Assembly: GCA_035221665.1 (NCBI GenBank)
Contig: CM069137.1
Location: 76,942,001 to 77,006,000, forward strand
DNA: 64,000 nucleotides
Reading direction: 5' to 3'
Origin: Okamejei kenojei
Taxonomy: Eukaryota
Part shown: positions 1 through 64,000 of the stretch, in pieces
How positions within the stretch are numbered: the first letter of the stretch is position 1
How the letters are laid out: the number at the start of each line of letters is the position of its first letter
Position numbers and translations under genes: made by a program
Notes under the pieces: generated by a model
Seen by the model: only the letters and a program-made list of their open reading frames with translations
The model's database searches: none
What the model was told of the DNA's origin: nothing

Positions 1-72
1 TATTATTTCTTCCAAATTCTTTGCAGATTCTTTTCAATAAGTTCAATGAAATGGAAGGGTAAAAATACCAAC

Positions 73-351
73 CCAATACTGTAATGGAAGCTTTGCATCT
101 GCTGTTACCAACGTCATTTTGGACCTCACAGGCATATTCACCACTATCCTCTTTCTCAGTGAAAGGGATCTTTAAACTAGTAACCTTATTTGTAATGCTG
201 ATTTTGTATTTTCTCCCACTAATCAACTCTGTGCCATTCTTAAACCATTTGGCTTTAATTTCTGGTGTTCCTGTAAAAGTGCAGTCCAGTGTTGCTGGCT
301 CTCCTGCAGTTACACTAATAGAGTCTGCTTTTTCTATTATACTTGCAGGTT
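73..351 (-). CDS. TTN: TTN Ig exon, second super-repeat position 4, 279 nt
   Basis: [29 protein letters not shown]; clear DNA-level paralogy to 6277..6555; CAG acceptor, GTTGGT donor. Confidence 0.93.
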
Positions 352-3300
352 CTGTGACAATAAAAAAAATCATATTAGAGCAAGAATATGAGAAACAATA
401 GAAGACTATTAATTTTCCTGCCATGAGCTGAAATATTGAACTAATTAAAAAAAACACACCGACAATCTTTGTAAAGGCTATATTGCTTATCCAAGCCTCC
501 TTGTGTTCAGGAGAGATGATCAAACAAATGTTTATCGTGTCAAATTGAATTGACTTGAAGTTGTTGGGAGCCAATACACATCAACTGTTAGCGACCCACT
601 TTGTTTGAGACTTTCCCACCTGCTTTGCAAAATACATAAGTCTGAAAGCCACATACCAACCTATCTAAACTTTCTCCATTCTAGGCTTTCTATCAAGTCC
701 TGTGGCAAAGTAATGATGTGGAGGAAGGAGAGCAGCATTTTGTAACTATTCCCTCAGTTCTATGTAGGAGCTGGTTAATGCGCAAAGGAGAATTCATTTA
801 TTTCTTTGAATAAACACAGTTAAAATAATTTATAAAGGAAAATGTGTGAATGATTTAATTTCATTTTACTTTAATGTTTTTAAGTGCTCTACAGTTTTTA
901 AGTTTTGTTTTACCATTTAAAATAATTAAATCTAATTAACTAATTTTTAAATATTACTTACTCTCAAATATATTAAAACATTGTTCCAAACCATTGGACC
1001 ATGATAAACAGCCATAGGCTGCAAGGGTATTCATAGTGAGAGAGGTTAGACACAAAAACAATAGTTGTTTTCACACCCTTTATGATGTTATATGGCATTA
1101 TGGTAATATGAAAGTTATGTGGCATTTTGAGCATTGACCTGTGGCCTTGTTAAAATACTAATTAAAGATAAGAGTTGATAAAGAAATGAAGGGAGCAACA
1201 TTGAAAGAAACCGAATGAAGGAAGGACACATTAAATAATTTAAAAAAGAGATAGAAAAAAAGATTAGATTAATGGAGTTTTTGAAGGAAATAAAACTAAC
1301 ATGTTTTGAAATCTCTGAGTAATTTACTGCTTGCAAGTAAGATAATAGTTTTAATTGAATAATCCCTTTCTGACCCCACAATATTATACTTCATGTCACT
1401 ACCATAAATCAAATAATTTCAAATGCCCTTGCAACATGAAACACTAGTGCAAATCATCCAGCAATTTATGACTTCAACAACTAATAGTATATATTTTCCT
1501 GCCTCAAATCCCAAGTTTTATGCATTCAGCACTCTAGCCCTAAATTTACTTTTACAAATACTTTCTTTATAGTTTAACCATTCTAAAAAATATAGTATTT
1601 GTTTTCAATGTCTTACAACATCATTCAAAAAATTAAAATAACTCAGAACACTGCAAGCTGTTAATTTTTAGAAATAGCTGAATTATTAACATTGAGGATA
1701 GCATTCTTTAAACTAACCTTTCACAGTTAAATTTGCAACACACTTTGTGATTCCAGCATCATTCTTTGCCTGACAAACAAACTTTCCACCATGATGTTTT
1801 TCTACCGTAGTAATCTGCAGTGTTGCTATATCTTTTTCAAAAGATATTTTAGTATTAGTATCTTCAGTAATATCATCTTTATCTTTTTGCCAGGAAATGG
1901 AAATTGGGCTTGAACCTTTCACAGTACTTTGAAACATAGCAGGCATTCCCAAAAGAACTGTAATATTTTCAATCTTCTTGAAAAACGATGGTGGTTCTGT
2001 TTTTAAAACGAAGCATTTAAATTATAAGACTCACTAAATAGTCAGTGCAAAGTCAATTTTTAAATAGGAAAAACAAAATTAGTTTTATTAAAATATAATG
2101 GAAAATAAACTCTTGCTTCACTAACCTTTCAGAGTCACTGTAGAACTGCATGAACAACCTCCAACTTCATTTGATACCTTGCATTGATATTCACCAACGT
2201 CCACGGTATCAAATTTAAGAATATGCAAACTAACTAAAGAGTTTTGAAAGATTGTCTTGTACTTTTTGCTAGGCCTAATTTGTTTAATGTCTTTATACCA
2301 AGAAATTTCAAAGGGGCCTGTACCAGCCACCTCACATTCAAGAATAATATCAGAGGCTTTAATCACCTCAAGAGATTCAAGTCCTTTAGTGAATGATGGT
2401 GGTTCTGCAAAAGAACAAATAATAAATTCAATCTAAAAATGTCATTTGACCTCTAAACCCAAATATATAAGCTCCACAAATATCTTGTGGATGTAAACAG
2501 AGTACAAAATTATGTGATATTTTCACAGACCTTTAACAGTTACAGTAACACTGCAACTCTCACTACCAACTTCGTTCTTAGCTTCACAGGTGTATTCGCC
2601 ACTGTCTTCCACAACACCATCAAGAATTTCAAGAACTGACACACAGTTAACAAATGACATTCGGTATTTGTCACTGGGATGAATCTGCTTGTCTTTCCTA
2701 TACCATGTAACTTTAATTTCAGGTGTGCCAGTTACTTCACATTCAAACCGAGCCGAGTCACCACTTTTCAATAATTTTGATGGCTCTAGCTTCCGTGAAA
2801 ATGATGGTGGTTCTATAAAAATCAAGATGCCATGAAGAATACATTTAAAAGATATTCATAAGAAGTAACAAAGATGAGACAAAAAGCATATGTTCATATG
2901 CATATCACAAAGCTTATCACTTCAAAGTGATTATAGCTTCAATTCCTCTTATTACTAAAAGCATACCGCAGAATATTTGGGATATTTTAATACAAAGAAC
3001 AAAGAGTAATAAGATGTTCAGTCACTCTACACCTCCATGCCCCAACAGGAAGGTCTTAAAGCCCACCATTTCTTCCTCGACCGCAGAACCAGCTAATTTC
3101 CATCTACTAACACTCTCCTCCGCCAAGCAGAGCTGGTCCTTACCCTTAACAACTTCTCCTTCGACTCCTCCCACTTCCTTCAAATCCAAGGCATAGCTGT
3201 GGGCACTCGCATGGGCCCCTGCTATGCCTGCCTCTTTGTAGGGTACGTCGAACAATCACTGTTGCAGGCGTACACTGGCTCTATCCCAGAACACTACCTG

Positions 3301-6300
3301 CGCCACATTGACGACTGTATCGGTGCTACGTCCTACACCCATGCAGAACTCACTGACTTCATCAACTTCATGACTAGTTTCCATTCTGCACTCAAATTCG
3401 CTTGGACCATCTCGGACATTTCTCTACTGTTTCTGGATCTCACCGTCTCCATCACAGGAGACAGACTATAAACTGACATCTATTACAAATCCACTGACTC
3501 CCACAGCTATCTTGACTACACTTCTTCCCACCCTGCATCCTGTAAAGACTCTATCCCCTACTCTCAATTCCTCTGTCTACGCCGCATCTGCGCCCAGGAT
3601 GAGATGTTCCATAGCAGGTCATCAGAGATTTCCTCATTCTTTAGGGAACGGGGGTTCCACTCTACCATTATAGATGAGGATCTCACTAGGATCTCCTCGA
3701 TATCCCGCAGCTCCGCTCTAGCTCTTCCTCCCTCCATTCGTAACAAAGAGAGAGTCCTCAACTTCCACCCCATCAGGCGTTGCATACAGCACATAATCCT
3801 CCGACATTTTCGTCACATCCAATGGGATCCGACTACTAACCACATCTTCTCATCTCCACCCCTTTCCACTTTCAGCAGAGACCGTTCCCTCCGCAACTCC
3901 CTGGTCAACTCGTCTCTTTCCAGCCAAAACACCCCTTCTCCGGGTACTTTCCCCAGTAACCGCAGGAGATGCAACACCTATCCCTATACCTCCCCCGGAA
4001 CTCTGTCCAAGGACACCGACAGTCTTTCAAAGTGAGGCATAGGTTCACTTGCACCTCCTCCAAAGTCATTTACTGTATCCTCTGTTCCAGTTGTGGACTC
4101 CCGTGTATCAGCGAAACCAAGCGTAGGCTTGGCGATCGTTTCGCTAAACACCTCCGATTGGCCCGCCTAAACCTACCTGTTTTCCTGGTTACTCAACATT
4201 TTAACTTCTCATTCCATTCCCACACTGACCTTTCTGTCCTGGGCCTCCACCATTGTCAGAGTGAGGCCCAGCACAAATTGGAGGAAAAGCAACTCATATT
4301 GTGCTTGGGGGTTACACAAAAAGCTGGAGAAACTCAGCGGGTGCAGCAGCATCTAAGGAGCGAAGGAGATGGGCGACGTTTCGGGTCGAGACCCTTCTTC
4401 AGACATATTGTGCTTGGGTAGCTTGCACCCCAGCGGTGGGAACATTGACTTCTCTAACCTCAAGTAGCCCTTGCTTTCCCTCTCTCTCCATCCCCTCACC
4501 CTTCCCAGCTCTCCTACCGGTCTTACTATCTCTGACTACATTTTATCTCTCTGTACCGCCCACTCCCTTGACATCAGTCTGAAGAAGGGTCTCGACCCAA
4601 AACGTCGCCCATTCCTTCTCTCCAGAGATGCTGCCTGTCCTGCTGAGTTACTCCAGCATTTTGTGTCTACCAAGGAGTAATAAGATACTGAATAAATATT
4701 AAGCAGAATATATATATATTTTTAAAACAATCACCTTTAACAAAAAGATTTGTTGTACAGGAAATTGTTCCAGCATCATTGCTGATTTCACAAATGTAAT
4801 CATCCGCATCAGATGGTTTCACTGAAAAAAACTCAAGATAGGTTGTAGAAATATCCTTCATAATGAAACAGCTGCCACCAGTCACAAGTTCTGTGTTACC
4901 CTTGTACCATTTCATTGACATTGGAGGTGTTCCATTTACAACAGTCTTAAACTTCACAGTTGTAGCAGGCAGAACTTTCACTGATGCAGGTTTTAATATA
5001 AAGCTTGGTGGTTCTAAAATAAAAAAAATTAAAACAGCACATAAACTTCATAGTAATCAAACATATCAAGCAAGTACGTTTTCCCACCTTACGTTTCCCC
5101 TTTTTTGAAAATGTGCCACAAGATATGCAGGCAAGAGACGAGTGGTCGACTGGTCCATTTAATTGGGATCAAAAAATGAATATTATTTTATCACTAATGA
5201 GGCATATTCCATGGATTTGCCTAAAAGATTAGTGAATGTATCTGCCAAATAGTTAACTAACACAAACCAGCAAATATAATGATCAATTGCTAATGTGTGG
5301 TCAGCTAGCTGATCTCTGGAGGGTGATTGTGGCATCCTTGTTACCACAGCAAGAAATGAGACAAAAAAATGAGGGAGGGTGTTTATTCCTAACATTTGAC
5401 GAATGGAAGTTGAATAATGGCAGGAAGGAACTGCAGATGCTGGTTTACACTGTAGACACAAAATGCTGGAGTAACTCAGTGGGATAGGCAGCATCTCTGG
5501 AGGGTCACCTTCTGAAAGGTCTCAAGCTGAAATGTCACCCATTTGTTCTATCCAGAGATGCTGCCTGCCCCGCTGAGTTACTCCAGCATTTTGTGTCCCT
5601 AATGAATAATGGCAGAATACCGCTCTGCAGAAACAACTGCCCTAGTTGAATAGCTTACTGATTTTCTGCGCCAAGCATCATTTGAAATTATGGACCATCG
5701 AATAGGAACTAAAAGATAACATAAAAACTTCCTTGGCAGAAAAGGTGTCAGGAAAGAAAAAATGGCCCAAAATGTAGGCAAATTTCAACATATTTATCAA
5801 TGAATATGTCATTTAAGTGACAATAAAACTTATTTACACAAAAACCATATTGGCAAAAGAGAAAATGTCAGAATTAAGTTATGTGTTCAAACCTTTCACA
5901 TTTAAGACTCCACTGCATTCATCACTTCCTGCAGAGTTAGTAGCTTTACACGAGTAAGTTCCACCATCCTTAATTTCTAATTGTTTAATCGCCAGAACAG
6001 CGGTGTTGTCTTGACATGACATTGTGTATTTAACACTGGCTGATAACTCTTTGTCATCTTTATACCAAGAAATCCCAACAGGGAGAGAACCAGAGAATTT
6101 GCAATCCATGTGAAAGGTCGCACCCAATGTGCTGGTCATTTTCCTTAATTTTTTAGTGAAGGTTGGGGCAATCATACGATCTGTCCAAGGCAAAGCAACA
6201 TGTCAATGATATCTTAATTAATTAAAGAATTTGCTTAAATTATTGAAAAAATAATAATTATCAATTATATACTAACCCAATACTGTAATGGAAGTTTTGC

Positions 6301-9300
6301 AACTGCAACTCCCCACATCATTTTTGATTTCAAAAGTATATTCACCACTGTCCTCATTTTCTGCAGAAATAATCCTTAGGCTAGCAACTTTATTTAATAA
6401 ACTTGTTTTGTACTTTCTACTGGATATTATCTCCTTTCCATTCTTGAACCATTTAATTTTTAGTTCTGGTGTGCCGGCTATTACGAACTCCAAAGTTGCT
6501 GGATCTCCAGCAGTCACACTAATTGGTTCCGCTTTCTCTATGATATTTGCTGGCTCTATGGTGAAATAAAATGGTTAACGTTAACAACGCTTGGCAATGT
6601 AAGTAAGGCATGTTGTTTTATAAGACAAACCAATACATTATCAAACTGACCTTTCACTATTAATGTTGCTAAACACTTTTGGCTTCCTGCTTCATTTTCT
6701 GCATGGCAACTGTATTTGCCACTACAGTTCATTTCAACAGTACCAATGTGAAGAGTACCAACATTGTTCTCAAAACTCATTTTGACATTATTACTTTCTG
6801 CGATAACATCCTTATCTTTCATCCAAGTTAAAGTGATAGGTAGTGATCCTTTTGTACTGCATTGAAACATTGCTGAGGTTCCCAAAATTGCTGTTGCATT
6901 TTCAATTTTCTTCACAAATGATGGGGGTTCTAATTTCAAAGGAAGGTACAAATAATGTGGTTTTAATTTAAAAGGCAGGCACAGCTTACATGTTATACAT
7001 CCATCTATTGAATCTTATTAAAATGTTTACGTTAATATGACATCTTTCTTGCAATTTCCAAAAATATTACTGACCTTTCATCTTCACCGTTGCACCACAT
7101 AGACACTTTCCTACTTCATTAGACACTGTGCATTGATAATCACCAACATCTGGGAACTCAAAAAAGCTAATGTGGAGATAAGCACGCATATTTTGGAAAA
7201 TCATCTTGTACTTCTTACTAAGTCGGATCTGCTTTTTGTCTTTGTGCCAGACAACTTCAAATGGAGTTGTACCAGTCAGCTCACATTCAAGAGTACAATT
7301 GAATCCTTTTACCACTTCAGTGGGATCAAATGTTTTGATAAAAGAGGGAGGTTCTAAAGAGGAAGGCACAAAAATTCAATTTCAAACTACCTGTTCAAAA
7401 AGGTTAAAGAAATAAACAATATGAATTTTTCAACAGCAGCAACATTGTACGAACCTTTGACTGTAATGATAGTGCTGCAGCTTTCTGTACCAGCTTCATT
7501 TTGTGCTTCACAAACATAATCCCCACTGTCTTCTACATTTATATCGTTAATCTCAAGAACAGCTGCAGAATCACTAAATGATATCTTGTATTTTTCCGAG
7601 GAATTGAGAATCATATTGTTTTTGTACCAGGTAACATTAATTTCAGGCGAACCTTTCACTTGGCAATTCAAATGTGCTGAATCACCTTTTTTCAACAGCA
7701 GCGATAGTTCTGGCTTTCTTATGAATGAAGGTGGTTCTGAAGGTAAGTTTAAAGAAAAATATTAAGAGATGCCAAAGGTAAAAACATTTAGAAAGAACTA
7801 ATATCACCAAGACAATTCTTTAAAGAAAAATTACAAAGCTTAAGGTGTTATTCATTGCTTGTAATTTGAGGGAAAATTCTGGCTAGGTTGGTTCAGTTTG
7901 CTTTGTTTTCATGTTAACATGTCATCAACAGAACTCTTCATTGATTCATTGTATCTCGTTTCAAATTATCCAGTGTAATGTTTTATGTTATAAAATTGAA
8001 ATAAAGAAGCAAGCTAACAATAAAGGCTAAAAACCTACATGTTCAACACCATCAATAAGAGTAAGAAAATCCCTGCTGCAAGGTCATTTTGCAGTCATGT
8101 TATAAAAGCAACTGCTTAATTTAGTAGAAATTCAATGAATGTACATTGTTCACAGGATTGACTCCTGGGGTAGCATCACTACGTTACAAGAAGAGATCAA
8201 ACAGACAGGGCCTGCACTCTGCAGTTTAGAAAAAAAAGAAGAAATGTTCTTATTGAAGCATTCAAACTTCTTACAGGACTTGACATGGTTGATTTCAAGA
8301 TGATATGTCCCCAGGTTGGCATATCTACAACCAGAGGTCAGTCCCAAAATAAAGAGATCTGAATTGGTAACAAATGTCCTCACCCACAGCATTTGGGATT
8401 GTCTGTTCAAGAAGGTCCCAGAGGTTAAATTCATAACTATATTCAGGTCATAGATCAATAACATTTAGATAATAAAATAATTGTTAGATATGTGATTAGA
8501 GCAGGAAAACAGGACAGAGGTAAATGATCAGCCGTTATAATACTGAATGGCTGAGAGGTTCCAAGAAACCAAATTATTTGATTCCAGCTCTATTTCTTAT
8601 ATTTCCTAATCATGTAATAAGGTAGAGGTTGAGGTTATATTTTAATAAATTTCTGTGATATAACATATGTCAAAATAAAAGAGTCCCTGAAAAAATCTCA
8701 AATATGAAGAGCTTGTGTAGGTGAAACATCAAACTATATTTCTAAAGTGCCTTTAACATAGTAAAATGTCCAAGGTCTTTCGCAAGAGTTATTAAACAAC
8801 AATTTGACACAACCATACATTAGGCACATAATATAAAGATGAATTTTATAAAGTCTCTTTAAAAAGGAAAGAATGAAAGAGAGGCAAAGAGATTTAAGGA
8901 CATTTCCAGACCTTGTTGCTGAAGGCATGACTGACAAAGATGAAGAAATGAAAAATAGGGATGTTTAATGGGACAAAGTTGAAGATTCACAACTCTCTCA
9001 GAGGTCATGGAAAAAGGTTGGATAATTAGGGCTCTGAAATAGGATTGACAATTTCAAAACTGAAGGGTTGCTTAACCAGAAAGAAATCGGTGAAAGGTGA
9101 GGGAAAAGTACTTAGCAGAACTTAGGATACTTTCAAGTCTTTGATGACCTCAGTCTTATGGGGGAAAATATCAGGGAGTCCTTTGGAATTATCATACAGA
9201 AGAAACAAAACAAAATTGAGATATGCTTACAAAAGATTATGTTTTGGCAAACCTCTTTTCATCATGATGCGTTAACCGAATCACTGTCTCCGAACTATGA

Positions 9301-12300
9301 TTGAATATGAATATATATATATGATTGAATATGAATATATATGTATATATATATATATAATATACAAATTAAGATAAACATACTCCTTGTATTAACCAGA
9401 ATTAGTCTTCACCATCTAAAGACGGCACAGTGACACAGACGTTATTGGTGCTGCCTCACAGCTCCATTGTCCCAGATCCCATCTCGACACCCAGTACAGT
9501 CTGTTTTTAATTTGCATTTCATCTCTGTGATTGTGAGAGTTTGTTCCAGATGTTCCAGTTTCCTCCCAAACCCAGGTTAGGTTATTTGGCTACAGTAAAT
9601 AATTCCACCTATCAGTGAATGCTAGGAGATTCACGGAGAGTTAATGGGCATATGAAAGTGAGTTACAGAGAAATAAATGTGGGAGTGAATTAATGAAAAT
9701 TTTCAAAGAGTTTACATGCAAGAATTTTTTTCTATATTGAAACCTTTAAAAATGTACTTCAAGCAGCCACATGTTCTGCTAAAAAAACAGCTTGTGATTT
9801 GCAACACTCCTTACCTTTAACTGTTAATAGTGCCGAGCAGGAATCACTTCCAGCTTCATTAGAAGCCGTACACACATAATTCCCTTCATCTTTCAGTCTA
9901 GCTTTCAAGATTTCCAAAACAGCTATTTTGTCTTCAAATGTAAGTTTATAATATTTGCTTGAATGAAGGTCTAATCCGTCTTTTTTCCATGAAATTGTTA
10001 CTGATGTGTCATCATTCACTTGACATTCAAGACGTGCACCAGTGTTAATTACAGTCTGAGTAGGTTCAAGTCTTCGAGTGAAAGATGGTTTGTCAAGTAC
10101 AATTAGATCAGAAGAACAGATATCAGTGCCACATTCATTGGTCACTTTGCAAGAATAGGTTCCTTTGTTCTGAACATTTAAGTTACTGAATTCCAAAGCA
10201 TGTTTGTTGCCTTTAGAAAATATTTTATAGTTGTCTTCATCTGTAACATCAATACCATTCTTCTGCCAAATAGTATGGATCACAGGTGATCCAGACACTG
10301 TGCATTCAAGTCTTGCAGTTTTACCTACAAATGTTGTAACCGATTCCAGTCTGGTTATAAAGCTCGGTGGGGTAAGTTCTGCAAAATGAACATTTGGATT
10401 AGGTTTTCAACTGACAGGGAATTAGACTTTAAGAGATTTAGGTAGGTAAATTTGCTTAAAATGTGTTTAAAAGAGAAAGAAAACTGACAATACTGATATT
10501 CTAATGTCTTTGCTGGATTTTTATAAAGTTTACCATATGAAACCAGATTATTTTTTTAGAACAATTTTATCTAGATATCAAAACTGCTTTGGATGATATC
10601 ACAGGAAATAATGGAAAGAAAACAAATGTTTCTGTTATATAACGCTGGTGATAAAAATTGAAGATATCTTTCATTGGTTTAATTTCAACTCCACACAACT
10701 TTGAAAATAAAATTATTCCACATTAGAAAACCACATATATCGTTTTATGTATGAATAGATATACAAAAAAACCAATTAGGAGAAAGAGTGAGCCACTGTC
10801 ACTAGAGCCTGCTCCACAATTGATTGTAATCTCATGTCTGTATTCTTGTTTATCAAGTATCTATGTACTCTACCTTAAAATATTTAAAAATAAAAATAGT
10901 TTCACATTGTTATCCATTTAACAGATCTTTGCACGCTCACTGAACCTTCTATATTCCTATCCTATATTTGTCTATATTCCTTTGTAAACTCCTTCACAAT
11001 GTCCTATCCTATCCATCTCTGTGCCACCAGCAAATTTAGCAACCATACCTCCAAATTACTATTTAAATTACGAAAATAATTTTGGTTATATGAAAATAAT
11101 TATAGTTAAAACTATGCAAGCCTTTTAAAGCCAAATCAAATTGAAAACTAAATGTTGAAATGAAACATAACAATCAAAGCTTAATCTACTTACCAGTCAC
11201 AATCAATTTAGCTGTGCTGCTTACACTGCCAATCTGGTTTGATGCTCTGCAAGTATATTCTCCACAGTCAATTAACTGGGGTTTCAAAAGTTTCAAGATG
11301 GAAATATATTTCTTGTTCACAATGTTGTATTTCTCACTGTCACGAAGTTCAGCTCTGGCTCGGAACCATTGGAATCTCACATCAGGAATAGGATCAACCT
11401 CACATTCAAACTGAGTGGCGTGTGCAACTATCACCTCCTGTGATTCAATCTTCCTTTTGAAAACTGGAGGCACTGCAGATATAAATGTTAAAAACATGTT
11501 ACAACATTGCAATAACAAACTCTAATTCTTTAAGCATAAAGTGTAGAGGTGCCCCCTGAAATTCAAAAATGTAGGACGTTAGGGTGATAGAAACTAACAA
11601 TCCATGGAGTGACTGTGGAGAAGAAATGATGGTTAAAAGGTGTTAGCTGACCAGTGGCTGTGCTCAAGGTAGTAAATGATAATACTTCAATGAATGAAAT
11701 TCAAAATGTATTGTCGTGAAGTGCATAGATGCATGCAAGTAATTGATATAAACATTTTTTTTTTCCTGGAACAAAGTAGTTGACAAAATGTGATATTAGG
11801 AGGAAAAATATCAATATTCAGTTGTTTTCTCGTTATGATATAGTGATGGCAATGATAAATATCTAGCATTTCCTCAAAAGTGGATATGGGGATGAAAGCA
11901 ATATTGCATTAGTAAAAACCTAAAAAGATGGGTGATGTTAATTAATTGTTAATATTAAAACATTAGGGGGTCATAATTGAATATTCACAGAAGTCTTTTA
12001 AAACATGAAATTAACTTTAAAAGCTCTTTATTACTGTCAGTGAAAGCTTATGAAGATCAATCACATCAATAAGAAACAATTTCACATTACATTTTTTGCA
12101 ATCAAGATTTAAAAGTAGCAATGCCTAATTGATGAAATAAACTGATGTGGTCTTATCAAGCTTTGACGTCTCGTATATAGACACTAAATGGGTAACAAAA
12201 TTACTATTTTATCATTAAAATATGGGGAAGGAAGGGAAAAGGAAGAATGGGGTAGGAAATATTTAGTTACGTTAATTTATCAGTATAAACTAAAAACAAT

Positions 12301-15300
12301 GGTTAACTACTTTGTTAGTTGAACGGATTAGATTCTAGAGCTCATTTATCTATTTTATCCCCATAATCCAACCTCTTATTACAACTGTGAGGTGTGCAGA
12401 AGTTGTTGATTTTCCTGTTTCATTCAATGCCTCGCAGATATACTCTCCTTGATGTTCCTCTTTTTGTACTTTGCTGATTATAAGTGAGTATGTGTCAAAA
12501 TCTTGAAAACATTTGAACTCATTTTTTGAGGAAATTTTCTCTCCATTGATATACCAATTTACAGCTTTAACTTTCTGTATGACTGTGCTAAATATCACTT
12601 GGCTATCTTCATCTGCAGTGGCATCAGTAAGCCCCTTAATAATTATTGGATTGTCTTTAGTAGCCTTGATTAGTATTTCGCTCTGCATTTTCATTTTAGA
12701 AACATGAGTAGCTAAATTGTCCTCCGTTTTCTCCTCTATGTTAAGAATCTTTGTCGGAGGTTCTCTAAGCACAGACATGGAAGGAGTAATACCAATGCAC
12801 ACGGTTTCTAACTTATCAAATGACTTTGGAATTGTACCTAGCTGCTCAGCTATGAAAGCCTGCTGCTGCTCACGAATGATGGAATGAAAAGCTGCTGTCA
12901 GTTCCTTTTGTAAGTCAGCTTTCTTGGGGTATTCCGTGTCACAATTCAGAGTTATATCTATTGGAGGATTTGCATTGGTAATTTGATATGTATGTAAAGT
13001 GTATTTAGGTTCAATTTGAACTTTTAATTCCTTAATTTTTATTTCTCCTATGGAGCTAAATGTAATGGAGGAAATTGCATGATGCTTACTTGCTAAAGCA
13101 GATTTAAGTGCTTCCTTAAACTGTGTACCTATACCTAAAGTGATTGTTTGGGGAATTGTAATCTTAAATGCCAGTTCCTTATGGAGTGCTCCATCTTCTT
13201 GTATTACATGGGATTGTAGCGTTTGATCCGGCTGCTTCTTCAACTTCAGCATTGTTTGTTCTGATCTCTTAATATCCGATGAATGTTCCTCTTCAATAAT
13301 CTGTTTTTCTTGAAGTGGAAATCTTACTGCCTGTTCTTCTTGGATTCTTACGGCAAAATCTTCTTCTGCAGCCTCGAGCATATTGGTACTTTTCATAGAC
13401 ATAGTCTTTTCTTGAACCTGCACAGAAGCTGAAGGTAAGTTTGGTTCATACTTATCCCCACAGGTTTCTACACTAATGCCTTTGAAAATAGCAACAGAAC
13501 CATCTTCCACAATCATGCTGTCTGTTGTAGTGCAGAACTGTTTGATACTGTCATCAGACTTAGTTATCAATGCATGCTGTTCTTTCTCTTCAATTGTAAA
13601 AATGTTCTCTTTGATTTTTTGTACAGGTTGAGTCACAGATGGGAGATACTTTTGAGGAAGAGAATGAGTTTTGGCTTCAGAGTGTAAACTTTCAATTTTC
13701 ATTTCAAGGGATTTAGATTGTTCGTCCAACAGTTCTGTGTTTTCTTCTACAACCACAGCATTGCTGTATGCCGTCTCAAATTTACCTGCTGCAATATGAG
13801 CAGCTGGTTTCACTTGGGGCAGCATACCTTCTTTATGAAAAATACACAGACTTTTTATGTGATGAGAATGTAAAGTGAATACATGTTCTTTTGTTGGTTT
13901 AATTTTTATGCTGTTCTTTACATCAGATAACTGAGTTGTGTATTCATAAGGTAACAGGTGCTGCTCTTCTGCTAGTAATGAATGTAGAGAAGTTGGACTC
14001 TTTCTCAGATCAGCTTTATCTTCTATGGGTACTTCAAAAGTAAAAGAACATTCTTTGGGTAGAGTATCTTGTTCCTTGACAATCTGTGAATGCAAAGATT
14101 CCTTTTCTTCTGTTTTTGATGTCATTGAGATTGCACAATCTAATCCAATTAGTATTTTGGTGTATTCACTTTGAAGTGGTTGTTTCTCTTCTGCATTTAA
14201 AGCAGTTTTCAAAAGTTTATCTTTCATTAATAAAGCTTGTTGTGATCCAGCTTTTTGTACCTTCAAGATAGACTCCTTTAGGGTTGACTTGTGGCTTTCA
14301 GTAACAGATGCCAAGAATGGCTTTGGTAATTCTTTTAATGACTTTGATTCCTTTCCAGCATCCAATGGTTGTATTTCTTCTGTAATTTCATCCCTTATTT
14401 TTTTCTTTTCCATTGATACAGTTGTGCAAACCTCCATTTTGTTTTCTTTTTGGATTTTGCCTTGATGCAATGTGGGAACTTCAAATACAGTCAAAGATTC
14501 TTTAAGGGGTTCTTGAAGTCCTTCAACTTTGTAACTGTGTACAGTGTACCTTGGCTCTGTTTTTGGCATTTCTACAACATTAAGAGTTGTAGATTTGGGG
14601 CTACAAATTACATCTTCTTTCTCTGGCATACCTATTTCCGCAGTCACTGGTTTAAAAGTTGCAATAGGCAATCCTTTAATATTAAAGCTAGCTTCCTTTG
14701 GAATTTCAGTCTTTTCCTCAACTGTGGGTACACAGTTTTTTGATTGTACTTCTGTGCTTGGTACTTTGAATACTGGCACGCCTTTGATCGGTTCATAGTG
14801 TTGCTCAATAAAGCCCAGACTCTCCTGTGTCGCTTGAGAATGCATTATCATCTGTTTCATTCCTGAAATAGTTGTTTCCGTTGCAGAGATGTTTTCCTTG
14901 TTCAAAATGGCCATCTGTTCACTGTGAACAGGCTGTTTTTCTTCAGAGGCTATTGTATATGCCAATTGATCCCTCTCCTGTAATTCGGCCTGAGTATCAC
15001 CAGGTGATTTTACGGTGAATAAACAAAACTCAACGGCTTGATCACGAATGGTCCTTTCATAAAGCTTCTGAACCATTTCTTGCGGTGAATGCTCATCAGC
15101 AAAGGTATCGCTCATCACAATTAGTTCTGCAGTGCAAGTTGCTTCTCCAAATGTGTTAAATGCTTTGCAGGAATAAAAGCCACTATCCTTCTTCTGCATA
15201 TTATGAATAGTTAATGAACCTGAACCATTGGAGTTGTAACTCAAGTTGTATTGCACACCTGGAAAAATCTGGTACTTTCCCTTATACCATAATACCTCTG

Positions 15301-18300
15301 GCATTGGTTCTCCAGTCACTACATACTCAAATTTACCAAGCATCCCTTTTAGACACTGCAAAGATTTAAATTCTTTGAAGAACTGTGGTGCCTCACCCTT
15401 GGATTTGTATTTGTATTCTGCTTGTTGTATTAACACAACTTCTTTCGATAGGGGCTCTTTGTTTATCTTTTTTTCTGGCAGTTTTGCAACTGGAGGTTTT
15501 GCAGCTGATTTCCTAAACCCCCTCATACCTTCCTTTGGTTTGATTTTCAGATATGCACTACATGAAGTTTTCCCAAGCACATTACTAGCTGTACAGGTAT
15601 ATTCTCCCTCATCTGTAAATTTGGTGTAAGCTATAATTAGACTATATTCTGCCCTATCATAAACAAACTTGTGATTTGATGAAGGTATCAATTTTTTGCC
15701 ATTATAAAACCACTGAATAGTGGGTTCTGGGAATCCACTGATAGTGACAGAGAATTTGGCTACATCTTCCACAACTACCTCCATACTAGAAATATGTTTC
15801 ATGAATAGTGGCACAGATTTTAAAGGTTCAGCATTAGTTTTTATGTCCAAAATGTTTGATGAAACTGGAGTTTCAGGCCTGAGTTCAAATGTTTTGTCAG
15901 ACACATGAAGTTCACTTGTGTAGAAATCTTCCCTCTTATCTTCAGCAGCGATGATTACAGGGCTAGAAAATTCTGTATAAGAAATAAGATGGTTAAATTT
16001 AGAAAGCAGGTCGGCTGCAACTATTGCTCAGTACTGGAATGAAACAAAGTACCAGAATTATTAAATTTGTCATTTTTGTGCCTAGCCCCTTCTGCTTCAA
16101 AATGTTACATTTCTAAACAGTCTCCTTTAAATATTTATCATTAATCTAGGTATATAAGTGTGTGATTGTATAAAGAATTTGCTCAGACAATTTAGGAAGT
16201 TTATTTTGCCTAAAGCCAATCTTAATAGCACACTAGAGGTTTTAAGTGAAATTTGCTTTAATTCTATTTATGCATTTATTCAAATTCATAGATTCAAAAT
16301 GTGTGTCCTCCGAGTATTTATTTGTGAATTAAAATATTTAATACATGATCTATATTTCCATATCTTAATTAAAGTTAATGAAAGAGGAACTGTAGGTTGA
16401 GATATGATCGTAGTGGCTGACAACCTGCAAATCCAGACTCACACTCCAAAATAATCATGACAATACGTGTTATTATTATGCAAAAATATACTGCATGCTA
16501 CAAATTTTCAAAAGACTTAGAAATAATTTCTAATATAAGCTTTATTCCATCACTGAAATACATATGTTCAATCAAATTTGATTGTTAGGTCACATTACGA
16601 GAAATCAAGAGATCATATATTCCTACTTTTACCTTGGTAACAGCAAGATTAATACAATAATTTTCACTATCATCAAAACAGCCAAATGCTATTGATAAAT
16701 CTCTGATTTAACATCTCTTAACTAAGCAGCAATGAAATGTTAAAAATTCAGTGGCTCCAAGCTATTGTGTAAAAAAACCCAACAGTTTGCTCTCCAAACA
16801 GGAAGTATGTGGGTATTAGCCTAGAGTGCGATTACATCAACCGTGTTGGCCTCAAATTGCGTACCAATACATAAACATCAGAACACTTAGCTGAGTAATT
16901 TGAGAGGCAGCTGCTACCACCCTGGAACCACAACCCAGTATAAGTTGCTGTCTTAAGGAGAGATGGGATAATCAAAAGAATATATATCTCATATACCAAA
17001 CCAGCTGTATATTTACATGACAGCAGACCAGAAGTTTGTTTACACATTAGTATAACCAGCAAATAAGAAACATATTTAACAGAAACCTGTAGAAGGAATG
17101 AATAATTGCAGCATTAAATGTTTATTTTCATTAAAATACAAACCTTAATTTTTATACTTATCATGCTTTATACCATGTCAAGTGTAGCAGACAAAACAGG
17201 GAAACAACGCATGCTTTCATACAACTAGGTTGACGTACTGAGATCAAAAGAAACATATGTTTTAATATATTCATGCTTATATCATGAATATCTTTTTCTA
17301 TTTTGTAATTTCAATAAATTGACCAAAAATTCAAACCATTAAAACTTGTTCTTTTTAAATATCAAACAATTTAAGCAGTTTTGACGAAAGTTGGCTTCAT
17401 TTTAAAATCAACAATTTAGGAAATAAATATCAAAATGATAAGCAAAAATATGATTGACAAAGATACAGATGCCATTTGATTGTTTGCAAACTCATGAAAG
17501 AGTGCATTTCTGTTTTTACTCATAGGTACTCTAAAAAATTGCTGCAATCTCTGGACCAATAATCCAATGTAAATTTTGATTGCCTGACTAAACCCTCTAG
17601 GACCCCGTAAACTCCATCATGTCATCAAGTGGACTCTCTCCAACACAATATATTGTAAAACACATAAATACAGCAGCAAAAGTACTCTTAAACTAAATCC
17701 TTACATTTCTGATGCTGAACAACCCAAAACTTTGCTAACCTCCAAAAACTAGCCTGAAGCTAACAAATGCAATAAAGTAACAAAACCATTGAATTAACCA
17801 AATTTTAAACATGTAATGTATGACATAATGTGTTCAAATTAACTGCACCACAGAATGACACAATGCGTTTTTTCCAGGATTCCATAACAACAAAAGATAT
17901 CAGAAAGACAAGTTAAAATAGCAGTCACTTTCTCCTGAGTAGGATAGGAAAGTGAAGGATAGCGAAATGCACTGTGTACTTTCTAACTGTAGAGATCTGG
18001 AAATAGATTACTTTCTATTTTTGATAAGAAACATGATGAAAGGTGAAAAGAGACGAGAAAATAATAGATAAAAGTTGATTATTTATAATGTGAATTCAGG
18101 CTTTCAGAGATGTCATTTAAAAGCCGCAGGAAATATGCTTGATAGGCAACTAAAATATTTATTTTTAAGTCATGGATTCCCTGCAAGAACTGTAACATTT
18201 TTTAGATTCTTCTACGCCATTTTTTTGGTTTATCCTCTCTACCCCAATCCCATGGTATTTAAAGAGAACATGCTCACATACCTTAGTTATGAGGACAATT

Positions 18301-21300
18301 TTCCAACATAATATCATTCTGTGGCTGTCAATGGCAATACAAGATAAGTGGTTCACAGGTTTACATGACATTTTAGTTTAGATATTAGACCAGATAAAAT
18401 AAATAGGATTAACTATCCTGTTAAAACAGTGACAGAAAATGTCACATATAATTGTCCAATCCATAAATAATCTGAATTTTAAGTTTTTAAAATTGATATA
18501 CTTTCCACATCATACCTATGTTCAAATCAATCAAAACAGAAATTAGGAAGTGGAATTAATCAGTTTGATCAGCCATTCAACGAGATCAAACTTCCAGTGA
18601 TACTAAAACCTTCTGATAACAGAAACAATCAATATTACATGAAAAATCAACAACTGACAAAGCGCAATTGTCAACTGTAGATAATGATTTCAAACTTCTA
18701 TTAATGTCTGCATGTCTTTCAATATTCACTTTTGAAAGACCTGGTTCCAATTTTACGATTATGCCCCTCATCCTAGACTAGCCATAGTGTCCATCAACCT
18801 CATCAGTTGGCCTTGCTATTTTAAGGTCACAAAGTTATGTGATAGGCGTCGAATTAGGTCATTCGGCCCATCAAGTCTACTCCGCCATTCAATCATGGCT
18901 GATCTATCTTCCCCTCTTAACCGCATTCTCCTGCCTTCTTCCCACAGCTGCTGACACCTGTATTAATCAAGAATCTATCTATCTCTGTCTTTAAAGTATC
19001 CACTGACTTGGCCTCCACAGCCTTTTGTGGCAAAGAATTCCACAAATTCACCACCCTCTGACTAAAGAAATGTCTCTCATCTCCTTCCGAAAAGAACATC
19101 CTTAATTCTGAGGCTATGGCCTCTAGTCCTGGACTCTCCAACTAGTGGAAACATCCTCTCCACATCCATTCTATCCAAGCCTTTCACTATTATGCATATT
19201 TCAATGAGGTCACCCCTCATTCTTCTAAACATTTTTAAATACGCCATGTGTTAAACAAGAAATAGAGAACCATGAACTAGATGGAACTTACTTTCAGTAA
19301 TTTGGGTGAATGGCGTCATATTTTACTCACAACAATAAAGCTATACTGTTTCATCTTTTTTTGTGAATATTTTATCAAATAGGACACTTAAAATTATTGT
19401 ACCGTTAAATTAAAAACTTAAGAAAATTCCTCAGCCCGATGTATTTTTCCTTTAACTTTCCAGCTAAGTGTCCATAAGTTGGTCATTTTCCACAAAAAGG
19501 TATAATAGTCCTCAAGTAAGAATAAACATTCATACATTAATGCACACCTTCGGTTACTCTAAATTTTAACAAAAATATTCACATAGCGTGAATGGAAATA
19601 GTAATAAATGTCAATATTTTAACTAAACTTTCCTTTGAAAACAGCACGTGAATTTTTTAGGAAAGCCCTTGTCTGATGCTGTGGGATGTTTTGTTGAATG
19701 CAAACATATCTTGAAATTAATATCTACTCCTCTTTAAGTTGGGAATAATGGAACTCAATATTAAGTTCCTAAACACACTTCAAGGAGAAACAATGTCATG
19801 GGCCAAATGATAAGGAATTTCAATTAATAGAAATGTTATACATTTATATAACATATTATACGTATGGTTTCAAAAAATTATCATACATATAAGATGAAAC
19901 CTTGGCTGCAATTTATGTAAAAATGTTTTGTGATTCAACAGAACTGATCTTCTGTCACCAGATGTAACATTATCACTGTTTAAAGAGTTCGATCATTAAT
20001 GGATTAGGTGTTCGAGTAAAATCCCTGAAGTTATCAATATTTTTCCATAAACTAGCCTCAAGCATAGCCATACATGTTCATGTTCTTAATCCAAAACATT
20101 CACTATTTTTACACTAGGTATTTTTCAGCTATTATTTCAAACTTTCAAATTAAAGCTTCCCTACCGATTAATCACTCCAGAGTACACCAAGAAGGTTTTT
20201 TTTAAAAACATTTTTCAGCCATATCAAATATAATTCTTAACATTAAGATCAATTTAATTTTCATGCTTGAAAGTAGCATATCCCTAAACATGCCATTTTT
20301 CAAAAATATCTATAAGCATCAAATTTAAATTCTAAATATATAAAGGACACTCTGAAAGATATTATGCACAAAATACTTTTAAAACAGCAACTGTGACTGC
20401 ATTCCCAGCTTTGCTGACAGCTTTACACTTGTAGATTCCAGCATCACTTTCCATAACATTGACAATATTCAAGTAATGTTGACCAGAATCTTTCTCCCCA
20501 ATGCTATAGTTGGTACCTTCAAGTATTCTCTCATTCCGATACCAAATTACAGTAGGTTTTGGAGTACCAGTCACACAGCATTGAAAATATGCTACGTTCC
20601 CCACAGTTGTGTTGCAATCAAGAAGAGAAATCACAAACTTGGGTGGAATCTCTGTCACTTGAAATTCAAATGAACATGTTTCAGAAGCCTCTGCTTTAAA
20701 CTGAACAATTTCATCTTTGGCAGGTTCAGCAAATACATCAAAGTTGATATTCACACATTCCTCACCTCCTTCCTCACTGCCTTTTTCTGTTGCAGCAACA
20801 AGTTTCACTGATTTCTGGGAATCATCTCTACATTGTTCAAATTCAAACTCAACCTCAAATTCTGAACTCTGATTGTCATCCAGCAAAGAATCACCAACAA
20901 CAACATCTAATTCCTGGGAACTTTCTTGAGCACCACCCAGTGATAAAGCAGCTACAGCTTTTCCAGTTGCCATGTATGAGCTTGTTACTGCAAGATAACC
21001 CCTACATGTTGCTTCTCCAACACTATTCACTGATTTGCAACTGTATATGCCATTGTCCGAAGGACGGACATTGGTTATTTTAAGACTATGATTAGAATTA
21101 TCTTTTCTAATGTATTTAATGTCATCTACTGTTATATGTAAATCATCTTTGAACCACATTATTTTTGGAATAGGAATACCTGTCACAGAGCATTCAAATA
21201 CTGCATCTGTGTTTTCTGGAATCTCAAGATCAGAAATATGGCAAATAAATCTTGGGGGCATTTCAGTGACTTCTAAATCAATCTTCACATCTTCATTTTC

Positions 21301-24300
21301 TTTTGATGTTAAGTCTATAGTTTGCTCATCAGGAACCATCATCGGAAGAACATCTAGTGAGATGACCATGTTTTTATTGTCAGGAGAAAATTCAGGAATT
21401 GTAATAATTTTTATCAGTTTTTCAAATTCCTTCACATCATGTTCATCAAGTTCAACTTCCAGAAGAATTTCTTGAGGCGAAGGAGATCTTGATGTTTGTT
21501 CTTGCTGCACATCAAACTCTATGACGTGTTGATGAGTCACGGGTGGTGGCAATGCAACTAACCTTATATCTTGTGCTAAAACATCCACTTGAGCAATACT
21601 TTTGGCTTCACCTACAATGTTTACAGCATTGCAGACATATTCTCCTTCATCTTCTCTTTGCACGCTATGAATCACTAATATACACAAATTTCCTTCCCTT
21701 TCTAGTTTTATTTTGTGATTTGGCTCTAATAACGATTTTCTTCTATACCACTTAACATCTGGAATTGGGCAACCTATTACTTCAGTTATAAGTGTAAGTG
21801 AACCCCCTTCGTGAATCTTTTTTCGGGCAAGGGGTTTAATAAATGCAGGAGGCATTTCATTTCCTTTTGCTTCAGCTTCCTGTGGTGGAGTTGTAAATAT
21901 TTCTGATCTTTGCTCTTCAGCTGTTGGACTTGAACATTCAATAGGTGTTGTTTCAATACCCTCATCTACTGGTGATCTAAAATATTCTGGTGGTGTATAA
22001 AATCTCTCTAGTAAAGTACGAGAAGCATTAAGTGAAGGCAATCTTTCTTCAGGAGTTACATAGCCAGGTGATTGAGGTGGAGTATGAAATGACTCTGCAG
22101 ATACAGCAGATTTGAAATTTTCAGATGCCAATGGCGGTGTATAAAATCTTTCATTTTCTGCTACTTCATCACTAACTGTACTACTAATTTCAAATGACAT
22201 TTCAGATTCAGGGGAAAGGGACCGTGTCCACTCTTCATTTTGATTGTAGTAGTCATAAACAGCAGAAAATGTTACATCTTCAACTTCCATTGAAGTTATT
22301 CCAGACTCATCATGCTGAAATGCATCATTATTTTCCCAATCATGAACTGGTGCCTGCTCCTGCCTTGCAGTAAGGAGGTATTGTGCAATGGAAACATTCT
22401 CACTTGCCTCATCTGTCTTAGAACTTGTTTCTACCGAATCTACACTTACATCGCAATTGTTTTTTTGAAACACTGAATTACTTAACTCCACCTCTGCCTT
22501 ATTTTTTTCTGTTGCCCCTTTCTTACTTTCAACTACTTGCTTAGTATTGTCTTCTGATAATAAACTATCATCATGTATTTCTCCTAAAAATACACACCTA
22601 TCACTTAATTCTGCTTCTTCATCCATCTTCTGAACTTCAGATAGCTTCTGCTTTTTTTCATGACACCGTAAATATTGGCTAATAGAATACATTTCCTCTA
22701 TTGTTTTTTCTGGCATTTTTTGCCCTGTCACACCCGTCTCTCTGGTCATTGTATCAATATATTTATGTGGCAATTCATCAGCATACGAAGTCAGTGATTC
22801 TGTGATTATTTTATTATTTTTCTGTCTTAAAGGTGAACTGTTACTTAAAAATTCATTATCAAAAGAACTCAATGAATCTAAAGCAACTTCACTACGCTCT
22901 TCCTTTAAAGATGAATCTTTACTTGAAAATCCAGCTGCAGTGGGTGGAACAAAAACACCACCTTCAGAAATAACATGAATTGGGGGGTTTTCTACACTAC
23001 ATGGAAGAGACGTATTTCCTTTCTGACATTGCTGTTCAATATCTTCACCCTGGTCCATTTTATTTAGATTATGTAAAAAACAGCTAACAGGTGATTGTGT
23101 TTCTTCATCAGAAGACTCATTATTCTTCAAATGGTAAATGAAACTGTGCACTACAGGTTCTATTATGAGATCAGATGTACTCTGTGCTTCCCCAACTTTA
23201 TTTTTTGCAATACATTTATACTTTCCTGCATCAGATTCTGAAACACCATTAATATATAATCTAAAAGTTCCCCCACTCCCTTCAAATTGGTACTTGCTCA
23301 TATCATAAGGTAAAGCTCTGTCATTTTGAATCCATGTAACAAAAGGTTTGGGCTCACCAGAAATTAGACATTTAAACATCACTGTTTCTCCTTCGGTACA
23401 ACAAATCTTATCTAACTCTTTTACAATACGTGGAGGCTCACAAATTACATCAAAAGAAAATTTAAATTTATGTTTTGTTGATTGTGAAGAGGATTCGTCA
23501 GATGAATCCATGGAAGCAACCGCGTCCATCTGAAATAATTCTCTCCTTTCTTCATCGTGCTCTGGTGTTGGAGTTGGAGCAGTTATTTTTATTTCAACAG
23601 GAGAAGAAAGGGTAGATAAACTTAATGGACGTGGTTTGGGTGCTGCAATACTCGGTATTTGCAGGGTGGATTTTATTACAGGAACTGGTGGAAAATAAGA
23701 CTCAACTTCCTTTTCAACCTGGTGGTCTTGATCATCTTCCAGTGTTTCTGTCACATGTATATTAAATGTTTTCAAAGATTCTTCAAGCAGCCCAGGGTCT
23801 GGAAAATAAAATGAAGAATTCAGATTTTCAATTATCTTCTTACAACATTTTTTTAAAAAAGATAATTATAAAACTAAAGTATGATGAATTTTACCTTGTA
23901 CTGTAAGGACGCAGGATGTTGCTGCAGTACCATGTTGGTTGAATATTACACATGCATAAACTCCTTCATGTTCTTGGCATATGCAGTTAATACTCAATGA
24001 GGATTTATTTTCTGTGGAGTAAATATCATAATCCCTGTTCTGTGGAATTGGATGTTCATCCTTGTACCAAGTTACCATAGGTTGTGGATGTCCATGAAAT
24101 TGACATTCAAGGACACAGGTGGCTCCTTGTTTAATTTTAGGAGATGTAATATGGTGAAAAAATACTGGAGGACAATGTTTGTTTAGGTTAACGGAAGGAG
24201 CCCCTGCTTTTGAAGATTCATTACTAGCTTTATATTTATAATGATGGTCTTCTGCTGGAGTCTCTTTTATTAATGAACTGAATAAATCCAAAGTCTGTGT

Positions 24301-27300
24301 TTTTTCTTTTAAGGATGATGTTTGGGTATGTGTCATAGTTGGAGAAAGGCATTCAACTTCCCTTTCATGTTGTTTCTGATCAATTTTAGTTGCATTAATC
24401 ACTGTTGGCTCTCTGAATGCTGATTGATCAGATATTATTTGGTCACTTTCTAGTTTCTCTGTTGAATCTTCTTTGTGAGTACTGGCAAATCTTTCAAGAG
24501 TTTTCATATGGTCTTCCTTAAATTCAAGGTTCCAAGGAGAATCTCTTCTAAACACCGATGAAACTAAAGTCTCTTTTTCCTCTGATAAAGGCGAAGCCTT
24601 CATCATCCATGTGGAATTCAGAACTTTTGTTTCAGATTGTGATTCTTTTTGTCTGATTTCATCTTCATAAATCTCCTCAGCATCCTTTGCTTTTAAGGAC
24701 TGAAAGTACATTTTGTTATTGTTGTCAAGTTTCTCTGGTAAAACCTTCTTTTGTGCTTGGAACAACATTCCACATTGCTTTATATAATCTGCCTTGTGGT
24801 CTTCTGTAGGTTCAGATGTACTTAAAGAGCTTGGCGCGTCATTTCTATCAGGTGAAAATGGGTGGATTGTGCTATTAATCTGTTTTTTATATTGTGGTTC
24901 TTTCTGGTTCTGATTGATATTAGAAATTTTAATCACCTCAACAGATGTGCAAAGATTAGATGCTTCAAGGACTTCGTCAGATTTTTCAGCAACAAGGTTC
25001 CTCATACTAACAATACCACCAGCAAATTGGTCAGGAGGTGTCTTTGTACCTTCATTAACCTCTGATATATGTCGAGATTCTCTCATTTCGCCCACAGTTT
25101 CCTTTAGGTATGAACTAACAGTTTGGTAAGCATCATTGTTCTCTGATACAGAAGGTGCCAAACTTAAAATAGGATCTTTAACCTTGCCTTCACACTGTTC
25201 ATTTTGCCTGATTTCAGAAACACCAATCACATTAATTTGTTTTACTGCTAACTTGGATTGAACAGCCATTTGGATTTCATGACTCTCTTCAGATTTTGTT
25301 ACTGGATAATCCGATTCCACATAAATAAAATGTCCATAGCTTCTTTCAGATGCTGGTTCATCGTTTTTATGAACCTCAGATTCCTTTGGAGGTTTCTTTA
25401 TTCCCACTTTAAGTTGTTTTAGCACTGGGCTAAAAAAGGCTGATGCTTCTCTTTTCTTTGCTGTCAAAGGCAAATGCCTCATGACATGGACAGAATCTAT
25501 AATTTCTTTATCATATTGGCTTTCTTTCTGATTGATTTTGAGCACATCAATCATCTCTGATGGAGAATGATCAGGTATTCCATGAACAACTCCTGTTTTT
25601 TTGGGTTAGTAAATTATTTTGTTTGCCAGCGTGTCTTATAGATGTTTCATTTTTTACCTTTGTAGGTTTATTTGGAATATGTTTTATATCTTCTTGTGTG
25701 TTTTTAATTAAAGAACTAGTGAAACTTGATATTTCTTTTTTCTCTGGTAATGTAGAGGGTAATATTGTTTGGGAATCATCTTTAATTTTGCCTTCAGATT
25801 GCACCACTTTTTCATTTATGTTAATTACACTTATTGCCTCATTTTCTTTGGATGCCAAATTGGTTTGATCAACAGTTCTGCAATCAGATCCAGGCATCTG
25901 TTTTTGAAAGATATTTCTAGGTAACTTGTCAGAACTAATAACACTGTCTTTTTTTGCTTCACATTTACCCAAGGTTTTGTTTATTTCTACTGCATTACAA
26001 TCCAAAGGTGGGCTGACAGGAACTGAGATGGTTTTTTTCTGGTAATAAAGAAGGAATCAACTTTTGTGAGCACTCTCCCATTATGTCTTCCTTTTCAGTG
26101 AAACTAGATTCATATTTTTCTGTTGCTCTGAAGTGGTCAGACATTAAATGACTGCTTCTAGTTTTCCTTGCAAGTGAGTTTTGCACACTTTGATCAGAAA
26201 ATATGTCATTATTTTTATTGAACTTGTATTTATTTTGAGGTTCTTTTATCTCCACCAGAGTTTGCTTTACTGGTGTTAGAAACTCTTTTTCCTTCAATAA
26301 AATGTCTGTACACTCAACTGTATCTGAAAACTGTTTAAGTACCTCAGTTTCTCTGTCTGCTTTAGTTTTTCTGGTTCCAGGTATGAAATAATCCAACGTC
26401 TCCCCAGAAACTTCTGATTGGAAATCTCTCTGCACACTAATAATTTTTCCAAATAGTTGGTCTGAAGGTATATGTAGTTCCTCACAAAGTTCACTCTTTG
26501 CTTCTTTTCTTATGTTATATTCTTTCTGAAAACTACGTTTACCAGATTCCTGTGCTTCCAAACAATATTGATCCTCAAGCGACTCTTCTGTCTCTTGGGA
26601 TGAATCACCTTTCAATATTTGCTCTTTTAATGACTTTAGGACTTCTGTTCTGGAAGATTCTTCAATTATATTTTCTTCAAGGACATTTTTTAATTCTGTT
26701 TCCAGTGAAGGAAGCCCTACTATCCGTTCCATCTGTTGTTGTCGTTCAAGAGGCCCTTTCCGAAAATAATCACCTGGAGACTCTGTCTGTTCGTACATAA
26801 AATTACATTTACTATCTGCATGGTTCATGTAGTCAAGATCTCCCATACTTCTGCTACGCTCTCTGTCTAAATAAACATGACTGTATTTTTGATTGTTTTC
26901 AGTTGATGTATCTAGGTCAAATGAAGCTTCGGAGAGTGCAAGAGAAAATCTCTTTTTTCTTTTAGCTTCACGTAAAAGATGCAGTTTAATCTTAATATCT
27001 TCATCGATCAAGCTATCTTTGTTGAGAATTGTCCCACATAATCTAGGTGAATATATTACTGCAGACTTATTAATAGCAGGATCATCATATTTAGTTGCTG
27101 TGAATGTACTTTCAATATACATTGTACGCAACAGTCTACTTCTAGAATTTGACTTATTTTGCAAAGCTCCTTGAAACTCAAACTTTTTCTCAAAAGGAGA
27201 CCCAACATGCCTAAGATCAACTTTAAGTCTTGCGTTCCGATTTTTAACCAAAGTGTCCACGCTTTGGTGAGCCATCACTGATCTTTTCACAAAATTTAGA

Positions 27301-30300
27301 TAGTTTTCATTTTGCTCCTCTTTAAGTGCAACAAGTAAAGATGCAGTTGATTCTGCTGATCCTTCGGTATTTATTGCAAATATCTTGTAGCTCCCGGAAT
27401 CCTTCTCTTCTACATTATTGATTTCCAAACTGGAGCTATGAATGTGCATTGTGCTTTCTGTTTTAATAACCTTTCTTGAATCTTTACGAATAGGTCTGTT
27501 GTTATGAAACCATGCAACGTTTGGTGCTGGGCTGGCAACCATTTTGCATTTAAAAGCAGTTTGCTCTCCTTCCATTACAGATTTGAATTTCAGCTTTTCT
27601 GTAAAAGATGGCCTGAAATTTTCAGGCCAAGAACCTACAGAAGATGTTCTACTTGCACAACGTTTAGCAGAAACTAGACCTTGATCTAAATAATCTTCAG
27701 CATCAGAAAATGCATCCCGCAGGTTTTCTCTGTTTTCCAAACGTTCTCTCCCATCATCAAGTAATAACTCTGTAGAAAAAAGAAGAATCAATTGAATGGT
27801 TTCTTAGAAATCAGTTAAAATATTAAGAATTAAATGTAATACAAATCTGAAACATGAAATTACAAACTTTATGCATTAGCATTTTTTACAATTACTATAA
27901 AAAATTCACTCACCATATTTGTTCGAATAAACGCAAGACCATTTTCTGTTTAAAAGTTTCTGAGCAGGAAAAATCGCTCGTTCTTTGTTCTTTCTTCAGA
28001 CTGTAGCAATTTCTTGTCAAAAATCATATTAGAATGTGTATTTCGAAAAAAGCATAAAGTGATCTCATGACAGAATAGAATTTTATTTTAAGTAAAATCT
28101 GTCTCTGTAATGAGTTGGGGACATCTAGATTATTACAAATTCTTACCTGACTTGCAAACAGCAGAATAAACGCCTTTCTGCTCCTTTTGGTAGTAGATAA
28201 ATTTTTCAGCCAGTTTGATGAGCATAGATTTGAATTTGAATACAGATAGAGATAAATTCTTCATAATTTATCATACATTGCATGAGAAGGCGTTTATTCG
28301 AACTAATACAGGTGCTAGATTAACAGTGTTATGTAAAGAAAAAGCCAACATACATAAATATACTACTATCTGCAAGTCAATGTAAGTACGATTCGATTGA
28401 TGTCATGTAAATATAAGAAAATAAATGCAAAAATGTATAATATTCTAATCAACTATTAGTTAGTAAAATATTGCTTGCAATGTCTTAATGTATAAGATGT
28501 AATTCTTAGTGTTAAGCTCATCAGAAACTCTGAAGAACAGAACTCTGATGAAACTACAGAACCAAGGAAATAAAATATTAATATGTACGATTTTGGGATT
28601 TAAGCACTAAACATTAAGCACAGCCCATTCAAGTACTTTTCATTGTATCCTTCATATTCATGTATACCCACATACACCCCAAGTTGTATATCAATTTTAA
28701 TAATAAGCAAATCTGTACTGAAATTCAGTTTGATTATGAGCAATTAACAATGGGAAGAAGTAAAGTTGCCTGTAAAATAAATAAATGTAAAGGATTTTTA
28801 TATCAAAATGAGAATGACAATTTGATGACAAATCACATTAACACATGCAATTTCATAATGTTTCCTAATGTAGCACGTTATCGAGATGAGAACAAAGCAG
28901 ATCGGTCAGAGGATTTTAAATGGTATCTCGCAAATTTATCAAATAATAAAAACATTACCTCTCACTTCCATTTCAATCTGTTGTTCAATTTTGTCTTGAA
29001 TCTTTCTTTCTGCAGTAAATTAAAACAAATAAAATTGAGTATAATTTCAGAAGTGCAACCAACATTGGTTTTCCAATTTGTAAATAAAAGTGCAAAAAAG
29101 AAAAATGAACTATGAAATATGCAAAACCATACAATCATACATGCAAAATAGCAGAGGTATATCCGTTGATTGCAGCTTTCAAAATGTATCACCAAACAAC
29201 TGGTTGATTGAATCACAAAGCTAATTCAGACAACCCAGGATTTTGTAAACAAAAATCTGTTTTGCTCTGTAACAAAACATTAAACATGCCTCACATGCCT
29301 AATCCATTTTAATGTAAAAAGGAGTGCAATAATCCACAGCGAAACAAGATGACTTCGCAAAGATTCTTTCCATGACTGTGCTGAGATGCATGATAGAGTC
29401 ACATGGGGAAGGATCAAAGCATGCAATTGCCAACCTGTCACACTAAGTAGAGTGTTGCACGCTGTTTCTCCTGCAGAATTAACCGCTTTGCATGTATAAG
29501 CACCACTGTGACTCTGGCTGACTTTCAGTAACTTTAAACTGCATAGCAACCCATCATGTTTTATGGAACACATTGAAGATTCTTCAACTATGCGTTGGTT
29601 GCACAGCCAAAGTACACAAGGCGATGGTAGACCCTTTACAATGCAAAACAGCAAAACATCTTCTCCATCTTCTACAATGATTTCTGGAGGCAACTTTTCT
29701 AAGAATGCTGGTGCAATCGCTCCAATGTCTATTAATTCATCACTGGGCACCACATCAGGATAGTAGTCTCGGCTTCTTTGCTTTTCTGTTCTTGTTGGTC
29801 GTTTGGTTGAAGTAGGTGGTGAGCTTGATTGTTTCTTTAGAACTTCTGATTTGCTATTAGATGTGATATGAGGCCTTTGTTCAATTTTAGAGATATCTGA
29901 ACTGCTATCAGTGGGAATTTTAGCACCTGTTTGGGGTTTTGTTTCTTCAGCTATGCAAGAATAAAATTAGGATAAATGTTAAGTGATTTAGCAATTTCAG
30001 CAAAGTAAATACTTGAAAAATATAAAACAGCCCGAAATAATGTGTTCAATAATTCATGCAGACTAGTGTGATGAAATGTCTAGTGTTAAAGTTTGTATAA
30101 ATCACTAGCTAACATCTTAAAAACATATTACTGTTAATAGGTAAATTCAGGATCTTCTTAAATAGATACTAAATTAATTTTGGGTAAGAAACAATGAAGT
30201 GGATGAATCAGGATGCTGTCTTTAAATAAAATTATAAACAACCACCTTCGACTGTAAGTACGGCAGTAGTCTTCATTTCTCCACCTTGATTTCTTGCAGT

Positions 30301-33300
30301 ACAGTTATACTGTCCCTGATCTTCTATGTGCACATTGAGGATGGTGAGAGACATAACATTTCCATTTCGAGATATCTTCAGTCTTCCTGATTCTTCCAAT
30401 CTTCTGTTTCTGTGACTCCATATAATCTCTGAAAAAGTTTCTTCATTAAAAGAACAGATGAACTGTGCCATCTGACCAGCTTTGACTCTGAGATCACTAA
30501 GTTCAAGTAGAATTGCAGGGACTTCAAGGCCTGGTTTGGCTGCAGCAATAGTTACTTTTGCTTTACATTTCGCCTCACCATGAGGATTCACAGCTTTGCA
30601 GTTATAAACTCCGGTATCCTCTTCATTCATGTTTTGTATAATTATCTCAGACGAAGTTAAAGCTTCAGCTTCTGTTATAGTTACAATTTTTATTCTTTCA
30701 GCTTCCACAACTTCTTGGTCTTCTTTGTACCATGTTATTTCAGGTTTTGGGATTGCTAGAATTTGACATTTTAGAGATGTTGTTTCACCTAACATAACTG
30801 TGATGTTTTCCATATCTTGAAGGAACTTTGGTGCAACTTGAGAGCCACTTCTGATTGCTTCAGTCTTGCTAACTTTTTGAGATTCTCCCCAGCTTTCAGA
30901 AGAAACTGTCTTGGTGGATGAAGTCATGGAGATACTTTCAAACATCTGAACATTGTACGAATGTTCTTGTTGTAAACTCATTTCCTCTGTATAGTTCTTT
31001 GTATGCTTTAAGGTCATAGGACACTCCATATGCATTTCTGATACTTCAAAAGTCTTTGAAGAGATGGATTCCGCTACAGCTTTTCCAGAAGTTATGCTCT
31101 GACTATCTATGCTTTGCACTTTGTAATCTGAGTAACAAAAGACAAAATATTAATCATGATATTAAATCATGACTGACAAATTAAAGAAAGCAATAGTTTA
31201 TGTTGTCCAACGGTCAACCCAGCATGCTGGCCACATGCTTAAGAAGTGCAATTCACTTGATGAAGAATATACCCATGTTCTCTTCCTCAAATAGCATCTG
31301 CAAATTCTTTGGAAGAAAACGGCATTCATTTGGACAAAATGATGATTTAGTTCTTCTCTTGCAAATATCCAAGATGCAGATGAATTAATGCGTCAATGTA
31401 TCAAGATGAAAGGCTTTCATACTGGTGCATTAAAGTCGTCAGGGTTTTGAATAATGAGGTGACATGGTATGAAATTGAAAGCTAATGGAAATAATCAAAT
31501 GTACTCTTGAAGATACTATCTTTTCAAGAATAAATATTGACCTCATATACTATGTATGTATATTGTCCAGAATCTTCTACACTTTGCAAAAATTGCTAAG
31601 CCAATAATTTTAATGTAAACATTGTTCTGAGAATTATCAAAATAAAGTACTAGGTCTTCTCTTGGCTCTATCATATGTCCATCATGATATCATTACGCTT
31701 TGATTTGGGAAGTATAGTCACTTTTGTCGCTGCCCCATACTGTATTTGCCTACTCAAAATAAACTCCGTAAAGATGGACCTCTGGGCAGAGGATGCATCT
31801 TAAGGGAAACAAAATAGGACATATGTCACCAAGTCTTTGTTCTAATTTCTTCAACCTTTTTATATCTTGCAGAGGAAATCTACCTCAACTTGTTTGACAG
31901 GTGTTAATCATAGAGCCAAAATACCAACTTGAAAAAATGTCCGGCTCTGTATGCTCAAGTTATTTTAGCTGCATTTGAAATGGACTAATTTCAGTCTTTG
32001 ATATTTCAGTCTTTAATAATCTTAAAACTTAAACTAGTGCAAGAGGAGACCTAGTTTTAACTCAAGAAAATTCAAACAAAATGATTTTGAAATGTTTTAT
32101 TGCTGTATATATTTACAGTTATAACATATTAAGTTGTTTCAACAAAAAAAAAATCTGCATTTGAAAACGGTATAGTCATGTTATAGTGGAATTCCAGTGT
32201 GCACAGCAGCTGGTCTCTGTTTACCTTAGAGGTGGACGGAAGAACTGTCCATGAGATGTACTACAGAAGTGGAAGCAATGTGGCTGGGTGAGTTGTTGAT
32301 GAAGTCTATGCAGTGCCCTCCATGATGTTTGGGACAAAGACCCATCATTTATTTATTTCCCTCTGTACCCCACAATTTGAGATTTGTAATAGAAAAAAAT
32401 CACACGTGTTAAAGTGCACGTTGTCAGATTTTATTAAAGGCCATTTTTATACTTTTTGGTTTCACCATGTAGAAATTACAACTGGGTTTATACATAGTCC
32501 CCCAATTTCAGGGACACATGGCTTCACAGGCATTTGTAATTGCTCAGGTGTGTTTAATTTAGTGTTATATAATGAACCGGATTTGATAAAGGACCTTGAG
32601 GTTAATGAGCCATTAGGAGGCAGTGACCATAACATGGTCAGGTTTCATCTACAATTGGAGAGGGAGAAGAGTAGATCAGAGGTGTCAGTGTTGTAGTTGA
32701 ATAGAGGGGCCATGAGGGAGGAGCTGGCCAAAGTCGACTGGAAAGATACACTAGCAGGGGATGACAGTGGAACAAAAATGGCAGGTGTTTCTAGGAATAA
32801 TACAGAAGGTACAGGATCAGTTCATTCCTCGGAGGAAGAAAGATTCCAAGGGGAGAAAGGGACGACCATGGCTGACAAGGGACGTCAGGGACAGTATAAA
32901 AATTAAAGCGAAGAAATACAACGTAGCAAAGATGAGCGGGAAGCAAGAAGATTGGGTAATGTTTAAAGAACAACAGAAGATAACTAAAAAGACAATACGG
33001 GGAGAAAAGATGAGGTACGAAGGTAAGCTACCCAAGAATATAAAACAGGATGGTAAAAGCTTCTTTAGGTATGTGAAGAGGAAAAACTTAGTTAAGACCA
33101 AAGTTGGACCCTTGATGACCGAAAAAGGTGAATTTATTATGGGGAACAAGGAAATGGCAGATGAGTTGAACAGGTACTTTGGATCTGTCTTCACTAAGCT
33201 GGACACAAATAATCTTCCTGATATAGTAGTGGCCAGAGGATTTGGGGTGACAGAGGAACTGAAGGAAATCCACATTAGGCAGGAAATGGTGTTAGATAGA

Positions 33301-36300
33301 CTGATGGGACTGAAGGCTGATAAATCCTCAGGGCCTGATGGTCTGCATCCCAGGGTACTTAAGAAAGTGGCTTTAGAAATCGTGGATGCATTGGTATTAA
33401 TTTTGCAATGTTCTGTAGACTCAGGATCAGTTCCTGTGGATTGGAGGGTAGCTAATGTTATCCCACTTTTTAAGAAAGGCGGGAGAGAGAAAACGGGGAA
33501 TTATCGACCAGTGACATTGGTGGTGGGGAAGCTGCTGCAGACAATTATAAAAGATGAGATAGCCGAACATTTGGATAGCAATAACATGATCGGTCCGAGT
33601 CAGCATGGATTTACGAAGGGGAAATCATGACTAATCTTCTGGAATTTTTTGAGGATGTAACCAGGATAATAGACAAGGGAGAGCCAGTAGGTATAGTGTA
33701 CCTGGACTTTCAGAAAGCATTTGATAAGGTCCCACATAGGAGATTAGTGGGCAAAATTAGGGCACATGGTATTGGGGGTAGAGTGCTGACATGGATAGAG
33801 AAGTGGTTGGCAGACAGGAAACAAAGAGTAGGGATTAACGGGTCCCTTTCAGAATGGCAGTCAGTGACTAGTGGGGTACCGCAAGGCTCAGCGCTGGGAC
33901 CGCAGCTATTTACAATATACATCAATGATTTGAATGAAGGGATTGAAAGTAACATTAGCTAAGTTGCAGATGACACAAAGCTGGGTGGCAGTGTGAACTG
34001 TGAAGAGGATGCTATGAGAATGCAGGGTGACTTGGACAGATTGGGGAAGTGGGCAGTTGCATGGCAGATGAAGTTTAATGCGGATAAATGTGAGGTTATC
34101 CACTTTGGTAGCAAAAACAGGAAGGCAGATTACTATCTAAATGGTGTCAAGTTGGGAAAAGGGGAAGTACAATGCGATCTGGGGGTCCTTGTACATCAGT
34201 CTATGAAAGTAAGCATGCAGGTACAGCAGGCAAAGAAGAAAGCGAATGGCATGTTGGCCTTTATAACAAGAGGAAACGAATATAGGAGCAAAGAGGTCCT
34301 TCTTCAGTTGTACAGAGCCCGAGTGAGATCACACCTGGAGTATTGTGTGCAGTTTTGGCCCCCTAATTTGAGGAAGGACATTCTTGCTATTGAGGGAGTA
34401 CAGCGTATGTTTACAAGGTTAATTCCCGGGATGGCGGGACTGTCATATGCTGAGAGATTGGAATGGCTGAGCTTGTACACTCTGGAGTTTAGAAGAATGA
34501 GAGGAGTTCTCATTGAAACATATAAGATTATTAAGGGCTTGGACACGCTAGAGGCAGGAAACATGTTACTGATGTTGGGGGAGTCCAGAACCAGGGGAGT
34601 CCAGAACCAGGGGCCACAGTTTAAGAATAAGGAGTAAGCCCTTTGGAACGGAGACAAGGAAACACTTTTTCTCACAGGGTGTGGTGAGTCTGTGGAATCC
34701 TCTGCCTCGGAGGGCGGTGGGGACAGGTTCTCTGGATGCTTTGAAGAGAGATCTAGATAGGGTTCTTACAAATAGCGGAGTCAGGGGATATGGGGAGAAG
34801 GCAGGACAGGGTACTGATTGGGGATGATCAGCCATGATCACATTGAATGGCCGTGCTGGCTCAAAGGGCCGAATGGCCTACTCCTGCACCTATTGTCTAT
34901 TATCTATTATATAATTGCCTCCTTAATGCAGGTGTAAGACAGTTCTCAGCACCTAGTCTTTCTTCCAGTCTTTCCATCACCTTTGGAAACTTTTATTGCT
35001 GTTTATCAACATGAGGACCAAAGTCAAAGAAGCCATTATGAGACTGAGAAACAAGAATAAAACTGTTATAGAGACAACAGCAAACATTAGGCTTACCAAA
35101 ATCAACAGTTTGGAACATAATTTAAAAAAAAGAGAGCACTGGTGTGCTTACTAATCACAAAGGGACTGGCAGGCCGAGGAAGACCTCCACAGCTGATGAC
35201 AGAAGAATTCTCTCTATAATAAAGAAAAATCCCCAAACACCTGTCCGACAGATCAGAAACAGTCTTCAGGAGTCAGGTGTGGATTTGTCAATGGCCATTG
35301 TCAAGACAACGATCCCATACATACTGCTAAAGCAACAAAGGTGTTTTTCAAAGTTAAAAAATGGTCAATTCTTGAGTGGCCAGGTCAATCACCCGATCTG
35401 AACCCAATACAGCATGCCTTTTATATGCTGGAGAAAACTGAAGGGGACTAGCCCCCAAAACAAGCATAAGCTAAAGATGGCTGCAATACAGTCCTGGCAG
35501 AGCATCACCAGAGAAGACTCCCAACAACTGGTGATGTCCTTGAATCACAGACTTCAAGCAGTCATTGCATGCAAAGGATATGCAACAAAATACTAAACAT
35601 GACTACTTTCATTTACATAACATTGTTGTATCCCAAACATTATGGTGCCCTAAAGTGGGTGGACTATGTATAAACACAGCTGTAATTTCTACATGGTGAA
35701 ACCAAATTGTATAAAAATGGCTTTTATTAACATCTGACAATGTGCACTTTAACCACATGTGATTTTGTTTTTCTATTACAAATCTCAAATTGTGGAGTAC
35801 AGAGGCATATAAATAAATGATGGCACTTTTTCCCAAACATTATGGAGGGCGCTGTAACTGATGAAAAAGCTTCAGGAAATGGTAGGTACTAAAATAAGGT
35901 AGAATGGTGTTCAGCAAAACAAGCACAAAATACACATGCTTTCACAAATGAACACTGTTGCTGGCCAATTGTGCTGATGTAGAAATGAATGCCGCAGGCA
36001 ATGATAAAAAACATTATTAAATTAAGAAAACAACCGCAAGCAGGAAAGTGCTTCAAAATTCACATCAGCAAAACAGAAATGTGAATAACATAAGAAGTAG
36101 CAAATATAAGCGAAATTTTTGATTACCTTCCAGTTTTAATTCAGCAGTGCATGACACCTGTCCAGCAGAGTTGGATGCAACACATGTATATGTTCCTTCA
36201 TCCTCCGGGTAGGCTTCAGCAATTTCCAATTGGTAAGTGTCTTCAAACTGAACCATCTTGAAGAATCTTGATTGCTTGATCTCCTTGTGTTTACTGTACC

Positions 36301-39300
36301 AGGAGATCTTTAGATCTGTTTAGAAAAAATGTATTTTAATCGGAAACATTGTTACATACTGACTATAGATCCAAAACTTACTAACAGAAGTGATACAATT
36401 ACGTCAAATAATGCAACTGTATAATACTTAGTATTTAATGATGTTGAAATTGAAATAAGGTACTGAATATTCCAAAAATCAGTTAAGCAGTGGAATTGTA
36501 TATATAAAAGTGAGGGCAGAAGGCAACAGGAATCCATGAGTTATGTACAAAACTAAGAGAAGAAAAAACTCTGCATTTCCACATTTAAATATACATGTGC
36601 AGTCTCCAAAATCCATTCCAATGAATAAAATCTTAATACTGGGTACAAAAGCGCAATTTGAAGAAAAGGACTATTCCACAAGACCAACAGAAAGACAAGT
36701 GTAACTAAAGGCCCATGTGGGTGCCTCATGGTTATCCCTTCCACTGTAAAATTTATGTCCGATAATTTAAAAATATTGTATGTAAATTGAGCCGAGAAAA
36801 AATGAAAATCTCAAACATAGGTTAAGAAAAATAATAATTGGCTAATATATCACTGTTTGTTTCACTTAATCATGCACAACTCAAACACAAGTCATTTGTC
36901 TATTTAAATCTTGGAAAGCACATGAAATTACTATTGTAAAAGAAATGCATAAAATAAATATAGTTAGGAAGATTCAATCTAAAAATTTAAAAAAATTGAT
37001 CCTCGTATAATTCAGCCAAATTACTGAATCAATATATCACATCAATATATCACACTAAATTAGCAATTCAAAATCCTTAATTGACTAAATCTCCATTGGT
37101 AAATATAATATGTATTCAATTGCTTTCCAAAAATTGTTCTCCCGAGTAGTTTGTTTCCTGAGATACTCGAAGGTAGACACAAAATGCTGGAGTAACTCAG
37201 CGGAACAGGCAGCATCGCTGGAGAGAAGGAATAGGCGACGTTTCAGGTCGAGACCCTTCTTCAGACCTCACTCTGCTTAGTTACTCCAGCTTTTTGTGTC
37301 ATCTCTCATTTCCCTTATCCCGAACTAGTCTGAAAAGGGTCTCGACCTGAAACATCACCCATTCCTTCTCTCCAGAGATGTTGCCTGCCCCGCTGAGTTA
37401 CTCCAGCTTTTTGTGTCTATCTTCAGTTCTTTGTTGGTTCTCTAATCTACTTGCCTGTTATTTATCTTTTTACTTTATCTTGTTTGGTGAATTGGTAGTA
37501 TTTTCTTAAGCAATAATGACGTTATTTCTCAGACTGACGGATTAGAAGGAAAATTGGAAAAGAGAGGTGAAAGATGGGGAAAAGTCTGCAAAGTGGTAAG
37601 TGGATATAGGTGAGGGGAGTTTGATTGGCAGATGGGTTTCACAGGGAGGGGAAATAAGAGACATAAAAGGGGCACCTCAGGGGCGAGAGATGAGTGTTTG
37701 GAGGAGAAAGGAGCATAGGTGGCTGGGTGGTTTTTGATGGGGAGGGAGAAATATGTGCACTACAAAGTGTGCACACGGGAAAGAGAGGGGATATTACTTG
37801 AAATTGGAGAACATACTGTTGGGTTGTAAGCTACCCAAACAGAACACGAGGAGCTGTTCCTGAAGTGTCCCTAATGATAAGGACAGAACGTTCAGGTTGG
37901 GAATGGGAAGTTAAAATGGTTATCAAATGGATGATCCAGCAAGCCTTGGTGGGCAGAGTGCAAGCATTTGGTGAAACAGTCGCCTAATATTTGATTGGTC
38001 TCGCCAATGAATAGGCCATGTTGGGAGCACAGAATGAAGTAGACAAAGTTTGAAAAGGTGCGCGCGAACCTCTGTGTCACCTGAAAGGGCTGCGGGGCTC
38101 CCTGGAAGGATGTGAGAGAGGTGTAGGGACAGGTGTTACATCGCCGGCAGTTGCAGAGGTAAGTACCTGGGAAAGGAGCAGGTTAGGTGGGGAGGGATGA
38201 GTGAACCGAGGAGTTGCAGAGGGAATGTTCTGTATGGAAAGCAAAAATGGTTGGGGATGGAAAGATGTGAACGGTAGTGGGATCACGATGAAGGTGGCAA
38301 AAACTTCAGAGAATTGTGTGTTGGATGCAGAGTCTGTAGTGTGAAAGGGGAACTTTATCCTTGTTCCAACATGGGGGAGGGGGAACAATAGGACAAGCAT
38401 AGGACAACAGAAGGAAACGGGCAATACGTAGGACTAAAGAGGTTCTTCTGCAGTTGTACAGGGCTGTGGTGAGATCACATCTGGAGTATTGTGTACAGTT
38501 TTGGTCTCCTAATTTGAGGAAGGACATCCTGATGATTGAGGCAATGCAGCGTAGGTTCACAAGATTGATCCCTGGGATGGCAAAGCTATCATATGAGGAA
38601 AGATTGAAAAGACTAGGCTTGTATTCACTGGAGTTTAGAAGGTTGAGGGGCACCTTAAAGAAACATATAAAACTGGACAAGCTAGATGCAGGAAAAATGT
38701 TCCCAATGTTGGGCGAGTCCAGAACCAGGGGCCACAGTCTTAGAATAAAGGGGTGGTCATTTAAGACTGAGGTGAGAAAAAAAACGTTTTCACCCAGAGA
38801 GTTGTGAATTTATGGAATTCCATGCCACAGAGGGCAGTGGAGGCCAAGTCACTGGATCGATTTAAGAGAGAGTTGGATAGAGCTCTAGGGGCTAGTGGAG
38901 TCGAGGGATATGGGGAGCAGGCAGGCATGGGTTATTGATAGGGGACGATCAGCCATGATCGCAATGAATGGCGGTGCTGGCTCGAAGGGCCGAATGGCCT
39001 CCTGCACCTATTTTCTATGTTTCTAATAGCAGAACTGCAGGACACAGAAGAGACATGGCTGAGGGCTCCATCCACAGCAGCAAAGAGGAAACCACATTCA
39101 CTGAAGAAGGAGGACATGTTGGATTTTCTAGAATGCAACTTGGGAGCAGGTGCAACAAAGACAGATTTTGGGAATAAGGATTGGTGTCCTTGCAAGAGAC
39201 AGGCTGAAAGAAGTGTAGTCAAGGTGAATTTCATTGGATTGCTGTGGAATTGAGAATATGAGAATCGAATGAGGCTCTTACTACTTTTATTCTTTTTCTT

Positions 39301-42300
39301 TATGCTTTACTACGAGCATTAAAGTATTATTTCATTGTGGAGATTAAGTTTATAGTGAATAAAGCAAATGGCATGTTGGCCTTTATAACAAGAGGAGTTG
39401 AGAATAGGAGCAAAGAGGTCCTTCTGCAGTTGTATGGGGCCCAAGTGAGACCACACCTAGAGTATTGTGTACAGTTTTGGTCCCCTAATTTGAGGAAGGG
39501 CATTCTTGCTATTGAGGGAGTGCATCGTAGGTTTATAAGGTTAATTCCTGGGATGGCGGGATATGTCATATGTTGAGAGAATGGCGTGGCTGGGGCTTGT
39601 ATACTCTGGAGTTTAGAAGGATGGGAGGGGATCTTACTGATATAAGATTATTAAGGGCTTGGACACGCTAGAGGCAGGAAGCCTGTTCCCGATGTTGGGG
39701 GAGTCCAGAACCATATAACCATATAACCATATAACAATTACAGCACGGAAACAGGCCCTCTCGGCCCTTCCAGTCCATGCCGACCATTTGTTTTCCCCTA
39801 GTCCCATCTACCTGCACTCAGACCATACCCCTCCATACCCTTCACGTCCATATACCTATCCACTTTACTCTTAAATGTTAAAATCGATCCTGCCTCCACC
39901 ACTTCTGCTGGAAGCTCATTCCACACAGCCACCACCCTCTGAGTAAAGAAGTTTCCCCTCACGTTACCCGAAACTTCTGTCGCTTAATTCTCATGTCATG
40001 CCCTCTTGTTTGAATCTTCCCTACCCTCAATGGGAAAAACGTATCCACGTCAACTCTGTCTATCCCTTTCATCATTTTAAAGACCTCAATCAAGTCCCCC
40101 CTTAACCTTCTGCGCTCCAAAGAATAAAGACCTAACTTGTTCAACCTTTCTCTGTAACATAGTTGCTGGAACCCTGGCAACATTCTAGTAAATCTCCTCT
40201 GTACTCTCTCTATTTTGTTGACATCCTTCCTATAACTAGGCGACCAAACTTGTACACCATACTGCAGAATTGGTCTTACCAATGCCTTGTACAATTTTAA
40301 CATTACTTCCCTACTCCTATATTCAATGCTCTGATTTATAAAGGCCAGCACACCAAAGGCTTTCTTTACCACCCTATCTACATGTGATTCCACCTTCAGG
40401 AAACTATGCACAGTTATTCCTAGATCCCTCTGTTCCACAGCATTCCTCAATTCCCTACCATTTACCATGTACTTCCTATTTTGATTTGTCCTGCCAAGAT
40501 GTAGCACTTCACACTTAACAGCATTAAACTCCATCTGCCATCTTTCAGCCCACTTTTCCAAATGGCCCAAATCTCTCTGTAGACTTTGAAAATCTACTTT
40601 TCAGGGGCCACTGTTTAAGAATAAGGGGTAAGCCATTTAGAACGAAGACGAGGAAACACTTTTTCCTCACAAAGAGATGTGAGTCTGTGGAATTCTCTGC
40701 CTCAGAGGACGGTGGAGGCCGGTTCTCTGGATACTTTCAAGAGAGAGCTAGATAGGGCTCCAAAAGATAGCGGAGTCGGGGGATATGGGGAGAAGGCAGG
40801 ACCGGGGTACTGATTGGGGATGATCAGCCATGATCACATTGAATGGCAGTGCTGGCTCGAAGGGCCGAATGGCCTACTCCTGCACCTATTGTTTATAGTC
40901 TAATGTCTATTCTTCTGTTATTTTGTTTCCTACAGAAAACAGCCTGGATTACTTTTTGATTTTTCTGTTTTAGTAAAAGCGCTTCTGTTTTTTTAATTGC
41001 TACTTTGTTTCCTTTTGTTTAACTTCTTGTTTTGATCTAAATGGATACTGGAAAGATTGACACAAATTCCATGAGGATCATGAGCAACTCTAGTTACTGC
41101 TGCAAATGATGTAAAAAACCTGATATAAGATTCTTGACAAAAGATTCCAATATATTAAAAATTATAAATTCTGTATTGGCAGTTTGCGATCTAGAACAGT
41201 AACAATTTAGAAACATAGAAATTAGGTGCAGGAGTAGGCCATTCAGCCCTTCGAGCCTGCACCGCCATTCAATATGATCATGGCTGAACAATTTGAAGTG
41301 ATCCCAAACATTGTTTGCCTTAATGTGAATATTTCCCCCTGAGAATATAGGGGGAAATATTCCTATATTTCCCCCTATAGGGGGACTATAGGGGGAAATA
41401 TAGTCCCCCTATATTTCCCAAAAATATAGGACTTCCAACCCTCATGAATAAAATTTATTTTTTTGGACCTTAAGTATAATATATGTACAACTTACAAAAC
41501 GTTAGACCAAAAAAAGTGAAAATGAATCAAAAGTTGAAGACAAAACATTCTCACGCTGCACGTCTCTGACAAAACTTTACGTACACTGTATGCTTGAAAA
41601 AATGGATTAATGAAAGATATTGGCATTTTTATTTTGAATCAACACGAAAGAAACAAATTTAGCTGTGGGCTAGTGACCATTCTAAAAACAAATATATTTT
41701 TAAAAACCTGTTTTAATTTAATTAGTGTTATGAACTATGAAATTGAAATGCCATCAATAAGCGAGTTTGGTATTACAACTGCGCATTCCCAGGTCAAGGT
41801 TTATTCGGGATAAACAGTCTCGCCAGCTGAGCTACCATGTGTGCACGGACCTGAGTATTCATTTCAATGAGATCTATAAATAAAAATATGTCAGCAGTAG
41901 GCCACAGCGTACTGCAGGTTACACAAATCCACAATTGTATCTATTTAAATTATTGACTCAACACAGCACCAGCCTTGAAAAAGCAAGAATGCCTGGAACG
42001 AACCTGGCAATTATCAAATCCCTGGTATTAACCTGTCACACCCATTCAAATTCGAAATTGATTTACTCGAATTAGAAGTTGTGTGGTCAACCAATTTGAG
42101 ACAGTCATTACATTCCTATCTAAACAACTTTCCCGGATTGAAGTAAAGGAGGACAATGTGCTGTTTGTGGGTAGGTCGGAAAGTTCAGATTGGATTCGAA
42201 AAGGCTAGTCAAACGTTCAAGGTAGCTTGGCTTAAATAGAGATGCTGTCACTTTAACCTCTGGGGTTGGTTCCACCTGTCAGGGCACACAGTTGGGAGCC

Positions 42301-45300
42301 AGTCCGGGTGACCGGGCGGTGGTAATTATGAGAATTTTCAGCCATTTGAACCGCAGCCAAACTAGAGGCTTCACTCAGGAGTGGGTCGCAGCTCCCCAGC
42401 AGACGGGACCTGTTCTTGCTCTTTTTGAAGTAGGCGCCGCCCGCCCCAGAGAGTGGGCAAACGCGGAGCCAATCCGTAATAAGAGTGGGTGCATTTTCTC
42501 AGCCACACAGACAGAACAGTTTAATAACGACACATTAAAATCTACCATTCAGCCACCTGCAACCTGGGTTGATCTGACCTGACAGCCCTCTCGCTAGCTC
42601 GCTGAGTGCAGAACCTAACACAGAACCTCTCTTTGGGTAACACCTGCACAAAGCGCCTCTGCTAACAAGAGCTGGCGAACTGTGCTGGTCAACGTGCTCT
42701 GGGCGAGATGGCTGGGGGAAACGTACCGCAACCACCGCAAACTTGAAACAGCACAGGCCCTCCACTCAATCTATCCAATGTTAAAGGGCAGGCATTTTGC
42801 AGTTAAATGTCTTATATAGGATTGGTGGTTCTATCACAGGACCAACCCTGTACTCAGTTTTCCTCGGAGAATAATCTTTGCCTTAACATTACATTCACAC
42901 CGCCTGTAGGTAAAGCAGCAGCCCACATCATACTGATGCAGTCGCTGCCTTCCTCAGATTAAATATATTTTTACACATAAATTATGAATAAAGATACGAA
43001 AATGTTTCAAACACAAGTAATATTTTCTTATTCCAGTAGCAAACACATTAAGGATTAAGAAAATAATAAATTCTTTAACTTTTTGAATATCTCATAATTG
43101 CAGATTAATGAATTTAACTAGAATTGGGACTGTGTAAGTAGTGTGTGAACAGCAGAACAAGAAAGGACGTGATTGAGTTGACAGAATTCTAGATTAATTC
43201 CTTGGTAGAATAGTTAACAATTTATATGCAGTTTATACAGCGCTGCATTCGCTTTGTTTTTAATCCGAAATGACCTTTGACAAATCCCATGAGTCCTTGA
43301 GTTTATCGACATACCGAACTCGCTTATTGAATGCTGCCCGGATCCACACATGGACAATCCCAGGTAGAAACAATGTATGAGGGATGTGCAACCTGTTTGA
43401 GATTCTATGAAGCCAATCATTCTGTAATTGATAGTGTTAGTACATTGTAGGATAAAATGAAATAAACAAAATAAAATGCATTTGTAAAGTAACAGGAACA
43501 ATTGCAAGTGAGATATAAACCATCAAACTATCAGTATCTATTAGTTAAAATTACATCAAAATAATCCAAATTATACAGTCAAAATTCTCTTAGGGCATCT
43601 ACACCCAATATCAAGACCCAGAAATGGCTTGGATTTGACCATAATAATCAAATGCTACATCAGGATGCACTTTATCAGACAATTTCAGTTATTTTAAAGC
43701 TTAGCAAAATAAAATGACTGAGATGATATAAAAGAGATACACAAGTCTTATAGATAATTGCAACAGCAGTGACCAAATATTTGTCAGGAAATAAGTGGAA
43801 TTCAAAGCAATGGTTTATCGTAGCATTGGCCCTCTTGGTGATTTTTCGGCGACTGCCGGCATCATTGACTGACCTATCGGGTCACCAAAAAATTTGCGGC
43901 GTGTTGCGGCGGTGACGCGGCGTGATGACGTATGACCCGCGGTGTTTTTTCAAGTGTCGCAACATTTTTTTGTTGCCGCGGATTTAAGTGTTCAAAATCT
44001 TTTGACGACACTGATATGTCGCCGAAAAAAATCGCCAAGTGGGACAGGCCCATTAATAGATACATGGAGATCTTATAATAACTCCCTATTTCGCAAAAAA
44101 GTGTATTCATTTGGTTTTAGATTTAGCAAGTATGATAGAACAATTTGGAAAGGAGAATCAAAATGCTAATTCTGATGCATTCCAGTATATTGCATGCGTG
44201 ATAAATGATAATTGGTTAATTGGTTAATAAAACAAAGCCATCATAAAGTCGTAAGAGGAGGAATACGTTTCTGTCTGCAGTGAACTTTAATAAAATTGAC
44301 AATATAATACAATCAAAATCTCACCAGAGGGGATGTTTAAATTTAGATGATTAATTAGATCTCACAGGGTATATCATAGATTTGACGGTGCTAGTAATAA
44401 TACACAACAGAAGGTAACTTTAAGGTTTCTGGATGTCTTGGAGTGGCTGCAGGACATTCTCAAGAGGAAAGGTGACCAACCAGAAGTTGTGCACATTAGC
44501 ACAAACGACATGGGGAGGAAAAGGATAAGTTCCTGCAGAGTGAATATGGGGAGATAGGCAAAAGATTAACAAGTAGGGCCTCAAGGGTAGTACTGCCATG
44601 TGCTAGTGATGGCAGAAATAGGGGGATTGAACAGATCAATGCGTGGCTGAGTTGATGCTGAGAGCAGGGATTCAAATTTTTGGATACTGGGACACAGATG
44701 ACCTGTGCAAGAGGGACGAGTTCCATCTGAACTGGTGGGGACCAATTTGGGGGCGGGTTAAACTAAAATGTAGAGGTGTTGGAACTAGAGCAGAATGTAA
44801 GCAAATGAAAGGACTGGTGGGAAGATAGAGGATTGGGAAGTTAGACTAAAAGGAAGGACAGGCATAGAGAGGTTAAGGAATATGGTGAAACTGATGGACT
44901 GATGTGCTTACTTCAACGCAAGGAGTATTGTGAGTAAAGCAGATGAACTTAGACCCTGGATCAGTGCTTGGAACTATGTTGTTTTGGCCTTTATGGAGAC
45001 ATGGTTGCAAGAGGGATAGGACAGGCAGCTCCACATTTCCAGATATCGATGTTCCAATGTGATAGGGAGGTAAAAGAGGTGAAGGAGTTGCTCTGCTAAT
45101 CAGGGAGAAGTCACGCTGGCAATTAGAGGGGATATGCTGTAGGCTTTGTCCACTAAGGCAATATGAGTAGAGTTCAAAAATAAGAAAGGTGCAATATATA
45201 TAGTACAGTATCTGTACTATAGACCTCCATATAGCCAACAGAAGATAGAGGAACAAATATGTAGATAGATTATAGAAAAATGCAAAAGCAACAGGATTGT

Positions 45301-48300
45301 CCCGGAGGGAGACTTTAAATTCTCCAATGTTAACTGGGTCTCACTTGATCAAAAGACTTAGAAGTGGCAGAATTTGTTAGGTGTATCCAAGATGGGTTCC
45401 TGAAACAGGATGTGGAAAGTCCAATTCAAGAAGAGACCCTACTGGACCTTGTACTGAGGAAAGACCCAGGTTACTGATGTTTCTGTGGAGGAGTATTCTG
45501 GAAATGGAGATCATAACTCCATAAGTTTTAAGGTAGTTATAAATAAGGATAAGTCTGAATCTTTTAGGAGGATACAAAATTAGGGAATTACAGATTACAG
45601 CATAATTAGGCAGGAGTTGGTGTGAGTAAATTGGGAGCAGTTGTTATTGGGCAAGTCCACTTCTGACATGTGGGAGCCATTTAAAGGCCAACAAATGCTC
45701 CAGGACAGCATGATCGAGTAAGGAGGAAGGATAAGGAACAAGGATAAGAGGCAATGTATGGGACCCTTCGATAACCAAACCAACCACATTTGATCAATTA
45801 GAAAAAGGAACATGTGTACGGTTTAGAAAGGTGAAATTAAACAGGGCACTTGTTGAATATAAAGTAAGCAGGAAGGAATTTAAATGGGCAATTAGAAGAG
45901 CCAAAAATCCCAAGGTTTTTATATGTACATTAAAAACATGTGGGTAACTAGGAAGAAAATAGGACCACTCAAGGATAAAGGAGGGAATTTATGCTTGCTG
46001 TCAGAGGATCTAGGCAAGGTACTGAGTACTCTGCATTTGTATTCGCCAAGGCGAAGGACATGGAGTTAATTGATATTAGTGTGAAGAGTACTAATATGCA
46101 AGAGCAGTTTGAGATCAAGAAGTAGGTGCCGTTGGTGCTCTTGAAGAGCACTGAAGGGAGAGATATGATCATGGGCTGGCAGATGGGATTAGTTTATCTT
46201 GGCATCATGTTCAGCATAAACATTGTGAGCCTGCTCCTGTATTGTGCTTTTCAATGTTCTATGCTCCAAATTGACACAAATCTGTAGATTAGATTTACTT
46301 CATTTGTCATAGTCCAAATGACCTTTGTTTGCAATATGCAGCAATGATTATGAAACAACAATGGAAAAAGAAATGACAACACCTAACGAAAAGATTATTC
46401 TCGGCAAGATTGTGAGAAGATGGTTAGAAGTGGCTAATGCCATAAAAAGTCAAAACAAGTTACTTCGTGGTTGATTTCTGAGGCAGATGCCTTCAGTAAA
46501 TAATGCATTAACTCCTAATGAACCAAAGATTGACTAACAATTATATTTAAGGCAGATCTTAAAAAGAAAGCTGTATGCTAAGGTAACTAGCAGACGTCAT
46601 TTTCAAGATCAACTTAAGGATACCATTAACATTATCCTCTTTTCTCTACAGAAACTCTACTGTCTGATCAAAATGTGGTATTTCCATGAAGTACTGGTAA
46701 ACTTAAACTTAAAGTTATTTCACTTCAAAGTAACCTTGCTATTGAAATTAACTTCTATACTTGTTCCAATCAATCCAATTATGTCTACCCAAAATGTTTT
46801 TTTAAAAATTGGACTCAGATATTACAAATTTTATTTGGGATTATAAATCCCACAGAATACAAAGACCACACCTGAATAAACCCAAAGTAGTAGGGGGATT
46901 AGCACTCCTGAATTGTATGTATTATTATTGGTCGGTAAATATTAGAAATATGATTCAATTGTTGGATAATTCTCTTCATCAACCAGAATGGATCATTATG
47001 GAGAAAGAGGACTGCTCCCCTTTTAATATTGGTGCGATCGTTTTTTCACCAATGACGGTGAATAATACAAACTACAACAAAAACCCAATTATACATAGTA
47101 CAATCAGAATTTGGAAACAAATAAAATACAATTTAAAATTAAGAAAATGATCTCTCCTATCTCCTATTGCTAAAAACCCTCTGTTTAAACCCTCAATTAT
47201 AGACAAAGCATTTATACAATACGAACTTTGGGAGATTTGTATGATATGGGAAAACTACTATCATTTAAACAATTACAACTAAAATATAATCTGGGTAACA
47301 ATCAGTATTTTAAATATTTCCAAATATGTGATTATCTGAAAAAACATGCACAAGAATTTCACAAAATGCCATTAGACTTACTAGATTAAGTAATGAATAC
47401 AAAGGCGAAATCAGCAAATTTAATTTCATATATATATAATATTATACTAAATGCAGTGATACCAACAACGGAAGGTATCAGAGGTGAGTGGGAAAACAAA
47501 CTAAGCATAAAAATTTCCAATGAAAGGTGGAAAGAGTACTTATTAAATATGCACAAATGCTTAATTAACGTGAGACACACTTTAATACAATTTAAAATTT
47601 TACACATATTATACTACTCAAAAACGAAATTAAATAAATGTTTCCCTAACGTTTCACCAATTTGTGATAAATGCCAGTGTCAAGAAGCTACTATAGCGCA
47701 CTCATTCATCTTCTGTACAAAAATTCAAAGGTTTTGGATTGAAATCTTTGAAATTTTCACAAAACTGTTTAAAATAAAAATGACACCGAAGCCAGAATGG
47801 ATTATTTTCGGAATAACAGAAGGTAGTTCGGAATTAAATATGTATCAAAAGAATCTATTTGATCACGGCTTAATAATAGGAAAAAAGCTAATCTTAAAAT
47901 TCTGGAAAAATGTGCCTATATCAACATTAAATATGTGGATTTCAACTATGTTTGAAACATTACATCTGGAAGATATGAGACTCCACCTGGCAGGAAAATC
48001 AGATTGTTTCTATCAGACGTGCATTTATAGAATTACTACAAAGATAGGGTGCAGGAGTACCTAGGGCCTTGGTAGGGGGGGGGATGAAAAACTATCGAGT
48101 TGGTGGATTCCTTTTGCGTGATATATATAATATAGTAACTGGCTTTTTTTTTCTTTTCTCTCTCTTTGTCTCTCTTTCTTTTTTCCTTTTCTTTTCTAGG
48201 GTCTATCTCCTAACCCCCTTTCTCTAATTCTTTGACCAAGGGTTTCTTCTCCCCTTTGGCACGCTCTTTCACTTTCACAACTCTTTTCACCTACTTCACT

Positions 48301-51300
48301 CTCTTTCTATTCTTTTTCTTTAAAAGCCATAAAATTATGGGGTACAATGACTGTAACAATATATATGTGATGTACATTGATGTAGTTGCCTCTAATAAAT
48401 AATTTTTTTTTTTTTAAGAATTTAAAAAAATTAACAACACAGAATGAACACAATTAATTGGATTCAGATGCAAGGATATAAAGAATAGACTGGGCTTTGA
48501 AGGGACAGGCTTTTGTCAATAGGGGCAAAATTATTTTGTATTATAAAAGGGAAATGGTTTGAGGCAAACCTAAATAAATTGAAAGGAGTCAAGAGTAAAA
48601 TTTAAGAGTCATGTTCCTGTGTTAGACTGAAAATGGTCTCAACGCGAAACATCACCTATACCTTCTCTCCACAGATGTTGCCTGTCGTCCTGAGCTATTC
48701 CAGAATTTTGGGTCTATTTCCTGTGTTAGAGCATTAGCATAGAAATGCTGCAGCAATTAAAGTCATTTTATTACATTTATTAGAATCCAACGTCATTTAT
48801 TTTTCCTTCTAATATCTTATCTTATGCCTACTTAACAGTAGCGTTACTTGGTTTCAATAAACTTGAAAAGAGTTTTCAGTTGCATTGCTTTGTGATACTT
48901 CGATAGGTTAAGGATTTAGGCTCCGTCTGAACTAGAGAAAGGACACAAAGTGCTGGCGTTACTCAGTGGGTCAGGCAGCACCTTTGGAGATGAACATAGA
49001 TAGGTGTTGTTTCGGGTCGTGAACCTTCTTCAGACTGAGATCTATGTTCTCCCAAGTGGGAATATGAGGGGTTCTTCTTCCAGTTTGCATGTAGGCAGTG
49101 GAAGAGGCCAAGGAAAGACAGGTCGATATGGGAATGAGAAAGAGAATTAAAATGACTAACATCAACAAAATCCAGCAGGCCCTCGTAGACAGAGTGCAAA
49201 CATTTGGCAAAGCAGTCAACTAATTTACACTTAGTTCTGCACTACCTGCAGTTGCTGGGGTAAGTGCTAGGGGAGCAGGATGGGTGGGGGAAGGACGAGT
49301 GAGCAATAGAGTCATGAAGAAAGCGTTTTTTATGGAAAGCAGAAAGGGGTGTAACCAGGATGATGTGTCTGGTTATGGCATTCCACTGAAACTGGCAGAA
49401 GTGTCAGAGAATGCTGTATTGGATTCTGGTGGGGTTCAAAATTAAAGGAACTCTATCTCTGTTCTGTCCAAGGAAGTATTGCTAGAGCAGAACTGTGGGA
49501 GATGGAGGAGACGTGGTAATGCTGCATCTACAACTACAGACTAAACCACGTTTTCATGAACACTAAATTCTTCAATTTTGGGTAACCTCTGCCCCTTCTC
49601 ACTGACCCAGTTCCTCTCCACCTCCACCCCCATTCAAACACCCCCTACCGCCCCTCTTTCGTCACCCAGTTCCTTGCTCCTCCATCATCTAATCATCTGC
49701 CATCCCTCTGTACACTGGGCCTCCCACATTTTCCCCCCACCTCCCATTCCCTTATACCTACTATCCTTTCCTCCATTTTACATTGCACTGCTCATTTTCC
49801 TTTCTGTTCAGATTGCACAATTTGCACTCTCACGGTTGGTTACTATCTCTACACTTTTTATCTCCACCTGACTCATCTGCCAATCAAACTCTTCTAAGAT
49901 CCACCTATCACTTGTCGGCTCAGGCCCCACCTCCTTCCCCTTACCTCTTTCCACCACCTATCTACCATCAATTCCCTCAGTCTGAAGAAGGGGCATGACC
50001 CAAAATGTTGTCGATCCATTTCCCTTCACAGATGCTGCTTGACCCACTGAGTTCCTTGAGCAGTTTTTTTTTTGCTCAAGATTCCAGCATCTGTAATCTC
50101 TTGTGTCTCCATGAAATTAAAATGTAGTACCTCAATAGGCAGTAATTGTTCTGTTACTACTTAGGCCACATGCTAATTGTACACAAACAGATTTGCGCTG
50201 TTTTAAAGAAGGAACTGCAGATGCTGGAGAATCGAGGGTACACAAAAAGCTGGAGAAACTCAGCGGGTGCAGCAGCATCTAAGGAGCGAAGGAGATAGGC
50301 GACGTTTCGGGTCGAGACCCTTCTTCAGACTGGTCAGGGATCAGGGAAACAAGAGATATAGACGGTGATGTGGAGAGATAAGGAACAATGAATGAAAGAT
50401 ATGCAAAAAAGTATCGATGATAAAGGGAACAAGCCATTGTAAGCTGTTTGTGGTGTGAAAATGAGAAGCTGGTGCGACTGGGGTGGGGGAGGGAGATAGA
50501 GATAGAGGGAATGCCAGGGCCCGAGGACTGAGGGAGAGGTGGGAAGGGGAGGAGACAGCAAGGGAGAATTGAGAAAATTCAATATTCAAGCCCAAAGGAT
50601 GCAGACCCAAGCGGAATATGAGGTGCTGAGCTTGCGGTGTTGCTCACTCTGGCCGTGGAGGAGGCCCAGGACCGAGAGGTCGGATGTGGAATGGGAGGGG
50701 GAGTTGAAGTGCTGAGCCACCGGGAGGTCGGGTTGGTTATTGCGGACCGAGCAGAGGTGTTCGGCGAAGCGATCGCCAAGCCTCCGCTTGGTCTCACCGA
50801 TATAGATCATCTGGCATCTGGAGCAGCGGATGCAGTAGATGAGGTTGGAGGAGGTGCAGGTGAACCTCTGTCGGACCTGGAAGGACTGCTTGGGTCCCTG
50901 AAAGGAGTGGAGGGGGGAGGTGAAGGGACAAGTGTTGCATTTCTTGCGGTTGCAAGGGAAAGTGCCCGGGGAAGGGGTAGAGTGGGAGGGGAGGGAAGAA
51001 TTGACAAGGGAGTTGCGGAGGGAGCGGTCTTTGCGGAAGGCAGACAGGGGGGGAGATGGGAAGATGTGGCGGGTGGAGGGGTCACGTTGGAGGTGGCGAA
51101 ACTGGCGGAGGACTATATGTTGTATTTGCCGGCTGGTGGGGTGAAAGGTGAGGACCAGGGGGACTCTGCCCTGTTTGCGAGTGGGGGAATGGGGAGCGAG
51201 GGCAGTGTTGCGGGGTATGGAGGAGACCCTGGTGCGAGCCTCATCAATAGTGGGGGAGGGGAATCCCCGTTCTCTGAAGAATGAGGCCATTTGTGATGAC

Positions 51301-54300
51301 CTGGTGTGGAACACCTCATCCTGGGAGCAGATGCGGCGTAGACGGAGGAATTGGGAATAGGGGATGGAGTCCTTACAGGAAGCAGGGTGGGAGGAAGAGT
51401 AATCCACGTAGCTGTGGGAGTCAGTAGGTTTGTAGTGGATGTCGGTCAGGAGCGTATCACGTGCAATAGAGATGGTGCTGTGCAATGAACTCTAACAATG
51501 AAGGAGGCCCAGGACAAAAAAGTCAGATTGTGAATGGGAGGGGGAGTTAAAGTGCTGAGCAACCGGGAGATCAGATAGGTTAAGGCGGACTGAGCGGAGG
51601 TGCTCGACGAAACGATCGCGAGCCTGCGCTTGGTCTCGCCGATGTACATAAGTTGACACCTGGAACAGCGGATACAGTAGATGAAGTGGAGGAGGTGCAA
51701 ATGAACCTCTGCCTCACCTGAAAAGACTGTCGGGGTCCTTGGATAGAGTTGAGGGGGGAGGTAAAGGGAGAGGTATTGCATCTCCTTCGGTTGTTGGGGC
51801 ATGTACCTGGGAAGGGGGTGGTTTGGATGGGAAGGGACAAGTTGACCAGGGAATTGCGGAGGGAATGGTCTCTGTGGAAAGCAGAAAGGAGTGGAGATGG
51901 GAGGATATGGCCTGTAGTGGGACCCCGTTGGAGGTGGCAAAAGTGTTGGAGGATTATATGCTGTATTCGACGGCTGATGGGGTGGCAGGTGAGGACAAGG
52001 GGGACTTTGTCCTTGTTGCGAATGGGGAAAGGGGGAGCAAGAGCGTAGCTACGGGATATCGAGGAGACCCTAGTGAGAGCCTCATCTATAAAGGAAGAGG
52101 GAAACCCCCTTTTTCCAAAAAATGAGGACATGGCTGATGATCTAGTATGGAAAACCCCATCCTGGGCGCAGATGCAGTGTAGACGGAGAAATAAGCGAGT
52201 TCGGTATTCCGACTGCGCATGCCCAGGTCATTGGCCACTCACGATAAACAATCTCGGCAGCTGTGCTGTTGCGTGTATGCAGGCCTGCGTTTCGTCCGTG
52301 GTCGGGGTCGGGCCCGGGTCTCCGTCGCTGCGAGTGCTGTTGAGTTGCTGCTGCGCCATCCCTTCCCCTCCCAGGTTTCCCGTCCCTGTCCAGAGGCGGC
52401 CAGAGGTGTCCGGGGTGGCCCTGGGCGGTGGCGATCCCGGGTTTGCAGCCGGTGTGGGGGGGGGGGGTGGGGGTGGGGGGGAAGTGCTGGCTCCATCTCG
52501 GCTCTGCCTATCCAGCCGAGTTGGCTGGCAGAGTCAGCCCGGAGCGGTGGGGGACCATCAGCTGTTACTCTCGTCCTGTCCAGTGGCTGTCAGTTGGCCC
52601 CCTCGGTGTCGGCGGGGATGCACACGGGGTGCTGCGGTGGCTCGGCGGGTCAGGCAACATCTCTGGAGAAGGGTCTCAACGTCCTTTTCTCCAGAGATGC
52701 TGCCTGATCCGCTGAGTTGCTGCAGCGTATTGCATGTGGCCCCGTTGATGGCTGGTGCTCGGCTTTCACCAGCTCCGGGGAGTTGGCCAGCAGCCGCTGG
52801 GTGGGGCAGGGGGGGTTCGGCTGGCGGCCCCTGGCCCGTCGGGGAGCGTGTTCCTCGGGTGTTGGAGCACGGTTGGGGTGGAGTTGGCACTTCTTCTCTG
52901 TGCTGGATGTGGGCCTGGGGCCACCGCTGCTCCGGGCCATTGTCCCGTCAGTACGGGGCTGTCAGTTGGCCTGGCAGGGCAGGTGGAGTTGAGCTGGGGT
53001 CAGCGCTTCTTCTCCACGCTGGCTGTGGGCCTGGGGTCGCCGCTGCTCCAGTCCGGTGTCTCGTCGGTCCGTGGTCGCCCCGGACGACTTCCCCCCCCCC
53101 CCACCCCCCCACCCCCGCCCCGGGGACGGTCCAGCACCGGGTACCTGGGTTTGATCCTGGTTGCGGCTGAGGTGCGGGCCAGGTGCTGCCAAGAATGTCT
53201 CTCCGCCGGTCCAGTCTCTCCCACTCGCATCTGCCCCCACTCTCTCTCTCGCTCTCTCATTATTTGTCGCCCCCGGTCCTCAGATTAAATGCAGCCAGCG
53301 CTTTGACCTTTGACAAATCCCATGATTCCTTGCGTTTTTCAGAATACCAAACTCGCTTATTGAGAGTAGGGTATAGAGTAAAAGTACTGTTTGTTTGGAA
53401 TTACCTGCCATTAATTGCAATGTAGTCGTAAAGATCAGAGTCATAAAGCACGGAAACCTGAGGCCAATCCGACCATGCCAACCTAGTTTATGATCATTTT
53501 GGAGACTAATTTGTGGAGCTACAATCATCTTCCAGTTTGAGAATGGAAAAAAAAATCAGCATTTCAACTCTTAATAACTAACCTGTGACCTCTGTTGGTC
53601 TATGTCATTGCAGTTTAGTTTATTGTCACATGTACCGAGGTACGGTGAAAAGTGAAAAACGTTTGTTACGTACCTACCAATCAGCAGAAAGACTATACAT
53701 GATTAGAATCGAGCCATCCACAGTATATAGATACATGTTAAAGGATTAATGTTAGTGCAAGATAAAGTCCAGTAAAGTCTGAATGAAGGTAGCCCAAGGG
53801 TCTCCAATGTGGTAGAAAGTACTGAAGACCGCCCTCTAGTTGTTGATAGGATGGTTCAGTTGCCTGGTAACAGCAAGGAGGAAACTGTCCCTGGATTTGT
53901 ATAGATAATGTGTCAGCATAGGTGAAGCTCAGTTGTGTTAGCTAAAATGGTCTGGCACATACATATCAATTCAGGTTAAGTAAAAAAATCCCTTTGGAAA
54001 CCAATTTCAGCAAAAGTCACCACTTTGTGGTTAAGAAGAGAGATACTAAGAGATGTAAAGCTGAAGTTTGTATTTCGAACTTACCTGTTCCGGTAACACG
54101 GCACAGAAATTGAGCAGATTTTCCTTCAGTGGTAGTAGCGTCTTGTATTGGACTTATAATGGTAGGTGGATCAGCAGGTACCTCTGCCTCAGGTGAAACA
54201 ACTTCTGGAACTGAAAATAATTAAATAAATTAATTGACTGCTTTTAAATATTATTCTGGTTATTCCTAAATGACATACGAGTGAATGTAATCTAGGGCTA

Positions 54301-57300
54301 TGTGGAAGACTTTCCAAAGAGCAGTGAAATTTATTGCGATGATAAAATTATGCAAAACATAAAGCTGCTATTTGTAGAAAATAGGCAAGTTACATTTAGT
54401 TATCTGCAAAAATAGATAATGACAGAAACAAAATAAATCAAAACTTTATGCAACCTATTTTCTCTTGTTTTGACTTCAAAGCATACTGACAAGTTTACTA
54501 TTCAACTGCATGCCAAAGACAAATTTCACAGGCAATTATAAGAAATTCCCACATATCATAGTACTAACATGAAAATACACCAATTATTTGAATTATACCT
54601 TCAATATCAAGTGAAGCACCACTAACAGCGACCCCAGCTTCATTTTTTGCTTCACAAGTGTAGGTGCCAGCATCTTCAGGGAATGTTTCAATCAGTAGCA
54701 AAGTATACTGGTTCTCATCATGAAGAATCTTGCGTTTAAATCCAGAGGAAAGCTTTTGACCATCTTTGTACCAAGATACTTCTAATTTTGGTGTACCAAC
54801 TATTACTCCACAAAATCGTGCGGGTTCTCCTGCTTTCACAGCACAAGGTTCCAGTTCCAAATTGAAAGACGGTGGATCAGGAGCTATAAACAAGAAGGTT
54901 CAAGATTTCAGCATCTTATTTCCACAAATTGATAAAAGTTTGGTCTATGTTCACACGTTCAATGTTACACACTTTCCTGAAGTGTTTGCCTGAATTAATT
55001 GGAATATGTTAAACACAATATTAAAAATATCAATTTACAGAACTAAATAATTGGGTATTTAAAGAAAAACACAATATGATAGGTGAGTCTCTGGAATTCT
55101 CTGCCACAGAAGGTAGTTGAGGCCAGTTCATTGGCTATATTTAAGAAGGAGTTAGATGTGGCCCTTGTGGCTAAAGGGATCAGGGGGTATGGAGAGAAGG
55201 CAGGTACAGGATACTGAGTTGGATGATCAGCCATGATCATATTGAATGGCGGTGCAGGCTCGAAGGGCTGAATGGCCTACTCCTGCACCTATTTTCTATG
55301 TTTCTATGATGCCTTTATTTATGGAGAGTTAATACTTAATAGTCAGCTTCAATTAACCACCTTCATTTTTGTTGCATTTCTTAAACAGTTGTTCGAAACA
55401 AATTGAGATTTAATTGACTAAAATTTTGTCTTGGTAGTAGTGGGCCAAAATTCAATTTTGGCAGGCGCACAAAACAGGTTCAGCAAGGGACAGCTTAATA
55501 TACCATCCACACTCTTTTCCATTTTATTGATGTCAATGGAAAGGACCACTAGGTAAATATTAATTGAATTTGTGGATCGCATTTCACCACTCCTCCCTCG
55601 GCTAAATATGAATAATGGAAATTACAATGTTCTAAACCCCTTCCTCAGTATTTACAAATATATTAATAAGGGCCACCAAAGCCCCATGCTTTCCCCTTGG
55701 ATGAGCATCCATTCTGATTGTCCCACTGCAACATTCTTGGCATTTAAACCTAATCTCATGAACCTCTTTCCTGTCCCACACATCTCGTGACAATTGTCCA
55801 CTGAATCTGTCAGAAGATAACAATGAATGCCACTCTGTAAATGTTCCTCAAGATTAACAGCTCACCCAAAGCAAACTTGTTGTAACCAACTGGATAATTG
55901 ATCATATATCCTGCCTGACAAAGACTTCATGTACATAATAGCTATCAACATCTTGCCTTTCACTTAAATCTGCTTGCATGACAGTAATTTTAACCATTGT
56001 TGAGATGAAAGTACACATTTAAATATTTTTTGCATTTATATATACACAAACACAACAGTTTCCCATAATGCCTCTGAGCACACACTTTGTTGCAATCTAC
56101 TGTCCTCTCTTTAATGCCAAAGCAAATTCAACTTCTGGTTTATTACCAAAATATCCTTGTTTGCTTCCATTCTTTATAACCACACTGACTGATTCCTCGC
56201 CCTCTGTCTACTTCAATTTAACCTCTTCTTTTTCCTCATATTCTACTTCTCTACTATCAACCTTTCCCTCCACATACATTTACTAATCTATAGACAGTGC
56301 AATTTCCACTACATATTATGGTTTCTATATCCCTGTGTGCATCAACATCTCACAAACCCTATTCCTTTCCTTCTGATCCTGGTAAAAATAATATCAAGGT
56401 ATATTTGCAATTAAAGGCTTTAAAACTTTCAGCCACTGTTCTTCATCTGTTGAGGTTTCTTCCACTTATAATTTTCTGTCGTTATTTTTTCTCTCATCCA
56501 TCATAATTATTTTCAACGTTAGGATCCTATCTCATTATACACATATTATCGCCTTATTATATACTCCGTCTGACAAAGGGTCTCGATCCCGAAACATCAT
56601 CCATTCCGTCTATGTTGCCTGTCCCGCTGAGTTACTCCAGCATTTTGTGTCTGTCTCCTTATTATTACCAGCGTCAGTCTCTGTTCCTACATCAGTCCAT
56701 TTACTGCTGAAACTCTCTCGTATCTTCAAAATGTAACTATTCCGATGCACTCTTGTCAGCTTCCTATTTTCCGCTTTGTAAACTGCAAAATTCTGATGAA
56801 ACCCTGCTTTTCTTTCTTCATAACTCCTGGACCGCACTACATTGATTGGCTCACTTATAAAGCCCCAATTCAATATTCCCACTGTTTAATTTATTTCATT
56901 CATAAAAATATCATAACCGCTTCCAATCTGTCCCATCAACCTCAAAACCACAAATATTCTTCAGCTTTGGTCTCCCGAACACCTTCCACTCAAACTACAT
57001 CGCCTAAAGTTCTACTATTTTCTTCCTGAAGTTCTAAGCATCTCCATTCTCCAGTGCTGCTTTAGAATCTCTTTATAAATTACCTGAATGAAAAAACTTT
57101 GTTCAAGCATATAGTTTTATCTAATTACAGAGTTACATTTGTAGAGTTGAAAGTGTTGCAAAACAGCAAAAATCTATTGTTATTCTTGTACATACCATTA
57201 ATATGAAGTGTTACAGTACTTCGATTCTTTCCTGCAACAAAGACGTATTCTCCAGAATCAGAAACTCTTGTTTCAGTAATGGTCATTCGATGCACACGTC

Positions 57301-60300
57301 TTTGAATTATATATCTGTATCTTTCTTCAACTTGGAAATTGATTTCAATTCCATCTTTGAGCCATTGAGCCTCAACCTCATCTTCATTGACTTCAAATTC
57401 AATAACTGCTCGCTTTTTCTCAATTATCTAAATATGAAGAATCATTTTGTTAAAATTCTGCATGAAAGTATCCAATAACTGCCTGCCTATCACATATATC
57501 ATCATTCTACATCTTATGGTGTTTGATAACTGTAAAAGTTAGGGATTCTAAGTAAAAATGAAGAAACACATTATACCTGAATATCTGTGGAAATGGGTTT
57601 TGAAATCAAAATGTGTCGTGCTTCCATATACAAATTAGCAGTAGAAATACTTCCACCTGCTACAGCTGCGTACTGGCCAGCATCAGACATTTTTGTAACA
57701 GGAATGGTGAGACGATGGACAAATTTTTCATTATGAATCTTAATTCTGTAAAAAAAAAAGCAATAAAAGTGAAATTGTAAGTTCAGCATTTTAAATTTAG
57801 CTTTGGACAAGGCCAAGATGACTAAACGTATAGGAAATGGTGGTGAGGCCAATAAATGATGTAGAAGAAGCATGATTTACAGGAATACCTGAAGTTTTGG
57901 GGTGGTGCAGCAGGTTGGAGGAGATGAATTAAGCAAGAGTGGGAATTTAAGTGCATTGTACATAAGTACATTGCAACAAAATATTGGAAGGCACTAATGT
58001 ACATCTGTGTTAACGAAGAAACTGCAGATGCTGGAGAAACTCAGCGGGTGCAGCAGCATCTAAGGAGCGAAGGAGATAGGCGACGTTTCGGAATGTACAT
58101 CTGTTGCTTCAAGTAAATACAGGTGATATGGACATTGAATTAACAGAACAGGAGTTCAGTGAAATAAATTTTTCCTGGAGGATTTGTGGTAACTGATGAT
58201 AATGAGCCTCTTCATGGCGCCATTGCCTTGGTAACCAACGCCTTAAATGAACAAGGGATGCTTCAGCATAACAGCGCCAAACCTTATCCGAAAGATCGTT
58301 TACACAATATGTAAAGTTTATGATGATTATGTACGGAAGGCAACGTCAGAAGCAACGTTCCATGTGGCTTCTTGCTCTGGAGTGCCTTAGATATAACCAT
58401 AATTTGGTGATGCTGAACTTCATTTCTAAATGTATATAAAAGTGCTACATTTTACACAATTGTCAAGAGAATGAGCAATCTGTTACCAGTAAGGTGAACA
58501 GGCCTCTCTCTTCCACCCTCTCCGCCCAGTAGATGAAAGATCAATTGAATAAATAATTTTATCTGAACATAAAATTAAGTTATGCCAATATTTCTCTTGC
58601 TCCACAACATGTACATTAGGGATGGGTGGGAGGAGTGAGTGGGAGTATCGCTGGTGGACCAGTGTAGATTTGTATAGCAGTGATGTTGTGAGAGGATAAG
58701 CAGCAGAGTTTGACCAAAGTTATGATTTTAAAGTTTAAAGAGGGCATAAAGTGGGAAGTCAACAGGCAAGCATCCAAATAGTCACGTTGAGGATACGAGG
58801 TTAACTGATGCATAGATTAATACCTGTCAGAAGGCTGTATTTCTTCACCATTCTTCATCCATTGTAATGTAATGTTAGGTTCTGAAACTTCACACTCAAA
58901 GGTGGCTTTCTTCTTTTCAGTGATTTTGATGTCTTTGATATGTTTCCTAAATTCAATTTGCCGAGCTACAAAAGAAAAAAAATGCTGATTAAATACAGCG
59001 GATAGTAGGTTAAACAATGTTAATGTGATGCATATTACCAAACCAAATCATAAATAAATAATACAAGTTATTACCAGTCACATATAAAGTTGCTGCAGAT
59101 GATGCTGATCCAGCAACAAAACTGTACTCAGCTGCATCACCAAAGTGAACATTCCGAATTGAAAGTGTGTGATTTGATTGCTTCGTCCTTAGTTGTGTCC
59201 TCTCAGTTGATTTGATCTCTTTACCATTCTTGAGCCACTTGTAAGTTATACCTTCAAAATTCACTGTTACTTCAAAGGTAATTGTATCTTTCTCTTGGGC
59301 ATTCATGTCCTTTAACATAGATGTAATTAAAATGGCTAAAAAAAAAAGAAAACCATGTATTAGCTACAAAGTCACTTGACATACATCATTAATGACTTTG
59401 ATAGAACACACCCAAATGATTACATATGCAATAATGAAAAATGAACTTTAAACATGGATACACTGTATATATCAATGAGAAAGTCTTACGTTTTACTGTC
59501 AAAGTAGCAGATATTTTGTCATTTCCACAGATAAAGGTATACTCTGCAGAGTCTTCATGGCTTGTGTTCATTATGGTCAGCTGATGGAGTTTGCCTTGCA
59601 CAACTATTTTAAACTTGTCAGTCATTTCTATTTCCACACCATTTTTCAACCATGTGGCTGGGACATTGAAATGTGACAGCTCACACTGAAAAGTTGCATT
59701 TTTTGTCTCTGGAACTTCAATGCTCTTCATCGTCTTGGTGATATGTACAGCTTGAAATAAATTTAAATGAAAATTAGTGTACAAAAATCATGGATTTATA
59801 AATTAGTTTATTTAAATTTCTCTTTCGTGAAGCAGAAAAATATCGTTTTACACTCACTTTCCACATAAAGTTTGGCTTTACATTCCAGTTGCCCAATGAT
59901 GGCTGAGTACTCGCCAACTTGTGCTGAGGTGATATTCTCCAATATTAGTTTGTGAACTTTCCTTTCTGAAATTACTTTACATTTGCTACTTGGCTTAAGT
60001 TCAACATTGTTGAACATCCATTTTACTGGCACATTGTCATGCGACACACTCAATTCAAATGTAGCTGTGGAATTTTCCATGGCAGTAATATCCTTTGGTT
60101 TCTTAATAACCTTGATGACTATTAAGACAAAACCATAGCATTATTCAATGTCATCATTCAGATAAATATTTCAGATGCAATTACAATGTTTGCATGCAGA
60201 AAAAATACATACTTCAGTAACTTCAAGAACACAATTTATATAGAAATAATGGATAATTAATGAAATTGGAACAAAATAAATCATGCAATATTTTACTAAT

Positions 60301-63300
60301 TATTTGTAATCCTATTATTTTACATTTTAATTAAACCTTCACTTTAGGGACGTACTCTAGCACTGCAGGTGATGTGGCTGCCTCTTAGCTCCTACAAACT
60401 GTGTTTGAATCTGATCTCTGGGGGGAGGGGGGGCTGTGTGTGTCCCAAAGACGTGATAGTTATTAAGATAGCGACTGTTAAATGGGTGGGTGGTCAAGTA
60501 ATCTGTGGGTTCTTAATGGATAAATGTGAGAGAATAGGTCATAAGGAGATAATTGGAAGAATGGATTGGTTTGAGAGCCACCATTGACTCCATGGGCTAC
60601 ATGGCTCACCCCATATCATGGGAACATACATTAAAACCACTTATTTCTCTCTCCATCCCCGCCCCTCCCCAGTTCTCCCACTAGTCTTACTGTCTCCAAC
60701 TACATTCTATCATAGTCCTGCCTCCTCCCCTGACAGTAGTCTGAAGAAGGGTCTCGACCCAAAACGTCACCCATTCCTTCTCTCTTGCCCATTCCTTCGC
60801 CTTAGGGATGCTGCCTGACCCACTGAGTTACTCCAGCATTTTGAGTCTACCTTCGATTTAAACCAGCATCCGCAGTTTGTTCCTACACATATTAAAACCA
60901 TTGTGCTAATACCCACATTATACTAAGCTATATCAGTTGGTCACATTATGTACATTTTAAACAATGCAAGACTCCTAAAACATACTGAAAATGCATGAAT
61001 GCATTAGTATTTTTCAACAATTTTTCAATATTTGTATTATTCAATATTTGCTTTACGAAATATGTGGTGGAATATGGCTCTATACCAACCAGGATTGGTG
61101 CAGCGACATCACAGAACTGTCAAATTTCTGCTCTCCCAACCTAGAATCCCTCTTTATAAACTGCAAACCCTTCATCTCTCCGATGTATACTCCTTTATTC
61201 TCGCTGGAGTATACATCGGAGAAATGTATACTCCTTTATTCTCGCTGGAGTATACATTTCCCCCAAGCCTGCAGACGTGGGGCGCAAATGAAACTCGCTG
61301 ACCAAGTAATGAGGGTAGAGAGTGACTTCCCGGACTCCATGGTCATTGTTTTGGGGGACTTTAATAAAGCTAACCTCAGCAGTGACCTTCCAAGATACAG
61401 ACTTCATGTTACCTGCCCCACCAGAGGGGAGAGAACACTCGATCACTGTTGTTCAGCAATCAAGTACGCATATCGTTCTGTTCCCCGGGCGGGTCTGGGT
61501 CTCTCTGATCATTGCATAGTTCACCTTATTCCGACCTACAGGCAGAAACTAAAAGCTGCTAAGCCTGTGATCAGAACAACAAAAAGGTGGACAAGCGAGA
61601 GCATTGAGAACCTACAATCCTGCTTTGACTGCACAGATTGGAATGTGTTCAGGGAAGTAACCACAAGCCTCGATGAGTATACGGACACTGTATCATCATA
61701 TGTCAGCTTTTGCGGGGACAGTTGCATTCCAACTAAGACCCGGACATGGTTCAACAACAACAAGCCTGGTTCACTGCAGAACTCAGACAGCTCCTCTAAA
61801 GAGGAGGCCTACAGGAGCGGGGATGCAGACCTCTACAGGTGGGCCAAGTACAAGCTGAGAAGAGGAATCAGAGCTGCCAAGGAAAGATACTCTGAGAAGT
61901 TGAGAAGCAAGTTCTCAGCTAGTGACTCTTCTTCAGTTTGGAAGGGCTTGTAAGAAATTACCAGCTACAAGAGGACAATCGTCAGCAGACCAACGACCTG
62001 AATGCGTTTTTACTGCAGGTTTGAAAATCAGAAACGTAACCCTGGTACCCTCTCCACCCCTCTCCAACCAACACAGCCAGACTCCAGTCTACAAAGAATG
62101 GACCCTGCACCCTCTCCTTCCCATTGACCACTTCACACCTACTTAAGGCAAGATTCCAGTATGAAAAGACTGGACCATTTTCCACTCCAACCAACACTTC
62201 ACACCCACTCACAGCCTGACCTCAGTCTACAAAGACTGGGCCTTTCTACACCCACCCCCCTCCAATCACCACTTCACAGCCAATCACCCACACCCTCTGT
62301 GCTGCACAACATAACTTATCCAATATCAACAATAAAAATAGAGGAGGTGGAGAGGCTTTTCAGAGGACAAAAGAGCCGGAAATCTCCAGGAACTGACAAT
62401 GTTTCCCCTCTACTCTTAAGTTCTGTGCCTAACAGCTGACACCGGTCTATACAGACATTTTTAACCAGTCCCTGCAAACATGTACTGTCCCTGCCTGCTT
62501 CAAAGTCTCCACATTGTCCCTGCACTCAAAAAGCAAGGATCACTTGCTTAATGACTACAGGCCTGTCACACTGACCTCTGTAGTCATGAAGACACTCGAA
62601 AGGCTTATGCTGGCCAAGCTGAAAAATATCACAAACTCCCTGCTGGACTCTCTGCAGTTTGCATATCGGGCCACTAGATCTGTGGATGATGCAGTCAACC
62701 TGGGCCTGCATTTCATCCTACAGTACCTGGACCGCCAGGGGACCTGTGCGAGGATCCTCTTTGTTGATTTTAGCTCTCTATTCAACACCATTGTGCCAGA
62801 GCTACTACACTCCAAACTTTCCGAGTTGACTGTGCCTGAACCCCTCTGTCAGTGGATCACCGACTTCCTGACAGACAGGAAGCAGCATGTAAGGCTGGGA
62901 AAGCACATCTCGGACCCGCAAACGCTCAGCATAGGAGCACCGCAAGGCTGCGTACTCTCTCCTCTCCTCTCTCTACACCAACGACTGCACCTCCACAGAC
63001 ACCTCTGTCAAGCTCCTCAAGTTTGCGGACGACACAACCCTGATTGGACTGATCCGGGATGGGGAGGAATCTGCCTACAGACAGGAAATGTCACAGCTGG
63101 CGTCCTGGTGCTGTAGCAACAACCTAGAGCTCAATGCTCTTAAGACAGTGGAATTGATTGTAGACTTTAGGAGAGCTCCCCCTCCCCTCAGCCCACTCAC
63201 CATCAACAACACCACAGTCACATCTACGGAGTCTTTTAAGTTCCTGGGAACCATCATCTCCAATGACCTTAAGTGGGGGGCTACCATCGACTCCAGTCAA

Positions 63301-64000
63301 AAAGGCACAACAGAGGATGTAATTCCTGCGGCAGCTGAGGAAGCACAATCTGCCACAGGCAATGATGATCAAATTCTACATGGCCATCGTAGAGTCTGTT
63401 CTCACCTTCTCCACCATGGTCTGGTTTGGCTCAGCCACCAAGCACAACACCTGGAGGCTGCAGCAAATCGTCCAATCAGCAGAGAAGATTATTGGACGCA
63501 ACCTTCCCTCCATTGATGAACTGTACACTGCAAGGGCCAGGAAGCGAGTGGGCAAGATCATCTCTGACCCCTCTCACCCTGGCCACAAACTCTTTGAATC
63601 ACTTCCCTCCGGAAGGCGACTCCGGATTGTCAAAGCTGCCACAGCCAGACATAAAAACAGTTTTTATCCACGAGTAGTTGCTCTACTCAACAGCCAAAAA
63701 TCTGTAGCCTCCCTTTGATCTGATATTTTGTTGGTTCATGTGCTTGATCAATGGTGTTTTATCATTAATGTCTTATTATTATTAATGTTTAGTGTTTGCT
63801 GAGTCAATCATAACTGTCACTATGTCATGTTGTTACTTGTGGGCGGAGCACCAAGGCAAATTCATTGTATGTGAATACTTGGCCAATAAACTTACTTACT
63901 TACTTACTTAAGGCATAAAAGAAAAGAAAATGTCATTACTTACCCTCTACGTGAAGTCTGGCATTTGCTGACACTCTGCCAAGTTTGAAGGTGTACACAG
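73..64000 (-). CDS. TTN: Titin, partial multi-exon gene (proximal Ig, Novex, N2B and middle I-band Ig regions); extends beyond both window ends
   Basis: Chain of AG..GT-bounded exons in consistent phase encoding titin I-set Ig domains (EPPSF...W.K...D.G.Y.C). Peptide order matches recalled human titin. Confidence 0.98.
1718..1996 (-). CDS. TTN: TTN Ig exon, second super-repeat position 3, 279 nt
   Basis: ORF 1713..1952; paralogous to 6651..6929. Confidence 0.95.
2126..2404 (-). CDS. TTN: TTN Ig exon, second super-repeat position 2, 279 nt
   Basis: ORF 2121..2366; paralogous to 7075..7353. Confidence 0.95.
2531..2812 (-). CDS. TTN: TTN Ig exon, second super-repeat position 1, 282 nt
   Basis: ORF 2523..2825; paralogous to 7455..7736. 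Confidence 0.95.
4310..4403 (-). mobile_element. 94-bp Penelope terminal fragment inserted inside the older Penelope copy
   Basis: Flanked by a 15-bp direct duplication CATATTGTGCTTGGG (4295-4309 and 4404-4418). Confidence 0.85.
4375..4402 (-). ncRNA. Minimal hammerhead ribozyme-like core
   Basis: CTGAAGA-A-GGGTCTCGACCC-GAAAC-GTC on the minus strand. Confidence 0.6.
4735..5013 (-). CDS. TTN: TTN Ig exon, super-repeat position 6, 279 nt
   Basis: [24 protein letters not shown]; ORF 4667..4981. Confidence 0.95.
5424..5597. repeat. Inverted pair of Penelope-terminus fragments
   Basis: ACACAAAATGCTGGAGTAACTCAG...GCTGAGTTACTCCAGCATTTTGTGT. Confidence 0.75.
5893..6180 (-). CDS. TTN: TTN Ig exon, super-repeat position 5, 288 nt
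   Basis: [12 protein letters not shown]...; ORF 5879..6193. Confidence 0.95.
6277..6555 (-). CDS. TTN: TTN Ig exon, super-repeat position 4, 279 nt
   Basis: [20 protein letters not shown]; ORF 6272..6517. Confidence 0.95.
6651..6929 (-). CDS. TTN: TTN Ig exon, super-repeat position 3, 279 nt
   Basis: [12 protein letters not shown]...; ORF 6556..6951. Confidence 0.95.
7075..7353 (-). CDS. TTN: TTN Ig exon, super-repeat position 2, 279 nt
   Basis: [11 protein letters not shown]...; ORF 7067..7369. Confidence 0.95.
7455..7736 (-). CDS. TTN: TTN Ig exon, super-repeat position 1, 282 nt
   Basis: EPPSFIRKP...; ORF 7387..7695; phase 1-1. Confidence 0.95.
8110..8600 (+). mobile_element. Old CR1 LINE 3' fragment
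   Basis: Degenerate similarity to the CR1 3' end at 34400-34900. Boundaries approximate. Confidence 0.55.
9420..9690 (+). mobile_element. Degenerate tRNA-derived SINE (HE1/V-SINE-like)
   Basis: GGCACAGTG..GCTGCCTCACAGCTCC head and TCCAGTTTCCTCCCA core. Confidence 0.55.
9815..10378 (-). CDS. TTN: TTN two-Ig exon (about exon 51), 564 nt
   Basis: [22 protein letters not shown]...DKPSF...; CAG acceptor, GTAAGG donor. Confidence 0.95.
11194..11472 (-). CDS. TTN: TTN Ig exon (about exon 50), 279 nt
   Basis: [10 protein letters not shown]...VRFQWF...[11 protein letters not shown]; CAG acceptor, GTAAGT donor. Confidence 0.95.
12373..15972 (-). CDS. TTN: TTN cardiac N2B exon (about exon 49), 3600 nt: two Ig, N2B unique sequence, one Ig
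   Basis: Starts EFSS; Ig [17 protein letters not shown]; ends [27 protein letters not shown]; donor G|GTTGGA. Confidence 0.95.
18838..19230 (-). mobile_element. CR1 LINE 3' fragment
   Basis: Reverse complement of the CR1 3' end; [14 protein letters not shown] motif. Confidence 0.85.
20253..20258 (-). terminator. Candidate poly(A) signal (ATTAAA) for the Novex-3 isoform
   Basis: ATTAAA about 105 nt after the stop. The context is AT-rich, so other sites are possible. Confidence 0.3.
20362..23798 (-). CDS. TTN: TTN Novex-3, terminal 3' segment: four Ig domains, stop TAA
   Basis: TTTTCCAG acceptor in frame with the 1137-aa ORF; contains the Novex-3 hallmark [27 protein letters not shown]; ends at a stop after the last Ig. 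Confidence 0.92.
23895..27769 (-). CDS. TTN: TTN Novex-3, 5' segment: two Ig domains plus long unique region; frame broken twice at A7 runs (about 26035 and 25599)
   Basis: [36 protein letters not shown] matches the recalled Novex-3 start. Three consecutive ORFs (25995..27791, 25571..26005, 23866..25554); donor CAAG|GTAAAA. Confidence 0.88.
28959..29009 (-). CDS. TTN: TTN micro-exon (about exon 47), 51 nt: [17 protein letters not shown]
   Basis: CAG acceptor, G|GTAATG donor; resembles human ..HERIEQEIEMEMK. Confidence 0.9.
29435..29950 (-). CDS. TTN: TTN additional Novex-type cassette exon, 516 nt: Ser/Thr/Pro/Lys-rich linker plus one Ig
   Basis: TAG acceptor at 29951; open frame AEETKPQTG...APAFLEKLP...[14 protein letters not shown]...VT; donor G|GTTGGC; symmetric phase 1. 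Confidence 0.82.
30246..31127 (-). CDS. TTN: TTN Novex-2-like cassette exon, 882 nt: unique sequence plus two Ig domains
   Basis: Starts [11 protein letters not shown], contains [10 protein letters not shown], ends TTAVLTVEG, like recalled human Novex-2. Phase 1-1; weak donor GTGGTT. Confidence 0.88.
32311..35854 (+). mobile_element. Tc1/mariner DNA transposon with about 200-bp TIRs and an internally deleted transposase, interrupted by CR1
   Basis: CAGTGCCCTCCAT... and ...ATGGAGGGCGCTG ends; TA (right) and TG (left) flanks; [17 protein letters not shown] and [10 protein letters not shown] motifs. Confidence 0.92.
32560..34911 (+). mobile_element. CR1 LINE, 5'-truncated ORF2 (end of endonuclease plus RT), nested in Tc1
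   Basis: [20 protein letters not shown] and HLEYCVQFW motifs; CTATT-type tail; TAATT duplication at both junctions. Confidence 0.95.
36127..36315 (-). CDS. TTN: TTN exon (about exon 44), 189 nt: [41 protein letters not shown]...LKLE
   Basis: CAG acceptor, G|GTAATC donor; completes the Ig begun at 54210. Confidence 0.95.
37170..37425. repeat. Inverted pair of Penelope-terminus fragments
   Basis: The minus copy (37170-37266) and plus copy (37326-37425) are reverse complements. Confidence 0.8.
37237..37264 (-). ncRNA. Minimal hammerhead ribozyme-like core
   Basis: AGGT-CTGAAGA-A-GGGTCTCGACCT-GAAAC-GTC-GCCT; a 4-bp helix I is possible. Confidence 0.6.
37530..39250 (-). mobile_element. Old Penelope-like element, interrupted by CR1
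   Basis: Degenerate GIY-YIG ([15 protein letters not shown]) and RT C-terminal remnants on both sides of 38430-39025. Confidence 0.7.
38430..39025 (+). mobile_element. CR1 3' fragment
   Basis: ORF 38454..38807 plus CR1 3'UTR and TTTCTATG tail. Confidence 0.9.
39355..40910 (+). mobile_element. CR1 3' fragment, split by a second CR1
   Basis: Breaks at GAGTCCAGAAC (about 39712) and resumes CAGGGGCCAC (about 40602). Confidence 0.88.
39713..40601 (-). mobile_element. CR1 of a different subfamily, nested antisense
   Basis: ORF 39959..40570 ([11 protein letters not shown]..); (ATATGGTT)n tail. Confidence 0.9.
41759..43325. mobile_element. Non-autonomous TIR DNA transposon, copy A (AT TSD; ISL2EU/Harbinger-group-like)
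   Basis: TIR AAGCGAGTTYGGTAT at both ends; AT on both flanks; ends shared with 52193..53358. Confidence 0.75.
43826..44053. mobile_element. GC-rich MITE with degenerate left TIR (possibly Harbinger-type)
   Basis: CTTGGTGATTTTTCGGCGAC and GTCGCCGAAAAAAATCGCCAAGTGGGACAGGCCC are inverted ends. Confidence 0.6.
44420..46160 (+). mobile_element. Old CR1 5'/middle fragment (ORF1 end, AP endonuclease)
   Basis: Degenerate ETWL, GGVALL, YRPP and GDFN-type coding remnants. Boundaries approximate. Confidence 0.65.
46755..48415 (+). mobile_element. L1/Tx1-clade LINE 3' fragment
   Basis: [24 protein letters not shown] zinc knuckle, pyrimidine-rich 3'UTR, AATAAA. Confidence 0.85.
48940..50110. mobile_element. 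Old Penelope remnants in opposite orientations
   Basis: Terminal-repeat motifs at 48940-49035 (minus) and 49980-50110 (plus) with degenerate body. Confidence 0.65.
50208..51477 (-). mobile_element. Young Penelope-like element, 5'-truncated
   Basis: 299-aa ORF with RT C-terminus and GIY-YIG ([30 protein letters not shown]); CpGs largely intact. Confidence 0.93.
50301..50328 (-). ncRNA. Minimal hammerhead ribozyme-like core in the Penelope terminal repeat
   Basis: CTGAAGAAGGGTCTCGACCCGAAACGTC, identical to 4375..4402. Confidence 0.62.
51490..52192 (-). mobile_element. Second Penelope-like fragment, head-to-tail with the first; continues at 53359-53379
   Basis: ORFs 51580..52131 and 51446..51940. 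Confidence 0.88.
52193..53358. mobile_element. Non-autonomous TIR DNA transposon, copy B, GC/CpG-rich interior, inserted into Penelope
   Basis: Same TIR as copy A; removing it with one AT restores the Penelope sequence CGGAGAAATTGAGAGTAGG. Confidence 0.8.
54085..54210 (-). CDS. TTN: TTN exon (about exon 43), 126 nt: [42 protein letters not shown]
   Basis: Translated by hand; TTTTCAG acceptor, G|GTAAGT donor; encodes the first half of an Ig domain. Confidence 0.93.
54599..54883 (-). CDS. TTN: TTN Ig exon (about exon 42), 285 nt: [13 protein letters not shown]...SLDIE
   Basis: ORF 54564..54893; TAG acceptor, G|GTATAA donor. Confidence 0.95.
55080..55307 (+). mobile_element. CR1 3' end
   Basis: CR1 3'UTR with TTTCTATG tail. 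Confidence 0.88.
57196..57427 (-). CDS. TTN: TTN exon (about exon 41), 232 nt: [39 protein letters not shown]...LHIN
   Basis: Not in the ORF track; translated by hand. Phase 0 to 1, G|GTATGT donor; resembles human VIEKQRAVVEFEVNEDD. Confidence 0.93.
57577..57745 (-). CDS. TTN: TTN exon (about exon 40), 169 nt: [13 protein letters not shown]...STDIQ
   Basis: Poly-T/CAG acceptor, CAG|GTATAA donor; phase 2 to phase 0. Confidence 0.93.
58009..58091 (-). mobile_element. 83-bp Penelope terminal fragment with 13-bp TSD
   Basis: AATGTACATCTGT duplicated at 57996-58008 and 58092-58104. Confidence 0.85.
58824..58965 (-). CDS. TTN: TTN half-Ig exon (about exon 39), 142 nt: [14 protein letters not shown]...PSDR
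   Basis: Phase 1 in, phase 2 out, which matches the phase-2 start of the next exon. Confidence 0.93.
59075..59335 (-). CDS. TTN: TTN Ig exon (about exon 38), 261 nt: [23 protein letters not shown]...
   Basis: TAG acceptor, G|GTAATA donor; ORF 59010..59318. Confidence 0.95.
59490..59750 (-). CDS. TTN: TTN Ig exon (about exon 37), 261 nt: [16 protein letters not shown]...LTVK
   Basis: AAG acceptor, C|GTAAGA donor; ORF 59389..59784. Confidence 0.95.
59858..60118 (-). CDS. TTN: TTN Ig exon (about exon 36), 261 nt: [16 protein letters not shown]...KLYVE
   Basis: TAG acceptor, A|GTGAGT donor, phase 1-1; ORF 59808..60080. Confidence 0.95.
60645..60885 (+). mobile_element. Penelope 3' terminal fragment
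   Basis: Matches 4465-4670. Confidence 0.8.
61060..63910 (+). mobile_element. Rex1/Babar-like LINE, degenerate ORF2
   Basis: [41 protein letters not shown] and KFADDT motifs; AATAAA plus (CTTA)n tail. Confidence 0.9.
63944..64000 (-). CDS. TTN: TTN exon, 3' part (about human exon 35): [18 protein letters not shown]
   Basis: Donor G|GTAAGT at 63943; resembles human VYGFRLGRLGASARLHVE. Confidence 0.9.

Follow-up and report, generated by a model that had tools for sequence, protein, structure and literature searches.

The window, that is, the whole 64-kb stretch of skate DNA analysed here, lies in titin, whose coding strand is the minus strand: all Ig exons are on that strand and titin gave the best PDB matches. 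A 17.8-kb intron interrupts one Ig domain; it is removed by splicing in transcript-like contigs from runs X1 and X3, which we guess to be RNA runs, although such spliced contigs would also be compatible with partial cleavage.

A profile search of the window found 17 pieces of one repeat, 12 of them covering a hammerhead core (Table 1); the first-pass annotation had "about a dozen copies". The three minus-strand, and so titin-sense, cores that it had called intact lie where it placed them, and all contain CUGANGA, one extra A, helix II, GAAA and GUC; in the 37237 core, however, the catalytic letters are intact but the sequence is non-consensus, with the C11.1U change falling in the same CpG as the G12A lesion seen elsewhere. 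Helix I measures 4 bp in the 37237 core and 2 bp in the other two, within the 2-4 bp of the annotation. Every core among the seven plus-strand copies listed as damaged (4579, 5511, 37330, 48628, 49982, 56570 and 60741) is indeed lesioned, three by G12A and four by a broken CUGANGA. The minus-strand copy at 49007 is likewise defective, its cleavage triplet gone, as is that at 58082, which is really 5'-truncated and has no first half of the core.

Table 1. Repeat copies and neighbouring titin features in the window (percentages, and the lengths that follow them, are for matches to the inverted partner).
Position	Strand	Feature	Core and remarks
3097..4678	+	Older Penelope-like element, 5'-truncated, broken	Terminal repeat 4574-4678 with G12A core 4579-4606; inverted partner of 4375 core (87%, 91 nt)
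4307..4408	-	Young solo terminal-repeat end, about 95 nt, inserted at end of older Penelope copy	Intact minimal core 4375-4402; 15-bp target-site duplication 4295-4309 and 4404-4418
5450..5600	.	Decayed terminal-repeat stubs, inverted pair	Plus: CUGANGA deletion; minus: no core
36128..36315 (about)	-	Titin exon, second half of Ig domain	Separates both intronic cores from the large alternative exons
36316..54084	-	Titin intron, 17.8 kb	Contains 37237 and 50301 cores
37164..37268	-	Terminal-repeat stub	Core 37237-37264, C11.1U wobble, 4-bp helix I
37272..37426	+	Short fragment, then full inverted stub 37324-37426	Core broken; complementary to 37237 copy (90%), earlier in transcription
48624..48719	+	Old stub	Core broken
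48935..49037	-	Old stub, titin-sense	No cleavage triplet left
49978..50067	+	Old stub	G12A; inverted partner of 50301 core (73%, 118 nt), transcribed later
50200..51458	-	Young Penelope-like copy, 5'-truncated: end of helix-turn-helix and GIY-YIG frame, terminal repeat, short extension past common 3' end	Intact core 50301-50328
52619..52734	.	Inverted stub pair, absent from first-pass annotation	Both cores deleted
54085..54210	-	Titin exon, first half of Ig domain	Domain completed by 36128..36315
56567..56655	+	Stub	Core broken
58026..58091	-	Young-subfamily stub	Truncation point inside helix II
60737..60857	+	Stub	G12A core; short internal duplication

A Penelope-like retrotransposon carries these cores as the minimal hammerhead of its terminal repeat, which upholds their annotation as minimal type I hammerheads of a class proposed to act as dimers. 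They lie on the strand of the reading frame: the 50301 core lies downstream of a minus-strand frame with a GIY-YIG domain (Pfam E 4.7e-4, below the cut-off; Atlas HTH_animal/GIY-YIG score 0.97), and the 4579 core downstream of a plus-strand element copy. Of a frame joining reverse transcriptase to a C-terminal GIY-YIG, it is the GIY-YIG end that is supported; the copies in the window are broken as well as truncated, and their upstream fragments gave no Pfam match. Hallmarks of an endonuclease-bearing element, namely 5' truncation, inverted terminal-repeat copies and a target-site duplication, are all seen, and suggest that the copies would have inserted by means of the reverse transcriptase and endonuclease of the element itself. 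Inverted pseudo-LTR insertions of such elements (PMC3846280, PMC8557442) share with these copies 5' truncation, an adjacent inverted copy, a short target-site duplication and a tail; unlike them, the 4307-4678 inverted pair is the product of two separate insertions, not one. The younger member of that pair is 98% identical to the copy at 50233-50334. From sequence alone, the skate family resembles Poseidon of Anolis carolinensis (PMC11167929, Frangieh et al. 2024) in its GIY-YIG domain, in a hammerhead close to the end of the repeat and in an extension past that end which some copies have.

The motif is not a chance occurrence, with 0 matches in a chance control, and the extra nucleotide between 9 and 10.1, G10.1-C11.1 and the palindromic 15.2-16.2 were all found in copies. 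The CUGANGA, GAAA and NUH boxes occur together in three window copies and in 47 of 430 matches across 1.46 Mb. These are not canonical type I hammerheads, which have stable helices I and III, tertiary contacts and an Rfam match: helix I is 2-4 bp here, and an Rfam scan of the window gave no hammerhead family match at E up to 10. They belong with the minimal hammerheads (min-HHR) described in the pseudo-LTRs of metazoan Penelope-like elements (PMC4209133, Cervera and De la Pena 2014), from which the skate form differs in having a helix II of 4-5 bp and a helix I of mostly 2 bp, nearest to the D. virilis variant. Genome-wide there are 48,215 occurrences of the exact 28-nt core alone, more than the 2,000-9,000 per genome given in that paper, whose accessible part names no cartilaginous fish. 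Given this abundance, about 1.1 exact cores are expected per 64 kb, so that the two in the window are at genome-average density. Non-LTR retrozymes, which derive from Penelope terminal repeats and are reported in one cartilaginous fish (bioRxiv 10.64898/2026.07.22.740005), are head-to-tail tandem units, whereas copies in the window stand alone or in inverted arrangement. A literature search joining Penelope, hammerhead ribozyme and skate found nothing, and titles and abstract openings of papers on titin with hammerhead revealed nothing on such cores.

The first-pass annotation had noted a titin-sense bias of intact cores, in its own set 3/5 versus 0/7 (p = 0.045, by hand). Under our intactness rule, three of four sense and none of eight antisense core-spanning copies in the window are intact (Fisher p = 0.018). 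This bias did not replicate, and we rejected it: the rest of titin has 0/7 sense and 2/10 antisense intact copies (strand split over the whole gene, p = 0.34), five other large genes have 19/108 and 20/113, and everything outside the window together gives 19/115 versus 22/123 (p = 0.86), with copies of any kind, intact or not, at 183 sense and 188 antisense. The control set is the rest of titin plus 1.0 Mb from the five genes, a part of the genome in which 19 versus 22 is still compatible with a mild bias. For the control genes, strand was read from clusters of LDL-receptor repeats, any nested genes included, and the sense/antisense tables omit 42 of the 430 matches, which lie in flanks and have no gene strand, as well as matches that do not span the core. 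The annotation's own caveat, small sample or age effect, is therefore the explanation of the strand split.

Indeed, intactness follows copy age. Divergence of the tail to the nearest copy is 0.032 for intact copies versus 0.088 for others (p about 1e-9), the intact fraction falls from 26/66 in the youngest bin to 0/19 in the oldest, and the young subfamily includes both exact cores of the window. The majority of core lesions are CpG decay: non-CpG core letters are retained at 93%, against 92% for the tail, but G12 and C11.1 at 66% and 68%. Genome-wide, the two changes at this one CpG are similarly common, the core-killing G12A in 5,922 copies and the tolerated C11.1U in 4,555. In genic copies we found neither purifying selection on the core nor a favoured sense orientation. 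Of the three outcomes that the annotation had named as refuting it, two were seen computationally: the missing strand bias in the rest of titin and the five other genes, and a lack of consistent helix II covariation among copies. Among 278 copies double changes were rare, 16 of 29 being paired and chiefly double transitions, and of 649 genome-wide matches with double changes at pair 10.2-11.2, more than half of the 100 listed have an unpaired A with A (by eye). With one recently amplified family, this covariation test has little power.

An inverted copy lies within about 170 nt of every one of the three sense cores, and folding predictions lock the core in a duplex with a distant arm (pairing 1.00, 0.96 and 0.84) at an opening cost of 54, 45 and 30 kcal/mol; for the 50301 segment, the predicted double-hammerhead dimer scores -6.7 against -26.6 for the best co-fold. 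These energies leave out tertiary contacts, proteins and folding order. No hammerhead fold appeared among the predicted folds of isolated cores, whose stability was no greater than that of shuffles except when 37237 was folded along with its inverted fragment. Within 1.5 kb of the three cores there is no intact same-strand partner. The prediction for the titin pre-mRNA is that every sense core would pair with its adjacent inverted copy and, with a short helix I and no nearby dimer partner, would not fold to cleave; the annotated idea of latent self-cleavage that matters to titin is unsupported. An inverted partner accompanies all three window cores versus 11 of 41 intact genic copies elsewhere. 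That sense intact cores survive only if masked in this way was considered and rejected, partners being present for 4/19 sense versus 7/22 antisense copies outside the window (p = 0.50).

Taken together, we are highly confident that these cores belong to the ends of a very abundant Penelope-like retrotransposon, on both strands of titin introns, and that they are likely inert passengers decaying neutrally; predicted to be folded shut, they likely have no effect on titin. The motif is of a known kind and unlikely to function in titin. Were they instead domesticated ribozymes, retained in sense to cut the pre-mRNA and so tune titin output or isoform choice, one might point to the window split (3/4 versus 0/8, p = 0.018), to the two cores in its largest intron, and to the conserved intronic hammerheads of amniote genes including RECK (PMC6155905). 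Like these and the CPEB3 ribozyme (PMC10274809), the window cores are of a self-cleaving motif class, in sense, in an intron; those ribozymes, however, are conserved and single-locus, whereas the window cores come from a mass repeat, in copies that are young or in decay, without sign of selection or Rfam match. We regard domestication as scarcely credible: the split is lost in the rest of titin, two of the three cores are young, near-identical insertions, and all are predicted to be occluded. Two of the cores do sit in the giant intron annotated as upstream of the Novex/N2B choice, but that intron does not abut the alternative exons. The intron directly before those contains no repeat copy, and these two cores lie one shared exon further upstream, so that a cut there would presumably not select among downstream exons.

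Conditional cutting, in which cores silent on their own are cut at low rate with element protein or a second copy and become unselected break points in introns, we consider improbable. According to PMC11167929, the Anolis hammerhead cleaved only with element protein added, and PMC4209133 reports no cleavage by a single minimal motif and low cleavage by dimers; the 50301 core, moreover, retains its native terminal-repeat context and is made about 235 nt ahead of its inverted partner, leaving a short interval during transcription. Yet a same-strand intact partner is missing within 1.5 kb, PMC11167929 found that no RNA-seq reads end at the hammerhead site, and sense intact copies in introns are undepleted, contrary to expectation if cutting harmed hosts. 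That tens of thousands of sense intronic minimal hammerheads are live only with Penelope protein, making 50301 a conditional cut site in titin pre-mRNA, is a shade more doubtful. Strand-asymmetric CpG deamination, with coding-strand C-to-T changes giving tolerated wobbles in sense cores and killing antisense ones, would fit C11.1U in 37237 and three antisense G12A, all coding-strand C-to-T; with 284 such changes versus 255 G-to-A in genic copies (p = 0.23) and equal intact fractions on either strand, it is very improbable.

Had a transposon ribozyme been at work in titin, that would have been striking, but the data point otherwise. What the 48,215 identical cores, unbiased in introns, indirectly suggest at the level of the genome is that host transcripts suffer little from solo minimal Penelope hammerheads, which agrees with the published in vitro inactivity of monomers. 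In three related DNA-like runs, no contig among those listed bridged the 37164 junction, repeat contigs swamping the list. The repeat family is a handy substrate for tests of protein-assisted cleavage.

The repeat carries a genuine hammerhead motif of known kind. Re-inspection of the window, G000:C7:76942001-77006000, bore out the first-pass annotation both in placing the three intact 28-nt cores on the minus strand, in sense to titin, and in finding lesions in the other nine copies. Like the metazoan Penelope minimal hammerheads described by Cervera and De la Pena (PMC4209133), the skate motif has an extra base after position 9, a G10.1-C11.1 pair and a palindromic 15.2-16.2; the motif in the skate repeat was not detected by Rfam. 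Core 50301 comes after a same-strand reading frame that shows helix-turn-helix and GIY-YIG features, and core 4579 after a related plus-strand element copy; the remaining copies are mostly stubs, that is, terminal-repeat ends of ~100 nt, either solo or as inverted pairs. PMC8557442 and PMC3846280 document inverted copies, tails and short duplications for Penelope-like elements. Stub similarity usually starts 2-4 nt ahead of the first core letter, a 5' boundary that is fixed in most copies.

Titin, the host gene, is encoded on the minus strand: all Ig exons across the window and in the ~330 kb around it are minus, and the frame at 12350-16027 finds its best solved-structure matches in titin. 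The large exons below 31,150 are presumably Novex and N2B, names that follow mammalian gene order. A 5,607-nt contig from sequencing run X1, >98% identical, joins both exons flanking the large intron directly, the intron being absent, and a contig from run X3 has the same joined letters at the junction; the runs X1-X4 are from one study and their RNA nature is only guessed, and X2 and X4 do not extend to the junction. The joined exons therefore place a shared exon after the cores and ahead of the alternative exons, and a cut alone would thus not select the isoform; splicing of the large intron leaves room for partial cleavage at the cores. The transcript-like X1 contig stops exactly at an exon end, window 36127, which hints weakly at branched splicing beyond this exon. 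Very long minus-strand frames also occur in what is presumably the region of the terminal Novex-3-like exon, and decayed LINE-type fragments lie in the same introns as the cores.

Features in the window and elsewhere in the genome
Feature	Coordinates	Strand	Remarks
Stub	4307-4408		15-bp target-site duplication; placed in the end of an older element
Large intron	36316-54084	minus	one Ig domain divided between its two flanking exons
Very long frames with Ig domains	20362-27803	minus	1167, 579 and 602 aa; stops or frame changes between
Decayed LINE-type reverse-transcriptase fragments	32292-34913, 38380-41290, 46800-48060, 60979-63720
Pfam RVT_1 match	62433-63116
Fixed 5' boundary, examples	4402-4408, 37264-37270, 4574-4579
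Three exact cores within 110 nt	G000:C1:2018411-2018521		two tandem on one strand
Intact same-strand core pair	L048:2219-3744	sense to host gene	1.4 kb apart
Intact same-strand core pair	L126:6977-7447		0.4 kb apart; inside another gene

The cores show no strand bias outside the window. A fixed rule for intactness (all catalytic letters, NUH and four helix II pairs, wobble allowed) was applied to 1.46 Mb, comprising the window itself, the surrounding 400 kb and 1.0 Mb of sequence from five genes assigned a strand by their LDL-receptor repeat clusters. This sequence held 430 matches, 277 of them core-spanning and 47 intact; the 42 in flanks without a gene strand were excluded from sense/antisense counts. 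Intact copies made up 3/4 sense versus 0/8 antisense in the window (p = 0.018), 0/7 versus 2/10 in the rest of titin, 3/11 versus 2/18 in titin as a whole (p = 0.34) and 19/108 versus 20/113 in the five other genes. The sense-strand bias first read from the intact cores is thus confined to one window: outside it the counts were 19/115 versus 22/123 (p = 0.86), with 183 sense and 188 antisense among all copies, a sample size still compatible with a mild bias in either direction.

Genome-wide, the exact core has 24,302 forward and 23,913 reverse occurrences, with 0 control matches. The window has 2 where ~1.1 are expected per 64 kb; these are also the only 2 in the whole titin gene versus ~5.8 expected, and titin is therefore not enriched. 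The cluster of three exact cores on C1 is a natural candidate for a dimer cleavage test.

The latent self-cleaving sites proposed earlier are likely inert in titin. Folding was predicted in 350-490 nt of pre-mRNA context with no tertiary or protein terms. Near each sense core lies an inverted copy, at gaps of ~165 (4375), ~55 (37237) and ~165 nt (50301), and predicted core pairing with this distant arm is 1.00, 0.96 and 0.84 in the same order. The predicted probability of native helix I and II is 0.0 for all three, and forcing the open hammerhead would cost 54, 45 and 30 kcal/mol. The antisense arm is transcribed before the 4375 and 37237 cores, but after the 50301 core. No intact same-strand partner was found within 1.5 kb of any sense core, and modelling the 50301 segment as a dimer gave an energy 20 kcal/mol above the best co-fold. 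PMC4209133 reports a single minimal motif without cleavage and dimers that cleaved weakly; PMC11167929 reports that an Anolis motif needed the protein of its element in order to cleave, with no reads ending at the site. Counting against a reading of the cores as inert passengers is the excess of inverted partners in the window, 3/3 versus 11/41 intact genic copies outside it. Masking by an inverted copy that favours sense cores was also considered and rejected, being no more common there (4/19 sense versus 7/22 antisense).

Core decay is neutral. With copy age judged from how far the tail beyond the core has diverged, intact copies are younger (median divergence to the nearest copy 0.032, n = 45, versus 0.088, n = 217; p ~1e-9), and the young subfamily includes both the 4375 and the 50301 copy. 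Non-CpG core letters are retained at 93% versus 92% for comparable tail letters, only tail positions above 80% being taken in, and the CpG letters G12, C11.1, C15.2 and G16.2 at 65-72%. At one CpG genome-wide, the core-killing loss of G12 was seen 5,922 times versus 4,555 for the tolerated change; this loss being at least as common, and retention similar in core and tail, we infer neutrality. CpG decay showed no significant coding-strand asymmetry (284 versus 255). Helix II covariation across copies did not appear as consistent compensation. Two recurring variants suggest the spread of subfamilies whose helix II is imperfect. One recurring core variant has an unpaired A opposite A at the second helix II pair (for example G000 C1:7328515-7328542) and makes up over half of 100 double changes among the matches listed genome-wide; another, shorter by 2 nt, also recurs genome-wide.
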